In this document: one piece after another, positions 1 to 64,000 of the stretch
How positions within the stretch are numbered: the first letter of the stretch is position 1
Layout of the letters: every line of letters begins with the position of its first letter
Origin: an uncultured delta proteobacterium
GTDB lineage: Bacteria > Desulfobacterota > Binatia > UBA9968
NCBI GenBank assembly: GCA_963847445.1
Contig: CAWJZV010000012.1
Span: 34,680-98,679, forward strand
DNA length: 64,000 nt
Direction of reading: 5' to 3'
The notes under the pieces: model-generated
The model's database searches: none
What the model saw: only the letters and a program-made list of their open reading frames with translations
Told to the model about the DNA's origin: nothing
Translations under genes and position numbers: made by a program

Positions 1-197
1 GGATTCCCAGGGATATGTTTGCCGAGGTGGCGCGCCAGCGTGCGGGCGTAGAGATCGTAGCCGCCGCCGGCGGCGAGGCCGACGACGATACGGACGGTTT
101 TGCCTTGGTAAAAGTTGGCTGGCTCAGCCGCGGTAGCGTTGCTGGCGAAAAGCGTCAGCGCTAACCAGATCGAACCGATGGGACGAATTGGGCTCAT
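1..197 (-). CDS. Tripartite tricarboxylate transporter substrate-binding protein (TctC/Bug family), 5' part; runs off the window
   Basis: Manual translation MSPIRPIGSIWLALTLFASNATAAEPANFYQGKTVRIVVGLAAGGGYDLYARTLARHLGKHIPGN; paralogous to the next two ORFs. Confidence 0.85.
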   Translation of the reverse strand, partial: MSPIRPIGSIWLALTLFASNATAAEPANFYQGKTVRIVVGLAAGGGYDLYARTLARHLGKHIPGN

Positions 198-237
198 ATT
201 TTCACTCTTCTCTAGATTCTCGTTATGAACAGCCAGC

Positions 238-1263
238 CTACTTCAAAATTTCTTTCAGCTTGGCGATCAGCGCCGGTTCGAGCTTCAATATTTCTTTGAC
301 GTTGCTTTCGAGCGTCGCGCCGTCGTCCGGGTTGATGTCGAGGTTGGCTTTCTTGGCCTCGGCGAGGAACTCGGGATCTTTCATCGTGTCCATGAAGGCT
401 TTGCGGAGGATTTGCAGTCGATCTTTGGGTGTCTTGGGTGGCAAGACATAGGGACGCACGCTTGGGCCGTGCACGCGGGCGACGGTCGAAATCAGTTTCT
501 TGGCTTCTTCGGTTTTCGCAAAGTTGAGCGCCATCGGCAACTTGGTCAACTCGGGATGGGGCTTGATCGTCGCCTGGAGTACGGGAAGAAGCTCGCCGGA
601 ATCTAGTTCCTTGCGCCAAGTTGATTTGGTCGACTCCCAGGAATTGCTCAGACCGGCGACTTCGCCGCTGTTAAAGGCCAGGCGAACATCGGCTGTGCCT
701 TTGTAGCCGGAGACCAGTTGGAGCGGCAAGCCGATGGTTGCTTTGAGGATATTGGGCACGTCGTCGCTGCCCGAGCCGCTGGCGACGCCGCCGAATTTGA
801 CGACTTGTTTGGTCGCGAGCCATTTCTCCAGATCGCTGATGCCGGTCGATTTGTGCACGCCGATAATAAAATTGTCTTGGGCCGGCGCGCCGATGAACTC
901 AAATTTGGCGGCGTCGAACTCAATGCCGGGTTTGCCAAGGATCTGCTGCAAGAAGAGACCGCCAATGAAGTGACCGATGATCAGGCCGTCGGCTTTGGCT
1001 ACTTTGAAAATATGATTCGCCGAGATCATGCTGCCCGCGCCCGACATGTTTTCGACGGCCATCGTTGGGTGGCCGGGAATATGCTTGCCCATGTGGCGGG
1101 CAATCGTGCGAGTATAGAGATCGTAGCCGCCGCCGGCGGGAAAGCCGACGATGAAGCGAATGGTTTTGCCCTGGTAAAAGTTGCTTTGAGCGGCGGCGCG
1201 GCCGGCAACGCCAAGCACAAAGTTAAATAAGAACGTTGAAACCAAGATTGCAATTCTTAGCAT
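238..1263 (-). CDS. TctC/Bug family substrate-binding protein
   Basis: Signal peptide; FYQGKTIRFIVGFPAGGGYD, VENMSGAGS and GYKGTADVRLA motifs. Confidence 0.9.
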   Translation of the reverse strand: MLRIAILVSTFLFNFVLGVAGRAAAQSNFYQGKTIRFIVGFPAGGGYDLYTRTIARHMGKHIPGHPTMAVENMSGAGSMISANHIFKVAKADGLIIGHFIGGLFLQQILGKPGIEFDAAKFEFIGAPAQDNFIIGVHKSTGISDLEKWLATKQVVKFGGVASGSGSDDVPNILKATIGLPLQLVSGYKGTADVRLAFNSGEVAGLSNSWESTKSTWRKELDSGELLPVLQATIKPHPELTKLPMALNFAKTEEAKKLISTVARVHGPSVRPYVLPPKTPKDRLQILRKAFMDTMKDPEFLAEAKKANLDINPDDGATLESNVKEILKLEPALIAKLKEILK

Positions 1264-1297
1264 GATGACCTTTCCTGAGTATATTGACGCTAAGGGG

Positions 1298-2323
1298 TTA
1301 ACTGGGATTCAAAATATTCTTGAGCTTCGCCGCAAGAGCAGGGTTGAGCTTGAAAATCCCGGCGACGAGTTTTTCCATTTCCTGGCCGGTGATCGGTTCG
1401 ATGTCGAGGTTGGCTTTCTTGGCGTCGGCGAGGAACTCCGCATCCTTCATCGTTGCGGCGAATGCCTGGCGCAGCGTGTCGACGCGTGGTTTGGGTGTCC
1501 GCGGCGGGGCGACGTAGGGGCGGTAGAAGTCGGCGGGATCTTGGACGCCGGCCTGAAGCAGTTGGCGCGCTTCATCCGTCTTAGCCAGGCTTTGCGCCAG
1601 CGGGACGTTGGGCAGTTCCGGATGCGGTTTGGCGACGGCCTGGAGCACGACGATGGCCTCACCGGATTGAATCGCTTTGCTCCAGGTCGAGCGAATCGAG
1701 TCCCAAGTCCAGCAACCGCCGGCGAGTTCGCCGCTCTCGGCGGCCAGACGAATCTCCGAAGTGCCTTTATAGCCGCTGACCAGTTGGATCGGCAGCGCCG
1801 TGGTGGCGGCGAGCATGCGCGCCATGTCGTCCGGCGCACCGCCGCCGATGCCGCCGATTTTTACCGGCGTCTTTGACGCCAACCATCTTTCCACGCTGGT
1901 GATGCCGCTGGCTTTGGTAAACGCACAGGCGCGGCTTTCTTTGATCGGCGAGCCGATGAATTCGTATTTCGTCGCGTCGAACTCGATGCCCGGCCGTTTG
2001 AACAGTTGATAGAGAAACCAGCCGCCGTGGAAATGGCCGATGGTCAGGCCGTCGGGTTTGGCGACTTTGTACATATGGTTGGCGCCGATCAGATGGCCGG
2101 CGCCGGGCATATTTTCGACGACGATGGCCGGCTGCCCCGGCACATGCTTGCCGAAGTGGCGCGCGATGGTCCGCGTATAAGTATCGAAGCCGCCGCCGGC
2201 CGAAGTGCCGACGATCATGCGGATGGTTTTGCCCTGGTAGAAATTTTCTTGGGCAGCGACGCTGCCGGGAACGATGGCGCGGCTTAACAGCGCGGCTGCG
2301 ACAAGCGCGATTGGTAATTTCAT
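1298..2323 (-). CDS. TctC/Bug family substrate-binding protein
   Basis: Likely start MKLPIAL; FYQGKTIRMIVGTSAGGGFD and VENMPGAG motifs. Confidence 0.9.
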   Translation of the reverse strand: MKLPIALVAAALLSRAIVPGSVAAQENFYQGKTIRMIVGTSAGGGFDTYTRTIARHFGKHVPGQPAIVVENMPGAGHLIGANHMYKVAKPDGLTIGHFHGGWFLYQLFKRPGIEFDATKYEFIGSPIKESRACAFTKASGITSVERWLASKTPVKIGGIGGGAPDDMARMLAATTALPIQLVSGYKGTSEIRLAAESGELAGGCWTWDSIRSTWSKAIQSGEAIVVLQAVAKPHPELPNVPLAQSLAKTDEARQLLQAGVQDPADFYRPYVAPPRTPKPRVDTLRQAFAATMKDAEFLADAKKANLDIEPITGQEMEKLVAGIFKLNPALAAKLKNILNPS

Positions 2324-2566
2324 GGAGAGTCTAGCTCCTTCCGTCGAAGGCTCGGCGAATGTAAGGAAAAGGCAAGTTTGTGTCAAGGCAAATTGGCGAT
2401 GATTCCGCTTGATGTTGGCCCGGTGCTGCGAGCGGGAGAGATTTTTCGCTGCGCTCGAAATGACAGACAACCGCCGTCAGTTTGACACCCCGGTGCTGCG
2501 GCTGTAAATTTTCCCGAGGCGATCTGCATCTGTTCAGACGAGCTCGGTCTTTTAGGGAGATATAGA

Positions 2567-3418
2567 ATGATCCACACCACCGGACTAGCGGCGACGCATA
2601 TGGAATGCCGAAATTTGCAAGAATCGTTGAAAGTTCTCACCGAGCTGTTGGCCTTCGAGAAGCTGTCGGAAAAACCCGGCGAGGCGACGCTCAAGCATCC
2701 CAACACCCATTGGCAGTTGGTGGTGCACGAGGCGGGGCCGGACGCGCCGGCCAAACCGATGCACAATCATTGGGGCGTGCGCGTGGTCAGTCCGGAAGAA
2801 GTGGACCGGGCCTACGATTATTTACTGGCGCACAAAGCCGACTACAAACTCGGCGCCATCGGCAAGCCGACCTGGAGTCATGGGTCGTATTCCTGCTATT
2901 TCGTCGAACCCGGCAGCAATGGCTGGGAGATCGAGTGCTACGAGGCGTTCAACCGCAAGCAGGCGACGGCGGAGCGCTTCGGCGCGGTGAAGATGGCGCA
3001 CTGGGATCAGTTGCTGTCGGAGGAGCGCTTTCCAGGACGCGGCTACGTACCCCAAGGGTTTACCCATGGCACTTTGGTTGCCACTGACCTGGAGACGAGC
3101 AAGAATTTTTACACCAATGTCTTGGGCCTGGACGCGCACCGGTTTAGCGATAATGTGATTTACATCAAGCATCCGACGACGAAAACTTTTATCGTCTGCG
3201 CGCTGCGCCAGAATGCCCCGGTGTTCTCGCCCAACTTTCGCAATACCCTGACGGTGGCGTCGAAGGACGCGGTGAAAGATGTCTATCGGCAATTCAGCGA
3301 GGGTGGCGAAGCGTTGGGTGTGCGCGCGCTGTTTCCGCTCCAGGAAACCGGCGGCGCGGCGTCCTTTTGTTTTCGCGATCCGGGGACGAATTGCTGGGAG
3401 ATTGCGACGGCGAATTGA
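2567..3418 (+). CDS. Duplicated VOC (glyoxalase/extradiol dioxygenase-like) family protein
   Basis: Two VOC repeats ending YFVEPGSNGWEIE and FRDPGTNCWEI; candidate His metal ligands. Confidence 0.8.
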   Translation: MIHTTGLAATHMECRNLQESLKVLTELLAFEKLSEKPGEATLKHPNTHWQLVVHEAGPDAPAKPMHNHWGVRVVSPEEVDRAYDYLLAHKADYKLGAIGKPTWSHGSYSCYFVEPGSNGWEIECYEAFNRKQATAERFGAVKMAHWDQLLSEERFPGRGYVPQGFTHGTLVATDLETSKNFYTNVLGLDAHRFSDNVIYIKHPTTKTFIVCALRQNAPVFSPNFRNTLTVASKDAVKDVYRQFSEGGEALGVRALFPLQETGGAASFCFRDPGTNCWEIATAN

Positions 3419-3533
3419 GTTTTTGCAGATTTCTTCCGCAGGGCGTCCGGCCGGTCGCCCCAACAGCAGTTTGATCATCGGCTAACGACTCCAACCAGTT
3501 TGTATTTCACTTCACTCATAAGGCGGGCAATTT

Positions 3534-4562
3534 ATGACTGACAAACCACTGGAACAGATGGGACTGCGCGATCTGCGCGGGATCATGCGGCAGCAAGCGC
3601 CGGCGGAGGCGTGGACGCATTTCAACGGCGCGGCTGAAACCAAGTCGACCTTTCACCGCAACCCGCGGGCGTTTCAACAATATTTATTTCGCCAGAAAAT
3701 TTTCCACGATGTCAGCGAGCCGGATATTTCCGTCGAGCTGTTCGGCAAGAAGCTGCCGATCCCGGCGATCACGGCGCCGGTGGGAAGTTTTAGCTTGATC
3801 GGCAAAGATGCTGAGCGCCAAGTGGCCGAAGGCACGGATCGCGCGGGCGCGATGATGTTGGTCAGTCAGGCCGCGCATTTCAACCTGCACGACTGGCGCA
3901 GTGCCGACAAGTCGCCGCTGGTGTTCATGGCCTACATGAACCGCGGCCGGGAAGAGGTCGAAGAGTACGCCAAGACGGCGCAGGACCTGGGCTTCGCCGC
4001 TGTCGGCATCACCATGGACACGGTCAAGCCGGTGAAGATCGGCGATGAGGTGCCGCTGTCGACCAAGGACGGCAAACCGCGCAAGGGCCATAAGTCGACG
4101 CCCAAAGACATCGAATGGATGAAGCAGATGGTTAAACTACCGGTAGTGGTCAAAGGCATCATGGGCGCGGCTGACGCTAAGATTGCGGTCGACTCCGGCG
4201 CCGATGCCGTGGTGGTTTCCAATCATGGCGGGCGGATTCTCGATTTCAACCGCTCGGCTTTGGAAGCGTTGCCCGAAGTCGTCGATGCGGTCGGCGCTAA
4301 AGTTCCGGTGCTGCTCGACAGCGGCATTCGCAGCGGCGGCGATATCGTCAAAGCCTTGGCGCTGGGCGCCAAAGCGGTGCTCATCGGCCGGCCGGTGGCT
4401 TGGGGCGTCGGCGCCTTTGGCGCGCGCGGCGTCGAGCGGGTGTTCAATATTCTCGCCGAAGAGATGCAGCGCGTGCTGGTGATGACCGGCGTCGCGCGGG
4501 TGCGCGACGTGACCCAGGAAATTCTCATACGCGACGACTGGGGAAAGGGACGCTTAACATGA
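3534..4562 (+). CDS. FMN-dependent alpha-hydroxy-acid oxidase/dehydrogenase
   Basis: VVKGI, VVSNHGGR, LDSGIRSGGDIVKALALGA and IGRP motifs. Confidence 0.92.
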   Translation: MTDKPLEQMGLRDLRGIMRQQAPAEAWTHFNGAAETKSTFHRNPRAFQQYLFRQKIFHDVSEPDISVELFGKKLPIPAITAPVGSFSLIGKDAERQVAEGTDRAGAMMLVSQAAHFNLHDWRSADKSPLVFMAYMNRGREEVEEYAKTAQDLGFAAVGITMDTVKPVKIGDEVPLSTKDGKPRKGHKSTPKDIEWMKQMVKLPVVVKGIMGAADAKIAVDSGADAVVVSNHGGRILDFNRSALEALPEVVDAVGAKVPVLLDSGIRSGGDIVKALALGAKAVLIGRPVAWGVGAFGARGVERVFNILAEEMQRVLVMTGVARVRDVTQEILIRDDWGKGRLT

Positions 4563-5116
4563 TCTTCGTCATTTGGGGTATCGTCTTTGTCGCCGGTATC
4601 TGGATCATCTCGACCTACAACACGCTGACCGCGCTGCGCTTGCGGGTGCAAAACGGCTGGCACCAGATCAACGTCCAGCTCAAGCGGCGCTACGATTTGA
4701 TTCCCAATTTGGTCGAAACCGTCAAAGGCTACATGCAGTTCGAACAGGACACCCTGCAAAAGGTCATCGACGCGCGCAGCAAGGCGATGGTATCGACGGG
4801 CGTCAAGCAGACGGCCGAGGCGCAGGGCGCATTGAGCGAATCCCTCGGCAAAGTCTTCGTGCTGATGGAGAACTATCCCGACTTGAAATCCAACCAGAAC
4901 GTACTCGACCTGCAGGAAGAGCTGGCGACGACGGAAAATCAGATTGCGTTTTCACGCCAGTACTACAACGATCTGGTCACTCAATATAACACCAAGCAGC
5001 AAGTGTTCCCCGGCAATCTGATCGCCGGTTTCTTCAAATTCCAACCCAGCGAATTGTTCGCCGTGCCCGACGCCGAAATGGCGCTGCCGAAAGTCAATTT
5101 GTCGTTGCCACGCTAA
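4559..5116 (+). CDS. lemA: LemA family protein
   Basis: N-terminal TM helix; QLKRRYDLIPNLVETVKGY, ENYPDLKSN and ENQIAFSRQYYN; ATGA overlap with the upstream stop. Confidence 0.93.
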   Translation: MIFVIWGIVFVAGIWIISTYNTLTALRLRVQNGWHQINVQLKRRYDLIPNLVETVKGYMQFEQDTLQKVIDARSKAMVSTGVKQTAEAQGALSESLGKVFVLMENYPDLKSNQNVLDLQEELATTENQIAFSRQYYNDLVTQYNTKQQVFPGNLIAGFFKFQPSELFAVPDAEMALPKVNLSLPR

Positions 5117-5133
5117 GCTCGCCGCGCACACCG

Positions 5134-6090
5134 TTGATCGATTTCGCCCAACGCCAGGCCCATAATCAGCGCTGGAGTGCCGTGCTGGCGGGTTGCTTCA
5201 TCGTTTTCTTTCTCATCATCGGCGGCGCCGTCGACTTTTTATATTTCGATGGCTTCACACCAGCAGGATCGCCGTTGCCCATTGCCACGGTGTTGGCGCT
5301 GGGGTTTGCCACCTTCACGACCCTCACCGCGTACTATGGCGGTAGCCGTTTGATCCTCGGCTCCCTGGGCGCGGAAAAATTAGACATTCAAATCGCCGAG
5401 CACCGCGAATTGCGCAACATCGTCACCGAGATGGCGTTGGCGTCCGGAGGCGCAATGCCGCAGGTCTACGTGATGGATGACGCCGCCCCTAACGCGTTGG
5501 CCACCGGTACCAATGAAAAAAACGCCGCCATCTGCGTCACCACAGGCCTGCTGACCTTGCTCGACCGCGAAGAGACCCAAGGCGTGGTCGCCCATGAGAT
5601 GTCACATATTCGCAACGAAGATACTCTGCTGATGACCTTGGTCAGCGTCCTGGTCGGCGGCATCGCGATCTTGGCGGATTGGGGACAGCGCGGCGCTTTT
5701 CGCGCGCGCTCGAACCGCCGCGACGGCGCTAAGAATCCCGCGCTATTTATTCCGCTGTTGTTGCTGGTCGCCGTGTCGCCGTTGCTCGCCCAGCTGTTGG
5801 CGATGGCGGTGTCGCGCCAAAGAGAGTACCTCGCCGACGCGACGGCGGCCGAGTATACCCGCAATCCACGCGGCTTGGCGCGGGCGCTGGAAAAGATTCG
5901 CGCTGCCGGCGCGCCGGTAAACAAAGCCACGCGCGGCACCGCGCCGCTGTTTTTTTGCGATCCGCTGCGCCGCCGGTTAGACGACAGCGAGAGCGGCCTG
6001 GCTAACTTGCTAACGACCCACCCACCGATTGCCCGGCGCATCGCGCTGCTGTACGAGATGGCGGGGATGGCTCAAGCGAGCATTCGCTAA
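5134..6090 (+). CDS. htpX: M48 zinc metalloprotease HtpX
   Basis: PNALATG, HEMSH (HExxH), SRQREYLAD and THPP motifs; follows lemA. Confidence 0.9.
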   Translation: MIDFAQRQAHNQRWSAVLAGCFIVFFLIIGGAVDFLYFDGFTPAGSPLPIATVLALGFATFTTLTAYYGGSRLILGSLGAEKLDIQIAEHRELRNIVTEMALASGGAMPQVYVMDDAAPNALATGTNEKNAAICVTTGLLTLLDREETQGVVAHEMSHIRNEDTLLMTLVSVLVGGIAILADWGQRGAFRARSNRRDGAKNPALFIPLLLLVAVSPLLAQLLAMAVSRQREYLADATAAEYTRNPRGLARALEKIRAAGAPVNKATRGTAPLFFCDPLRRRLDDSESGLANLLTTHPPIARRIALLYEMAGMAQASIR

Positions 6091-6202
6091 AAGCACCGCC
6101 ACCCGGTACGTCGCTGGCAAAATCGCGTAACGTTACGGAAAATCTTGTGTTTACCTTGAGACAGACTAAAAGTACCAGCTTGAATCAGGTATCCTAATAA
6201 TA

Positions 6203-7399
6203 ATGAACAGCGATACGCTTATGCCATTCGCGACCATCACCATCGGCGAGATCGTCGATGTCTTGCTGGTTGCGATTCTGGTCTACACCGCGATCGTATG
6301 GCTGCGCCGCACCAGAGCCGCGTTCGTGGTGCGCGGGATCCTGATTCTCGGTGCCGCCTACATGCTGGTGCGCTATCTGGACTTGCAGATGACCGCGTGG
6401 ATTTTTCAAGCGTTCTTCGCGGTTTTTGTCGTGATGATCGTGGTGATCTTCCAAGAGGAGTTGCGCCAGATGTTCGAGCGCATCGCGGTGTGGAGTTTTA
6501 GCCGCCAGTCGGTGCCGACGGCGACTTCGGCCAGCGCCGATATCGTGGTTCGCACGTTGGCCGACTTGGCGCGCGATCATATCGGTGCCCTGGTGGTGAT
6601 CGCGGGGAAGGATCCGATCGATCGGCATATCACGGGCGGGATTGCGCTCAACGGTCGATTGAGCGTGCCGCTCTTGCGCAGCATTTTCGACACCCATTCA
6701 CCCGGCCATGACGGCGCGGTACTGATTGAGCACGATCGGCTGACGCGGTTCGCGGTCCATCTGCCGCTGTCGAAGGATCTAGCGCAGACGGCTCATGTGG
6801 GCACCCGCCATAGCGCGGCGTTGGGACTGGCGGAGCTTTGCGACGCGCTCTGTTTAGTCGTCTCAGAAGAACGCGGCACGATTTCCATCGCCCGCAACGG
6901 CCGGCTCCGGCAGCTCGACGGCTCCCAGGAGCTCGGTGCGTCGATTCAAAAATTCTTGCATGAGATGTTTCCAGTCAAGGCGAACGGCTCGCTGCGCTTG
7001 GGACTGTTGCGCGAAAATTGGCTTACCAAAGCCGTGTCGATCTGTCTGGCGATCGCGCTTTGGTATCTGTTCGTGCCGGGATCGAAGGTCGTCGAGATGA
7101 ATTACAAGGTGCCTGTCACGGTCGAGAACCTGCCGGCAAACTTGCAAATCGAAGCGATCGATCCGCCGGTGGTTAGCGCCACTTTCAGCGCGCCGCTGCG
7201 TACTTTTTACCTTTTCGATCGGAAGAAAATTCGCATCAGCGCCGATGTCGCTATGGCGGAGTTGGGCCGGCGCACGTTTACTCTTTCCGATAAAGACCTG
7301 CGCTTTCCCAAGGAGCTGACCTTGCAAGAATTCAGCCCCACTTCGGTGCGGATTTCGGTCAAGAAAGCGCCGCAAGCGAACCCGTCCAATCGTGGATGA
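6203..7399 (+). CDS. dacA: Diadenylate cyclase CdaA/DacA with fused C-terminal TM + YbbR (CdaR-like) domain
   Basis: Three N-terminal TMs; FQEELR, HDGA, GTRHSAA and VSEERG DAC motifs; then ENWLTKAVSICLAIALW and a YbbR-like beta domain. Confidence 0.88.
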   Translation: MNSDTLMPFATITIGEIVDVLLVAILVYTAIVWLRRTRAAFVVRGILILGAAYMLVRYLDLQMTAWIFQAFFAVFVVMIVVIFQEELRQMFERIAVWSFSRQSVPTATSASADIVVRTLADLARDHIGALVVIAGKDPIDRHITGGIALNGRLSVPLLRSIFDTHSPGHDGAVLIEHDRLTRFAVHLPLSKDLAQTAHVGTRHSAALGLAELCDALCLVVSEERGTISIARNGRLRQLDGSQELGASIQKFLHEMFPVKANGSLRLGLLRENWLTKAVSICLAIALWYLFVPGSKVVEMNYKVPVTVENLPANLQIEAIDPPVVSATFSAPLRTFYLFDRKKIRISADVAMAELGRRTFTLSDKDLRFPKELTLQEFSPTSVRISVKKAPQANPSNRG

Positions 7400-7426
7400 G
7401 GTGAAGAGAAACAATTGGATGGCAAG

Positions 7427-9475
7427 ATGAACAAGAGGAAACGAAAAAACAACACCGGCGCTATTCGTCTGCCGCGAACGGCCGCGCCGATCGTCGCCGA
7501 GGGGCGCGAGCGGGTGGTCATTGACGCCGTCAGGCCGATTGCCGACGGTGGCCGTTTCGCGATCAAGCGCATCGAAGGCGAGCGAGTTGTTGTCGAAGCA
7601 GATATCTTCGCCGATGGCCACGATGAATTATCGGCGGCGCTCTTGTACCGCCACGGCGAGCGCGGCGAGTGGATCGAAGTGCCGATGCAGCCTTCGGCCA
7701 ACGATATCTGGCGCGCTCAATTCCAAGTCACCGGACTGGGCGATTACTATTATACGGTCCGAGCCTGGATCGATCGCTTCAAATCATGGCGCCATGGTTT
7801 CGAGAAAAAGCTCGCAGCTCGGACAGGATGTCGACGTCGAGCTGCTCGCCGGAGCCGAACTCGTGACACACGGTGCTAAGCGTGCGAACGGCAGCCATCG
7901 CAAAACGCTAGAACGCTTCGCTAAGGCGTTACGGGCGAAACCGATCAAAGCATCTGAGCTCGCGTTGACGGATGAACTGGCGACATTGATGGCGCAGTAC
8001 CCCGACCGGCGTTGGGCGGTGACCTATGGCAAAGAACTGCGCGTCGCCGTGGAGCGCAGACGGGCTCAGTTTAGCGCCTGGTACGAAATGTTCCCGCGCT
8101 CGTGCGCACCGACTGCCGGCGTCCATGGGACGTTCAAAGATTGCATCGCCCGGCTGCCCTACGTCGCGTCGATGGGATTCGACGTGCTCTATTTGCCGCC
8201 GATCCATCCGATCGGCAAGTCGTTTCGCAAAGGTAAAAACAATGCCATGAGCGCCGCGCCCGACGATGTCGGCAGTCCCTGGGCGATCGGCGCCAAGGAG
8301 GGCGGTCATAAATCGATTCATCCGCAACTCGGGACGCTGGCGGATTTTCACCAGTTAGTCGCCAAGGCCAAGGAGCAGGGTCTGGAAATCGCTCTCGACA
8401 TCGCGTTTCAGTGCACGCCGGATCATCCTTATGTGAAAGAGCATCCCGAATGGTTTCGTAGACGTCCTGACGGTTCGATCCAATACGCCGAGAATCCGCC
8501 GAAGAAATACCAAGACATCTATCCGATCGATTTCGAGAGCGAGGATTGGCAAGAGCTTTGGCGCGAGCTGAAAAGTGTTGTGATCTATTGGTGCGAGCAG
8601 GGCGTGCGGATCTTTCGGGTCGATAATCCGCACACCAAGGCTCTGCCCTTCTGGGAGTGGGTCATCGCCGAAGTTAGAAAAGAATATCCCGACACAATCT
8701 TTCTCGCCGAAGCGTTCACGCGCCCGAAAGTCATGTACCGTCTGGCCAAGCTCGGCTTCAGCCAGTCGTACAGTTATTTTGCCTGGCGCAACACAAGCGC
8801 CGAGCTAACCGAGTATTTCACCGAGCTTACGCCAGACCGCAGTCGCCGAATACTTCCGCGCGAACCTGTGGCCGACGACGCCGGACATCCTGACCGAGTA
8901 TCTGCAATTCGGCGGGCGCCCCGCGTTCATGGCGCGCTTGGTGCTGGCGGCGATGCTCGGGGCAAACTACGGGATCTACGGTCCCGCCTTCGAGCTTTGC
9001 GAAAATGTCGCGCGGGAGCCCGGCAGCGAGGAATATCTCGATTCGGAAAAATACCAGCTCAAACATTGGGATCTGGCGCAACCGGACAGCTTGAAAGAGT
9101 TCATCGCCCTCGTGAACCGGATTCGACGCGACAATCCGGCGCTGCACGGCGACCGCAGCCTGAGATTTCACCCAGTCGATAATTCCGAGCTGATTTGCTT
9201 CAGTAAACAGTCCGAAGATCTGACTAACGTCATCGTCGTCGTGGTCAATCTCGACCCCCATCATAGTCAATCCGGCTGGGTTGATCTCGACGCCGAGTTG
9301 CTCGGGCTCGAACCCAAGCAACCCTATCAGATGCATGAACTGTTAACCGGCGCCCGCTATCTCTGGCATGGCGCGCGAAACTTTCGTCCGACTCGACCCG
9401 CTGAGCATGCCGGCGCAGATTTTCCGGGTGCGCCATAAACTGCGCCGCGAGCAGGACTTCGATTATTTTCTGTAA
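7427..9475 (+). CDS. glgE: Alpha-1,4-glucan:maltose-1-phosphate maltosyltransferase (frameshifted in this assembly)
   Basis: WYEMFPRS, YAENPPKKYQDIYP, FRVDNPHTK, EEYLDSEKY, C-terminal DFDYFL; pieces in three frames. Confidence 0.92.
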
Positions 9476-9481
9476 AACGAA

Positions 9482-12400
9482 ATGGATTAACGCCAATCGA
9501 GCCGTCAAGCACGAAACCGCGAAAGCGCCTCCCTGGAAGAGAATCCGCATTGGTACAAAGACGCGGTGATCTACGAAATCCATGTGCGCGCTTTTTGCGA
9601 CGGCAATGGCGACGGCATCGGCGATTTTCGTCGGTCTCACGGAAAAGCTCGATTATTTGCAGGATCTGGGCGTCACGGCGCTGTGGCTTTTGCCCTTTTA
9701 TCCCTCGCCGCTGCGCGACGACGGCTACGATATCGCCGACTACACGAGCATCCATGCCGATTACGGCACGCTGCAAGATTTCAAGACGTTCTTGCGCGAA
9801 GCGCACCGGCGCGGGCTTCGCGTGATCACCGAATTGGTCATCAATCATACTTCCGACCAGCATCCCTGGTTTCAGCGCGCCCGCGAGGCCAAGCCGGGCA
9901 GCGCCGCGCGCGATTTTTATGTTTGGAGCGACAGCCAGGAGCAAGTATCAAGAGGCGCGGATCATTTTCAAAGACTTCGAGCCGTCCAATTGGACCTGGG
10001 ATCCCGTCGCCAAGGCCTATTTCTGGCATCGCTTCTATGCCCATCAGCCCGATCTGAATTTCGACAATCCGGAGGTGAAGAAGGCGCTTTTCGCCGTCTT
10101 GGATTTTTGGCTCGACATGGGCGTCGACGGCCTGCGCCTCGATGCCGTGCCTTATCTCTACGAGCGCGACGGCACCAACTGCGAAAATCTGCCGGAAACC
10201 CATGCCTTTTTGAAAGAGCTGAGGCGCGCATGTCGACAAGCAATATAACAACCGCATGCTGCTCGCCGAGGCGAATCAGTGGCCGGAGGACGCCGTGGCC
10301 TATTTCGGCGCCGGCGACGAGTGCCACATGGCGTTTCATTTTCCGGTGATGCCGCGGCTGTTCATGGCGCTGCACATGGAAGATCGTTTCCCGATCATCG
10401 ACATCCTCGAGCAGACGCCGGCGATTCCGGAATCGTGCCAGTGGGCGATGTTTCTGCGCAATCATGACGAGCTGACGCTCGAGATGGTCACCGACGAAGA
10501 CCGCGACTACATGTACAAAGTCTACGCCAACGATCCGCGCGCGCGCATCAATCTCGGCATCCGCCGCCGCCTGGCGCCGCTTTTGGGCAACAATCGCCGG
10601 CGCATGGAGTTGCTCAATAGCCTGCTGTTCTCGCTCCCCGGCACGCCGGTGATTTATTACGGCGACGAGATCGGCATGGGCGACAATATTTATCTCGGCG
10701 ACCGCAATGGCGTGCGCACGCCGATGCAGTGGAGCGCCGATCGCAACGCGGGTTTCTCGCGGGCCAATCCGCAGCAAGCTCTATTTGCCGGTCATTATCG
10801 ATCCCGGAGTATCACTACGAAACCGTCAACGTCGAAGCGCAGCAGCAGAATCCCAGCTCGCTTCTCTGGTGGATGAAGCGGTTGATCCTGCTGCGCAAGA
10901 GCTACCGCGCCTTCGGCCGAGGGCAGCATCGAGTTTCTCATGCCGGAGAATCGCAAGGCGCTGGTTTTCATCCGCCGCTACGAGGACGAGATTATCCTGG
11001 TGGCCGCCAATCTGTCGCGCTTCGTCAATTGCGCCGAGCTCGATCTGTCGGCTTACAAAGGCATGGTGCCGGTGGAGATGTTCGGCCATACGCGCTTTCC
11101 ACCGATCGGCGAGTTGCCCTATTTTCTCACCTTCGGCCCGCATGCCTTCTATTGGTTCAAACTCGAAGCCGCCGCAGACTGTCCGCAAGCGCGCTCGGTG
11201 ATCGAAGACTTCGAGCCGGCGAAATTGACGGTGGCCGGCGGCTGGGAGCAGCATCCTCGAGGGAAAGCCGCGGGTCGGCTGTCGAGCGCACCCTGCCGGC
11301 TTATTTCATGAGTTGCCGGTGGTTCGGCGGCAAGGCGCAGCAGATCCGCTCGGTCAAAAATATCGACATCATTCCGTTCGATGGTCGACGGCAAGCGCCT
11401 TTATTACGACCTGGGAAGTGCAGTTTCTCGGCGCCACGCCGGAGAGTTATTTGCTGCCTCTCGCCTTTGCGACGGGCGAGCGCGCGTTTCGAACTGCGCC
11501 AGTCCAACCCGCACGCAGTGGTCGCGAAATCTCACCGTCAGGGAAAACGATCACGACAGCGAAGGGCTGCTCTACGACGCGCTCTATGACGCCAATTTTG
11601 CCAAGGCGCTGCTTTATGCGGTCGAGCGCGGCGCCGTTTCAAAGGCGCGAATACGCGAGTTGGCGGCGCTGCCAGCCGAAGGCGTTTCGCAAGCTGCGCG
11701 GCGACGCGGACGCTCACTCTGGAACCGTCGATGCTCAAACGCGAACAGAGCAACACTTCGGTGGTTTACGGCGACCGCATGATCTTGAAAATCTTCCGCC
11801 GGGTTACTGAGGGCGTCAATCCCGATCTCGAGATCGGCGGTTTCTCACCGAAAAGGCGGGCTTTGCACACACGCCGCCCCTCGCCGGGTCCATCTGGAGA
11901 TGCGCAAGGGCCGGGGCAAGGGCGAGCCGACAACGGTGGGAATCTTCCAGGGCTGGGTTGCCAATGAAGGCGACGCTTGGCGCTATACGCTGGACAGCCT
12001 CGGCCATTTCGTCGACGGAATTCTTACGCGTCCGCAAGACGCCGCCGCCGCGGCGCTGCCGGCGCAGCCGCTGATCGAGTTGGCGGAACAGGAGCTGCCC
12101 GAGTTGGCGCGCGAACTCATCGGGTCATATTTGCAGTCGGTTCATTTGCTCGGCCAGCGTACCGGGGAATTGCACGTGGCCCTCGCCTCGGACAGTAAAA
12201 GCCCGGCGTTTGCGCCGGAACCGTTTACGGCGCTTTACCGCCGCTCGCTCTACCAGAGCATGCGCACGCTGGCGGACCAATCGCTGACGCTGTTAAGCGA
12301 GCGGCTGAAGGGACTGGCCGAACCGGTTCGCGGCAGCGCGGAAAAAGTCGTGAAGCTGGAAACCGCCATCTTCGAGCGCTTTCGCCAAATCTCCGAAGCC

Positions 12401-12874
12401 AAGATCACCGCCATGCGCATTCGCTGCCACGGCGATTATCATCTCGGCCAGGTGCTTTTTACCGGTAAGGATTTTGTCATCATCGACTTCGAGGGCGAAC
12501 CGGCGCGGCCGATGACCGAGCGGCGGATCAAGCGCTCGCCGCTGCGCGATGTCGCGGGGATGCTGCGATCCTTCGATTACGCGGCAGTCAGCAAGCTCAA
12601 AAGCGACCAGGTCCGGCCGGATGATCTCGCTCGACTGCAACCATGGGCGCGCTTCTGGAACCGCTGGGTGTCGGTTAGTTTTTTAAAGGGTTATCTCGAC
12701 GCGACCCGCCAGGCGGCCTTTCTGCCGAAATCCGCCAGCGAGCTAAGAGTGATGCTCGATGTCTATCTGCTCGAGAAAGCGGTCTACGAATTGGGCTATG
12801 AATTAAATAACCGTCCCGACTGGGTGATCGTGCCGATCACGGGGATCTTGGCATTGGTCGAGCGAAGTGAGTGA
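9482..12874 (+). CDS. treS: Trehalose synthase TreS fused to maltokinase (frameshifted; start approximate)
   Basis: [34 protein letters not shown]; C-terminal [14 protein letters not shown] and IIDFEGEP of Mak/Pep2. Confidence 0.92.
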
Positions 12875-12943
12875 GCGCAACGTGATATCTGAAAAAACCG
12901 ATCTGCGCGGCCTGCCTAAGAAGCGAGGAAGTGAGAGCGACGC

Positions 12944-14870
12944 ATGACTATGGAATCTTTAAGTCTTCTATCCGATCAAGATCTGTTTCTCTTCAACGAG
13001 GGCAGTCACTTTCGTCTGTACGACAAACTCGGCGCCCATGTGGTCGCGCGCGGAAGCGCCGCCGGCGGCGACTTCGAGAGCGGCACCTATTTCGCGGTGT
13101 GGGCGCCCAACGCCAATCATGTCAGCGTCATCGGCGAGTTTAACGGTTGGGAGAAAGGCAGCCACTCCTTGCAACCCAAGGGCGATTCCGGCATCTGGGA
13201 AGGATTTCTTCCCAACATCGGCAAAGGCACGCTGTACAAGTATCACATCGGCTCGCGCTTCAACGGCTACAGCGCCGACAAGGCCGATCCGTTCTCCATC
13301 TTCAACGAGATTCCGCCGAAGTTCGCGTCCATCGTCTGGGATTTGGATTATCAATGGAAGGACCAGCAGTGGATGGGTGACCGGCAGCACCATCAGGGCC
13401 TCGACAAGCCGATGTCGATTTACGAAATGCACGTCGGTTCCTGGCGGCGGATGCCGGGGAAGGCTCACCGCTCGCTGTCCTATCGCGAGTTGGCGGCCGA
13501 ACTGGCGGATTACCTGCATCACATGGGCTACACCCATGTCGAGTTTCTGCCGGTCATGGATCATCCGTTTTTCGGTTCCTGGGGTTATCAAGTCACCGGT
13601 TACTTCGCGCCATCGGGAAACTACGGCACGCCGCAGGATCTGATGTATCTCATCGACACGCTGCACCAGCGCGGCATCGGCGTGATTCTCGACTGGGTGC
13701 CGTCGCATTTCCCCAGCGACGAACATGGCCTGGCATATTTCGACGGCACGCATCTTTACGAACATGCCGACCCGCGCCAGGGGTATCACCCGGAATGGAA
13801 CAGCTACATCTTCAACTATGGCCGCAACGAGGTGCAGAGCTTTCTGATCAGCAACGCGCTGTTCTGGCTCGACAAGTATCACGCCGACGGTCTGCGCGTC
13901 GACGCGGTGGCATCGATGCTCTATCTCGACTATGCGCGCAAAGCAAGGCGAATGGATTCCCAACAAGTACGGCGGCAGGGAGAACCTCGAAGCGATCGAG
14001 TTTCTGCGCCGCTTGAACGCGGCGGTCTACGAGCATCATCCCGATGTCGAAACCATCGCCGAGGAATCGACCTCCTGGCCGATGGTGTCGCGGCCCAACT
14101 ATGTCGGCGGCTTGGGCTTCGGCTTCAAGTGGGACATGGGCTGGATGCACGATACGTTGGAATACATGCGCCAGGATCCGATGCATCGCCGCTACCATCA
14201 CAACAAGCTGACCTTTCGCATGCTCTATGCCTTTCACGAGAATTTCGTCCTGCCGCTGTCCCATGACGAAGTCGTGTACGGCAAAGGTTCGCTGCTCGGC
14301 AAGATGCCCGGCGACGACTGGCAGAAGTTCGCCAACCTGCGCGCGCTCTTCGGCTACATGTACGCCCAGCCGTCGAAAAAACTGCTGTTCATGGGCGGCG
14401 AATTCGGCCAGTGGCGCGAATGGACGCATGACGCGAGCTTGCAGTGGGAGCTGCTCGATCAGCCGTTGCACGCCGGCCTGCAGAAATGGGTGCGCGATCT
14501 CAATCATCTCTACAAGAACGAGCCGGCGCTCTACGAACAGGATTGCGATCCCGCCGGTTTCGAATGGATCGATTGCGGCGACGCCGAGGCAAGCGTGATC
14601 AGTCTCATGCGCAAGGGCAAAACCACCTCGACGATTATTCTGGTCGTTTGCAACTTCACCCCGGTGCCGCGCTACAGTTACCGGGTCGGCGCGCCGCGCG
14701 GCGGCTTTTGGCACGAAGCCTTGAACAGCGATGCGGCGGTGTATGGCGGCAGCAACATGGGCAACCTCGGCGGCGTCGAAGCGGCGCCCGTCGCGCTGCA
14801 CGGCCGATCCCATTCCTTGACGATCACGTTACCGCCGTTGTCGGCGTCGTTTTTCAAGAGCGAGGGTTGA
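12944..14870 (+). CDS. glgB: 1,4-alpha-glucan branching enzyme (one frameshift near 13945)
   Basis: [37 protein letters not shown] and LPLSHDEVV. Confidence 0.95.
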
Positions 14871-15063
14871 TCCTTGACGGCGCAGCCAAAAAATTCAGGA
14901 AGTTACTGCCACCGCGGCGGCCGCGGCAAAACGCCATCATCGACAAATTTAGCGCCTTGGCTCCGGCAACCGAGATCGGTTACGACCGCGAAAACGACCG
15001 CGAGCGGTATTCGTTCGCTGGAGACGGGATTACGATGATTCCGCGCGCCGCGGCGAAAAACCG

Positions 15064-16976
15064 TTGGACCACGAGCGATCGGGAGTGAGGCTAAAATTGC
15101 CGACCTGGATTGGCGCACAATTGTTAGAGAACCAGCGCTGCCGGTTTCGCGTCTGGGCGCCGACGGCTCGCTCCGTCGATGTTACTATAATCGGTCCGAA
15201 CGGACGCGCGGCGCCACTTGACCGTGGCGCGGACGGATACTTCGCCGCGGAGCTTGAGGATATCCCGAGCGGCACGCTTTATCGTTACCGGCTCGATGGC
15301 GCGCAAGACCGGCCCGATCCGGCTTCACGATTCCAACCTCAGGGCGTGCACGGCCCCTCTGCGGTGATTGACGCGAATTTTCCCTGGGAAGACGCCTCCT
15401 GGTTGGGTTTGCCGCTGCCACGCTACGTTATTTACGAACTGCACGTCGGCACTTTCACTAGCGCCGGCACGTTCGATGCCATCGTGCCGCATCTCGCCGA
15501 GCTCAAAGATCTCGGCATCACGGCCATCGAACTGATGCCGGTGGCGCAGTTTCCCGGAAGCCGCAACTGGGGCTACGACGGCGTGCTGCCTTACGCCGTG
15601 CAAGATTCCTATGGCGGGCCGCAAGGTCTCAAACGCTTGGTCAACGCTTGTCATAAGATTGGCTTGGCGGTGATTCTCGACGTCGTCTACAACCATCTTG
15701 GGCCGGAGGGAAATTATCTCGCCGATTTCGGCCCTTATTTTACCGATCGTTATAAAACGCCGTGGGGCCCGGCGCTGAATTTCGACGGGCCGGATAGCGA
15801 CCCGGTGCGCCGTTACTTTATCGACAACGCGCTTTACTGGGTCTGTGAATTTCACATCGATGCGCTGCGTTTGGACGCGGTGCACACGATTTTGGATCAC
15901 TCGCCGTACACTTTCCTCGAACAATTGGCGAGACGAAGTCCACCAAGCCGCAAAGACCCTGAATCGCCAGATATTGCTTTTCCCGGAAAGCGCCGCCAAC
16001 GACGCGCGCCTGATTCGCTCGCGCGAGGTTGGCGGCTACGGTCTCGACGCCCAGTGGAACGACGATTTTCACCACGCGCTGCGCGCCGTGTTGACCGACG
16101 AACGCTCCGGCTATTACGAGGACTACGGCAAGTTTCAGCCAGTTCGTCAAAGCGTTCCGCGAGGGCTTCGTCTATTCCGGCGAGTATTCTAAACATCGCC
16201 GGCACCGCCACGGCACTTCGACGCAAGACATTGCCGCCGAACGCTTTGTGGTGTTTTGCGCAAAATCACGATCAGGTGGGCAATCGCATGCTCGGCGAGC
16301 GGCTGAGCCAATTGGTTTCCTTCGAACCGTTGAAGCTGGCCGCCGCGGCGGTGATCCTTTCGCCGTATGTCCCGTTGCTTTTCATGGGCGAGGAATACGG
16401 CGAAGAGGCGCCGTTTCAGTATTTCATCAGCCACGGCGACGCCGGTCTGATCGATGCCGTGCGCAACGGCCGGCGCGGCGAGTTCGCTTCCTTCGGTTGG
16501 CTAGGCGAACCACCCGATCCCGCAGGATGAAAAGACTTTTTTGCGCGCCAAGCTCAATCATCAGCTGAAAGGCGACGGCAAATACCGCGTGCTATGGGAG
16601 TTCTACCGAGAGCTGCTGCGCCTGCGTCAAGAGGTGGCGCCCTTGGCGCAGTTGAGCAAAGAGCACTGCGACGTCATCGGCTTCGACAACGATCGCGTCT
16701 TGTTGTTGCGCCGCTGGCAGCGGCAGCAAGTCGTCGTGACGCCTATTCAATTTCAATTCTGCGCCGGTGTCGCTGGCGCTGCCGATGGCGCCAGGCCGCT
16801 GGCGCAAGGTGCTCGACTCGAGCGAGGCGCGTTGGGACGGCGCTGGCAGCGAGCTGCCGGCGCAATTCGACTGCGCGGCAAGCGTCGAGTTTCGTTTACC
16901 GCCGTCGTCGTTGGCGTTATTCATGCGCGTCAAACACATCCAAAAAAAACTTCGAGGAGTAAAACGATCACGATGA
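15064..16976 (+). CDS. treZ: Malto-oligosyltrehalose trehalohydrolase (frameshifted)
   Basis: [39 protein letters not shown] and FMGEEY. Confidence 0.93.
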
Positions 16977-17130
16977 AAGTTTGGCCAGGCAAACCTTATC
17001 CTCTCGGCGCCACCTGGGATGGCGCCGGAATTAATTTTGCGATCTTTTCCGAAAACGCCACGGCGTCGATCTTTGCCTATTTGATTGGTCTGACGGCAAC
17101 AACGAAATAGGGAAGATCCCAGTGCGAGAA
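16973..17130 (+). pseudogene. glgX: Glycogen debranching enzyme GlgX, 5' stub only (about 50 codons)
   Basis: [30 protein letters not shown], then DLCLFD in the shifted frame; treY starts at 17169, leaving no room for the rest of the gene. Confidence 0.85.
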
Positions 17131-17168
17131 AATATTCACCGGGCATGCTCACAACGGGGTAGAAAATA

Positions 17169-20092
17169 ATGCGCATTCCGACCGCGACCTATCGCTTGCA
17201 GTTTCACAAAGACTTCGGCTTTGCCGATGCTACCGGGCTGATCGAGTATCTGCGCGATCTCGGCGTCTCCGATGCTTACGCCTCGCCGATTTTCAAGGCC
17301 CGTGCCGGCAGCATGCATGGTTACGATGTCGTCGATCACAGCCAAATCGATCCGGCACTCGGCGGCGAGGAGGCTTTTGAGGCTTTTGCCGCTGCCTTAA
17401 AATGCGCAGGGCTGGGACTTATTTTGGATATCGTGCCCAACCACATGGGTATCGGCGAAACCAGCAACGTCTGGTGGATGGATGTGCTTGAGAACGGTCC
17501 GAGTTCGAGCTACGCGGCTTACTTCGATATCGACTGGCAGCCGGCCAATCCGCAGCTTGAGAACAAAGTGCTGTTGCCGATCCTCGAGGACCAGTACGGC
17601 AACGTGCTGGAAGAGGGCAAGTTCCGGCTGGCCTACGAAGACGGCGCGTTCTTCATTTACCATTACGATGCCAAGTCTGCCGGTGGCGCCGCGCACCTAC
17701 AGCGCCATTCTGGCGCACAGCTCGAGGCTTGATCGAAACCCTCGGCAAAGACGCCGCGGCGGTGACTCGAGCTGCAAAGTATTCTAACCGCCATCAGCCA
17801 TCTGCCGCTGCGCACCGAAGCCGATCCGGAAAGACTTGAAGAAGCGCCGGCGCGAGAAGGAAATCATCAAACGACGCATCGCGGCGCTCTATCAGGAAAG
17901 CGCCGAGGCGAGAAATGCGCTCGATGCGACGGTGCGACAGTTTAACGGCAATGTCGGCGATCCGCGAGAGCTTCGATCTGCTCGACCAATTGATGGACGC
18001 GCAGCCCTATCGCTTGGCGTTCTGGCGTGTTGCCGGCGACGAGATCAATTACCGGCGATTTTTCGACATCAATGAGTTGGCGGCGATCCGCACGGAAACT
18101 CCGGAGGTTTTCCAAGCGACGCACCGACTCGATTCTTCGACTGGTCAGCGAGGGCAAAGTCAGCGGCTTACGTGTCGATCATCCGGACGGTCTGCGCGAT
18201 CCGACCGCCTACTTCCGATCAACTCCAGCAAAGCCAGTTGGGCCAAGACGTCGACGCGACTCGAGCGGAAACGGAGCCCACGGCCCTTGTACATCGTCGC
18301 CGAAAAGATTCTTTCGAAAGGAGAGCCGTTGCCGGAGGATTGGGCAGTTCGGGCACCACCGGTTACGACTTTCTCAATCAGGTGAACGGTCTGTTTGTGC
18401 GCGGCGCCAGCCGCGCGGGCGTTCGATAAAATCTATTAGCGATTTCATCGGTGAAAAAGCCAGCTATCGAGAGTTGGTGAATTCGCGCAAGAAAATGATC
18501 ATGCTGGTCTCCCTCGCCAGCGAAATCAATGCCCTGAGCCACCGGCTCGATGACATTTCCGAGCGCAATCGCCATTACCGCGATTTTACGCTCAATCGGC
18601 CTGACCTTCGCGATTCGCGAAGTGATCGCCTGTCTTTCGGTTTACCGCACCTATGCCGATGCCACGAGGGGTGAAATGTCGGAGCGGGACCGGAAGTATA
18701 TCGAAGCTGCGGTGGATGAAGCCAAGAAGACGCAATCCGCGCACGGCGCGGGCGATCTTCGATTTCATCGGCGACTACCCTGGCGCTCAAGAATCTTAGC
18801 CGATTCCGCGCCGAGGACCGCCAATCCGTCATCGACTTTGTCATGAAGTTTCAGCAGCTCACTGGACCGGTGATGGCCAAAGGCGTCGAGGACACGGCTT
18901 TTTATGTTTATAATCGTTTGATTTCCTTGAACGAAGTGGGCGGCGATCCGGAAGAGTTCGGCATCTCGCTGGAGGCATTTTCACGGGCACAACGAGGCAC
19001 GGCTCAAACTCTGGCCCCATACGATGCTGACAGCTTTCGACCCATGACACCAAGCGCGGCGAGGATGGGCGTTCGCGCATCGACGCGCTTTCCGAGATCG
19101 CGCCGGAGTGGCGCGCCGCCCTGTCGCGCTGGAAACAGATTCAATGAAGCTAACAAGACCCTGGTCAATGGCGAGCCCGTTCCGGATCGCAACGACGAAT
19201 ATCTGTTTTATCAGACGCTGATTGGCGCCTGGCCGGCCGGTTCGGCTTGACCGCGAAGAGTTAGCCGAGTTCCGCCAGCGCATCGCCGCGTACATGCAGA
19301 AGGCGATCAAGGAAGCGAAGGTTCACACCAGCTGGGTGAATCCCAACGATGCTTACGATCGCGCCGTGGAAAAATTTGTGGCGCAAGTTCTCGGTCCCGA
19401 GAGTGGCGACGAGTTCATGAACGACTTCAGTCAGTTTCATGAAGCGGATCGCTTACGTCGGCATGCTCAATTCTCTGGCCCAGACGCTGCTCAAGATGAC
19501 CTCACCCGGCGTGCCGGACTTTTTATCAAGGGACGGAGCTCTGGGATCTGAGCCTGGTGGATCCCGATAACCGCCGGCCGGTGGACTATGCCAAGCGAAG
19601 AGAGCTTTCTCGATGAACTCAAGCGAGGGGAGCAAACCGATCGCGCCGGTCTTTTGCGCGATTTGCTTTCTCACTGGCAAGACGGCCGCGTCAAGCAGTA
19701 TCTGATTTACCGGACTTTGAACTTTCGGCGCGAGCACGCGGAGCTGTTTCAACGGGGCAGTTACGTGCCGCTCTTCGCCGCGGGGAAATTCCACGAAAAT
19801 GTTTGCGCCTTCGCGCGCCGGTTGGACGACCAGATGGGTCATTGCCATGGCACCGCGGCTCCTGGCGCGAATTTTACCGCCCGGTCCGCCGCCGCTAGGA
19901 GAAGCACTTTGGCAGGATGGGGTGCTACCTTTGCCCCATGGAGCGGCGGACTCTTGGCACAGTATTTTGACCGGCGAGAATGTGTCCGCATGCACAATCA
20001 AAGACAAGCAAAAGGGTTTGCCATTGCAGCAAATCTTCAAAAGCTTTCCCGTGGCGCTGGTGCAGAGCGGCGAATCAGGACCTATTAAATGA
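17169..20092 (+). CDS. treY: Malto-oligosyltrehalose synthase (multiple frameshifts)
   Basis: [41 protein letters not shown] and [16 protein letters not shown]. Confidence 0.93.
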
Positions 20093-20335
20093 CGACTATC
20101 GGTCACGCGCAGAATCGCAATAATCGCCGGGCTGATGCTTACGGATGCGCCGCCCGCGCCGCCATCGCGCACTTTAAGATGAGCTGAAAGACAGCGTTAT
20201 ATCAACCCTCGCTGTGGCATAGCTGAAGATTGAGTCAGATAACCCGATCGCATTACTTCGGTAACGGCGCGCAGGTCCGTCGTTGATTAATCGTGACGCC
20301 GAGCCATTCTTGGGGCTGACAGACTGCAAGCGGAG

Positions 20336-21025
20336 ATGTGCATGGACAGCGGTTTATTTCTATTCGGGCTACTCGTGGCATTGTTCGCCATTTACCGACA
20401 AACATGGCGCCGACTCAGGAGCCCGCAAGCCACGGTCCGAGGCCTGCTGCGAAGTTATCACGCCTTTGCGCGGACCGGCCTGCCGGAGCTGGAATCTTTG
20501 CTGCGAGTCTTAAGCAAACGCAGCGGTTGGAGAAATTTACCGTCCGTCTTCCTCGCCGAGATCATAGCGCGGTTCGGGACCAAGGAAAATGTTTTTCGCT
20601 TTGTCTCTCTCGCGGAAAGCTACCGCCTCGACCGAACTCAACTGCCGGCGATCGCCGCGAATCGCGACATGGAGACGGCGATGCGCGAAGTCGCCCTCTG
20701 GCTGGTCGACTTCGGCAACCGGCTGCATAAAGAGAATAGCTTTAAACAAGCCGAGTTCGTGCAAAAGCTCGCTCTCAACTTACAGCCCGATCAATATTTT
20801 ACCAATCTTCCGCTGGCGGCCACTTTGTTAAAAATGGAGCGTTACGATGAGGCCGCTGCGCTGTTCAAGGACGGTCTCGTCCAACTGGAAAATTGCGCCG
20901 CTGGCGCCGCGTTTCTCGACCGCTTGGAAACCGGTGCGAATCTCGACGAGGTACGCACGCGCTACCGCGAGATGTCTGACAGTTGTTCGAAAGCTCGTCG
21001 GCGTCAGCGGGATTCCGTACCATGA
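20336..21025 (+). CDS. Hypothetical membrane-anchored protein with TPR-like C-terminus
   Basis: N-terminal hydrophobic segment; LAATLLKMERYDEAAALFKDGL is TPR-like. Confidence 0.55.
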   Translation: MCMDSGLFLFGLLVALFAIYRQTWRRLRSPQATVRGLLRSYHAFARTGLPELESLLRVLSKRSGWRNLPSVFLAEIIARFGTKENVFRFVSLAESYRLDRTQLPAIAANRDMETAMREVALWLVDFGNRLHKENSFKQAEFVQKLALNLQPDQYFTNLPLAATLLKMERYDEAAALFKDGLVQLENCAAGAAFLDRLETGANLDEVRTRYREMSDSCSKARRRQRDSVP

Positions 21026-21352
21026 CGGCTTCCGTGCGACCGATGCGCGGGTCGCGCCAGCGACGATCACGAGCCGTGAAGATGATCGAGAACGCGACGA
21101 TAAATTGGCCTGCAAGCATTTTCCAGGAAATCCAACCTTCGTCGCGCAAACCATGGACGGCGCGGGTTCGCAGATCGGGGCGAACTATACAATCCCGCTA
21201 AGGCCGACGGGCTGACCCTCGGTTCGGTCATTCCGGCGCTTTACTTCAATCAATTAGCCGGCAAGAAGGAGGCTCAATTCGACTGGTGTAAATTCCAGTC
21301 ACCCTGGATTCTCCTTTCAATCTTCCGTACAAGTAGCGATTCAAAGCGATCG

Positions 21353-21856
21353 CTAGGTGAGCTTACGCGCTTGGGAATCGCCCGCGCCATGTTCAAGCCG
21401 GTCATCGATCTCAGCCATCGACGCGGCCAGCGAGTTATGGCATTGCTCTATGGACTGACGCAGTTCGCTCTCAAGCCGGTCCAACTTGGCTGACGTTTCT
21501 GCTTTGCGAGCTGCTCGGTTTGCTTGCCGAGGGTCTTGAGCTGAGATTCGAGAAAGGAGCGCAAATCCTGGATGCGCGAGATTTCGGCATGCTCGGCAAG
21601 CTCGCGCTGGGAGTGCAGCTCGCGGGCATGACGCCGGGTCTCGAACAGCACCGAAGACTGCAAATAGACCACGTAGATTAGAAACAAAGCCGCCAACAGG
21701 ACGACTATCCCTAGTAAAATCAACCCCAGCGGCGCTTCGACGCTGGCAAAGATCACCGAAAGCGTCGTCGGCGTGGTGAAAGCGCTCCAGTTGAGCCGCG
21801 GTAAATAGAGCCAATGCTCCAAGCGCAAGCACTATCAATAGGGTGCGTAAATACAT
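21353..21856 (-). CDS. LapA (DUF1049)-like membrane protein (frameshifted)
   Basis: LNWSAFTTPTTLSVIFASVEAPLGLILLG followed by a coiled coil. Confidence 0.7.
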   Translation of the reverse strand: MYLRTLLIVLALGALALFTAAQLERFHHADDAFGDLCQRRSAAGVDFTRDSRPVGGFVSNLRGLFAVFGAVRDPASCPRAALPARACRACRNLAHPGFALLSRISAQDPRQANRAARKAETSAKLDRLESELRQSIEQCHNSLAASMAEIDDRLEHGAGDSQARKLT

Positions 21857-21889
21857 GGTGAACCTCCCAGGGGGAATGTTAGGTTTGGC

Positions 21890-22490
21890 TCAATTCACCT
21901 TGGCGCGAATCGTTTGCAGCAGTTCGGCGAAGGAAGAGCGGCTGAGGATGCGGCCAAACTGCGAGCGATAGTTGTTAACTACACTGACGTTTTCGATGAT
22001 CACATCGTAGACTTTCCATTCGACTTCCATCGAGATTGAGCCGGTAATCGATGGTAAATTCTTCGCCTCCATCGTTTATGACTTTGGTGCCGACATCAGC
22101 GTAAGCGCCGTCCTGGGATTCACTGCGGTAAACAACCCTTTGGCCGCGGTAGGACTCGATGGACTCGATATAGGAATTCTTCAGCAGCTCGGTAAACAGC
22201 CGGATGAATTCCTTTTGTTCCGCAGGTGTCCGGCGGCGCCACTCGGCGCCCAAGGAGCGTTTTGCCATTTCCTCGAAATCGAACCGCGGCAGTATCGCCT
22301 TGCTCAACTCCGAGCGCCGCGCTTCTTTGGCGCCAGGGGAATTCAATGCCGGGTCTTTGAGAATCGTCAGCACGCGATCGACGGTGCCGCGAATCTGCTC
22401 GGTTGGAACGCCCGCGCTGCCATCTCGAGGTTGAATCAAAGCAACCGTTAAGACTAGAAGACTGAAAATCGTTGTGCGTGTCCCTATCAT
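21890..22490 (-). CDS. MlaC/Ttg2D family phospholipid-binding protein (frameshift near 3' end)
   Basis: FDFEEMAKRSLG...W, IDYRL and WKVYDVIIENVSVVNNYRSQF. Confidence 0.88.
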
Positions 22491-22586
22491 GGGTGGGAAA
22501 CTCCTTACGGGTTAATTCACCGTTTGGTTATTGGGATTCTCTACAGCCTTTTCGCCGAAGCGCTCTCGTGAATGCCTCCACTCAAA

Positions 22587-22603
22587 TACAAGCTCCGTGC
22601 CAA
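22587..22603 (-). promoter_or_regulatory. Putative sigma-54 (-24/-12) promoter for the mlaC-lapA unit
   Basis: Minus strand reads TTGGCACGGAGCTTGTA against consensus TGGCAC-N5-TTGCW (one mismatch), about 100 bp upstream of the start. Confidence 0.5.
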
Positions 22604-23027
22604 GCTGACTAAGTAGGCTTATCCCGTTTGAACGCAAAAATCGCTAGGAAACCCTCAATATTCCAGATAGGCGGCGCAAAACCATTCGCATCGATGAGAA
22701 GGTTCTTTACACCCGTGCACCATCGATGTGAACCGTGACGGGCGATAACGAGACGCCCATTTCGTAAGAATTTAGGTGTCATGCGTGAATGTTCCTATTT
22801 GAGCGCTAGCGAACGTTATATGAGCATTTTGTCGGCCGCGTCGAATTAGCCGGCAATAATCCCCAATAGCCCCTGCTTCGGAACTCTTACACGTTTCCCG
22901 GGCGCCGGTCATTTTGGCTTCTCGATGAATTGTAACTGGAATTAGCTTCCGCGCTTGTTAAGATAATATGCTCAAGTTGTTGCGTGGATAGCGATGCCTT
23001 CAATTTGTCCCGATTTCGAGATGCCGC

Positions 23028-24869
23028 ATGATAGGCGTGAAAACATTTTCTGCAATCGTATTTCTTATAGCAGGCGGTCTGATTTACGCGAATCCGGCTT
23101 ATTCGGTTACGGTCGACGCTCTCGACGCGTCCAAAGATTGGCGCGTCGAAAAAATCAATCTGTCGGGTCTGAAGCGTTTCACAGAGGGTGAAATGCGCGA
23201 CGAGATCTTGACCAAGGAACGGCCTTGGTACCGATTCTGGGGCGAGCGTCCCGCTTTCGAGCCGGTAACTTTCGAACACGACCTTGAGCGGCTACGGCGT
23301 TATTACGAGGCGCGCGGTTATTACGACACGGTCATCGAGCATGATCTCTTAGTCGACGAAGACACGACTCGCGTCACCGTGGAGATTCGCTTCAAGGAAA
23401 CCTTACCCGTCGTCATCTCCCAGATCGATGTGGCGGTGATCAGCGAGCTGCCGCCAGCCGAGCGACCGCCCTTGCCGGAATCCTTGCCGGTCAAGCGCGG
23501 CGAGGTGTTTGCAGAAGCCGCGTACCAAGAGGCGGAACAAGCACTGCGCGGCGTGTTTTCGCGCCAAGGATTTGCCCATGTTGAGAGCTCGCGCAAAGCC
23601 GAAATCCGCATCGATGAGCGCGAGGTCGATATCGGCTATACGATCAAGCCTGGGCCGCCGACGATTTTCGGCGCAACCGATATTCTCGGTGCCGACAGCG
23701 TCAATCCAAGTCTGATTCAGCGCGAGCTCGCCTACGGAGCTGGCGAGAAATTTTCTTCCGAAAAGGTCGCCGAGACGCGGGCCAAGCTGCTTGGCCTCGA
23801 CCTTTTCAGCAGTGTGCGCATCGGCCCGAAGCAAACCGCCGGACAACCGGCAGTGGTGCCGATGGAGGTGGAAGTAGCTGAAAAGCCCCATCGGGAAGTT
23901 CGCATGGCGGTGGGTTATAGCACCGAAGAGGAGTTTCGCGCCCAGGCGCAGTGGCGTCATCTCAATTGGTTGGGCGGCGGGCGGCAGCTCTCGCTCCAGG
24001 CCAAGTACTCTTCGATCACCATGGGGGCCGCGGCGGATTTGGTGCAGCCGCATTTCTTCACGCCGCGAACCAAGGGTGTGCTGAGTTTTAAACTAGACCG
24101 AGAAGAAGAACAAACCTACTTGCGCACTATGACGCGCTTTATGCCGCGCGTCGATCACCAGTTCACCTCAGCCCTGAGCGGCTTTATCGGCTACCGGTTG
24201 GAGTACGATACATTAAAAGATATCGCGGCGGCGACGGAGCGGGCGCTGGGTGATATTAAACGAGAGGGCCTGGTATCGGGACCGGCCATGGGTTTGGTCT
24301 GGAACACCACCGACAACCCATTTTATCCGAAGAAAGGCGAAATCCTGTCGTTGACATTAGAACAGGCCGGTGTGATCTGGGGCGGAGCTTATAAATTTTT
24401 CAAGATCACCGGCGAGGCGAAAAAATATTACGAGATCGGCTGGGAAACGATTCTAGCCAGCCGATTGAAGGTGGGCTTGGGCGATGCGATCGGTGCCGAG
24501 GACGGTTATCCCCTGTTCGAGCGATACTACGCCGGCGGCGAGAAAAGTGTTCGAGGCTACGGCCGGCGCCGCCTCGGGCCGATCACCGACAGCAACGATC
24601 CGTTGGGCGGCTTGAGTTTGCTTGAAGGGTCTATAGAACTGCGCCGGCCCATTTGGCGCGAGCTCGGCGGCGCCCTATTCGTCGATTTTGGCCAAGTAGC
24701 GCCGCGGCCCTTCGATGTACGGATCGCCAATCTAAATTTCTCGGCGGGTTTTGGCTTGAGCTACACCACGCCGGTGGGGCCGGTGCGTCTCGATATCGGT
24801 TTCCCTTTTCAAAAACCGCCCAAGGACCAGCCTTGGCAAATTCATTTCAGCATCGGCGCGTTCTTTTAA
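23028..24869 (+). CDS. Omp85 family outer-membrane protein (TamA/BamA-like, three POTRA domains)
   Basis: POTRA motifs YEARGYY and QGF; YAGGEKSVRGY; TPVGPVRLDIG; C-terminal FSIGAFF. Confidence 0.9.
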   Translation: MIGVKTFSAIVFLIAGGLIYANPAYSVTVDALDASKDWRVEKINLSGLKRFTEGEMRDEILTKERPWYRFWGERPAFEPVTFEHDLERLRRYYEARGYYDTVIEHDLLVDEDTTRVTVEIRFKETLPVVISQIDVAVISELPPAERPPLPESLPVKRGEVFAEAAYQEAEQALRGVFSRQGFAHVESSRKAEIRIDEREVDIGYTIKPGPPTIFGATDILGADSVNPSLIQRELAYGAGEKFSSEKVAETRAKLLGLDLFSSVRIGPKQTAGQPAVVPMEVEVAEKPHREVRMAVGYSTEEEFRAQAQWRHLNWLGGGRQLSLQAKYSSITMGAAADLVQPHFFTPRTKGVLSFKLDREEEQTYLRTMTRFMPRVDHQFTSALSGFIGYRLEYDTLKDIAAATERALGDIKREGLVSGPAMGLVWNTTDNPFYPKKGEILSLTLEQAGVIWGGAYKFFKITGEAKKYYEIGWETILASRLKVGLGDAIGAEDGYPLFERYYAGGEKSVRGYGRRRLGPITDSNDPLGGLSLLEGSIELRRPIWRELGGALFVDFGQVAPRPFDVRIANLNFSAGFGLSYTTPVGPVRLDIGFPFQKPPKDQPWQIHFSIGAFF

Positions 24870-24871
24870 GG

Positions 24872-27800
24872 ATGAAGATGATGTTCCGTTATTTGCGCTG
24901 GATCGGCCTTGGGATTGGGCTGGTGCTTTTGCTGATCGCCGTCGGTCTCGGCGTCTACTCGAACACGGAAGGGTTTCGCCGCCTGGTTCGCGAACAGCTC
25001 GTCGCGGCGATCAATAGCTCTATTCGCGGCACCGTCACGCTGGAGCGGATCGAAGGATCGGTTTGGGGCGATGTGACCCTCCACGATGTCCGGCTGCGCT
25101 ACCAAGATTTCGATATCGTGCGGATTGCCCGACTCAAACTCTCCTATGCGTTGTTGCCATTGGTCTTCGGCCGTTTGCAAATCGCCCGCGCTGAGGCGGC
25201 GGAGCCAGCGGTACAGATCGTGCGCGACGAGCAGGGGCGCTGGAATATCGCCGAAGCGCTGTCTTCGGATGACACGAGCGAGTCGCAATTCGCCGTGGTG
25301 CTGAGCTCGTTGGCGCTGCGCCAGGGCGCTCTCGATCTGCGCATATTGGGAACCGAGCCGCAAGAATATCGCTTGCGCAATGTCCTGCTGGATGGACGGC
25401 TGACCGTTGATCCCAAGGGCGTTGTTTTTGACGCAGACGAAATTAGCGCTCGCTTGCAGTCGAAAACATTACCGGAGTTGGGTCTGAAGGGTTCGCTCGC
25501 TTACCTCGACGCCGGTTCGCCGCCGATTGTGAAAGTTCATGGTTTGGTGCTTGAATCGGCGGCGTCACATTTGCAATTAAGCGGCGACGTGACCGATTTC
25601 GACAAACCGAAAATCGCCGCCAAGCTAGCCATCGACAAGCTCGGCGCGGCGGATATTGTCCGCTTCGCTCCGGACTGGCCGGTCAAACAGAGCCTTGCCG
25701 GCACCATCGCCGCAAACGGGCCGCTGGAAGCACTAACGGTTGCCTTGGATATTGGCCAGGCGGGGGCTAAGGCGACGGGCAATTTTATCATCGATGCCAC
25801 CGCGCCGGCGCCGCGTTTTCGCGGAACGATCAAGCTCGCGGGTGTCGATGCGCGAACCTGGCTGGCGTCGGACCAGGGAGTCGCCGGAGTTCTCGACGGC
25901 AGCGCCGAAGTTACGGGAGTGGGAGTTGACCTCGCTCAACTGGCGGGCGCTGGCAACTTCAATATTCGCGCGGCGGAAGTAAAGGGTTGGAAGTTGGGCG
26001 ATCTGCGCCTGCAAACTAAACTGCACGAAAGCACCGCGCTCTTGAGCGGCGATCTCACAGGCGCGCTCGGCGGCGCCGAATGGCGCGGCAACGTCACGTT
26101 AAGCCAAGTGCCGCGTTACGAATTTGACTTCGCGGTTAAAAATCTCGACATCGCAAAAGTTTCCGCGGAAGGAAAATCCCTCGGCGGTGTGCTCAATTTA
26201 AAAGGAGCCGTCAAGGGTTCCGGCCTGACGCTTGCGCAGCTGAGCGGGCAGACCAATCTGGAAATTCTGCCGTCGTCCATCGGCTCGGTGAACTTACGCA
26301 AGGGTGAGCTGGTTGCGGCTCTCGCCGGTGGCAGAATTCGCATCGCCCGCGGATCGCTCAGCACGGCCGACTCATCGCTTGCGGTAAAAGGCGATATCGG
26401 CGTGGATCTCGCCCAGCAAGGCAAGCTCGATTACGAGCTGCGCAGCGAGAATATCTCGCCTTGGCTCGCGCTTGCCGGTGAGTCGGGGAGCGGCTCGCTC
26501 ACGCTTGCGGGTAGCGCGCAAGGCAATCTTACCGAGTTGAAATCCCGCGGCGCGCTGAAAGTGGCTAACCTAGGCTACGGCAAATTGGCGGTAAAGAGCG
26601 GCGCTGTTGATTTCAATCTCGCACGGACGGCGCAACAGCCGATTCCCAGCGGCGATGTCGCAGCGCGCTTGTCGGGGGTGCAAGCCGGCGTCGAGTTACA
26701 AAAGCTCGATGCTACGGCGAAGCTCGGAACGGCATCGCGCTCAGCCCGTATCGATGTTAAAGCGCAGGATGGGTCGGGGCGGATTCATACGCTTCAGAGC
26801 GCTATCGATTACAGCCAAGCCGAAATCATCGCGACATTGAGCCAGGCCAGTTTCAGCTTGCCGGACGGCATGTGGAACCTGGCAGCGCCGGCGACGCTGA
26901 GCAAACGCGGCGAAACTTTCAACGTTCAAAATCTCACCTTGCGCAACGGTGCCAAAGCCGCGGCGCTGAACGGCCACCTCGCCATGACCGGGACTCAGGG
27001 GTTGAACCTGACCGTCGATAGGTTTCCGCTCGAAGGGCTGGCGACGTTCTTTTCCGAAGCAACCGCCGATGACTGGACTGGTGGCGCTGCGCGCTCAGGT
27101 CGGCGGCACGGCGGCGGCGCCGGAGATCACAGGGACGATTAATTTGACCGATGCGAAAATCGGCGGGCAAAGCTATGCCGGCCTGGTCGCCGATCTCAGT
27201 TATCGAGAACGACAGGCAAATCTAAATCTCACGGTGCGCCAAGATGCTACGCACACGCTCACCGCCACCGGCCGGTTACCTTTGTTGGTGAGTTGGCATG
27301 ACGGATGGCGCTCGGACATCACCGGCGACATGGAGCTGCGCGTCCAATCCGCCGGTCTGAGCCTGGCGTTTCTCAACGCCTACACGGCAAAGACCGTCAG
27401 CGACCTGGGTGGCGAGATCAGTGTCGATTTGACCGCGCGCGGCCGGCCGGCGGCGCCAGCGCTAAGCGGCTCGTTTCGTCTGCGCGATGGCAAGCTCAAG
27501 GCAACACTGCTCAATGTGCCGGTTGATTCGGTTACCGCCGAGGGCAGCTTCGATGACGCGCGTGATCCGCATTCAAAAGCTCTCGGCGCGCGCCAACGAC
27601 GGAACCTTCAGCGGCAGCGGCCTGCTGACGTTGCAGAACTATCAAATCGATAATTTCAAACTGTCCCTGGCCGCGCGCCGCTGGCCGGCGATCGATACCC
27701 GGCGCTATCGCGCGCAGATTGGCGGCGCCGTTGAAATCGACGGCTCACCGGCGGCGCCAAGGATCACGGGTAAGGTCGACGTCACGGAGGCCGATTTGCG

Positions 27801-28659
27801 GCCGGATCTCGCTTTCCTCGAACGAAGCTCAACCGCGGTTAAACGCGATGCGACGATCGTGGTCGTGAACCGGGACGGTAGCGAGCGGGTAGCGCCGGTG
27901 AGAACAAGCTCAAATAATGGATTCGGCGAAAGCGAGCTATTCAAAGCGCTCACGTTGGATCTGACGCTACGCATGCCGAATAATGTCCGCGTCAGGCATG
28001 CCGACGCATCGGCGGAGCTTCGAGGCAATATTCACGCGACGAAAAAACCCGGCCAGGCTCTGCAACTCGTCGGCAACAGTGAAATCATTCGTGGCTGGGC
28101 CACCTTCCAAGGCCGGCGTTTCGATATCGTTCGCGGCGATATCGAATTCATTGGCGGCGGCAAGATCGACCCTGCTCTGGACATCCTGGCACAGCACCGT
28201 CTACCGCAGTACACGGTCGAGGCGCTGGTCGGCGGCACGGTTGAAAAACCCTCGCTGGTGCTGCGCAGCGATCCGATCCTGGATCAGTCGGATATCCTCG
28301 CGCTCTTGGTATTCGGCAAACCGACCAAGGATCTTAACAGCAGCGAGCAAGTTTCGCTCAAGCAAAGTGCCCTGGATGTGTCCACCGGTTTCGCCGCGGC
28401 GAACATGGGTGCCGCCATCGCGGAAGCCCTCGGTCTGGAGAGCTTGGGTGTAGGCGACATTAATTTTACCGGCGGCCGCGTCGGCTTGGGCCGTTATCTC
28501 GGCCGCCGCACCTACGTTACGGTCAATCAGGAGTTGGCCGGCGAGCGCGGTCAACAGGCCTCGGTGGAGGTTCAATTAGCGCCGGATTGGAAGATCGGTT
28601 CGTCGACGAGCACCAAGGGTGCGAGCGAAGTCGAAATCATTTGGCATAAACGATATTAG
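24872..28659 (+). CDS. tamB: Translocation and assembly module TamB (frameshifted)
   Basis: N-terminal TM, long AsmA-like beta repeats, DUF490-type end (LRSDPILDQSDILALLVFG, GRYLGRRTYV, WHKRY); follows the Omp85 gene. Confidence 0.85.
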
Positions 28660-28837
28660 CGAACGATAATTTCCCAGTCGTCATTGCGCTGGATTGGTTT
28701 GCCGTTCGCTCATGACTGATACCAGTGGGTCATTTAAGACCTTGGAGCTTCAGGAATTGCGCCAACTCGTATTGAAGCAAGTCGCCAATGCCATCGAGGC
28801 GATGACGATTATCTTCACGGTTTTCTCCATTGACGCT

Positions 28838-30662
28838 TCATGATGTTTGTGTCGCGGCGGCAGGCCGCTCGCCTTTCTCGCTGGCGCGTTTGACCTGATG
28901 CGCGGGAATGGATAGCAGACGGGCGGTGTTGATCAGCGCCATGTGCGTCAGCGCCTGCGGAAAGTTTCCGAGCATGCGCCGCTCACGGGTATCGTATTCC
29001 TCCGACAGCAATCCAAGATCGTTGCTCAATGCCAGCAAGCGCTCGAACAACGCCTCGCCTTCTTCGACGGCGCCCCGTCAATACCAGGCTGTCGGCAAGC
29101 CAGAACGAACAAGGCAGAAACGCGCCTTCGCCCGGCGGCAATGCGTCGACATCGGTTGCGGTCGAATAGCGCAGCACCAGTCCATCAACGACGAGGTCGC
29201 GCTCGATGGCATTGACCGTGCCGCGCACGCGCGGATCGTCGGGCGGCAGGAAACCGACCTGAGGAATCAAGAGCAGGCTGGCGTCGAGATGCGGCGAGCC
29301 GTAGGACTGTACGAAAGCATTGCGCTGCTCATCGAAGCCCAACTCGCAGACCTGCGCGTGGATCGCGTCGCGTACCTGCCGCCAATGCTCGACCGGACCG
29401 TCAAATCCGTAACACTGGGCATCCTTGACCGCCCGGTCGAAAGCCACCCAGGCCATCACCTTGGAGTGGGTGAAATGGCGGCGCGGCCCGCGAATTTCCC
29501 AGATGCCCTCATCCGGCTGCTGCCAGTTCGATTCCAGGAACTTGAGCAATACGACTTGTATTCTCCAGGCTGCCGGCTCCGGTTCCAGGCCGGCGGCTCG
29601 CGCCAGGTGCAAGGTGTCCATGACTTCGCCGTAGACATCGAGCTGGAACTGCTGCGATGCCGCGTTGCCCACGCGCACCGGAACCGCGCCGCCATAGCCG
29701 GGCAGCCAGCCGATCTCATATTCATCGAGACGCCGCTCACCGGTGACGCTGTAGAGTATCTGCAGATCTTCGGGACTACCCGCGACTGCGCGCAGAAGCC
29801 ATTTGCGCCAGGCGACCGCCTCTTCGTGATAGCCGGCGAGCAACAGCGCGTTCAACGTGAACGTGGCATCACGCAGCCAGCAATAACGGTAGTCCCAGTT
29901 GCGCACACCGCCCGGCTGCTCCGGCAACGAAGTCGTGGGCGCCGCGACTATCCCTCCGGTGGGCGCATAGGTTAGCGCTTTCAGCGTGATCAATGAGCGC
30001 ACCACGGCATCGCGCCAGCGTCCCTGGTAGGTGCAACGCTCGGACCATTCGCGCCAGTGGTTTTCGGTTGCCCTCAGCGTCCGCTCCGGATCGATGGCTT
30101 GCTGGGTAGCTTCGTGCGACGGACGGTAATTGAGCGAGAAGTGGCGGCGCTCTCCCTTGCTCAGGTGAAACTCGGCCACGGTTTTCCTGTTTTCGCCGTG
30201 GACGGCGACATCGGTATGCAGTTCCAAGGTGTCCGGCCCAGCGGTCGCCAGCAGTGTGTCGCCTGACCGCTGCACCCAGGGCACGATGGAACCGTAGTCG
30301 AAACGGACGATGAGTTCCATGCGCATGGCGACTCGCCCGCTCAAGCCTTCGACGATACGCAGCACATCCCAGCGCTCGTTCGAAAGCGGCATGCAGTCAA
30401 CGATTCGCACCGCGCCCTCGTCGGTCTCGAACTCAGTTTCTAAAATCAGGGTGCCGTCACGGTATTTGCGCCGGACGCCGTGCACCTCTGCGGCCGGTGC
30501 GATCAGCCAGCGCCCGTGCTCGGGCTCTCCCAGCAACGCCGCGAAACATGCTCCCGAATCAAATCGAGGCAGGCAAAGCCAATCGATGGAGCCGTCGCGG
30601 CCGACCAATGCCGCGGTATGGCAGTCGCCGATCAGTGCATAGTCTTCAATCGGCAGTGGCAT
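28838..30662 (-). CDS. Glycoside hydrolase family 15 (trehalase/glucoamylase-like); frameshift near 29060
   Basis: IEDYALIGD, AAPTTSLPE, RNWDYRYCWLRD, QLDVYGE, EGAFLPCSFW and GNFPQALTH. Confidence 0.93.
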
Positions 30663-30997
30663 TCATTAACCTCGGGTTGTGATTAGGTTTCTCCCTACTT
30701 CTTTTCGTCATGCCGGCCAAACGGCACGTATTACAGACAATACACGATTAGCAAAATCCGATTCATCGTGCGAGCAAGCGTTAGTAGAGCGCGGCGCTAA
30801 GAAAGATCAGCGCGAACGAGATAAGAGCAGTGCTGCGATTCTCGGCTACCCTTTTTCATCGATAAGAAATATTCATGGTGACTGTCCCATTCTTGCGCCG
30901 TTTAGCTAGTTACGGAGCGTTGGTCGCCAATGTGGGCGAATCACTTCCGGAGTTGCAATCGACAACCGCCGCGGACGTCAGAAACTACCCGCGAGAG

Positions 30998-31190
30998 CTA
31001 AATGGCAGGCGGCCTAATTTGATCCACGGCATAGCCGATCTCGGCGCCCAGGATGAACACCAATGACGCATAGTACAACCAGAAGAAAAAGAACATTAAG
31101 CCGCTGACTACGCCATAGAGGGCGAGCGCGTCACGGGCAAAGCCGACGTACCAAGCGAATCCCCAACGTAAGAGCACAAAAAGCACTCCG
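30998..31190 (-). pseudogene. YihY/BrkB family membrane protein, 3' fragment
   Basis: [15 protein letters not shown]...LYGVVSGLMFFFFWLYYASLVFILGAE matches the YihY C-terminus. Confidence 0.8.
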
Positions 31191-32321
31191 GGTACAGCAG
31201 ATAATGGCTGTTGCTTTAGCCTGATGAGCCACGAGACTTGCGGCATGGGCAACAGCTTCAGAGGAGGAAACATTGTCGGACGGAGAAAGGGATACGAAGG
31301 GCCGTCGGGCAAAAAGTCGGCCCTCCGCTACCTCGGCAGTCTCCGCCATAACCTTGACTGCCTCGACGGGATGAGCGCCTACGGCGCTTTCCTCTGAAAG
31401 CATCAGCGCATCGGAACCGTCGAGTACGGCGTTTGCAATATCGGCTACTTCCGCGCGGGTAGGTCGAGGGTTTTCGACCATAGAACGAAGCATCTGTGTG
31501 GCTGTCACCACAGGTTTGGCGGCCTGCATCGCTTTGGAAATCAGCTCCTTCTGGATGTGAGGGACCTGAGCAATCGGCACTTCAATACCGAGATCACCGC
31601 GGGCCACCATGATGGAATCGGCAACGGCAAGAATTTCGTCTATCATGTCCAACGACTCAAGCTTCTCGATTTTGGCCATTAGAGGAAGGTTTGCTTGGCG
31701 GGCTGCAAGGAAGCCTCGGGCAGATTGAATATCAGCCGGAGAGCGGACAAACGAGATTGCAACCAGATCCACACTTGCTTCAAGGCCGGACAGAAGAAGC
31801 TTTTGGTCTCGCTCGGTGAAAGCGGGCAAGCTTGAACTTCCCCCTACCGCGTTGACGCCTTTGTGATTCGCAAGGATTCCACCGAGAACGACTCGGCAAA
31901 CGATCTCCCGTGGGGCGACTGATTCGACCGCGAACTCCACTGTCCCGTCGGCAAGTAGAATGCTTTGACCTGGCCTCACTTCGTCAGGAAGTTTGGCATA
32001 GCTAACCGATGCGGATTCATGATCCCCGGGAACGTCCTCGGTTGTGAGGCGGAAACGATCTCCGGCATGAAGCTCGACCGAGCCATCTTTGAAAACGCCA
32101 AGGCGGATCTTGGGACCGGGTAGATCCTGAAGGATGGCAACAGGTTTTCCGGTCTCCTCCTCGACGACCCGGATGCGGCGTATGATGGACTGGTGTCCGC
32201 TTACCGTTCCGTGGGAGAAGTTGAGCCGAAAGACATCGGTGCCGGCCTCCACCAACTTGCGAAGCATCTCGGCCGATTCGGTAGCGGGACCAACGGTGCA
32301 AATGATCTTTGTGCGACGCAT
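31185..32321 (-). pseudogene. pyk: Pyruvate kinase, 3'-truncated (about 380 codons)
   Basis: [36 protein letters not shown] and PTRAE; breaks at CCTRS into yihY sequence. Confidence 0.9.
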
Positions 32322-32399
32322 TATGTCATCCTATCAATTTGAGGTATGGTCAGGGCTTTCTCGTCACGATCAGTCGTCACTGCACAAGCCCGTCGCGAA

Positions 32400-32483
32400 T
32401 CAAATGCAGTTCCCGTTGGCGTTTTGCGCGCCGATGAGTGGCGCGTAGTCTTCGATATTGACCAACCAGGAATACTTTTTCAT
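32400..32483 (-). pseudogene. 5' stub resembling trehalose synthase TreT (GT4)
   Basis: Manual translation MKKYSWLVNIEDYAPLIGAQNANGNCI*; IEDY..xIG resembles TreT N-termini. Confidence 0.45.
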
Positions 32484-32506
32484 GGGGTTACTGCGATTTT
32501 GATTTC

Positions 32507-32651
32507 CTATCCCTTCCACTTCCAGTCGCGCACCTCGGCATCTCCTCGCCATGGCGCGTGATGTAGGTCCAGCGCTCGGTTAGCTTATCGTGCATGAGCT
32601 GTTTCAAGTGGGCCGTGAGCCCAGCTTGGGCACGCGGTTGATGACGTCCAT
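32507..32651 (-). pseudogene. xfp: Phosphoketolase (Xfp) 3' remnant
   Basis: Manual translation with two frameshifts: MDVINRVPKLGS.AHLKQLMHDKLTERWTYITRHGEEMPEVRDWKWKG*, the XFP C-terminal signature. Confidence 0.8.
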
Positions 32652-32790
32652 GTCGCGATAAAATATGACCGACAGCGAAACACTCAGCCGAGCGCTTACC
32701 ACGGCATTCACTTCACCTGTTCCGTCCCTTCCATTTACTTCCTTGCCGTCTTGCGACGACTCACTTGTGAGTCATGTCTGACTCACGCCG

Positions 32791-33663
32791 TTAGCGCGTC
32801 GGCCGGGCGGGGGCGGCGGCGCCGGACCGCTTCAGGTAACGGTAGTAGTCGCTGTCCGTGGTGAGGATCACCACCGAGTTCTTGTTCTGTCCCTCCTTGT
32901 AGGCCTCCAGGGTGCGCGAGAAGGCGTAGAACTCGGGATCGCCGCCATAGGCTGCCCCGTAGACGCGTGTCGCCTCGGCGTCGGCCTTGCCGCGGATCTC
33001 CTGGACCCGCCGGTAGGCGGTGGAGCGGATCTGGCGCAGCTCCTTCTCCATGGTCCCGAGGATCTCCGCGCTCCGGCCTTCGCCCTCGGACCGGAACTGG
33101 GCCGCGATCCGCTTCCGCTCGGAGATCATCCGGGCGTACACCTTCTCCCGGACGCTCTCCACGTAGTCGAGACGCTTGATGCGCACGTCCACCAGCTCGA
33201 TCCCGTACTGGGGGATGATCTTCCGGGCTTCGGCCAGGATGGTCCGGGTGATCTCCTCGCGCCCGCGGGCGATCTGCTTCGTCAGCTCCTCGCGCACCTC
33301 GGCGGGAACCTCTTCCAGAACCTCGCCCTTGCGGAACCTCCCACGAGGCGCTGCGGACCAGCTCGACCAGCTCGCTGCCCGAGACCTGGTCGCGCACCAC
33401 GGAGTCGATGATATCGTTCAGGCGGGACTGGGCGCCGGCTTCCGTGGCCACGCTCTCGAGGAACTTCTTGGCGTCGGCGATTCGCCAGCGCGCCGTGGTG
33501 TCCACCCAGATGAACTCCCGTCCTTTGGTCGGGATCTGATTGGGGTCGCCATCCCAGATGAGGAGGCGCTTCTCGAAGCGGCGCACCTCCTGGATGACGG
33601 GAAGCTTGAGTGCAGCCCCGCCTCGGTCACCGGCACCCCCACGGGCCGGCCGAATTGGATGAT
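32791..33663 (-). pseudogene. hflC: Protease modulator HflC, 5'-truncated, very GC-rich
   Basis: IIQFGRPVG..VTEAGLH, VDTTARWRI, RMISERKRIAAQFRSEGEG and DPEFYAFSRTLEAY. Confidence 0.9.
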
Positions 33664-34119
33664 CGATCCCGAGATTCCAGCCCCGATCGCCAATACCACG
33701 ATTATTGCGGTAAGAGTCATCATCAGGAAGTCGCGCAACAGGCCTTTGACGAAGGTTCGTCTCACGGGCGTCTTGAACACAGTGTTGAGGACATGGCGCG
33801 CCGAACCGAACAGTGTGCTGCTAAAAAGCAAAAAGAAAATCCACCCGGTCGCGCCGAGCAGTCCGCGATGGGCAACGATCGCCGCGAAATTGTCGGCGAG
33901 AATATGCTCCGATTGCGGCAGCAATTGACCCACGAAAGACTGGACTTCAGTCATAGCGCGACTGGACTCGAGAATGGTGTATCCGAGCAGGGCAATCATC
34001 AAGAGTACCAGAGGGATGAAATACAAGAGTAAATTGAAGGCCAGGCCCATGGCGAGAAAAAAGCCGTTGTCGTGATAGAAATGGCTGGCCGTCGTTTTTA
34101 TGGAAAACCACATAATCAA
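33664..34119 (-). pseudogene. YihY/BrkB family membrane protein, 5' fragment
   Basis: FYHDNGFFLAMGLAFNLLLYFIP...LFGSARHVLNTVF; joins the hflC sequence in frame. Confidence 0.82.
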
Positions 34120-34319
34120 TTGATAACAAGCAGCCTCATCCTACCGAGTCAAGGGCTGCTCGCTGCTAATTCCGCTAGTTGACCAACCGCTCAAGCGAAA
34201 ATTGCGCTGTTCTGATCGAGCCGCGAGCGCGTGAAAAATCTCGCTTAAAATTGTCGTTTCGTCTTGACTGAAGAACGAAATGGGCTACAAACGATGGAAC
34301 AGCGGTTGTACTTCACACG

Positions 34320-35609
34320 ATGAGTCATCTTCGACATTTCGCGCAAATTGTGTTCCGTGCTGTTCGTCCACGGATCGCTGGTTCGATCTTTATCAGTGTG
34401 TGTGTCTGGTTGCTCGTTTGGTGCGCTCCGATAGGGGAGGTGGCTCTGCCGCCACCGGAATCTTCCAGCACGGCAAACACGGATGCGTTGACGCCAAAGC
34501 CGTTTGAACGGCTTGCGGTAAAGCTCAAGCGCGGCGACACGCTGCTGACGGTGCTAACCGAGCATGGAGTCAAGCCACCCTCCGCTCACGATCTGATCGC
34601 CAAGGTTCGCCCTCTGTTGAATCTGCGACAACTGCGGCCGGGAAATCACCTCGAATTGGTCGTCGAACCGGAGAATCGCACGGTTCAGGAATTGGAAATT
34701 CCGCTCGACGGCAACATCGTGCGCGCCAAGACAGCGCCGCAAGGTTGGACAGTCGAGCGCGAAGAGGTTTCCTCGACAGTGGTGACGCGAGTGATTCGCG
34801 ATAGGATATCGCGCAGCCTTTATGAAAACGGAGTTGCCGCCGGATTGTCGCCCGAGCAGATTTTGGCGCTGGCGGGGATTTTTGAATACGACATCGATTT
34901 CTTCTCTGACTTTCAACGCGGCGATGCATTCTCGGTCGTCGTTGACGAACTTCATTATGCCAACGGGCAGCGCGTGCAGCGAAAAATTCGCGCCGCCCGG
35001 TTGGCAGCGGATGGAAAGATTCATAGCGCATTTTATTTCGCGCCGGAGCCGGGGCGCGGTTTTTACTACGATCACGACGGAAAACAATTGCGCCGATCGT
35101 TTCTCCGCGCGCCGCTTAGCTACACGCGGATATCTTCGCGTTACACCGTCGCCAGGCGGCATCCGATCTTTCGCATCGTCAGGCCGCATCAAGCGATCGA
35201 TTACGCCGCCCCGAGCGGCACCCCGGTGGTCGCCATCGGCGGCGGCAAAGTTTCTTTCAGTGGGCGGCGGTTTGGCTATGGTAATTTCGTCGAGATCGCT
35301 CATCCGAGCGGCTATGCCTCGCGCTACGGACATTTTTCTCGCATCGCACCCGGGATTCGCCGAGGCGCGGAAGTAAACGCTGGGGATGTGATCGGATTTG
35401 TCGGCCAGACAGGCCATGCCACCGGGCCGCATCTGCACTTTGAGTTTCTTCAGAGCGGTCGAAAAGTCGATTTTTTAGGCTTGAAGATTCCACGCATCGA
35501 ACACCTCAGCGGTAAGGCTCTTGAAAGATTCAAACGCGAGCGCGAAGAGAACCTTGCTTGGTTACGGGATCGAAATCTCGATACGGCTAGACCAACGGGT
35601 TCGTTGTAA
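34320..35609 (+). CDS. M23 family peptidoglycan DD-endopeptidase (MepM-like)
   Basis: RISS, HQAIDYAAP (HxxxD), YGH and ATGPHLHFE. Confidence 0.92.
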   Translation: MSHLRHFAQIVFRAVRPRIAGSIFISVCVWLLVWCAPIGEVALPPPESSSTANTDALTPKPFERLAVKLKRGDTLLTVLTEHGVKPPSAHDLIAKVRPLLNLRQLRPGNHLELVVEPENRTVQELEIPLDGNIVRAKTAPQGWTVEREEVSSTVVTRVIRDRISRSLYENGVAAGLSPEQILALAGIFEYDIDFFSDFQRGDAFSVVVDELHYANGQRVQRKIRAARLAADGKIHSAFYFAPEPGRGFYYDHDGKQLRRSFLRAPLSYTRISSRYTVARRHPIFRIVRPHQAIDYAAPSGTPVVAIGGGKVSFSGRRFGYGNFVEIAHPSGYASRYGHFSRIAPGIRRGAEVNAGDVIGFVGQTGHATGPHLHFEFLQSGRKVDFLGLKIPRIEHLSGKALERFKREREENLAWLRDRNLDTARPTGSL

Positions 35610-36080
35610 CGAACCAACCCCGGCCTGGGTTAAGTGACATTGGTTCACGCCGTGGTTTGCCAGTCCATTTCCAGAGCGATGATCGGCCACGCTTTATCGC
35701 CAGGGTACCGGCGCATCGAGCCTTTGCGCTAAGCTCAAAGCGCGCGAAATCATTTGTCCATTGCGTTTGGAATTTACTTGGGCGATTGATACTGCTTCGC
35801 TGACCACGAGCCATTGAGTTGGCAAACGGCGTCCGGTTCGATCGCAATGAGACCCGGCTGGGATTTACGCGGCCAAGGCTAGGTTCCTGATCAGCGGAAT
35901 CTCGGTGACTGTGTTAGGATAAAATGATCAAAACACCATCCACAGGAACGCACGCCTGGTTAATCAAACTCGTCGGCGCGGCAACGGTCTTGCTCGTTGG
36001 CCCGAAGTCGTCGAAAACCAGTTGATTCCAAAGTGGCGATGACGCGATGGACGCGATGGTTTTGTCGGCCAAGTTTTCGC

Positions 36081-37349
36081 ATGAAGATATTACCGGCCAT
36101 CCTCTGGTTCTTTTTGACCGTCCCCGAGGCGGTGGGCCAAACTCAATTGCGATTCGTGACCTGGCGGCCCGAGGCGGCAGCGGTTTGGCAAGAGCTCATC
36201 GCCGGTTTCGAAGCCCGCCATCCGGGGGTCAAGGTCGTTCGCGAAGTCGGCCCCCATTCTTCCACTGAATTCCACGATCTGGTGACGCAAAAACTGCGCA
36301 ACCGCGACCCGGAGATGGACGTGTTTTTCATGGACGTCATCTGGCCCGGTGAGTTCGCCGCGGCCGGTTGGGCGTTGCCGTTGGATGGATTCTTTTCCGC
36401 CGCGCAGCAAAAAGAATTTCTCACCGCGCCGATCGCAGCCAACCGTTATCAGGGCCGGATCTACGGCGTGCCGCTGTTCGTTGACGCCGGCATGCTCTAT
36501 TTTCGCAAAGACCTGCTGGCGAAGTACCGCCTTGCGCCGCCACGCACTTGGCCTGAGCTGGTCGACCAGGCCAAGCTAATCCTGGCGCGAGAGCGCGATC
36601 CCTATCTGACCGGTTATTCAGCGCAGTTCAAACAGTACGAGGGGCTGGTCTGCAACCTGATGGAATTCATCATGAGCAACGGCGCGGCGCTCTGGGACGA
36701 GCAAACTCTGAAAAGCACGCTCGCAAGCAGCCGAGCCACGGAGGCGGTGCGCTTCGTGCGCGATCAAGTGATTCGGACGATTTCCCATCGCGGCGTGCTG
36801 GCGTATCAGGAGCCCGAATCGCTGGCATTGTTCACCCAGGGTAAGGCGCTGTTTCACCGCAACTGGCCCTACGCCTGGGAGGTCGCCAACGATCCGCAAA
36901 GATCGAAAGTCGCCGGCCATGTCGGGGTGATGCCGTTGCCGTCGTTTCCCGGCCACAAGAGCGTCGCGACCCTGGGCGGCTGGCAGCTGGGCATCAGCCG
37001 CTTCTCGCGCCATCCGCCTTTAGCTTGGCAATTCGTCGAGCATATGACCAGCCGCGAGGCGCAAAAACAGATCGCCCTGGCGACCGGCCGCGGGCCGGCG
37101 CGGGCGGATCTGTATCGCGACGCCGAACTCCTGGCTAAGCATCCGCATTTTAGCGCGGGCTACGACACGTTCGTGCTCGCCGAGCCGCGACCGCGCACGC
37201 CGGTCTACCTGCCGCTTTCCAATATCATGCAGCGCTACTTCAGTTCGGCGATCGCCATTCCCGACTCCAATATCGATCAACTCGCCGGTGTGGCCGCGCG
37301 CGACATGGATCGCGTTTTGGACCTGCTCCGCGAAAGGCCGCGGCCGTGA
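36081..37349 (+). CDS. Sugar ABC transporter substrate-binding protein (trehalose/maltose-type)
   Basis: MDVIWPGEFA, QYEGLVCN, RNWPYAW, TLGGWQL and PRPRTPVY, typical of ThuE/TMBP-like proteins. Confidence 0.85.
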   Translation: MKILPAILWFFLTVPEAVGQTQLRFVTWRPEAAAVWQELIAGFEARHPGVKVVREVGPHSSTEFHDLVTQKLRNRDPEMDVFFMDVIWPGEFAAAGWALPLDGFFSAAQQKEFLTAPIAANRYQGRIYGVPLFVDAGMLYFRKDLLAKYRLAPPRTWPELVDQAKLILARERDPYLTGYSAQFKQYEGLVCNLMEFIMSNGAALWDEQTLKSTLASSRATEAVRFVRDQVIRTISHRGVLAYQEPESLALFTQGKALFHRNWPYAWEVANDPQRSKVAGHVGVMPLPSFPGHKSVATLGGWQLGISRFSRHPPLAWQFVEHMTSREAQKQIALATGRGPARADLYRDAELLAKHPHFSAGYDTFVLAEPRPRTPVYLPLSNIMQRYFSSAIAIPDSNIDQLAGVAARDMDRVLDLLRERPRP

Positions 37350-38236
37350 AAAGCGCCAAAGATCCCGTCTGGCGATTTCTCGCGCCGAGTTTTTTATTTG
37401 TCGTGCTGTTTTCGCTTTATCCGATTATCGAGTCCTTACGCTTGAGCTTTTACCGGATGATCCTGACCTTGCCTTGGCTGGGCCAGAAGTTCGTCGGTTG
37501 GGATAATTATCGAGATCTTTTCAGCGACCCGGTGGCGCTCCAATCGCTGCTGACATCGATGACTTTCGTCGCGGTCACCACTCCCATCGAAGTCTTGCTT
37601 GGCCTCGGCATGGCTCTGGTGCTGAACGAATCGTTTGGCGGCCGCGGCTGGTTGCGCGCTGTCGTGCTGGTGCCCTGGGCGATCCCCACCGTGGTGGCGT
37701 CGCAAATGTGGCGCTTTATCTTTAACGATCGCTATGGCCTATTCAATTTTGTCTGGTTCGGCGACGCCACCGATCGTTATTGGGCGCCGCTGGCCGAGCC
37801 CGGCTTGGCGTTGATGTCGATCATGGTGGCCGATGTTTGGAAGACCAGCTCGTTCGCGGCGCTGATCGTTCTCGCCGGACTGCAAGGCATCCCCCGCGAA
37901 CTTTACGAGGCCGCGAGTATCGACGGCGCCGGCGCGTGGCAAAAGTTTCGCCATATCACCTTGCCATTGCTCAAGCCGGCGCTGCTTTTGGCCTTGCTCT
38001 TTCGCACCATCGACGCACTCAAAGTCTTCGATCTGGTCTTCGTCATGACCCAAGGCGGCCCCGCCGATACGACCAACGTGCTGCAATTCTACGGCTACAA
38101 GAAAAGCTTCGCTGAAGGCATGATCGGTTACGGCTCGACCATCGCCGTGGCGGTATTCCTGCTGTCGCTGATCTTGTCGGTGTTTTACATTCGCCTGCTC
38201 GGCGCGCGCCTGTTGGCCAGGGAAGAGACCGCATGA
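37346..38236 (+). CDS. Sugar ABC transporter permease (MalF-like)
   Basis: DVWKT; EAA loop LYEAASIDGA. Confidence 0.92.
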   Translation: MKSAKDPVWRFLAPSFLFVVLFSLYPIIESLRLSFYRMILTLPWLGQKFVGWDNYRDLFSDPVALQSLLTSMTFVAVTTPIEVLLGLGMALVLNESFGGRGWLRAVVLVPWAIPTVVASQMWRFIFNDRYGLFNFVWFGDATDRYWAPLAEPGLALMSIMVADVWKTSSFAALIVLAGLQGIPRELYEAASIDGAGAWQKFRHITLPLLKPALLLALLFRTIDALKVFDLVFVMTQGGPADTTNVLQFYGYKKSFAEGMIGYGSTIAVAVFLLSLILSVFYIRLLGARLLAREETA

Positions 38237-39045
38237 AAAGAATTATTTTTCCCGCCGCCGTGCTGCTCATCGCCGGCGTTAGCTTGCTGCCTTTTCTTTG
38301 GTTCGTGACGACGTCGTGGAAGAGCGCCATCGAGATCAGCGCGATCCCGCCGGTGCTCTGGCCGAGCTTTCACTGGGAGCATTACCAAGCCGCGCTGTGG
38401 CAACATGGGCTGCTGCGTTACATCGCCAACAGCGCCATCGTTGCCGGCGCCACCACCGTGGTCAGTATCGTGATTGCGTCGTTAGCTGCCTATGCGTTAG
38501 CGCGCTTCAAACTGCGTTGGGCGAACTATTACTTGCTGTTGTTGCTGGCGCTGTCGATGTTTCCGCAGATCGCCATCGCCGGGCCGGTGTGGCGTTTACT
38601 GAGCGGGTTGGGCTGGCTCAATAGCTATCACGGCATCATTGCGGCCTACATCGCATTTTCGCTGCCGTTTGCCACTTGGGTGCTGACCACCTTCTTCAAA
38701 GAACTGCCCTACGACATCGAGGAGGCGGCGCTGATCGATGGCTGCAGCCGCTGGCAGGCGCTGCGCCTAGTCGTGTTTCCGCTGGCCGCGCCCGGGGTTT
38801 TCACCGCGGCGTTATTGGTTTTTATCCACGCCTGGAATGAATTCTTCTTCGCTTTGATCATTCTGACCTACCCGGCGGTGCAAACGCTGCCCGTGGGCAT
38901 CGCGCTGTTCCCCGGCGAATACACCATGCCCTGGGGCGAAATAGCCGCGGCTTCGACCATCGCGACGCTGCCCTTGATTGCGCTGACTGTGATTTTTCAA
39001 CGGCGCATCGTGCAGGGGTTGTCGGCGGGTGCGGTGAAAGGATAA
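38233..39045 (+). CDS. Sugar ABC transporter permease (MalG-like)
   Basis: IEEAALIDG, AWNEFFFAL and GLSAGAVKG. Confidence 0.92.
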   Translation: MKRIIFPAAVLLIAGVSLLPFLWFVTTSWKSAIEISAIPPVLWPSFHWEHYQAALWQHGLLRYIANSAIVAGATTVVSIVIASLAAYALARFKLRWANYYLLLLLALSMFPQIAIAGPVWRLLSGLGWLNSYHGIIAAYIAFSLPFATWVLTTFFKELPYDIEEAALIDGCSRWQALRLVVFPLAAPGVFTAALLVFIHAWNEFFFALIILTYPAVQTLPVGIALFPGEYTMPWGEIAAASTIATLPLIALTVIFQRRIVQGLSAGAVKG

Positions 39046-39050
39046 GAAAC

Positions 39051-39177
39051 ATTTTAGATTTTGGATTTTCGATTTTGGATTAGGGGAGCAGACCTGCCAA
39101 GATCGATATGGAATCTAAAACGGTAGTTTCCGCCAAGCCAAAATCTAAAAGCAGCTGCGCAGACGAAAATCTCAAAT
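39051..39177. repeat. Heptamer tandem repeat (ATTTTNG)x4 with downstream inverted copies (STRR/REP-like)
   Basis: ATTTTAG ATTTTGG ATTTTCG ATTTTGG at 39051-39078; complementary pieces AATCTAAAA, CCAAAATCTAAAA and CGAAAATC downstream. Confidence 0.75.
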
Positions 39178-39183
39178 TGGCAG

Positions 39184-40275
<1,092 letters not shown>

Positions 40276-40309
40276 CTAGTTATCCTTCCCGGCGAGGTCG
40301 AAGACGACG

Positions 40310-42307
40310 ATGGCGATCGAATTTCTCAAACAACTGCTGGTTGTCCTGTCGGCGACGATCGCCATCCTTTACTTGTTCCAAAAGCTGCGTCTGCCGGCGA
40401 TCGTCGGTTTTCTTCTCGCCGGCCTGCTCATTGGCCCCAATGGCGTTGGTCTGATCGAAGGCTTCGCGCAGGTCGAAATTTTAGCCGAGATCGGCGTGGC
40501 GTTGCTGCTTTTTACCATCGGCATCGAGTTCTCCCTGGCGGCGCTGCTGTCGGTGCAGCGGCGGGTGATTTGGGCCGGCCTGCTGCAAGTGCTGGCCACG
40601 GTGATCGTCGTTGCCGCGCTGGCGCGTCTGTTGGGCGCGCCGGTGCCGCAAGCGATCTTCTTTGGCTTTTTGATCGCGCTGAGCAGCACGGCGATCGTCT
40701 TGCGGATTTACCACGACCGCGGCGAGCTCCACTCGATTCACGGCCGGTCGGTGAGCGGTGTGCTGTTTCTTCAGGACCTCAGCATCGTGCCGATGATGCT
40801 GCTGGTCCCGGTCTTGGGCCGCTCGGAAACCGCTTCGGCGTGGGATGTTCTATGGGCGAGCTTGCAGGCGGTCGCGGCGCTGCTCGTGATCATCTTCGTC
40901 GCGCGTACGCTGCTACCGCGCTTGCTGCACCACGTCGCGGTGCTCAAAAATCATGAAGTATTCATCCTCGTGGTGCTGTGGATTTGTCTGGGCACGGCGT
41001 GGTTGACGGCACAGACCGGATTGTCCCTGGCGCTCGGCGCCTTGGTCGCCGGATTGGTGATCTCCGAATCGGAGTTGAGCCATCAGATCGTCGCCGACGT
41101 GCTGCCGCTACGCGACTGTTTCAGCGGGATATTCTTCATCTCCATCGGCATGCTGCTCGATCTCGCCGCGCTGCGCTTGGATTGGCTCGGCGCTATGGTG
41201 CAATTCCTCGCGATGATTACCGTCAAAGGCGGTATCGCGTTTCTCGCCTTCTGGACGCTTTATCGTTCTGTCAGCATGGCGACGATTTTGGGCTTCAGTT
41301 TGGCGCAGGTGGGCGAGTTTTCATTTGTCTTGGCGCAGACCGGCGTACGCCACGACTTGCTCAACGGCAAAGACGAACAGCTCTTTCTCGCCGCGTCGAT
41401 TCTCAGCATGATCGCCACGCCCTGGCTGATCCAAATCGGCCATCGTCTCGCCCGCGGCCCCGAGTGGCGTGGAGCGGGTTCACACGAGCGCCCAGCCGAC
41501 GGCGCGCACGGGGCTGGGTCGCCGGGCCGGGGCCATGTCATCATCGTCGGCTACGGTGTCAACGGCAGGAATCTCGCCCGGGTGCTAAAAGAAGTCGGTG
41601 TGCCCTATCGCATTCTCGAGCTCGACCCCGATCTCGTGCGCGACGCGACCGCGGCGGGCGAAACGATTCTATTCGGCGACGCGGCGCGGCCGGAAATTTT
41701 GCGCCAAACCGGCCTTGAAAGCGCCCGGGTGTTGGTGATCGCGATTTCCGACCCGAGCGCGACCACCAGGATCGTTGCCCAAGCGCGGCGCTTGCACCCC
41801 GAGCTATACATAATCGTGCGCACCCGCTACGTGGCTGAAATCGAGCATCTCTACCGGCTCGGCGCCGACGAAGTGATCCCCGAGGAGTTCGAGACCTCGA
41901 TTGAAATATTCGCCCGCGTGCTCGATCGCTTTCATATCCCGCGCAATCTGATCTCGCTGCAAGTGGAGCTGATCCGCCAGGGCCATTATGGCATGCTGCG
42001 CGGCCTGCGCCTCCAAGGCAAGCAGCTCGACGAACTCAACCGCTTTCTCATTGGCATCACGGCCGATATCTATATGATCTTGGACGGCTCGCCAGCGCTC
42101 GGCAGAAACCTCGATGAGATCGATTTGCAGAAGCGCAGCGGCGCCACGGTCATCGCCGCGGTGCGCGACGGCAAGTTCTTTAATAATGTCGACGTTGACT
42201 TTCGCTTGCGGCTCGGTGATATGCTCGTCCTCTTGGGCGCGCACAAAGCGCTGGATGACGCCGCACAGATCTTGAAGCCAGCAGCAGAAAATGGCGCGCC
42301 GCAATGA
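40310..42307 (+). CDS. CPA2 family K+/H+ antiporter (Kef-like) with TrkA-N and TrkA-C (RCK) domains
   Basis: ALSSTAIV, QDL, LAQVGEFSFV, IVGYGVNG, FGDA and a C-terminal RCK_C domain. Confidence 0.92.
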   Translation: MAIEFLKQLLVVLSATIAILYLFQKLRLPAIVGFLLAGLLIGPNGVGLIEGFAQVEILAEIGVALLLFTIGIEFSLAALLSVQRRVIWAGLLQVLATVIVVAALARLLGAPVPQAIFFGFLIALSSTAIVLRIYHDRGELHSIHGRSVSGVLFLQDLSIVPMMLLVPVLGRSETASAWDVLWASLQAVAALLVIIFVARTLLPRLLHHVAVLKNHEVFILVVLWICLGTAWLTAQTGLSLALGALVAGLVISESELSHQIVADVLPLRDCFSGIFFISIGMLLDLAALRLDWLGAMVQFLAMITVKGGIAFLAFWTLYRSVSMATILGFSLAQVGEFSFVLAQTGVRHDLLNGKDEQLFLAASILSMIATPWLIQIGHRLARGPEWRGAGSHERPADGAHGAGSPGRGHVIIVGYGVNGRNLARVLKEVGVPYRILELDPDLVRDATAAGETILFGDAARPEILRQTGLESARVLVIAISDPSATTRIVAQARRLHPELYIIVRTRYVAEIEHLYRLGADEVIPEEFETSIEIFARVLDRFHIPRNLISLQVELIRQGHYGMLRGLRLQGKQLDELNRFLIGITADIYMILDGSPALGRNLDEIDLQKRSGATVIAAVRDGKFFNNVDVDFRLRLGDMLVLLGAHKALDDAAQILKPAAENGAPQ

Positions 42308-42390
42308 CAATTGGAACAACCCGTGGCTGCAACGCTTACGGGCATCCTACCGAGAACAACATCGGCAAAACCAAAATAGGAGAACATCCC

Positions 42391-42840
42391 ATGGCAACTA
42401 AAAAATCGTACCTCGTACCGGTGGATTTTTCTAAACCCGCGGACATCGCTCTCGATCACGCCATCAAGCTGGCCCGTGAGAATAAGGCGGGACTGATTCT
42501 GCTGCATATCATCGCCGACCAGTCGATGGACATGGCAGCTTCGGAAGGGGTGACCCCGGCGCTCTACGTGGACTATGAAAAGATCGTGCGTGACGAAGCA
42601 AACATGCAAATGCAGAAATTGCTAAAAAAGAAAAAACTCGGGCCGAAAGATTGTCGAGCGCTTGTCGTTCGGCGCGGCGATCCCGCCCGAGCCATCGCCA
42701 ATCAAGCCAAAAAACTCAAAGCGTCGATGATCGTCATGGGCAGTCATGGGCGCACGGGGCTTAAGCGTCTGGTGCTGGGCAGTGTCGCCGAGCGGACGCT
42801 GCGCTACGCCGGCTGTCCGGTCCTGATCGTAAAAAAATAA
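42391..42840 (+). CDS. Universal stress protein
   Basis: LVPVDFS, GDPA, IVMGSHGRTG and LGSVAERTLRYAGCPVLIV. Confidence 0.93.
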   Translation: MATKKSYLVPVDFSKPADIALDHAIKLARENKAGLILLHIIADQSMDMAASEGVTPALYVDYEKIVRDEANMQMQKLLKKKKLGPKDCRALVVRRGDPARAIANQAKKLKASMIVMGSHGRTGLKRLVLGSVAERTLRYAGCPVLIVKK

Positions 42841-42895
42841 TCCCACAAGGAGTTTTCTCATCGTGGATATAGCCAAGCCGACATAAACGCTTTCA

Positions 42896-42923
42896 TGGCG
42901 GAGAAGGGAGGGAGTCGAACCCT
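42896..42923 (-). repeat. Attachment site: duplicated 3' end of a tRNA, probably tRNA-Sec (not an intact gene)
   Basis: Minus strand AGGG-TTCGACT-CCCTC-CCTTCTCC-G-CCA: T-arm, 8-nt acceptor strand, G73 and CCA; no 5' half upstream; 47 bp from the integrase stop. Confidence 0.75.
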
Positions 42924-42970
42924 ACAACGGCATAAATCGCAGTAGCAAAACGCAATAAAATCAACGACTT

Positions 42971-44161
42971 TCATGATGTCGCTTTGCTTGTTCTAACGGC
43001 CTTTTGGGCTACGGTAGCCCATTTTTCCAAGATTCCTTTGATGGCAATGCCATCGCGTCTAATCAGGTTTGGAATCCATTTTCGGTAATGCTTAAAAATC
43101 ATTTGTTCCGATGTTCCTGCTGAATTTGCGATCCATCCGATGTCCTCGCCGGAACTCAATGCGATGGTTATAAACGTGTCTTTGGTGTTGTAGCTGTCTC
43201 TTGCTGCGAGGCGACAGCGCTGTAAAGTAGCTAGCCAAATTTTGGAGTGAAGATGTTCGTAGTTTAATGGCCCGCCGTCCCGTTTCCCGATAAAAACGTA
43301 TGGGCTTTTGTTTCGTGTGAGTTTTCTCTGTCGTGCCAGTGCTCGAAAGACGATGGGTCTCTCTTTACAACCGATCACCCTATTGCCGGTTTTTCCACCG
43401 GGAGTCTCGAGCCCGCGGATTATATGTCGTTCCACGGTAATTTCCTGCCGCTCGAAGTCGACAGACTCCCATTTAAGTGCGCATAATTCCCCCGGCCTCA
43501 TTCCTGTCGAGAATGCGACAATATAGTAATTTAGGTAATAGGGATCGACTTTCGATAGAAAAACTTCCACCTCCCTTGGCGTAAGAGGGGCGGATTTGGA
43601 TTTCGCTGTGCGCTTTAGGGCTGGGATACCGGTCAGCGGGTTGTGGGGAATGTGGCCTTGAAGTTTAGCATCGCTGAGTATTTTACGAAGAATACCCATG
43701 ATGTTGTTGATTCGCTTGTTGCTGAGTTTCGTTTTTTTAAGACGTTCACGAAATTCTAAGGCGGATCCCGTGGTAATTTGATCGATGTGAAAATGTCCGA
43801 ATGCTGGAGTGAGGTAGCGACTAACTGCAATGGAGTCGGTTTTCCACGTCGAGGGTTTAATCTCGCGAATGTTCAGTGAACCGTCATCGAGAAATGGCGA
43901 TCGGTCGCTTAGCCATTTCTGCGTGAATTCTGAAAACAGGAGCCGTCGTCGTTTCGCGAATCTTTGAAGTTTACTGCTCTGAGGAAAGTGACGGGCGTAA
44001 TCGAAGGTTCCGGCTCTGATCTCCTCCCGGATCCGTTTTTCTAGGATTCTGAAACGTTCTCGATTTTCGGGAGTGTCGGGAAACGGGCTGTATTCGCGGC
44101 AACGGGTATCCTGATAGCGGAAATCGATGAACAGCTTCCCTTTGTGTGACCGGATGGACAT
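42971..44161 (-). CDS. Tyrosine recombinase/integrase with N-terminal arm-binding (DUF3596-like) domain
   Basis: LFIDFRYQ...FDYARHFPQS; TGMRPGELCALKW; YNTKDTF...AGTSEQMIFKHY. Confidence 0.92.
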   Translation of the reverse strand: MSIRSHKGKLFIDFRYQDTRCREYSPFPDTPENRERFRILEKRIREEIRAGTFDYARHFPQSSKLQRFAKRRRLLFSEFTQKWLSDRSPFLDDGSLNIREIKPSTWKTDSIAVSRYLTPAFGHFHIDQITTGSALEFRERLKKTKLSNKRINNIMGILRKILSDAKLQGHIPHNPLTGIPALKRTAKSKSAPLTPREVEVFLSKVDPYYLNYYIVAFSTGMRPGELCALKWESVDFERQEITVERHIIRGLETPGGKTGNRVIGCKERPIVFRALARQRKLTRNKSPYVFIGKRDGGPLNYEHLHSKIWLATLQRCRLAARDSYNTKDTFITIALSSGEDIGWIANSAGTSEQMIFKHYRKWIPNLIRRDGIAIKGILEKWATVAQKAVRTSKATS

Positions 44162-44421
44162 GTACTTTCTACCAATTCAACGATGGCTTTCCATTTAAAC
44201 AGGGGACGTCCGTTAAGTCCGCGGAAATAGTGCACACCCTCCCTCAGAACCGATCCCATGAGGTTGTAGACGGTTTGGCGGCTGATCGAGAGTCGACTCG
44301 CTAAAATTGCGGCGGTAATGTAAACAGCTTGCTCTCCAGAATCATCAGGAAGAGAACGCGGATTTCCCCTCGAAGATTCGGTGTAATCTAGACTCGGTTG
44401 AAGTGAGTTTGATTTGTTCAA
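44041..44421 (-). CDS. Excisionase-like HTH protein (ends uncertain)
   Basis: YITAAILASRLSISRQTVYNLM...LREGVHYF...PLFKWKAI; directly upstream of the integrase. Confidence 0.7.
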   Translation of the reverse strand: MNKSNSLQPSLDYTESSRGNPRSLPDDSGEQAVYITAAILASRLSISRQTVYNLMGSVLREGVHYFRGLNGRPLFKWKAIVELVESTCPSGHTKGSCSSISAIRIPVAANTARFPTLPKIENVSES

Positions 44422-44589
44422 CGGGTATCGTTCCGTATTAAAATTGAGCTGAATTACCGAAAAGGTACCGGAAGATTAGTTCTGTCGGGTGCCTGTAAAG
44501 ATGACAAAGGCAATTAACTGTGGTTCAATTTAGCGTCCGTCGACGACCGTTTTTTTCCGAATATCATCCCGTTTAATGTTCCTATACGG

Positions 44590-45259
44590 TCACGCAGAAA
44601 CAGCAGTTTTCGAAAGATAGTTAGATACCGCAGCTGCTGTCACTACACCGCCCAGAAATCCTCCGACGTGCGCCCAGAAGGCTACATTTGACGCTCGTGG
44701 TTTCAGCGCAAAGGCAAGCTGCAGAAGAAACCACCCAAGCAAGAAAATCCAGGCGGGAAGCCGGACTGTAAGCCGATGCAAGAAATAGATCAGCGTCGGA
44801 TCAAGCACCAAAGTGATCCGTGCTCTTGGATTGGCGATTAAGAACGCACCGAGAACGCCGCTGATCGCGCCACTGGCACCGATGAGAGGTTTAGTAGATT
44901 CGGATTCCACGATTGCGTGAGCCAAGCACGCCAGTAACGCCTGCGGTCATGTAAAAAGCCAGAAAGTTGCTGGCGCCGAATTCCGATTCCACCCGCCGTC
45001 CGAAAACCAGCAGAAAAAGCATGTTTCCTGACAAATGAATGAGATCTCCGTGCAGAAACATGCACGTGACTAACGTGTGTGATTTGGAAAGATCGCCGAA
45101 TGAAGCCGGGACGAATCCCAAGGTGCGAGCAATCTCGCTTGGAATCACGAAGTTGCTGTTCCAGGTAACGACGAGATGGATGAGAACGTTCGTGCCAATT
45201 ATCGCATACGTTGCCCACGGAGTTCTGATAGGTTTGAGGTTCGTGGCAATCGGAAACAT
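44590..45259 (-). CDS. Rhomboid family intramembrane serine protease (frameshift near 44920)
   Basis: MFLHGDLIHLSGNMLFL, GASGAISG and AFWAHVGGF. Confidence 0.9.
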
Positions 45260-45292
45260 TGTGGTTTCACTGGGAATTCCACATTCGCCGAA

Positions 45293-45943
45293 TCAGAACA
45301 CTTCGCTTTGTTGCGACGTCCCGTTGGCCATAGCTGTGGCTTGCGCGCCAGCCGCCGGAGTATCGGAGGTATGAGGATCGGATGTTCCAGGGGATGCATG
45401 ACCGTTGGCATCACATCTTGCCTCGATCTGTTTTCGCCAGCCGAGGATTGCTAACGCGGCTTCCTCCATCACCCGGGCGATTTTGAAGAGGTCTGGATAT
45501 TCGAGTGCAATACCGATCTTTTGCCCATCCTTGCTCTTGTTGTTCTCCGTGATTCCTAGGAAATAGCGAACCTTCGAACCATTAGGTGGGTCCTTTGGCC
45601 GGTAAAAGCCGATGATCTTGGCATTGCCGTCCCGGCCGCACTTTGCCGGATCGCGGTACCAAGAGGGCAGAGTCCCTTTGGAATCAGCGACCAGGGATTC
45701 TTTCCCTTCCGCCAGCGCCGCAGCCGCGGCTGCGACTTCCAGTGCCCCTTCAAAGTTGAAACTCGCCGTGAGTTTTTTGTCCCAGAGATATTTCTTGGTG
45801 TTCTTATCCGGCATCTTGTTTTCCATCCCTGGGATGACCGACGCCAGGCTTACAAAGACCAGAGCCAGCTCCGGACTCGGACTGATTTGCAGCGCGCTTT
45901 TGCTGCGGTATAAATTCAGCGTTTGCAGAAAGGGTTTGTCCAT
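45293..45943 (-). CDS. Whirly-like (PC4-fold) putative ssDNA-binding protein
   Basis: Collinear motif matches to plant Whirly: LYRSKSAL~IYKGKAAL, KKYLWDKK~RQYDWSKK, WYRDPAK~FFHDPFK, AILGW~YLIGW; low-complexity tail ending SEVF. Confidence 0.65.
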   Translation of the reverse strand: MDKPFLQTLNLYRSKSALQISPSPELALVFVSLASVIPGMENKMPDKNTKKYLWDKKLTASFNFEGALEVAAAAAALAEGKESLVADSKGTLPSWYRDPAKCGRDGNAKIIGFYRPKDPPNGSKVRYFLGITENNKSKDGQKIGIALEYPDLFKIARVMEEAALAILGWRKQIEARCDANGHASPGTSDPHTSDTPAAGAQATAMANGTSQQSEVF

Positions 45944-45970
45944 ATAAACCTCCGATGATGCAGAGCAAAA

Positions 45971-46258
45971 TTAGCTCTGTTTCTGTGTGCTCTCCGGTTT
46001 CTTCTCGACCGGAATGATGTCTTTGATTCTCGCCCCCGGTACCGAGTTCTTGATCTTCACGATGGTCTCAAGGGAGCCGTTCTCCGTGGCTTTTTGCAGC
46101 TGGAGGAGTTCAATCGGACTAAAAGCGAGTTTTCCCTGACCGATGAGCTCCTCATAGACCTCTTTGCTGCCGCAGACGTGAATCTCTCCATAGGGCGTTT
46201 CTAGAATGACCTCCCGGTAACGCCGGATGAAATCCTTCGCTTCTTCCTGACTGATCAT
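45971..46258 (-). CDS. Hypothetical protein
   Basis: Good RBS, co-oriented with the element's gene train, protein-like composition. Confidence 0.65.
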   Translation of the reverse strand: MISQEEAKDFIRRYREVILETPYGEIHVCGSKEVYEELIGQGKLAFSPIELLQLQKATENGSLETIVKIKNSVPGARIKDIIPVEKKPESTQKQS

Positions 46259-46360
46259 AATGTTTCTCCTTCCTGATTTTTGAAAATTGTTCTCAAGCCG
46301 TGATTATTTGGTTCCATTTTCTGGTCTTTCTTGAGCGCTCATTGCCCTAGAATCGACCAG

Positions 46361-46846
46361 ATGAGACTCGTGTTAGTGTTGATTTTGTTACTGATACGAA
46401 CCGACTGCTGGGGGTTATCGCCGGAGGTGTACATGCGAGCCGCGGCGGCGACCGGGATTCCCGTTGAGCTTTTACTGGCGATCAGCCACGTCGAAAGCGG
46501 TTTTCAACCCCACGCGCTCAACGTTTCAGGACGTTCTTTCTTTCCGTCCTCAATCTACGAAGCCGTGGGGCTACTCAAACGATCGGGCGACAATGTCGAT
46601 ATCGGCCTCATGCAGGTCAATTGGAGTTATTGGGGAAACCGCTTCGGTCTTTCCAAGTCCGAGCTTTTAGATCCTCAATTAAACGTCCTGGTCGGCGCGA
46701 AGATTCTCGAACACTGCATTCGCGTCAGTGGCAGCTGGTGGAAAGGGGTGGGTCTTTATCACTCGCCGGAAAACTTTCGCCAGCGCGCTTACATCGAAAA
46801 AGTCTGGCGATCGTATCGGCTGGTGCTGATGAAAATGGGAAAATAA
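46361..46846 (+). CDS. Lytic transglycosylase (SLT; VirB1/IagB-like)
   Basis: Signal peptide; AISHVES catalytic Glu, DIGLMQVN, LLDPQLN and YHS. Confidence 0.88.
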   Translation: MRLVLVLILLLIRTDCWGLSPEVYMRAAAATGIPVELLLAISHVESGFQPHALNVSGRSFFPSSIYEAVGLLKRSGDNVDIGLMQVNWSYWGNRFGLSKSELLDPQLNVLVGAKILEHCIRVSGSWWKGVGLYHSPENFRQRAYIEKVWRSYRLVLMKMGK

Positions 46847-46860
46847 ACGATAATGTCGCT

Positions 46861-49004
46861 TCAGTATACGTAGGCAAACAAGACGAGCTGAGTCGGGCTT
46901 TGGGATTTAGTTCCGTCTCTCTTGGTAATCGATTCCCGCCTGGACTCTGCGCAGGCAACGGCATCCTGTCCCGGTTCAATTCGGCTTTGGTTATTCAGAA
47001 CTTCGCTTTGAATGGGCTCATCGGCTCTTTCAGGGAAAGCCTCGTCATCGATTGCTTCCAGGTTGGTATCCTCTGGAACGATCATGTCGGTTTCCTCTTC
47101 GACGCCCCTGAGTTTTCCAAGCTCGCTTTCGAGAGAGATTTGCTCTTCGGCCCGGTCAATAATGGTCTTTGCCAGGGCTACCAGGCCATCTTCTTCGAAT
47201 TCTTCGACGAAGCTTTCCCTCGTGAGTTCCCCCTCCGTCAAAAGCGCCGCGCGCAGTTTCTTGACGTTCAGGGTTATGGCTTTCTCCTGAATGGTTCCCT
47301 TGTAATAGAGGTGATGGACATTCACGGGTTCCTTCTGACCGATGCGCCATGATCTTCTGGAGGCCTGACGCAAGATATAAACGGAATAGTCCTGCTGGTA
47401 CCAAACAACTTCGGGAAACTGGATCAAATCAAGACCGGTCTGAACGTTTCTCGGATGGGTTATCAGAACATCACCTTTGAATGAGTTGATCCATTCCTCC
47501 CGCTCAGCCGCCTTTACCTTGGCGGCTTTGAGCACTTGGGTTTCAAGTCCCGCCTCGCCGAGAATTTTGGTGAGTCTCTCCGTAATGTCCCGGGTTTCTG
47601 TGTGAACGCAGTAGATTACGGCTCTTTCTGCCGGTCTCTTTTTGCTTCCGCGCAGATCCGTAAAAGTTCTTTCTCTTTGGGATAAAGCGTGTTTTCAGGG
47701 AGCGGAGTGGATTCAGCCAATACGCGCCCGCTGTTTTTGTCTTTAATGATTTCGTGGACCCACGGGCTGTCGGAGTAGCCGAGTAAAGCCTGGAGATAGA
47801 TCCCCAGGAGTCGCTTCGAGCCCTGGTTAAGCGCGTTTCTCAATTCCGTGAGCAGTTCCTCCTGAAATGAGCGATAGGCGTCATTCTGTGCCGGCTCCAT
47901 GTCGATCGCGTGGGCTATTTCACGGTAGGGTGGGAGAGCGATATTCAGGTCAGCGAGCTTTAAGAAAATTGCCCTCGGCAAAAGTTCTGGTATGAGCGCC
48001 GGAGAGATTCCCGGACGTTCATGCCAGCGCACCTCCTGGGCTTTCTTCAGGCTCGCCCTTCCTTCATCCTCATTTGAAACATAGGTGATCTTCTCCAGGA
48101 CACCGTAGAGTTCCATCCACCTCTTGATGTCCTTGAACTGTAAAATCCTTCCGTATGTCCGGAGAGATACGGAACAGCAGATAGAAAAGATTCGAGCTGT
48201 AGCCGCCGAGAAGGGTGCCGGTGAGCGCGAGAATTTGTCGCGCGCCTTTCCCAAATGATCGAGAGCAATGCCTTGTGCTGTGGCCGCGCCTTTATATTCG
48301 TGACACTCGTCAGAAATGAGCAGATCGAAATGTCCGGGGTACTTGTTCTTGAGGTAGGTCGCGAGGGGAAAGCGTCTGGGACCTCTTGGGTCCGCCTCCC
48401 ACAATGGCTCACGGCAATCCCTGCACTTCTGTTTTTTCCGGTTGAGGGATTCCTCCGCCAGCGGCAAGCCGTCCCTGTCTACCAGCGGGATTCTGCATTT
48501 AGGGCATACAAAGGTGCCATCCCTGAGGCGCTTTGCGTGTCCCTTCCAGAAATACCCCAGTTTTGCCTTTTCCCGAGAAAGGATTACGAATAGAGACCGG
48601 CGTTTTTCTTTCAGGACTCTTTCAAGGTCGCCAATTTTCTCCGCCACAACCGCGTGAGCAGAAGGAAGGGTTTGTCTGACCTCTCGCCGCCATTTGCCGA
48701 CGAGATGAGGCGGACAGACGACCAGAGTCTTCTCGAAACCAAGAGCGGCAGCAGCGGCAATCGAGATATAGGTTTTGCCAAGACCCATTTCTCCGACGAG
48801 AATTGCGGAATCGCGTGATCGGAGAGCTTGGACGATCCCGCCGATGGCGTCGACCTGGCTGGCGATGGGCCGTCTGGGGAGTTCCTTTATGAGCTTATAG
48901 ATAGCCTTTCGACCAGTCCCTGGGTGGTAGAGTGGATTGGAGTCCCGGCCAACGCTGGCAACGATGACGGAACGGAACTCTTCGATGAAATCGTGGATGT
49001 TCAT
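46861..49004 (-). CDS. SF2 helicase of ICE/plasmid type (frameshifted)
   Basis: Start MNIHDF; GEMGLGKT, VCPPHLVGKW, two CxxC pairs, DECHEYK, TGLDL and LRQASRRSWRIGQ. Confidence 0.85.
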
Positions 49005-50009
49005 ACGATCTGCAGGTATTCGCCCGTGTTCAAATCGAAGGCGTTTATCTGGGTGATGATTCGTTCGCGCTCGGTGATCTTGATTCCTTTTTCGGTTTCC
49101 TCTTCGAATGCGGTCAATGGCCTTCTTCGACGTCCCTTTGATAAGCAGCCTTTTGCCGTTGGCTTCCAGTATCTGGTTATTGATGAGTCCCGCGGCAATC
49201 AGCATTGCCAGATGGGCTTTGCGAGGCGGCATGAGTGGTTGAATAGGTGGTCTTATCTGTTCATCTTCCTCGACCAGACCGAGCGCCGGCTCTTTCCAGA
49301 GGGAACTTGCCTTAAGCTCTTCAAAAAGCTCGTCAGGACCGAACTCAGACGATCGGATAAAGAAGTCTTTCGTGACGGCCGGGATACTGAAGGAGAATTC
49401 CTTTCGATACATTTCGGGGAGATCCACAGCCTGAATTTGGGTCAAGCTGGCAAGAACTTCCCCGTCTATCTCGGCGCGCGCCTTTTTGAGCCCGGCGATG
49501 ACGATTTGCCCGAACGCCTGGAACTCGTCGGCAGGAAATCTTCTGACTTTCAAGTCTTCAAAGTAGGCGGAAAGAACTCGGGCAATTCTTGGTGTGATTC
49601 GTTTTTGCGGCACCACGAAAAGGAGAAGGCCTCCTGGAATGAGATAAGGGAGTGTATGCTTGAGGAAGGAAAGCTCTGTCCGGCCGTCTGCCGCATCGAA
49701 GTCATAAGGAGGATTCAAGTACAAAATTGAAAAGGCTCCGGGGCGTGCTCTTACGCTGAAAAGATCGCTAGCAACGACTTTACTTAAGAGGTTCTTCGCT
49801 ACCTGCGCTCTTTCGGTATTGATTTCTACGCCATAGGCGTCGCATCCAGCAGCGACTGCTATTCCGGCCGCCGGCTCTCCAGTGCCGCAGCAAGGATCGA
49901 GAAGTCGCCGCAGACCAGGCTTTTTCTCGCCGATCCAGGTCTTGATGATGTCGACGACGTTGGGCGGCGTTGGATAGAAACCCGCCTTGGCTTGTGCCTC
50001 AAGTCTCAT
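49001..50009 (-). CDS. Class I SAM-dependent DNA methyltransferase (DUF6094-like; frameshift near 49110)
   Basis: GFYPTP, LDPCCGTG, YGVE, LNPPY and PLMPPRKAHLA; stop overlaps the helicase ATG (ATGA). Confidence 0.82.
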
Positions 50010-50044
50010 GAATACTCAATTCTCGAATGGGAAGAATGAAGCCT

Positions 50045-50668
50045 TTAGATACGCGAGGATGTCTTGGAAAACGGTAGGAGTGAGACGTTGTCGAAAACTT
50101 TTCTCAGCTTTCCCTTTTTGAGTGCCGTGGAAATATCTTCGGCCAAGCTTATATCGTCCAGTGAAATCTTGATCCCATGGATTCCATGGGCCGTCAGCGC
50201 TTCTACTTCCTTTCTTTGGACGGCTCGTTTGTACAGCCACGCCTTCCAGCCGGAATGGACCGGAACTGCACTGTGCTTTATGAGGGCAGTGAAATAGAGA
50301 TCCGAAACCGTGGGTTCCGGTCTTGCCGTCAAAGCATAGTAAGTCTGCGACTGGCCAAGGTCGTTTTTCATGAATACTGCTGTATGGACGATTCCCGAGG
50401 GTAAAGCCTTAACATTCGTTCCGTATTTTGTTTTGGGAAGCAGGCAAATCTCGTGAATTCCGACATTTAACCAGTGGTTGGTAAGAAGCCTGGCTCTGAT
50501 GGCCTTCACCGCGTCTTTATAGCCGGCAATAGAGAGAAAGATGACCCATTGTCCGTCCAGTGCATAGGCGTCGGCGAACGCGTGAAATCCTTCGGCCTCA
50601 ATGGGTATTAGAGCGGAAGGACAGTCCTTCCCGGTAGAGTCGCTGTTTGACTGCGGGTGCACATTCAT
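50045..50668 (-). CDS. Hypothetical protein upstream of the MTase-helicase pair
   Basis: Intact co-oriented ORF containing FLSIAGYKDAVKAIRARL. Confidence 0.65.
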   Translation of the reverse strand: MNVHPQSNSDSTGKDCPSALIPIEAEGFHAFADAYALDGQWVIFLSIAGYKDAVKAIRARLLTNHWLNVGIHEICLLPKTKYGTNVKALPSGIVHTAVFMKNDLGQSQTYYALTARPEPTVSDLYFTALIKHSAVPVHSGWKAWLYKRAVQRKEVEALTAHGIHGIKISLDDISLAEDISTALKKGKLRKVFDNVSLLPFSKTSSRI

Positions 50669-50720
50669 TCTGCTTTATGCCGAGCCGCTCGTTTCGGTGA
50701 TTTTCGGAGATGCTGTGGCG

Positions 50721-51026
50721 CTAATATTCGTGGGGAAGAAGGAGAGTTGTAACAGATCTGTCTGCCTCAGTGATGATCCACACTTTCACATCGTGCAGGG
50801 TTCGATAGGCGCTGAGGATTCGGAAACCATTTATCACGGAAAATTCGTTTTCCCGTATGTCTTCTGCACAAAGCTCACCCCAATCTCCCGATTGATGTCT
50901 TTGGATAAACTCGAAGGGGTTTTGATTCGCTTCCTCAAGCGCTTGCAGAGCACCCGGCGTGGCGACAATACGTCCCAGGGGAAATTTTGGCAGCAATCGA
51001 TTCATATCGGTCATTTGTTTTTCCAT
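50721..51026 (-). CDS. Conserved plasmid/ICE small protein of unknown function
   Basis: FPLGRIVATPGAL...RHQSGDWG...WIITEADRSVTTLLLPHEY family signature. Confidence 0.8.
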   Translation of the reverse strand: MEKQMTDMNRLLPKFPLGRIVATPGALQALEEANQNPFEFIQRHQSGDWGELCAEDIRENEFSVINGFRILSAYRTLHDVKVWIITEADRSVTTLLLPHEY

Positions 51027-51035
51027 TTTGGTTGC

Positions 51036-51514
51036 TTAAAGGTGCCCCGAATCCTTGAGTGAAACGTAACTCTTCTTGCCGATGATGATGTGATCGAGAA
51101 ATCGTATGGGCAGGAGATCGGCTATCTGTTTCAAAGACTTCGTTACCGAGATGTCCTCGGCGCTCGGTTTGGGATCACCGGCGGGATGGTTATGCAAGGA
51201 CGATCAACAGCGGCGGCGTTGGTCAACAGAGCGCCTTGCAGAATCGCTCGCGGTTCAAAAAGCGAAGCTGTCAAAGTTCCCCGCGATACTTCTTCAATGG
51301 AGAGCACATGATGTTTGTTGTCTAAATAAGTCGCGATGACGACTTCTCTTGGTTCATCTTCGAGAGCGGAGAAATAATCCCAAACCTCTTTGCTCGAGGT
51401 AAAAGGAATGGCGGGTAGATACGCAGCGGCATTTTCCGCCGCGACCAGTTTCACCCTTACGGTCGGTCCCTGGTAGGTTTTGCGAAAGAGATCCAGATTA
51501 AAAGAGTTCGACAT
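51036..51514 (-). CDS. radC: JAB-domain RadC-like protein (frameshifted)
   Basis: EPREV...YLDNK...VSRGTL...PRAI, then HNHPAGDPKPSAED...LDHIIIG in the shifted frame. Confidence 0.88.
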
Positions 51515-52543
51515 CGTCGGGCTGGTCGTTGCCAGGTAAAGATTTTGGCGATGAGTTACCAACATCGTTCCCGTTTAAATGTTCATGGAGATGGAAAACC
51601 GGAGTCATTTCCGCCACTTCTCTCGGTACAACCCATACCGGCTTTCTACCGTCGAACTGAAGTTTTGCCTCGGCCAGCAGTGCTTTTTGAAGCGACAGGT
51701 GGAGCAGGGAAAACCTAACTTCGGTTCGAGAATCTTCCCGGTTTCCTCACAAGCAGTGCAGGGCTTTTTGATTTGCTTCTTTTCTGTGAGATAGAAGCCG
51801 TTGCCGTCGCACTTTTCACAGACGAGCTTGGGACCGTACTCCCGATCGGGGAGATTTGTCGGAGTTGCGTGGATGACCTTGCGAAACCGCGCCACCACTT
51901 CTTCGTGAAGCTTAGGATCGAACGGATGGGTAACTTCGGCTCTCTGCCATTCGTCGTCTTCGATGGGCGATTCAGGAGTGTATTGTAGCCAACCTCCTGA
52001 CGGAGTAAGGATTCGCGTTTCGATCTTTTCGATGTTCTTTGAACAAAACAGTTCCAGGAGATGAGAAGTCTCCTTGCGGTAACAGACCCAGAGAGCGTTA
52101 TTGAGACCTCCGCCGACGACGTAGGAGTTGAGCTGGCAGCGGTAAGCGTAGTCAATCTTTCCCTGCAGGGCGTTACGAAAACCGTAATTGGACATGCTTT
52201 TCAGCTCGGCGACGGTCCGGCCATAGGATTCCAGAGTAGGAACGCCATCGGCGTGGCCAAAGATCTTTATGCCATCAACCTCGATGTAGAACTCTTTTTC
52301 CTCCGATCCCCATGACTTCGCGCAATGTGTTCTGAATTCCTCCTTCAGCCATTTGTCGACTCGTTTGCCTTCTTCGAGGATCATGAGCACCCGCGCCGGC
52401 ATGGGCTCTGATTTGAAGGTCGAGGGAAAGCGCTGGTAGGCGAGAGCGCGGGCGCATCTCCCGCTGTTGGAAAGACGGAAAGGGTTGCCTGGGTGTTTTT
52501 TACCAATCTCGATATAAAAATCGATCACTCTCTCGATGAGCAT
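51498..52543 (-). CDS. Solo Cas4-like PD-(D/E)XK nuclease with inserted DnaJ-type zinc finger (3' frameshift)
   Basis: SNSGRCAR, GHADG, AELKSM, QLNSY and CSTCRFKKHC; insertion CEKCDGNG...CTACEETG. Confidence 0.75.
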
Positions 52544-52576
52544 TTGTTTTTACAGAAAAACGGGAATCAGGCGATT

Positions 52577-53925
52577 TCAGATCTCAGAAAGGATCTGACC
52601 GCCCTCTCTGGCGTTTGGCGATGCCGATAGGGAGAAAACTTTATCTGAGAACTGCTTCACTGTTTCTGTGGTCTCCGAGCCGATGAGAACGCTGTAGCAT
52701 TTTGCTCCAGACCGACGCTTCGCCTGAATGAAGTCCGCTTTTCTATCTTCCTCGATGTTGCAAATCCCATCGGTGATGAAAAAGAGATCCGCCCGCGGTT
52801 GTTCTTTGAATTTGTCTTGAGCCCACCGGAGCGGCGGTCCGAAATCGGTCCCCATGTGGAAGGACGCCGTTGCCAAGTCCTCCAGCCGGTTCACATCGAT
52901 CTCAAAGATCTCATTTTCGCTTGCGCCAAAGATGATCCCGTGAGCTTTTCGTTTTTCCTTTTTGGCTTGCAGCATTGTGGCGATCGCCAAAGCTTTGGCC
53001 CAGATCTCTTTTGCTCCCGCCATGCTTCCCGAGCCGTCGACGGCGATCAATATCGGCCCCTGTGTTTCTTCGACTGGATTCTTGTAACTGTAGGCCAGGA
53101 GATCTTCGTCCAGAAGCCTTTTCAGAAACAAATCTTCGCCTTGCTCTCCAATGGCGAGGGTTGCCAGCTCGTCCGGCAGGACTCTCTCGATGCCATCGAT
53201 GCCGACCGTTTCGACGCCTCTTCTTACCGGAGCCGATGGGTTATCTTGGATCTCTTTATCGATAGCGCTTGAAGCCTCATCCGGCCGAGCATCTTGACGA
53301 TTTCCTTGATTTTCGAGTTTTTTCCAAGAAGATCGGCGAGGCGAAACTGCTCGGTTAACGGGATTCGCTGGATTCCTCCTTCTTGTCTTCCGAAGGTCTC
53401 GACCGCTTGCTTTGCCTCCTGGGCCTCCTCCAGTCCTTTTTTGAGCGATTTACGAATTGCCCAGCGAAGCGTGTCAGGGTCGACGCCCATAGGACCCTTG
53501 TTTGGTTTGCCGTTCTCGGGCTCTTTCTTATCCTCCTCTTTTTTCTGCTTGATAAGTTCTACGATCTGGTCCGAGAATGCTCTTGTTGCCGCTGCCGAAG
53601 CAAAAAAGTCGAGCCTGGATACGCTGTGCAGTTCTTCGTATTCTTTGAGTCCGAGCGCGGTTTCCATGATCTCGCGGTTTTCTTCGGTCTCCCGCGGCGG
53701 ATTTTGTTTGAGCCTGGCCTTGTTTTGAAAAAATGCCGAGAAAACATCCGAGAGAAGCGGTAAATAGTTGGATGTAATCTCACTCCCTTGATCCGCTGCT
53801 TCCCTGAGCCCTTCATAGCTCTCCACTGCGGACATGAACTTGTGCGCCTGAAAGCGTGTGCCGTCGATGCACATCCGCTCGAAGAGCGTTTTTGCGTCAG
53901 CCAGTGTGTTTGATTCGGTCTGCAT
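52577..53925 (-). CDS. VWA domain protein (ViaA-like; frameshifted)
   Basis: GPILIAVDGSGSMAG MIDAS motif, GTDFGPPL and ADLFFITDG; adjacent to the AAA ATPase. Confidence 0.85.
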
Positions 53926-53928
53926 AGT

Positions 53929-55056
53929 TTAGATTCTCAATTTCAGGAAATTCCGCATGATGTTGGCCTGGATAGAGCGAATACTCTCCACGGCGTCTTT
54001 CTCTCTTTTCGATCTGGCTAGTTTTTCGGCATCCGAAATGATCGCGGCGATTTCAGTTGCCGCCTGAGACGCTCGTTGGAACATTTCGCTGCCATTCATG
54101 CGGTCTTGTTCCTGCTTTAACTTTTCCAGCTCCTCTCTGGCGCTGTCCAAATATTCGAGCACTTTGGCAAGGCCGGGATCGGTGATGTTAAGAATGGCCT
54201 GGCGCACGGTTATTCTTTCTTCCGGTTGATGCCAAAGGATCGACGACAGCGATTCGAGGTCGTGAAGCTCGGTCACCGGTCGTCCATCCAGAGCCGCTGA
54301 CGCCCTGAGAACCCTGACGGATTCGAACCATCGTCGATTTGAGCTTTTTACCCCTTGGTCGTGGATTTTCTCTCTGAGCTCGGTCAGAGCGTCCTTTACA
54401 TCATTGGAAACCTTGACCCCTTCCGCCGATGTCCAGAGTTGTTCGATTTCATTCATTGGCACCTTTGGCGGGGGGATCTCATTTCGATCCAAGACCGCAC
54501 GGAAGTTTTCCGCCATTTCGATGTCTTTGACTTCTTCTCTGATCAGAAGCCGGTCGTAGATGGCTCGCCGCGTCGAGTCTTCCGGGATTTCATTGGAGCA
54601 GGCAACGGCAAAAACCAGCGGCATCTTTACGGTCTGTCCGCCGTTGGTGAACTTTCCGTCTCGTAGAGCCCAGAGAAGCATGTTGACGACGCTCGCGTTG
54701 GCCTTCCAGATCTCGTCCAAGTATGCCACTTGGGCTTCCGGCAGCTTACCCTCGGTGATGAGAACGTCTTTGTCTTCTTTCAGCGCCTGGATGCTCTGGA
54801 TGCCGAAGATGTCTTTGTGTTTAGCTTCGTCGGTGAAAAGAAATCTGAAAGCTTTGAGCTCCAGGGCATCGCAGAGCACCTCGGCCAAATGACTCTTCGC
54901 GGTTCCGGGCGGACCGAGGAAAAAAACGTGGGTTTTTGCTGTCAAGCCCAAGAGGATTGCCCGGATGGCGTGGTCCAGTTCGACGAAGTTGGAATGAAGA
55001 TAGTTCTTGAGTTCTTCGAATCGCTGCATCTTTTGCTTCTCCTTTGGGTTTTTCAC
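53929..55056 (-). CDS. MoxR-type AAA+ ATPase (RavA-like)
   Basis: GPPGTAKS, LDEIWKA, CSNEIPE, AIYDRLLIR and SNRRW. Confidence 0.9.
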   Translation of the reverse strand: MKNPKEKQKMQRFEELKNYLHSNFVELDHAIRAILLGLTAKTHVFFLGPPGTAKSHLAEVLCDALELKAFRFLFTDEAKHKDIFGIQSIQALKEDKDVLITEGKLPEAQVAYLDEIWKANASVVNMLLWALRDGKFTNGGQTVKMPLVFAVACSNEIPEDSTRRAIYDRLLIREEVKDIEMAENFRAVLDRNEIPPPKVPMNEIEQLWTSAEGVKVSNDVKDALTELREKIHDQGVKSSNRRWFESVRVLRASAALDGRPVTELHDLESLSSILWHQPEERITVRQAILNITDPGLAKVLEYLDSAREELEKLKQEQDRMNGSEMFQRASQAATEIAAIISDAEKLARSKREKDAVESIRSIQANIMRNFLKLRI

Positions 55057-55325
55057 CAGCCGGTAGAGTTGGAATCGAGCCGAAAGTCTTTTACCGACTG
55101 CTCGTAATCTGCTTGGGTGATGTAATTGCTGGCCACGCCGACCTGGCCTTTCATCATGCGAATCAGGTTGATCACCCGGCCGGAAAGGCCCATGTCGTCG
55201 AAAACAAATCGGTCCACGAGGGTTTCCAGTTGGCCGCGAATATCCGCCAGTTCCTCATCGGTCGCATGGAACTCGATGGTAAGCGTGCGTGATTTTCTAT
55301 TTTGCGATTTCATGGTCATCGGCAA
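55053..55325 (-). CDS. Hypothetical protein
   Basis: Co-oriented; stop overlaps the ATPase start. Confidence 0.55.
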   Translation of the reverse strand: MPMTMKSQNRKSRTLTIEFHATDEELADIRGQLETLVDRFVFDDMGLSGRVINLIRMMKGQVGVASNYITQADYEQSVKDFRLDSNSTGW

Positions 55326-55346
55326 AACCTGTCGTCATGCGGATTG

Positions 55347-56252
55347 TCAGATCAGGTCCAGTTGACCGCTGGAGCCAGCGACGTAAACGGCGGGGGATAC
55401 CGATTCTTCTGGGTGGTGATTTACTGCGGGTTTTCCGAGCAGTCTTTCGGCGATTCTCGACTTGGCGTGTTGGATATTCCGTTTCACCTCGTCAAGCTCC
55501 ATGCCGAGACCGATCTCGTAGGCAGCGGCTTGCTCAAGAAGATCCCTGGCGTCTTTGAGCCGAGTATTTAGGGTTTTGGTGTGGGTGTCATCGGAGATTT
55601 CCGCCGTGAGCCGTATCAGAGTTTCAACCGATGTCCGGAAATGATCGTGGGCTCGTTCGACGACCTTTTGGACTTCATCACCAACCACCGGTGAAACCCG
55701 AATCGTGCTTTCCTGGCCCAGGCTGTCGATCACGGTCATTAGCTCAAGAACTTCGGGAATGTATTTCTCAAGGGCAAAATAGATTTCTCCGTTCTTGGGC
55801 CGAACCGGGATTCCCATGCAGGCGGTCAGATACTTCGTCACAACGATCGAAAGGTCCCTGGTGATGGCGGTCTCCATGTGAAACCGGAAGCCGTTTTCGA
55901 GCGAGCTCCTGATTTCCGGATAGGTCGTGTTCACTTCTATCCGACCCCGTTCCACGTACGCTTTGCCGACACCAGCGTCGATGTCGCCGTTGCTCAGCGC
56001 CTCGCGGCTCAAAATGATCTGCACCGGTTTGTCGTTGACCTTTTCGAACGACGATTCTTCAAAGGTGTAGCGCTTTTGATCGAGATTGAGGCTCAAAGCT
56101 CTTCTTAACGCGGTCTCCGGCCTGATCGGCTTTAAAGGAATTGTGATCGGCAGGGTTTCGAGTTTACGCGCGAGAATCTCTCTCTTGCAGCTAAAGAGGT
56201 AGAGATCTTTCATGACGTAACGGCCTGGGGATTGTTGTTGAAGCTGTGCCAT
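55347..56252 (-). CDS. Hypothetical protein resembling DUF6744/DUF3150-type partners of AAA-VWA pairs
   Basis: PETALRRA, IPVRPKNGEIYF and a helical C-terminus (AAAYEIGLG); strong RBS. Confidence 0.6.
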   Translation of the reverse strand: MAQLQQQSPGRYVMKDLYLFSCKREILARKLETLPITIPLKPIRPETALRRALSLNLDQKRYTFEESSFEKVNDKPVQIILSREALSNGDIDAGVGKAYVERGRIEVNTTYPEIRSSLENGFRFHMETAITRDLSIVVTKYLTACMGIPVRPKNGEIYFALEKYIPEVLELMTVIDSLGQESTIRVSPVVGDEVQKVVERAHDHFRTSVETLIRLTAEISDDTHTKTLNTRLKDARDLLEQAAAYEIGLGMELDEVKRNIQHAKSRIAERLLGKPAVNHHPEESVSPAVYVAGSSGQLDLI

Positions 56253-56367
56253 CGGCAGGTCTCCTTTGCACCTGGTTTTTCAGGTGAGGATTGCCTTATT
56301 CCTTTTTTGCAGCGCTTAATCGGTGCGACTACCGAAGAAGTGTGAAAGAAGAGCGAAAAATCGAATC

Positions 56368-56706
56368 CTAGTGGAGCGGTCTGGGAGAAAGCTTGTAGAT
56401 TCCGATGTGATCCGTCCCGTGGGTTGTCATCATGATTAAAGACTCACCGGGTTCCAGTTCTTTTAGAAACTGCTGGTAATCGGCTGCACATTGCTGATCG
56501 ATCGATAAGACCTCGGGAACGTCCGATGACCTGATCGACATGATGGTCAGAAGATGCCCCCTGCGGTTTACATGAACCGCGACCCTGGCGCCGCATTTTT
56601 CCATTCCTTGAAATATCTGCTTCGAGATCAGATCGCAGATGAGTTCGATGATTTCCATGTTCAACTGACACTCATGGCAGTCGACATGTTCTAAGCATGC
56701 CATCAT
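56368..56706 (-). CDS. Hypothetical protein with N-terminal CxxHxxCxxC
   Basis: Intact ORF overlapping the upstream stop. Confidence 0.55.
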   Translation of the reverse strand: MMACLEHVDCHECQLNMEIIELICDLISKQIFQGMEKCGARVAVHVNRRGHLLTIMSIRSSDVPEVLSIDQQCAADYQQFLKELEPGESLIMMTTHGTDHIGIYKLSPRPLH

Positions 56707-56939
56707 GGCTTGTTTCGTTTCCTCGCTACCCAGTCGAGATAAGCCTTAGGATCACCGTGAAACTTGGCCGGAGCATTTCCGGGGACAGCGAGATGGCCGA
56801 TAAGTTCGATCAAAGATCGTGAGACTCCCGGACGACGGGAGCCGGTGACTCGTACGCTTAGGTGAGTCGAAGTGAGTTCAATGAAATAGGGCGTGCCCGG
56901 AATGCTGCGTCGAAACGGTTTTGGTTTGAGATCGACCAT
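56703..56939 (-). CDS. Hypothetical protein
   Basis: Intact ORF tightly packed in the gene train. Confidence 0.55.
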   Translation of the reverse strand: MVDLKPKPFRRSIPGTPYFIELTSTHLSVRVTGSRRPGVSRSLIELIGHLAVPGNAPAKFHGDPKAYLDWVARKRNKP

Positions 56940-56940
56940 G

Positions 56941-57175
56941 TTATTTTTTCACCAAAGTTAGATGCCGCGTATCCCTTCGGTTCATAACGGGTAAGTCCAA
57001 GATTCTCTGTCCAGCGAGCCGATACGCATTGCAGCAGGGCTTACCGCCAAGCCGCATGCGTCTCGGGATGGCCGCATTTCTGAACAATGCCGCCCACAAC
57101 CCAGACTTGGAGATCGTAGTCGAAACCGCTCCACACGCGGCCATGCCGGTTCAAGTTTCTACTCATGCGCGTCAT
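56941..57175 (-). CDS. Small Cys/His-rich hypothetical protein (frameshifted)
   Basis: Joined translation MTRMSRNLNRHGRVWSGFDYDLQVWVVGGIVQKCGHPETMRLGGKPCCNAYRLAGQRILDL...KK. Confidence 0.55.
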
Positions 57176-57259
57176 TGGCTTTTCGTCCCTTCCAGAATGA
57201 ACTCATGAAAGTTTTGTGGGAGTTGAAGGAAGAGGATTCCATTTCAACTCCGAGAACGG

Positions 57260-57968
57260 CTAGCGCGATAAGCTGCCGCTTATCTGTCCGTTCTGGCCGA
57301 CATAGATCTGGGCGCCGCCAAGCCCGATCGATCCCCCGTTTGGTCCGCCGGAGAGGCGGAACGGTCCGGATGTGTCAGCTGCGCGTCGCGGGTGCATTCG
57401 CCGTCGCCTTCTGAAGCGGAGCCGATGAATCAGGTGCGGCCTGTTCATCTGGAGTCTCCACCAGGCTCGATCTGGCGATCAGGCCATCTGGATTTCCCTT
57501 ACGGGAGACCACCAGGGCCTTATCGTCCCGGCTGATGCCCGCCACGCGGACCAGGGTTCCTTGCGGGATAAGAATTCTCGCACCATCTCTTCTGGTGGTG
57601 AGAACCGTATCCCGCGAAAGCCGGTAGAGAGCAGGCTTCGGGAAAAACGAGATCTCGTCTCTTTCCCTCGACACTGTCTCCATCTTTGCAGGAGCATTTC
57701 GTCTCATCGTTGCCTGCGGTGCCGCTGTTTTGTTGGCGACCGATGGCACTTTCTGAGACGCTGGATTTGCTGCGGTCGGCCCTTTGGACTCCACCGTGGC
57801 GCCTTCCAGTGTGATCACCGCGGGCGCGGCAACGGGTTCTTTTCGCTCCGTCGCTTGCACCATGCGGTTGCGTTTGGCCAATACGACAAAACCGAGTGTC
57901 GTATTGATGGCCAGTGACGCGATCAGCAGCACCTGCAAAATTGGCTTCTCCTTTCTTGTTCTTCTCAT
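57260..57968 (-). CDS. Membrane-anchored protein with Ala/Pro-rich stalk and SH3-like domain (probable 3' frameshift)
   Basis: RBS GAGGAGG; basic N-terminus plus TM; IPQGTLVRVAG...LVVSRKGNPDGLI. Confidence 0.6.
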
Positions 57969-58191
57969 GATGCCCTCCTCCCGGAGGCCCCGTTTGGTTT
58001 TCCTCCTTGGGGGAGGTGATGGGGGCCTCCGCCGCTGGAGTCTCTTAACTCCACTGGTGGAAGCCCCCACCGGTGACATCACTTCCTCTTCCCTCAACGA
58101 TTTCAGTCTAAGAGATTTGAGCGGCCATGGGCCGTCGGAATTGGACATATTTGAGGCGGGAAATGGTGCGATTTCCGAGGAATCGCAGATA

Positions 58192-59611
58192 CTACGCGTG
58201 TTTGAGGATTTGCGTGAGTAGGATTTGCTTCTGCTCGATGGTCGTCGAAGATATCTTTGATCGATTCCAGCTTCTCGGATGGGAACAGGTCCGGCTTGGC
58301 GATCAGCTCGCTTACGAGAAACTTTTCCAATTGTCGTTTACGCTCGCCAATTCTTTCCTTTTTCTCCCGGCGCGCTTGGACTTTCTCATCCATTGCCCAA
58401 GCTGACAGCTGCAAAGCTGCGGCTGCCTGTTGAGCAAAGCGACTGGCTTCTAATGGATCGGGGATCGCTGTCGCCAGGCGAATGACTTCTTCAGTCAGAC
58501 TGTCGATGCCCTCGGTTTCTTTTCGCCGGGTGATGATCTCTATCGCCGCATCCTGGACCGGCTTTGCTTTCTCGATCAGCGCTTCGAGTTCAGCGACATT
58601 TCCTTCTCGGACGTACTGGTCGGGATCGTAACCTTCAGGCAGCGACACGGCCTTCACGGTCGAGCCGGGCTGCGAGATTCTCAACGCTTTTAGCAATGCG
58701 GCTCTTCCGCCGGCATCGCCGTCGAAGATCAAGATGATCTCACGAGCGAGAGTAGCGAGCATTGAGCTTTGCTCAGCGGTGATCTCAGTCCCGAGTAAAC
58801 CGACGGTGTTTTTGAAACCGGCCTGATGCAGGGTCAAGACATCGAAGTAACCTTCGACCACGAGAACGGTATCGTTGGAAATCTGTAATTGTTTCAGTCC
58901 GAAGAGAATCTTTCTTTTGTTGAAAATCGGCGAGTCGGAAGAGTTCAGATACTTCGCCTGCGCTGAAGTTATCGATGGCCCTTCCACCGAATCCGACCGT
59001 CACGCCCTTTGGTCTCTAAAGGGGGAAAATGATTCTGCCCATGAATGGGCAGATCACTCCTTGGTCTTTCTCTTTGAGAACACCGGCGCCGATGGGAATT
59101 TCCTTTTTCGCGATGCCGGCTTTCTTGAGCGCGACGATCAAGTCTTTGATCGAGCCGGCGTAACCAAGCCCGAACTCTTCTTGAATGTCCGGTTTGATGC
59201 CGCGCTCGGTCAAATAATTGACCGGCGATCGGTAAGTGCCCGACCGAAGTTGATTTGAGAACTCCTCCTGGGCTTTGGTGAGGCAAAGGAAAAGAGGCTC
59301 CCGGTTGCTATCCGTTCCGGTGCAAAAGAAACCTTGGCTCTTTGAGCGAGCATGCGCACGGCTTCAGGAAACGGGAGATTCTTGTGTTTTCGCAGGAACG
59401 TAATCGCGTTGCCGCTGGTGCCGCAGCCAAAGCAGCGGAAGATCTTCTTCTCCGGGCTCACACTCAGTGAAGGGGACTTGTCTTCGTGAAACGGACAGAG
59501 ACCCTGAAAGCTCTGGCCAAGTTTCTTAAGCGCGATGAACGAACCGATGAGTTCGACGATGTCGGTCGCTTCAAGGACTCGGTCAATAGTTGCCTGTGGG
59601 ATGGGGGGCAT
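58192..59611 (-). CDS. dnaG: DnaG-type DNA primase (multiple frameshifts)
   Basis: CPFHEDKSPS...CFGC CHC2 finger; RIIFP, GFGGR, KYLNSSDSPIFNK; Toprim VEGYFDV, DGDAGG and DPD. Confidence 0.92.
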
Positions 59612-59677
59612 AAGCAGGATTCGTTTTAGCCGATACATTGAAGGTTGTTCCGTTGGGAATGAGGCCGAGATTGATCT

Positions 59678-61461
59678 TCAGTGAGTCTCTTTTACCGACT
59701 CGCATTCTTGGAGCGCCATTTCGCGAATAAACCGGGAGGGTTCGGTTGGCTCTCCGTACAGGGTCTTTGGCGATAAGGCGATGAACAGATCTTTCGCTCG
59801 GGTCAGAGCGACATAGGCGAGCCGGCGTTCTTCCGGGATGTTGGCTTGGTCTCTAATCTCAAGGGGTAGAATCCCTTCGACACAGCCAAGAAGAATGACC
59901 GCCCGATGCTCCAACCCTTTTGCTCGGTGGATGGTGGACAGGTGAACGCGCTTCTCCCTGGGAATATCGTTCAAATGCCGGAGCCATTCGATCTGTTCGA
60001 CAATCTCACCAAGATTGCGGTAGCGCGCCATCAGTCTAAGAAGTCCCTTTGCTGTCCCGGTTGTCAGTGATGAACCCGCGTTTCTCGATGATCGCCGATG
60101 CGATCCTTGGCACTTCCAATGGCTGTCTGTCATGGCAGCGTTGGACTTCTCGCAAATCGTCGAACAGTAGATTCATGCCTCGGTCGATTTCGGTATCGTG
60201 GATCGCGCGCTCCAACGCAGTGTCGAAAGGACTCTGCCTGAGTTCCTTCGCCAACGAGCCGATCTCGTCGGCATGGCGCCGCCCGAGATAGTGCCTGAGC
60301 AGGATTTCCTCCCAAGCGTCGTCCGGCCTCCAGGCTTGCAGGCAAAGCGGCAGCAGCAGGCCTTCTTTCAGTAGCACGCTGGTATTCTTCAGGACCGAGA
60401 AAGGGATTTCATGGTCGATGAGTTCGGACTCTAGCTCCGCACGGTAGTGATTGACCCGGTAGAGAAGCAGAATCTCCCTCGGCTCGAATCGCTCGTGAAT
60501 CAGATCTTCAACGATTCTCGCCGCCAGCTGCGCTTCCTCGATTTCATTTCCCACGGCCACCCATATCGGAGTTACCCCTGCATGTCGGGTCGGTATCGAG
60601 TAATTGTCGCTGCCGTTTCGTTGGATGAGCCGATTGGCTGCATCGAGAATCTTTCCCGAAGATCGGTGGTTTCTGACCAGATAAAACTTCCGGGTATCCG
60701 GGTAGATGTCGGCGAGCCGTTCGATCTGATCGTAGCAGGCACCCTTGAAGGAGAAGATCGCCTGGTTGTGATCCAAAAAGAAGGTGACGTTAGGACTGTC
60801 CCCCGCAAGCCGGCGTATCAGTTCAGTCTGAACCGGATCGAGGTCCTGTGCTTCGTCGACCAGGATATGGCTTGGCTGTGGATAACAGTTCTCGGCCGAT
60901 TGGAGCGTGTCCCAGTGCCAACAGAAGCAGATCGTCATAATCGAGTCGTTGGCCTTTTAGTCTTTCGTATTCGCAGACAAGCTTCCCTCGTTCTCCTTCG
61001 TGATCCAACAGCCCGAGTTTGGTCTGGCTGATTATTTGAGCGATCTCCCGCACGTCGCTTTCAATACCGACCGCAGCGTGCGGCTAGTCGAACAATGGCT
61101 GCATGATCGTAGTGCGAAAGAATGGTCAAACGTCGTTGTCTGGAAGTTTTCAGGATCCCGTAGCAAAGGGAGTGGATGGTCGAGATGGTGACAGAATTGG
61201 AACGTTCCTGCCTGGCGATTCTGCCCACGCATCTCCTCGGCCGCCTTGCGAGTATGCGTGACACACAAGATTCGGGCATCGGGATAACAGCTACGAATGT
61301 GCAGGGCTTTGGCGGCCAGCGTCTGAGTCTTGCCCGAGCCCGGCCCCGCGATCACGATCGATGGACCGTCGATCGCCCGTGATCGCCGCTTCCTGCTCGG
61401 CGTTGATGGCTCCGGGTAAACCCGCGCTTTTCGGCGACCGGTCGAGCTTCACTGTCGTCAT
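59678..61461 (-). CDS. UvrD/PcrA-type SF1 helicase (multiple frameshifts)
   Basis: AGPGSGKT, TIHS, VDEAQD, QAIFSFKGA, NHRS, TIHRAKGLE, EERRLAYVALTRA and PSRF. Confidence 0.92.
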
Positions 61462-61621
61462 TGGCATTGGCATCTGCGGGCGTTAGTCCTTCCTGATTTT
61501 CCAAATTGGGCAGGGCATCCGCGATTATCTGGTTCACCAGGCGCGTCATCGGAATCTTTTTGACTCTCCTCAAGCGGTAGAGTTGGGGAATCAGCGCTTC
61601 GTCAATCTTTGGACTGTACAT
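61352..61621 (-). CDS. Small ribbon-helix-helix-like DNA-binding protein
   Basis: MYSPKIDEALIPQLYRLRRVKKIPMTRLVNQIIADAL has a beta-helix-helix pattern. Confidence 0.55.
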   Translation of the reverse strand: MYSPKIDEALIPQLYRLRRVKKIPMTRLVNQIIADALPNLENQEGLTPADANANDDSEARPVAEKRGFTRSHQRRAGSGDHGRSTVHRS

Positions 61622-61678
61622 TGGCGGGAAATCTCCTGTCGGTGCGAGATCAACAAGATCTGACGTTCTCAATCGCAG

Positions 61679-62069
61679 CTAAAACGGAATATCGTCCCCA
61701 TCCGGATCGACTTGCGGCGGCTGTTCTTCTTTCGCCTTTCCGTTGCCCACCGCCGAGGAAGCGTACCTTCTGGGCGACGATTTCCGTGACATGCTGCTCC
61801 TTGCCTTCCTTGTTGTCAAAGGATCGGTGGCGCAGCTCGCCTTCAACATAAACCTGCCGGCCTTTCTCCAAGAATTGACCGCAAGCCTCACCTTGCTTTC
61901 CCCACACCACGACGGAATGCCATTCGGTTGCCTGCTGTTTTTCACCGTTGCCGTTGACCCAGGTGTTCGACGTGGCGAGCGAGAATCTTGTCACCGCCTT
62001 TCCGGTTGCGGTAAATCGTGTGTCCGGGTCCTTGCCGAGATTGCCGAGCAAAATCACTTTGTTGATCAT
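61679..62069 (-). CDS. ssb: Single-stranded DNA-binding protein (frameshift before the tail)
   Basis: INKVILLGNLGKDP, TEWH and KGRQVYVEG; acidic tail DDIPF in the shifted frame. Confidence 0.95.
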
Positions 62070-62098
62070 GAGACCCTCCTATTTGTGAATTATCGCTT

Positions 62099-62534
62099 TC
62101 ACGCCAAAGCCTGCTCGTTTCCTTTTTGAGTTTCGGCAGCCCTTTGTGCCAGCGAGTCGGCTAACTCGTTGCCGGGATTGCCGTTGTGTCCCCTGACGTA
62201 GGCGAAGGTTAGCTGTGGGAACTCTTTGAGTAGACCCCTGATCTCCATTACCAACTCCAGATTCGCTTTTGCCTTCCAGTTCTGGGAGAAGATCCCGACG
62301 ACGAGCTGCGAGTCCGTTAGAATCTTGATGGGCTGCTCGGAGAAATCTCGGTTCTTGATTTCAGTCAGCGCGTGCTTGAGGGCAAGGAACTCCGCTTGGT
62401 TGTTGGTGACGTGACCCAGCGGTATTCCGTGTGCGCTGAGCAATTCCTGGCTGGCAGCGTTTTTGATCACGATTCCCGCACCGCCCGGACCAGGATTCCC
62501 TTTTGGATGAACCGTCGATGTAAACTTCGATCAT
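62099..62534 (-). CDS. rnhA: Ribonuclease HI (5' frameshift)
   Basis: YIDGSS/GNPGPGGAG, TNNQAEF, TDSQLV and VRGHNGNPGNELADSLA. Confidence 0.92.
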
Positions 62535-63057
62535 TCTTTCACCTCTCGTTCGATTTCTTCGGTCAATGGCGATCACTTCCTTTTTGGCTTTCTAATTTCA
62601 GATGGCGGTGCCGATTCCGTTTTGATCTTCACCGCCAGGACTGAGGTGCTGACATTGCTGCGTGGGAGTTTTTGAATTCGGCCCGCCCCGCCGCCGGGCA
62701 CACCCATGCGTGGGAGCAGAGATGAGGGATCGCCTGCTCCGTTTGTTATTTCAAATACACGGCAGTGATTTGATTCCATTTTATTGGGGTGGACTGCCGT
62801 TCGGATGAAACCGGGATGGGACTATTGTGGCAGAAAATCAAATCTGTGAGGTGAAAACTGAAATCAGGGGGAGGGGGAAGGAATCGAATGCGTGCTACGC
62901 TCGTGACGACAAACGGGACTGGCAAACTCGTCGTGCCTAGCACGATAGCCGCGATTCGGCACGTGGTGGGAGGGTGACTCCAGCTCTATATATATAATGG
63001 GAATTTGTTACGGAACCGCTTGGTGGCCCGTTCAAAGTTACCGCGGGCGGCACAAGT

Positions 63058-63137
63058 GATTGCCGGCAGAAAAGTTTTGATTGCCAGCAGAAACAAGAAG
63101 TCTCCCGGCGGAAAATAATGGTTGTCCCGCACAGAAA
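63058..63137 (+). repeat. Iteron-like direct repeats with 21-bp period
   Basis: GATTGCCGGCAGAAA (63058), GATTGCCAGCAGAAA (63079), GTCTCCCGGCGGAAA (63100), degenerate GTTGTCCCGCACAGAAA (63121). Confidence 0.6.
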
Positions 63138-63668
63138 CCTCGCAAAGTGACAATGATCTATTTAATGTTACAGCTCGCACGTCATAGTCACCTTTCGCAT
63201 CACTCGCAAGCCTTCAGAGCAATTTTTGTTACAGAATGGGCTACAGATTCATAGAAGAATGGTCGTGAGCTTTTCGGATGTTGTTAATAAGATCGGACTG
63301 AAGCGTAGTTCGGCCCAATCCTAGGACGTATCCTGCTGTTGCGGGGGAATACGCTGCGGGAGGATTTAATGTAGGCTTTTATCTGGCCGCTCGTCGAGTG
63401 GTTAAGTGTCCGGGGCTTTCAGAGCGAAAAATCATCAACTGTCGCGGGAATGTCAGCTTGACCGCCCTTCTTTCCCCATCTCGGATTTGAGTCTTGACTG
63501 TGCTAACCAGCCCGCCCTATGTTACACAGGGTTCCCATTATCCGCAGCGACTAACGCACGAAATGGTGTTCAAGATGTTAGAATCGGGCACGGAACAAGG
63601 GTTTGCGTGACCTTGAGGCCAATTCGGTGGAGGTTAGAGGAATTTCACGGTTAGTGATTGACTAGAAA

Positions 63669-64000
63669 ATGGAAATACTAATTGTCTTGGCCGTGGTCGC
63701 CCTAGTGATCTGGCTAATTACAAGGGATCGTCAAGAAACCCCGACCTTAATAGATCGAAGCCGAACGCCGGTTACTAATCAAACAAGTACTATTCCCCCG
63801 ACAAGAAACACTGCTAGCTACACTCCTCGATCAGTAACCGCCGATGAATGCTGGATTTCGTCTGGTCATGACGTGACGGTCGGAACCTACAATATCCCTG
63901 ATGGCTTGTTGTATGTCGGCAAGGGGCTCGTGTCCGTGGGAGGGTACGGAGTAGAGCCTGCGCTCATCGACCCGTCACTGCCAACCAACCGTTTGACCCC
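63669..64000 (+). CDS. TerB N-terminal domain protein (Shango SngA-like), 5' part; runs off the window
   Basis: Manual translation MEILIVLAVVALVIWLI...CWISSGHDVTVGTYNIPDGLLYVGKGL...EPALIDPSLP. Confidence 0.72.
   Translation, partial: MEILIVLAVVALVIWLITRDRQETPTLIDRSRTPVTNQTSTIPPTRNTASYTPRSVTADECWISSGHDVTVGTYNIPDGLLYVGKGLVSVGGYGVEPALIDPSLPTNRLT

Follow-up and report, generated by a model that had tools for sequence, protein, structure and literature searches.

The region from 42,896 to about 62,700 of the window (the whole 64,000-nt stretch analysed) appears to be the integrase-proximal arm of an undescribed family of integrative conjugative elements (ICEs). The copy in this uncultured soil bacterium is probably (about 60%) a non-conjugative, decaying remnant of the integrase side of such an element, lodged at the tRNA-Sec gene (selC). 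On that reading the element belongs to a family about which little is known, but as a mobile-element remnant it is fairly ordinary.

The target is selC and the left junction is real, because a genome of the same genus (G079) has the empty site with a whole tRNA-Sec gene. The last 28 nt of that gene in G079:C13, comprising the 3' half of the T-arm, the 8-nt acceptor strand and GCCA, are identical to the displaced fragment in the window, which agrees with the initial annotation of a tRNA-integrated element. Flank segments align to G079:C13 with 92-96% identity, the match beginning 28 nt before the CCA end of the tRNA. At about 42,900 the GC content steps from 0.58-0.61 to 0.49-0.55 (about 0.60 to 0.51) and stays low through the end of the window. 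The 26-nt tRNA core has one match in the window (0 expected from 100 shuffles), where ARAGORN found no whole tRNA. A missing second att copy together with a chimeric junction had been named in advance as refuting the proposal. The left junction is no chimera, but no second att copy was found in the genome's own assembly, where the 28-nt fragment is unique. The first 23 nt of tRNA-Sec lie at C4:239,464-239,486 and adjoin unrelated DNA, not an element end. selC is not rebuilt in this assembly, and excision by recombination between two att sites is therefore unlikely.

Beyond the integrase, DNA-processing genes of a single orientation extend over about 19 kb (Table 1). To examine gene content, Pfam was run on 33 ORFs and PHROGs on 26 of these. 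The rnhA, ssb, uvrD, dnaG, AAA/VWA, Cas4-like, radC, methyltransferase-helicase, rhomboid and int assignments of the initial annotation are backed by Pfam and PHROGs taken together. Its statement that terminase, capsid, VirB4, coupling protein and relaxase are lacking was borne out, with no match to any of these or to a portal in the 33 window ORFs. It had overlooked that frameshifts split genes here and that the window runs to a contig end.

Table 1. Features of the element and its right flank, in window coordinates.
Position	Strand	Feature	Evidence or remark
42,896-42,923	-	Displaced tRNA-Sec 3' end; att core and left element boundary	28 nt
42,971-44,161	-	Tyrosine integrase, 396 aa, ORF whole	Pfam Arm-DNA-bind_2 6e-22, Phage_integrase, SAM-like; phrog_1
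44,041-44,421	-	126-aa ORF, weak HTH signal	HTH_11 E=0.003, HTH_22 E=0.007, both below cut-off
44,590-45,259	-	Rhomboid protease gene, split in two frames	Pfam Rhomboid
45,293-46,258	-	Two conserved ORFs, 216 aa and 95 aa	No family match above threshold
46,331-46,846	+	SLT lytic transglycosylase	Pfam SLT 2e-14
46,861-50,009	-	DUF6094 methyltransferase and ResIII/SNF2 helicase	Pfam
50,045-51,026	-	Two conserved ORFs, 207 aa and 101 aa	78-79% identity to G119 orthologues
51,143-51,565	-	RadC-like JAB-domain gene	Pfam RadC 6.5e-13; phrog_10276
51,605-52,543	-	Cas4-domain (PD-(D/E)XK) exonuclease, Cys-rich C-terminus	phrog_1990 2e-20 on G119 orthologue
52,577-53,925	-	ViaA-like VWA protein	Pfam VWA_2
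53,929-55,056	-	MoxR/RavA-like AAA+ ATPase, whole	Pfam bpMoxR 7.5e-42, AAA_5, AAA_lid_8
55,053-56,252	-	90-aa ORF and DUF6744-like 301-aa protein, both whole	Pfam DUF6744 4e-6
56,368-57,144	-	Three small ORFs (112, 78, 67 aa)	No Pfam or PHROGs match
57,263-58,148	-	Low-complexity 257-aa ORF	298 aa in G119
58,103-59,638	-	DnaG-type primase, three frames	Zn_ribbon_DnaG, DNAG_N, Toprim on three ORFs
59,678-61,376	-	UvrD/Rep-type helicase, at least 4 pieces	UvrD-helicase, UvrD_C (supported gene 59,678-61,355)
61,352-61,672	-	106-aa ORF	No family match
61,650-62,102	-	SSB	Pfam SSB 5e-36 (supported gene 61,650-62,069)
62,099-62,534	-	RNase H (rnhA)	Pfam RNase_H 6e-16 (supported gene 62,099-62,503)
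62,535-63,310		Conserved stretch without convincing gene	Comparison with G109, G119
63,311-64,000	+	Low-GC DNA (0.50)	Not alignable with G119 (36-50% identity where aligned)
63,669-end	+	110-aa partial ORF	TerB_N E=0.0087 only, below cut-off

The integrase belongs to a clade with a non-canonical active site in the alignment (YNTKDTF and AG-TS, the tyrosine being retained); more distant relatives have YQTRHT and GH(T/S/A). The neighbouring 126-aa ORF, first called xis, has sub-threshold HTH matches only and no PHROG match; it is a possible excisionase or regulator. The Rhomboid profile is divided between two ORFs (positions 5-58 and 59-141) that form one 225-aa gene in G083:C12. The next two ORFs had no match above threshold in Pfam, PHROGs or NCBIfam. 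The larger is 98% identical to its G083:C12 copy, and the AlphaFold2 model for 45,293-45,943, labelled Whirly-like at first, has a pLDDT of 36.4 and is unusable; that label found no support. The transglycosylase had been described as the sole opposed gene, and it is indeed the only plus-strand gene between the integrase and rnhA among the ORFs taken as genes. Its NCBIfam matches, IagB (1e-16) and VirB1 (3.5e-4), are both below cut-off.

G119 has separate methyltransferase and helicase genes (335 aa and 713 aa), which in this copy have become fused; private indels then disrupt them at 47,630, 48,140, 48,244 and 49,110, with frame changes near 49,089-49,153 and 47,625-47,676. The 207-aa and 101-aa ORFs beyond have no family match in Pfam, PHROGs or NCBIfam. 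The RadC profile is matched in part only (positions 1-67 of 121), and the gene has private 1-nt insertions at 51,195 and 51,205. The Cas4-domain exonuclease, a whole 348 aa in G119, has its last ~57 residues out of frame here (change at 51,671-51,672). Relatives have a VWA protein of 449 aa, which a private 1-nt deletion at 53,236 divides in this copy into pieces of 233 aa and 184 aa; the G119 orthologue matches NCBIfam ViaA (1e-14) and phrog_24053 (1e-41). The AAA+ ATPase matches NCBIfam RavA at 5.6e-52, below cut-off. The DUF6744 match scores 26.3 bits against a cut-off of 27, and this 301-aa protein served as the marker gene for the family. The three small ORFs occupy a variable spot where relatives carry different genes, such as an HTH_37/Gp49 pair, or RNR, TfoX_N and GFA in G119. 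The low-complexity ORF has its last ~40 residues out of frame (change at 57,382-57,390 by tblastn), and contigs of other samples have one base fewer at 57,389.

DnaG is 485 aa in G119, relative to which 1-nt indels are found here at 58,238, 58,969 and 59,325. UvrD is 592 aa in G119; its domains lie here on three of four ORFs, the fourth having no match. Insertions of 1 nt relative to G119 occur at 60,044, 60,914, 61,075 and 61,224, and a fifth, 61,381, just upstream. The 106-aa ORF had been called RHH-like; no match was found in Pfam, PHROGs, NCBIfam or PADLOC. SSB retains a whole OB fold, its C-terminal tail being out of frame (+1 insertion at 61,745). The RNase H protein is 92% identical to that of G109, and its first ~10 codons, including the DGS motif, lie in another frame; compared with G109 and G119, a single base is added near 62,503.

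To the right lies about 1.17 kb without a convincing gene (62,504-63,668), followed by a plus-strand ORF running off the contig. This agrees with the non-coding stretch of about 1.1 kb and divergent ORF reported at first, although the "defence-like" label of that ORF was not upheld by its sub-threshold TerB_N match and the lack of a PADLOC match. Up to about 62,708 the sequence is a 3' remnant of a small gene found upstream of rnhA in G109. From there, inside that gene, it departs from G109 and remains 75-87% identical to G119 per 100-nt bin (62,700-63,299); the whole 5.2-kb block, including coding DNA, is 76.7% identical. Direct repeats of TGATTGCCGGCAGAAA occur at 63,057 and 63,078. Depth in four other metagenomes drops about 3- to 30-fold right of 62,677. 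Because the window ends at the contig end, the contig is not extendable within this assembly.

The assignment to an ICE family comes from relatives. Contig G109:C209 begins in ssb and continues through RNase H into transfer genes. These encode a 599-aa coupling protein (Pfam TrwB_AAD_bind, T4SS-DNA_transf, TraG-D_C; NCBIfam SXT_TraD 3e-23), a ParM-like protein, a 490-aa protein, and divergent TraU and thioredoxin-like genes. The separate contig G109:C205 carries F-type TraC (TIGR02746 2e-94), TraV and TraB, and G004 contigs carry TraG_N, TraU, ParM, TraB, TraV and a 579-aa HD protein. Since the rnhA-ssb array of G109 runs on upstream into transfer genes, the region is read as an integrase-proximal ICE arm, the G109 contig being linked to the core through the window sequence, not on any single contig. 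A candidate HD/MobH-like relaxase in relatives, G109 among them, is a weak match (E about 1e-3 to 4e-4; the G004 HD protein 4e-4; Atlas 0.76-0.79). The same synteny in related genomes, proposed as a check, was found: G083 (in two copies), G119 and several loci from metagenomes share the core (44,650-56,310) with 74-93% nucleotide identity. Of 122 other genomes from the order, 4 encode DUF6744-like orthologues with 72-96% identity, as do 37 metagenome loci. Other members have different integrases and targets, namely tmRNA beside smpB and tRNA-Gly(CCC). In the material examined, the family was confined to a single order of Binatia-like MAGs and to soil metagenomes. The gene set had not been recognised as a named ICE family, and a literature search found no published description of it.

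As pieced together from relatives, an intact member carries, co-oriented, a candidate HD/MobH-like relaxase, the ParM-like protein, an SXT-TraD-like coupling protein and rnhA-ssb-uvrD-dnaG. These are followed by DUF6744, a RavA/ViaA-like AAA-VWA pair, the Cas4-like nuclease, RadC, the methyltransferase with SNF2 helicase, and an exchangeable integrase. An F-type mating-pair operon is transcribed divergently. The element probably entered the final 28 nt of selC by a tyrosine-recombinase crossover. The arm would serve DNA processing and establishment: DnaG, SSB, RNase H and UvrD may prime and synthesise the complementary strand on the incoming single strand, the orphan methyltransferase with its helicase may protect from restriction, the Cas4-like nuclease and RadC may act in recombination and repair, and SLT may open the wall.

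The proposal of a new ICE family arm is supported by the G109 contig. For this copy, however, a stranded remnant is likelier than a functioning arm, since the assembly lacks both the conjugation half and a second att, and some ten genes are broken by about 24 private frameshifts. VirB4, coupling protein and TraU were not found in the genome's own assembly, which has 0 matches to PF03135, PF02534, PF06834 or PF11130; the transfer proteins of G109 likewise gave no match there. Between 45,397 and 56,310 there are 11 private indels of non-multiple-of-3 length, against 0-1 in three short-contig relatives; nine more lie in 58,238-61,381 relative to G119, and further sites are ~44,925, ~57,385, 61,745 and 62,503.

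Alternatively, the element could be a complete, functional ICE whose relaxase, coupling protein, T4SS half and rebuilt tRNA-Sec are unassembled or unbinned, the frameshifts being consensus errors; we consider this unlikely. The genome, a MAG of 48 contigs, has a completeness of 91.8% and a contamination of 6.9%, and the window stops at a contig end, so the missing parts could have been lost in this way. The integrase, AAA+ and DUF6744 ORFs are whole. Most of the frameshifts are +1 insertions outside homopolymers (8 of 9 in DnaG-UvrD), a strong bias unusual for natural decay. The two few-contig assemblies have many private indels (11 in the window, 10 in G083:C12) and the many-contig ones few (0, 1, 1, 5), a pattern that fits assembly error. 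At nine listed places the indels are missing from contigs of other samples; the extra base is absent from every covering contig at 47,624 (2 of 4 runs) and 58,178 (4 of 4), and from nearly all at 47,635. The source sample is not among the four metagenome runs compared, which contain at most 0.32 of the sampled words. On a crude whole-genome measure, long-open-frame coverage, the element lies only at the 11th percentile. Some of these signs of decay may therefore stem from assembly error or from a remainder that was not binned. Against a complete ICE, the indels are concentrated in the element and selB, whereas in the ~12 kb chromosomal flank they are confined to intergenic DNA and gene starts. 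At 46,361, 48,138, 48,242, 53,236 and 61,380 some of the depth from independent short contigs has the window's state. The departure from the T4SS-linked form falls within a gene, and the tRNA-Sec 5' stub meets no element end. Finally G119, with the same right flank and whole DnaG, UvrD, VWA and helicase genes, lacks TraU and TraC, and all that it has of the coupling protein is a C-terminal fragment containing a stop codon.

These whole genes in G119 also speak for a rather improbable reading, that of an integrative mobilizable element or "hitcher": a derivative that still works but has shed its transfer genes and depends on full-length ICEs of the family to move it in trans, perhaps via an oriT in 62,708-63,310. 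Genomic islands as minimal hitchers are the subject of a preprint (10.64898/2026.01.13.699239). Full family ICEs are present in genomes of the same order, and the T4SS-less right flank is common to two genera (G000, G119); together with the conserved non-coding stretch this suggests that the variant itself has spread. Yet neither an oriT nor a relaxase was identified, the stretch shows no similarity to the relatives' transfer contigs, and its promoter-like and terminator-like counts are at chance level. Both right flanks span just 0.7-1.7 kb past the conserved stretch, so transfer genes may lie farther, and the frameshifts and single att of this copy speak against this reading. That the region is a prophage or phage-satellite arm (early or left), with a lambda-like int-xis-early operon read toward int from a control region, is very improbable: the resemblance of the layout to a pL-type operon, the PHROGs matches (primase, SSB, RNase H, Cas4-domain exonuclease, AAA, VWA), the ribonucleotide reductase of G119 and AAA relatives in jumbo phages (30-33% identity) would fit, but no capsid, portal, terminase or tail match was found in the window or any related locus scanned, relatives of the marker protein occur in 0 of 69 candidate stretches of a viral-contig collection against 37 of 257 from metagenomes, and T4SS genes lie upstream of rnhA in the sole relative whose sequence extends that far.

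The family's coupling protein, known from G109, is nearest to the TraD of SXT. The divergent operon of the family, with TraU there and TraB, TraV, TraC and TraG_N in the same genomes, is of the F-type transfer system.

The host genome of the element is a 7.19-Mb metagenome-assembled genome (MAG) in 48 contigs (completeness 91.8%, contamination 6.9%), and window coordinate 64,000 is the end of its contig C12. GC content is 0.58-0.61 left of about 42,900 and 0.49-0.55 from there to the window end. Most gene calls of the initial annotation were borne out by Pfam and PHROGs. These are the integrase, rhomboid, SLT, RadC, VWA, DnaG, UvrD, SSB and RNase H, a DUF6094 methyltransferase with a ResIII/SNF2 helicase, a Cas4-domain exonuclease and a MoxR/RavA AAA+ protein; the single opposed gene in the array is the SLT transglycosylase. 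The same databases agreed that virion, relaxase, VirB4 and coupling protein genes are absent among the scanned window ORFs, and Pfam and NCBIfam searches for a relaxase gave no match in the window. The weaker calls fared less well. The "RHH-like" gene was without any family support, and the "Whirly-like" and "xis" ORFs had sub-threshold matches to DUF5560 (E=0.0057) and HTH_11 (E=0.003). The supposed defence-like ORF matched TerB_N below threshold (E=0.0087) and nothing in PADLOC. AlphaFold2 models of the DUF6744-like 301-aa protein, the family marker, and of the 216-aa "Whirly-like" ORF had pLDDT values of 42.7 and 36.4 and were thus too poor for a fold search. PADLOC returned generic helicase, methyltransferase and primase likenesses among the element proteins (ZorD, DpdE, mad2, DRT-associated DnaG). 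The methyltransferase and SNF2 helicase fit defence-component models (mad2 1e-19, ZorD 5.5e-18) and the primase fits DRT-associated models; from such generic similarities no defence system could be called. No protein matched a characterised anti-defence family in Pfam, NCBIfam or PADLOC, and Rfam (E<=1) gave two chance-level matches in 42,000-64,000.

The island is real and is integrated into selC, the tRNA-Sec gene. The att core occurs once in the window against none expected from 100 shuffles, and ARAGORN found no whole tRNA there. A genome of the same genus, G079, is 92-96% identical along the chromosomal flank and has an intact tRNA-Sec at the corresponding place; the flank search also covered an unpublished genome, G074, on which nothing reported here depends. 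The identity starts exactly 28 nt before the CCA end of tRNA-Sec and runs on into the flank. This empty site identifies selC as the target, places the crossover in its last 28 nt and makes the left junction a true insertion junction, which disposes of the concern that it might be an assembly chimera. A site-specific integrase, one mark of an ICE, stands at this end of the element. In the integrase and the four relatives nearest to it (77-95% identical), YNTKDTF and AG-TS stand in place of the YQTRHT and GH(T/S/A) of more distant family members, and the Tyr is kept; we take these motifs to mean that Lys replaces the second catalytic Arg and that the second His is absent. Their conservation suggests a clade with a working but unusual active site.

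The 28 nt at the left junction are the displaced original 3' end of the gene, so a rebuilt tRNA is expected at the opposite, right-hand end. Within the incomplete assembly neither two flanking att repeats nor a rebuilt tRNA, further marks of an ICE, was found. The 28-nt core is present once, leaving the anticipated second att copy without a counterpart in the assembly, and nothing in the assembly exceeded the Rfam cut-off for tRNA-Sec. The upstream flank of selC lies on another contig, C4, where a 5' stub of the gene survives. Beyond the stub is unrelated DNA encoding a 455-aa unknown protein, a LolA-like protein and a MacB-type ABC transporter, then rpsB, uppS, rseP and bamA. Parts of this DNA occur in other contexts in two related genomes, G084 and G076, and the stretch fetched from G084 is without a tRNA. 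The assembly lacks the central 44 nt of selC. The selB gene is also in pieces; five relatives align through it, each with 0-3 private indels of a length not divisible by three over the same 3.1 kb. The selenocysteine system of this genome looks broken.

The transfer half of the family is seen in relatives, and the family is conjugative. Of 122 other genomes in the order, 4 encode the marker, whereas none of a sample of 400 other genomes from the phylum does; it also occurs in 37 metagenome loci (of 257 candidate stretches). Integration modules differ around the shared core: of two copies in the genome G083, one (on C12) abuts tmRNA and smpB and the other (on C19) tRNA-Gly(CCC). Thus the family exchanges integrases and targets (selC, ssrA, tRNA-Gly). 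In the relative G109, contig C209 runs from an rnhA array into transfer genes; its RNase H has 92% protein identity to that of the window. A second G109 contig encodes F-type TraC, TraV and TraB, and contigs of another relative, G004, encode TraG_N, TraU, ParM, TraB, TraV and a whole coupling protein. A 579-aa HD-domain protein of G004 has a weak MobH match, and TraI_2 families are among the Atlas clusters nearest to it. It is a candidate relaxase on weak matches (HD E=1e-3, MobH E=4e-4, Atlas TraI_2 clusters 0.76-0.77), and a ParM-like gene adjoins the candidate in relatives. All transfer proteins score far below curated cut-offs, so the family appears to be an ICE of the F-type/MOB_H-like kind outside the named families. 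The window stretch at 56,310-57,218 is a cargo hotspot. The corresponding spot of the copy in the genome G119 holds other genes, and in other relatives an HTH_37/Gp49 pair adjoins the marker gene at its left edge.

Coordinates and state of features in the window, in other contigs of the host MAG and in related sequences
Location	Feature	Observation
Window 42,896-42,923, minus strand	att core	T-arm 3' half of a tRNA, 8-nt acceptor strand and GCCA; 28-nt 3' stub of selC
Window 42,971-44,161	Integrase	Intact 396-aa tyrosine recombinase ORF, 48 nt from att core
Window 44,650-56,310	Core	74-93% nucleotide identity in G083 (two copies), G119 and several metagenome contigs
	Rhomboid gene	Two frames
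	Methyltransferase and helicase genes	Fused, then broken
Window 53,236	VWA gene	Split
	Cas4-like, 257-aa and SSB genes	Tails out of frame
	DnaG gene	Three frames
	UvrD gene	At least four frames
	RNase H gene	First ten or so codons out of frame
Window 56,310-57,218	Cargo spot	Small ORFs only
G119:C158 (L017) 12,474-17,080	Cargo spot of G119 copy	780-aa ribonucleotide reductase (RNR) with TSCPD domain; TfoX_N and GFA genes
Window 62,535-63,310	Non-coding stretch	75-93% identity to G119 per 100 nt; two TGATTGCCGGCAGAAA repeats 21 nt apart (63,057, 63,078); two TTTGTTAC(G/A)GAA copies and one TATATATATAAT run
C4:239,464-239,486	selC 5' stub	First 23 tRNA nt, 2 mismatches
C14:192,903-194,790 (L095)	selB, between selA and selD	At least three frames; four private +1 insertions
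C7 end (L031) 12,719-15,067	IS21 istB	Two ORFs
C20 start (L032) 1,334-7,965	RHS gene	Three ORFs
G109:C209	ssb	Contig starts inside this gene
G109:C209, upstream of rnhA	131-aa ORF
G109:C209	599-aa coupling protein	TrwB_AAD_bind, T4SS-DNA_transf, TraG-D_C; best NCBIfam match SXT_TraD (3e-23)
G109:C209	ParM-like protein	Followed by 490-aa unknown protein
G109:C209, opposite strand	TraU and thioredoxin-like genes
NZ_CP066785.1 (L092) 108,281-133,123	Module on Alicyclobacillus plasmid	ssb, then DUF6744, AAA ATPase, VWA, then DUF6094, DEAD/DEAH helicase

None of this transfer half was found in the genome of the window. Its assembly gave no match to the VirB4 and mating-pair families PF03135, PF11130 and PF06834 or to the coupling-protein family PF02534; the G109 coupling protein found nothing in it by tblastn, nor did the other G109 transfer proteins match. 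The low-GC ends of contigs C7, C48, C24 and C20 were considered as the rest of the element and rejected, since transfer and virion genes are absent there; they carry genes of the type IV pilus/Tad, IS21, RHS and toxin-antitoxin kinds. The final 300 nt of C12 share no overlap with any other contig of the assembly. The window and G109 agree as far as about 62,708, a point within the small gene upstream of rnhA, beyond which they diverge. From 62,708 to 63,310 it keeps 75-87% identity to G119, at least as high as in the neighbouring genes (76.7% over the block), and beyond 63,310 the two are unalignable (36-50% identity over the aligning part). A promoter and terminator scan of 62,300-63,800 gave counts equal to those of shuffles.

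We put the probability that the window copy is a stranded, decaying arm at about 0.6. The first alternative is a complete ICE that has been mis-assembled, which we regard as unlikely. Among contigs of four other metagenome runs, which are other samples holding at most 0.32 of the sampled words and whose non-coverage carries no weight, summed depth drops roughly 3- to 30-fold right of 62,677. Contigs leave for other sequence at 62,063 and 62,545. On this evidence the right flank of the window is a minority form.

The frameshifts bear on the choice between decay and mis-assembly. About ten element genes are in pieces. In favour of real frameshifts, the window has, compared with five relatives, 11 private indels of a length not divisible by three in 45,397-56,310. 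Nine more single-base indels lie in 58,238-61,381 relative to G119, which encodes an unbroken DnaG (485 aa) and UvrD (592 aa), and further indels occur near 44,925, 57,385, 61,745 and 62,503. Along about 12 kb of chromosomal flank compared with G079 and the related genome G071, such indels fall only between genes or at gene starts. Split istB and RHS genes at other contig ends show that broken genes are not confined to the island. At 46,361, 48,138, 48,242, 53,236 and 61,380 part of the independent contig depth agrees with the window state. Other findings speak against real decay. The extra base is missing from all covering depth at 47,624 (two of four runs) and 58,178 (four of four), and from nearly all at 47,635. 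Eight of the nine DnaG-UvrD indels are +1 insertions at non-homopolymer sites, as are all four in selB (L095 4,255-5,117), a bias that fits neither natural decay nor the usual homopolymer errors well. Private indels number 10 in G083:C12, from the other few-contig assembly, and 0, 1, 1 and 5 in the many-contig records. Long-open-frame coverage across the whole genome, a crude and non-discriminating gauge, places the element at the 11th percentile. The frameshifts are probably real decay.

A second alternative, which we consider quite improbable, is that the form shared by the window and G119 is a functional ICE-derived hitcher, lacking relaxase, coupling protein and T4SS and spreading between genera. 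What G119 retains of the coupling protein is a C-terminal fragment that contains a stop codon, and it is without TraU and TraC; G083 has none of the three. The DnaG, UvrD, SSB and RNase H that were kept (with RNR in one copy) would form a self-sufficient toolkit for priming and strand conversion, the RavA/ViaA-DUF6744 module would also have been retained, and the transfer machinery of full-length members might be borrowed through a candidate oriT in the conserved 0.6-0.85-kb non-coding stretch. That stretch has no similarity to the relatives' transfer contigs. As a corollary, arrival and later rearrangement at selC would have cost the host its selenocysteine decoding, with selC split and selB frameshifted. 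A prophage or satellite is very improbable, since Pfam and PHROGs gave no terminase, portal, capsid or tail match in the window or related loci and none of 69 candidate stretches of a viral-contig collection encodes a marker relative.

Intact members of the family would work as follows. The integrase would insert a circular form into the 3' end of a tRNA or tmRNA gene. The array read toward the integrase would supply priming and strand conversion (DnaG, SSB, RNase H and UvrD, with RNR in G119), an orphan methyltransferase with an SNF2 helicase, a RavA/ViaA-like AAA-VWA pair with DUF6744, and a Cas4-like nuclease, RadC and a wall hydrolase. A similar methyltransferase-helicase pairing is found in DarB of phage P1. 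Since the DUF6744-AAA-VWA/DUF6094-helicase cassette recurs on a plasmid from a distant phylum beside an anti-CRISPR-family gene, it is a candidate for an establishment or anti-defence function.

These results sketch for the first time a family of conjugative elements in the Binatia-like bacteria, which are an uncultured lineage from soil. The family joins an F-type transfer system to a long single-orientation array of host-like replication enzymes. The parts of the literature covered by our searches held no described ICE for this lineage. Within those parts, work on Binatota/Binatia conjugative or mobile elements and on MOBH/MPFF with RavA/ViaA contained no account of the present family, and the portions retrieved for DUF6094 or DUF6744 contained nothing related. 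The practical gain for the window is small: a real island, selC as its target and a copy that is probably stranded. If source reads confirm them, the split selC and frameshifted selB would neatly illustrate how a mobile element can deprive its host of a decoding trait.

Several known systems resemble the family in part. Enterobacterial selC islands such as LEE and SHI-2 are tyrosine-integrase islands. Their attachment site likewise lies at the 3' end of the tRNA-Sec gene, but their cargo and integrase family are unrelated, and here the tRNA gene is unrestored in the assembly. The 137-kb plasmid NZ_CP066785.1 of Alicyclobacillus sp. ALC3, a Bacillota host, is typed as non-mobilizable and has the family's module in the same order. 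Identity to its VWA protein is 35% across 61% of the query, and to its AAA protein 29% across 97%; the DUF6744-like protein of the window had no tblastn match among plasmids, and the AAA protein found generic RavA/MoxR relatives below 40% identity in phages and plasmids. Unlike the family, the plasmid has the module beside AcrIIA9-family and PcfJ genes, dnaN and a KilAC antirepressor, and the stretch shown is without integrase, DnaG, UvrD and RNase H. Thus the ssb/DUF6744-AAA-VWA/DUF6094-helicase module crosses phyla, and its place next to AcrIIA9-family and PcfJ genes supports, short of proof, an establishment or anti-defence role. Samuel et al. 2024 (PMC11541004) report that SSB and methyltransferases are over-represented in the leading regions of conjugative plasmids. 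The likeness is a co-oriented run near transfer functions with SSB and an orphan DNA methyltransferase, whereas the array of the family spans more DNA (19-30 kb) and holds many replication enzymes. Since the candidate relaxase heads the same co-oriented array in the G109 form, this could be a lagging arm and not a leading one.

MOB_H/F-type (MPF_F) elements such as SXT/R391 also share parts with the family. The relatives' coupling protein has its best NCBIfam match in SXT_TraD, their VirB4 is F-type TraC, and they have TraB, TraV, TraU and TraG_N, with thioredoxin-like genes in the transfer operon. A tyrosine integrase marks one end, and the cargo includes ssb and RadC-type genes. However, the coupling protein reaches 82 bits with the SXT_TraD model, whose cut-off is 366, and TraC reaches 317 where the cut-off is 567, and the relatives have no TraI_2 Pfam match. 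SXT/R391 integrates into prfC, whereas the family targets selC, tmRNA or tRNA-Gly; it also differs in its host-like DnaG, UvrD and RNase H, with RNR in one copy, and in its uncultured Binatia-like host. The family is therefore like SXT/R391 in the kind of its parts and not in membership.

Follow-up and report, generated by a model that had tools for sequence, protein, structure and literature searches.

[quoted passage not shown] In the accessible portions of three articles, Whirly proteins are called plant-specific or unique to plants (PMC11712025, PMC11359715, PMC9070903), and our full-text literature search, which included the phrase "bacterial Whirly", retrieved no description of a bacterial member. 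The gene that raises the question lies in a 64,000-nucleotide stretch of DNA from an uncultured delta proteobacterium, which as a whole is referred to here as the window. It occupies positions 45293..45943 on the (-) strand and encodes a protein of 216 residues, P0001, followed by a stop codon. An initial annotation, relying on six motif matches, had read it as a Whirly-like ssDNA binder with an SSB-like tail, carried by an integrative element.

The Whirly-family gene at 45293..45943 is under strong purifying selection: dN/dS was 0.04-0.10 in all 21 pairs formed by seven gene copies. The reading frame is intact, its translation ends in SEVF, and a GGAGG ribosome-binding site, read from the sequence, stands 5 nt 5' of the ATG at 45949..45953 (-). 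The open reading frame with its translation is backed by more than 160 close homologues; 87 protein clusters were retrieved, and the gene recurs in 86 loci with conserved synteny. Metatranscriptome contigs from four runs in four studies overlap parts of the gene at 95-99% identity; their coverage is partial and the gaps carry no meaning, and they support a real gene only weakly because DNA carry-over is possible. DNA sequencing runs contained 0.24-0.29 of the sequence words, and we attach no statement on habitat to them. Several neighbours in the window copy are frameshifted, which would fit a dead gene, but the Shine-Dalgarno sequence before an intact frame, the low dN/dS and the many clusters and syntenic loci speak against it, and a chance frame or dead gene is ruled out by this pattern of conservation.

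Is P0001 a Whirly protein? Searched alone, it matched the Pfam Whirly family (PF08536) not even at E<=10, and it lies below the 23-bit gathering cut-off of that family; its sole Pfam match, to DUF5560 (E 0.0057), was sub-cut-off as well, and PHROGs and NCBIfam gave none. In the PDB, the best match of P0001 alone was a PPK2 protein (E 0.85), and the close-family profile alone retrieved designed repeat proteins only. The connection appears when relatives are included. Seven of 30 close family members matched Pfam Whirly weakly and collinearly (E 0.02-0.24, 11.7-15 bits). A phmmer search with P0001 against 1.84 billion representatives recovered 10 small metagenomic relatives (E 2.3e-11 to 8e-4), eight of which exceed the 23-bit Pfam cut-off with scores of 34-45 bits; two that do so, P0098 and P0100, were reached at E 2.2e-9 and E 4.7e-8, respectively. 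Thus the HMMER comparison with Pfam Whirly that had been proposed as a check fails for P0001 alone and succeeds through relatives that pass the cut-off.

Profile-profile comparisons strengthened this link. We built profiles of the close family (A1), of the 10 phmmer relatives (A2) and of both together (A3), and took three plant Whirlies (P0130-P0132) as references. With hhalign, A1 aligned to A2 at 99.9% (E 5.8e-31); against the plant sequences the close family alone reached 73% (E 3e-5) and A3 reached 98.4% (E 4.7e-15), so that the profile similarity on which the Whirly assignment hinged is found once the relatives are added. In the PDB, six distinct p24/WHY1/WHY2/WHY3 sequences were matched by the profiles (E 2e-11 to 5e-7), and the combined profile of family and relatives matched solved structures of p24 and WHY1-3 along almost the full length (E 1e-9); one of these searches scored p24 and WHY1-3 at E 9e-10 to 5e-7. 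In the ESM Atlas, the nearest cluster to the homologue P0014 is labelled "Whirly ... domain-containing" (score 0.92).

The six motif pairs of the initial annotation held up against plant Whirly sequences, all of them in register in both hhalign and MAFFT: YRSKSALQISP with YKGKA[SA]L..P, LVFVSL with VMMLQF, KKYLWDKKLT with RKYDWEKKQF, WYRDPAK with FFHDPSMK, YFLGITEN with YFLSLSVV, and AILGW with HILGW. HMMER alignments to p24 reproduced five of the six and placed the second otherwise. Conserved Whirly motifs are thus recognizable in P0001 as YRSKSAL, KYLW, YRDP and ILGW (YKGKA[AS]L, KYDW, FHDP and ILGW or IIGW in plants), except that R stands for the first K of KGKAAL and S for its G, and that HDP has R in place of H. 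The KGKAAL motif mediates ssDNA binding in plant Whirly proteins, according to the part of PMC9070903 available to us. Positions kept across the superfamily alignments are Y12, K15, A17, Y52, W54, K57, D98, P99, K109, L167 and W169. The Whirly-like core comprises residues 1-174 (45422..45943, (-) strand), is basic with a net charge of +6, and aligns to plant Whirly and p24 over approximately residues 8-175.

Judged by its sequence, P0001 is a divergent Whirly-family homologue. With plant Whirly (p24/PBF-2, WHY1, WHY2, WHY3) it is homologous over nearly the whole domain and has in common the motifs Y-x-x-K-x-A-L, Y-x-W, [HR]-D-P and L-G-W, and binding of single-stranded nucleic acid would be expected for it too. 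In contrast to the plant proteins, P0001 is a prokaryotic protein encoded on a mobile element, has no transit peptide, contains an extra loop (IPGMENKMP), lacks the plant PKF...G insert, scores below the Pfam cut-off when searched alone, and finishes in a low-complexity tail with E-x-F at its end, whereas the three plant sequences end in EWDG or EWDK. A phylogeny built from 25 Whirly sequences has an unresolved backbone, with 7 of the 22 internal branches open, and the plants join P0129 at only 86/97; for these reasons we draw no conclusion from it on the origin of plant Whirly.

Other bacterial proteins are assigned to the same fold superfamily in the literature. YdbC/DUF2128, SP_0782, Borrelia Bpur and the sPC4/Whirly sensors of the Shedu and Menshen systems bind single-stranded nucleic acids, to judge from the accessible parts of their descriptions, in which the PC4- and PUR-like proteins and these sensors are half-size dimerising domains or nuclease N-terminal domains. 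None of their families matches P0001, which gave no PC4, PUR-alpha or DUF2128-type match in Pfam at E<=10 and, by alignment, appears to have the full two-repeat Whirly arrangement.

The second feature of the protein is its C-terminus. By composition, residues 175-216 (45296..45421, (-) strand) form a low-complexity tail, rich in A, S, T, G and P and with 10% hydrophobic residues where the core has 32%; it ends in the tip S-E-V-F at 45296-45307. Among homologues the tail varies from 12 to 57 residues, and the common short tails are basic and lysine-rich rather than acidic (e.g. ...AKEKAEVF). The last residue is F in 51 of 71 homologues, in the context E-x-F in 45; of 85 syntenic loci, 59 have the terminal F and 49 have [DE]-x-F. 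Since the terminal F is missing in 26 of these 85 loci, including 19 of the 50 that carry an exonuclease gene, the tip must be dispensable in some lineages. A Whirly-exonuclease fusion, or loss of the tip through overlapping genes, was considered and rejected: in four loci (L037, L045, L087, L090) the exonuclease match begins past the Whirly stop codon.

This build, consisting of a core, a variable low-complexity linker and an aromatic C-terminal tip, resembles that of the bacterial OB-fold SSB (PF00436, tip DDDIPF). In SSB, partner enzymes dock at the tip. P0001 differs from SSB in having no OB fold (no PF00436 match), and the family tip, E-[VAI]-F, has neither proline nor an acidic run and departs from the SSB consensus D-D-[IV]-P-F. 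Sister Whirly clades, by contrast, end in the identical D-D-[IV]-P-F. The SSB-like tail suspected from the window sequence is supported in part, as a variable linker with a conserved terminal E-x-F in the family itself and as true DDIPF tips in related clades.

These clades are related to the close family at 98.9% (A1 against both profiles A6 and A7), and their C-termini consist of acidic residues followed by [IVT]PF. Such a tip is present in 3 of the 10 A2 relatives, in P0113 and P0114, and in 11 of 13 further non-plant matches, a count biased by the use of tip-bearing queries to fish for that set; one more match ends in DGDF. Two members, P0133 ending in DDIPF and P0134 ending in RFPF, came from a search with the A1 profile, which is blind to the tip. 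The P0133 gene is flanked by a DnaG primase gene and by a UvsW-like helicase gene (3-nt gap); ParB-like and DnaB genes are close by, and one has to go 64 kb to reach an OB-fold SSB. P0134 has SbcCD-like, ParB-like, ORF6N and DnaB genes as neighbours, and its contig of 42.8 kb has no PF00436 match. Searches for further carriers by tblastn, with P0001, P0111, P0102, P0133 and P0134 against 50,697 phage records and with P0001 and P0134 against 72,556 plasmids, returned nothing; so did IMG/VR scans with A1, P0111, P0102, A6 and A7. Profile scans of genome contigs with A6 and A7 were likewise empty, yet an A6-clade member was found in genome G039 by genome search. Finally, two MAGs hold short Whirly genes without a tail among housekeeping genes (L012, L013). 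The suggestion that mobile elements are a reservoir of the Whirly family is thus an incomplete account, given these tail-less genes.

What, then, is the element? It bears an integrase, measures about 20 kb and occurs in uncultured bacteria of soils and sediments. As the initial annotation had surmised, an integrative element carries the gene: around 42 kb the GC content drops from 0.61 to 0.51, and the low-GC, integrase-bounded block recurs in different MAGs. The part common to other copies, some 19 kb, extends approximately over 44400..63310. Its left limit is inferred from the rhomboid gene, which is shared, and from the integrase of the window, which matches nothing in loci L001-L006; on the right, blastn homology to L011 ends at 63310, the contig itself ending at 64000. 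A tyrosine integrase gene (42971..44161, (-) strand; Arm-DNA-bind_2 and Phage_integrase) marks the element end; other copies have another integrase in this position. No direct repeat of at least 9 nt joins the integrase end (42780-43010) to 63150-64000, and the repeat search gave nothing convincing; a string resembling a tRNA 3' end near 42910 was discarded for want of Rfam or ARAGORN support. VirB4 (PF03135) was present in none of five element-carrying genomes and no transfer genes were found, and on the former ground we do not call the element conjugative.

In every locus that reaches far enough, the Whirly gene sits in the terminal module beside the integrase. It belongs to a small operon composed of a conserved 95-aa gene, the Whirly gene, sometimes a 3'-5' exonuclease gene, and a rhomboid gene, after which comes the integrase. 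In the window, the 95-aa gene (45971..46258, (-) strand) is 27 nt upstream on the same strand; it is present in 70 of 70 loci having at least 350 nt upstream, and its product has no match in Pfam, NCBIfam, PHROG or the PDB. The rhomboid protease gene (44590..45259, (-) strand), 33 nt downstream, is split by a frameshift of one extra base relative to L001, both halves matching Pfam Rhomboid, and is present in 40 of 42 loci having at least 1500 nt downstream. The neighbourhood analysis that had been called for names a third recurrent neighbour, a PolB-exo-like 3'-5' exonuclease gene that follows the Whirly gene in 50 of 65 loci and is absent from the window. Neither the 95-aa protein nor the rhomboid protease, both constant neighbours, hints at DNA metabolism.

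Upstream of this operon lie an SLT lytic transglycosylase gene (Pfam SLT; 46331..46846, (+) strand), syntenic in other loci, and then, on the (-) strand and by family matches, a helicase C-terminal piece (46861-47535) and a DUF6094 methyltransferase/SNF2-type helicase (47616-50009). There follow, again on the (-) strand, a RadC-like JAB gene (Pfam RadC; 51143-51565), a Cas4-domain nuclease with a zinc-ribbon region (51605-52543; phrog_1990 Cas4-domain exonuclease, E 1e-19), and genes for a vWA protein, an uncharacterized 233-aa protein and a MoxR AAA+ ATPase (52577..55056; Pfam). The idea that P0001 partners the Cas4-like nuclease found no backing, as nothing specific ties it to that gene, about 6 kb away. 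A replication module at 58103..62470 (-), assigned by Pfam, encodes a DnaG-type primase and a UvrD-type helicase, both in pieces, a 106-aa ORF, an OB-fold SSB (61650-62069) and an RNase H (62099-62470). In the window copy this module has single-base insertions; L011 has intact equivalents, and its SSB ends in GDDIPF, that of the host in DDDIPF. With several of its genes frameshifted, the window copy may be decaying. The canonical SSB that the element was said to encode is thus indeed there, at 61650-62069.

Taken together, these observations lead us, by a modest preponderance, to regard P0001 as a hub protein of mobile elements that binds ssDNA in the manner of SSB but without an OB fold. In this model its core, as a predicted Whirly-type tetramer, would coat ssDNA arising from replication, recombination or excision of an element equipped with a primase, a UvrD-type helicase, an RNase H, nucleases and an OB-fold SSB of its own. 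At the C-terminus, the tip would be a docking peptide like that of SSB, recruiting at least one partner enzyme to the coated ssDNA. Because the E-x-F tip differs from the DDIPF of the element and host SSBs, the set of partners is probably a different one, and for the same reason P0001 probably acts alongside the OB-fold SSB and does not supplant it. As the element already has such an SSB, its need for a second ssDNA binder is something that we infer.

Some Whirly-fold proteins act in transcription, and the first descriptions of plant Whirly were as the transcription factor PBF-2 and as a nucleoid organiser. P0001 might serve the element as a nucleoid-associated or regulatory protein, binding DNA with low specificity or binding element ends or promoters, and controlling excision, copy number or expression. 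The constant position beside the integrase would suit this role, and the tail-less genes amid housekeeping genes in L012 and L013 are what a chromosomal DNA-binding protein would look like; plant WHIRLY1, too, compacts nucleoids according to reviews (PMC9070903, in its accessible part). We nevertheless consider it unlikely, given that the P0001 family has a docking-type tip after a variable linker, that its DDIPF-tipped relatives occur in primase/helicase modules, and that Pfam detects no helix-turn-helix or other sequence-specific domain in P0001. To our knowledge, a docking-type tip after a linker is no feature of nucleoid proteins.

An RNA-binding protein acting on element or host transcripts, in the manner of ChmC from jumbo phages or MRP1/MRP2 from trypanosomes, is distinctly improbable. 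Its appeal comes from the basic core and from ChmC of the Chimalliviridae, which, in the available part of its report (10.1101/2023.09.22.559000), is a homotetrameric Whirly-type core with a disordered C-terminal region, made by a bacterial mobile genetic entity, and prefers RNA. In that same text, however, ChmC forms condensates, no SSB-type tip is described, and detectable similarity to known proteins is lacking, whereas P0001 is tied by sequence to PF08536, the ssDNA binders of plant type, and shows no such tie to ChmC or MRP, both of them absent from the PDB matches (limits E<=10 or E<=1); the SSB-type tips of the sister clades and their replication-gene neighbours also point to DNA. Very improbable, in our view, is a role in counter-defence, with the SSB-like tail acting as a decoy, or the ssDNA coat as a shield, to block host nucleases or ssDNA sensors on entry of the element. 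The fold is used in conflict systems, since sPC4/Whirly-fold domains presumably sense nucleic acids in two defence systems, Shedu and Menshen, as far as the accessible text describes them. The element does have methyltransferase-helicase, RadC and SSB genes. On the other hand, no known anti-defence family is matched in Pfam, PHROGs or NCBIfam, the gene is at the integrase end and not with the SSB, and the transfer genes searched for were not found. Genes for methyltransferase-helicases, RadC and SSB are often located in establishment or anti-restriction regions.

We return to the preferred reading of P0001 as an SSB-like hub, which can be extended, tentatively and with less than even confidence, to the whole group: prokaryotic Whirlies would be a non-OB-fold SSB class of mobile elements and prophage-like replication modules, from which plant Whirlies descend. 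The linker-plus-tip design of SSB would then have been reached by convergence or capture. Clades ending in DDIPF would plug into the SSB interaction network of the host and could stand in for SSB, while the E-x-F clade would recruit a partner of its own, with the neighbouring 3'-5' exonuclease and the 95-aa protein as candidates. The Whirlies of plant organelles would be descendants of bacterial or mobile-element proteins.

Our findings reveal a mobile element carrying a bacterial Whirly clade that is well conserved and has sister clades with the exact bacterial SSB tip, and this suggests a second, overlooked kind of bacterial SSB. The accessible portion of one study describes recombineering and replication partners being matched to SSB tails (PMC13490951), and given such matching, the Whirly tips suggest a practical use. 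If the proposed function is correct, the textbook SSB design of core, floppy linker and docking tip would have been built on a second, unrelated fold, and these elements would offer a simple bacterial system for Whirly biochemistry as well as a concrete lead on the source of the Whirlies of plant organelles.

The Whirly-family ORF lies at 45293..45943 on the minus strand and encodes a 216-residue protein, P0001, with the C-terminus SEVF; sequence inspection revealed a GGAGG 5 nt upstream of its ATG. Homologues of P0001 form 87 protein clusters in public data (57-96% identity), none of which has a Pfam domain on record, and the pairwise dN/dS among seven genomic copies of the gene, computed over codons 1-176 only, is 0.04-0.10. 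Given these clusters and dN/dS values, the ORF is no chance frame. Four metatranscriptome runs, each from a different study, contained small contigs matching the gene at 95-99% identity; since DNA carry-over is possible, they give a weak hint of transcription.

The initial annotation had likened P0001 to plant Whirly proteins on the basis of six motif pairs. Against the Pfam Whirly model (PF08536), P0001 itself gave no match even at E<=10, but the similarity was recovered through its relatives and profiles. The sole Pfam match of P0001, DUF5560, was under the cut-off, and nothing matched in PHROGs or NCBIfam. Weak in-register Whirly matches were obtained with seven of 30 close relatives, and an exhaustive phmmer search of 1.84 billion representatives returned ten small, more distant proteins (E 2.3e-11 to 8e-4), eight of which exceeded the Pfam Whirly cut-off at 34-45 bits. 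In profile-profile comparison, the close-family profile of P0001 (A1) matched the profile of these ten relatives (A2) at 99.9% (E 5.8e-31, 158 columns) and, alone, the plant Whirly proteins P0130-P0132 at 73% (E 3e-5); a mixed profile of family and relatives led by P0001 (A3) matched the same plant proteins at 98.4% (E 4.7e-15). In the PDB, the six distinct sequences of p24, WHY1, WHY2 and WHY3 were matched by A2 (E 2e-11 to 1e-9) and, nearly full length, by A3 (E 9e-10 to 5e-7). The nearest ESM Atlas neighbour of a homologue, P0014, was a 'Whirly ... domain-containing' cluster (score 0.92). All six motif pairs aligned in the profile-profile and multiple alignments, and the HMMER alignments to p24/WHY structures placed one of them differently. 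From these sequence comparisons we conclude that P0001 is a divergent Whirly-family homologue, and the observation in the initial annotation is confirmed.

In a tree of 25 Whirly sequences, the window family formed one clade (100/99); the backbone was without resolution, so the tree is silent on the origin of plant Whirly. Two related Whirly clades with the SSB-type tips described below aligned with the window family at 98.9% each (hhalign), and in BLASTP P0001 and the non-plant relative P0134 were 29% identical across 193 residues (E 3e-23), so that these clades are homologous to it. The Pfam Whirly model matched two of 401 genomes sampled from the phylum. A 188-aa Whirly-like protein (L009, 1111-1677; 26.9 bits) is encoded in another of the phylum's genomes, near a P-loop ATPase fragment (3-299, GAPGIGKT); a MoxR/vWA pair is likewise present in the window element. 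Whirly is described as plant-specific or unique to plants in the abstracts of PMC11712025, PMC11359715 and PMC9070903, and the consulted passages of a review of PC4-like proteins (PMC7549692) give no bacterial PF08536 member. Our full-text searches for Whirly in prokaryotes, integrative elements, PF08536 and phage SSB tails found no paper on a bacterial Whirly, nor the phrase 'bacterial Whirly'.

Near 42 kb of the window, GC drops from 0.61 to 0.51, and the genes of the element, the Whirly gene among them, follow from there. From the integrase end, the minus strand carries a tyrosine integrase, a rhomboid gene (44590-45259, interrupted in the window copy), the Whirly gene and, directly upstream of it, a 95-aa gene of a family without known match; beyond this lies an SLT transglycosylase gene on the strand opposite to the other element genes. 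Further genes on the minus strand encode a methyltransferase/SNF2 helicase (46861-47535 and 47616-50009), a RadC-like protein followed by a Cas4-domain nuclease, vWA and MoxR proteins, a DnaG-type primase, a UvrD-type helicase (59678-61460), an OB-fold SSB (61650-62069) and RNase H. The block recurs in six loci of five MAGs, labelled delta-proteobacterium, Binatia or beta-proteobacterium, with Whirly proteins 55-98% identical, and in 80 metagenome loci. One genome (G403) holds two copies on separate contigs (L001 and L002), whose Whirly proteins are 98% and 93% identical to P0001. The A1 profile matched in 3 of 401 sampled genomes of the phylum, including the window's own. Most copies reach contig ends, as expected of repeated mobile sequence; homology to another copy ends at 63310 of the window, and the window contig ends at 64000. 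The integrase is not constant and differs among copies.

The integrase and the recurrence of the block bear out the earlier description of an integrative element, and 'integrative mobile element' is supported. The label 'conjugative' is not, because VirB4 was found in none of the five element-bearing genomes. Repeat searches in the window defined no att repeat. A string resembling a tRNA 3' end (T-arm, acceptor stem, CCA) at 42895-42929 on the minus strand, flanked by the Usp and integrase genes, might represent what is left of an att site after insertion into a tRNA gene; neither ARAGORN nor Rfam reported it, and the window contains no second copy. A 153-kb metagenome contig (L021, 10001-12815) has the Whirly gene together with the rhomboid and the integrase, and of the other element genes the 10 kb upstream contain just part of the 95-aa gene; the copy seems truncated or rearranged. 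Compared with other copies, the window has single extra bases in the rhomboid gene (one), the UvrD-type helicase gene (five) and the SSB tail (one), which break up these genes or shift their reading frame; the frame of the Whirly gene itself is intact. The extra bases reflect either assembly error or decay of the copy. The SNF2-type helicase also comprises two ORFs, one with the methyltransferase and the helicase N-terminal part and the other with the C-terminal helicase piece. As the identical two-part layout occurs in other loci, two real genes may be present here and not one frameshifted gene.

Neighbours were counted in 86 loci, each count being limited to loci with enough flanking sequence. 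Directly upstream, the 95-aa gene was present in each of the 70 loci that extend 350 nt or more on that side; downstream, 40 of 42 loci extending 1500 nt or more had the rhomboid, and 8 of 17 extending 3200 nt or more had one of two query integrases. The rhomboid intramembrane protease is a fixed member of the integrase-proximal module, an unusual cargo for a recombination/replication module. Of 65 loci that reach 300 nt or further downstream, 50 have a PolB-exonuclease-like 3'-5' exonuclease gene located between Whirly and rhomboid (for example L004, 5397-6242, and L037, 10589-11347), assigned through PF10108 (E 2e-7 to 7e-6) with weak PolB matches in the PDB. This gene, either lost or never present, is missing from the window and the clade of loci nearly identical to it, 15 of 65 in all. 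The Cas4-like nuclease, previously suggested as a possible Whirly partner, lies about 6 kb away, and no finding here connects it specifically with the Whirly gene.

A resemblance of the tail to SSB-type tails had also been noted. Residues 175-216 of P0001 are low-complexity (10% hydrophobic, versus 32% in the core), and in 71 homologues containing the LGW[RK] motif the tails span 12-57 residues with slight sequence conservation, ending in F in 51 and in E-x-F in 45. In the 85 loci whose C-terminus is complete, the last residue is F in 59 and the ending is [DE]-x-F in 49; the terminal F is, however, absent from 26, including 19 of 50 exonuclease-bearing loci, and the short tails are lysine-rich, not acidic, which makes a required tip doubtful. 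The element does carry the canonical SSB that had been noted; an intact copy, not that of the window, ends GDDIPF, an end missing from the window SSB through its extra base, and the host SSB ends DDDIPF.

For the question of the tail, the wider Whirly relatives matter most. The terminal sequence is D-[VI]-P-F in P0101, P0102 and P0111 and DIPF in P0113 and P0114. Thirteen further non-plant Whirly proteins, a sample biased by retrieval with tip-bearing queries, include 11 with acidic residues and [IVT]PF, one with DGDF and one tail-less. The tip-blind A1 profile retrieved from complete or near-complete genomes P0133, ending SEDDIPF, and P0134, ending GERFPF. The P0133 gene, in a complete 2.5-Mb genome (L096, G039:C1:949000-966000), has a DnaG primase gene on one side and that of a UvsW-like helicase on the other; IS21 istA/istB are found just upstream, ParB-like, HTH and DnaB genes follow downstream, and the closest OB-fold SSB is 64 kb off. 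The locus probably belongs to an integrated or prophage-like replicon without its own OB-fold SSB. The P0134 gene is grouped with SbcCD-like, ParB-like, ORF6N and DnaB genes, on a contig in which no SSB was matched. Two unclassified MAGs carry tail-less Whirly genes of 146-148 aa over the Pfam cut-off (L012, 5316-5762; L013, 1661-2101), next to housekeeping genes (folate, FtsH, MutS or NfeD/SPFH), and these may encode chromosomal DNA-binding proteins. Mobile elements, suggested as a reservoir of Whirly, are thus not its only setting.

The original interpretation is partly supported: the Whirly homology, the element and the accompanying SSB stand, but the link to the Cas4-like nuclease is not supported. 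What the analysis shows for P0001 is homology to Whirly proteins, a family that binds ssDNA, together with purifying selection, a constant place in the operon and a core followed by a low-complexity linker and a tip. As rivals to the working proposed below, P0001 might have a nucleoid or regulatory role, or, by analogy with ChmC, bind RNA; a counter-defence role would accord with the use of a Whirly-type fold in Shedu and Menshen in the literature.

In the working that we consider most likely, a predicted Whirly-type oligomer of P0001 would coat ssDNA arising from replication, recombination or excision of the element. The SSB C-terminal tip recruits partner proteins, and the tip of P0001 might then recruit a partner in the same fashion; since it differs from DDIPF, its partner set would be expected to be distinct from that of the element's SSB. 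As its sequences indicate, the P0001 family is a Whirly clade of prokaryotes that is borne by a mobile element and has an SSB-like layout.
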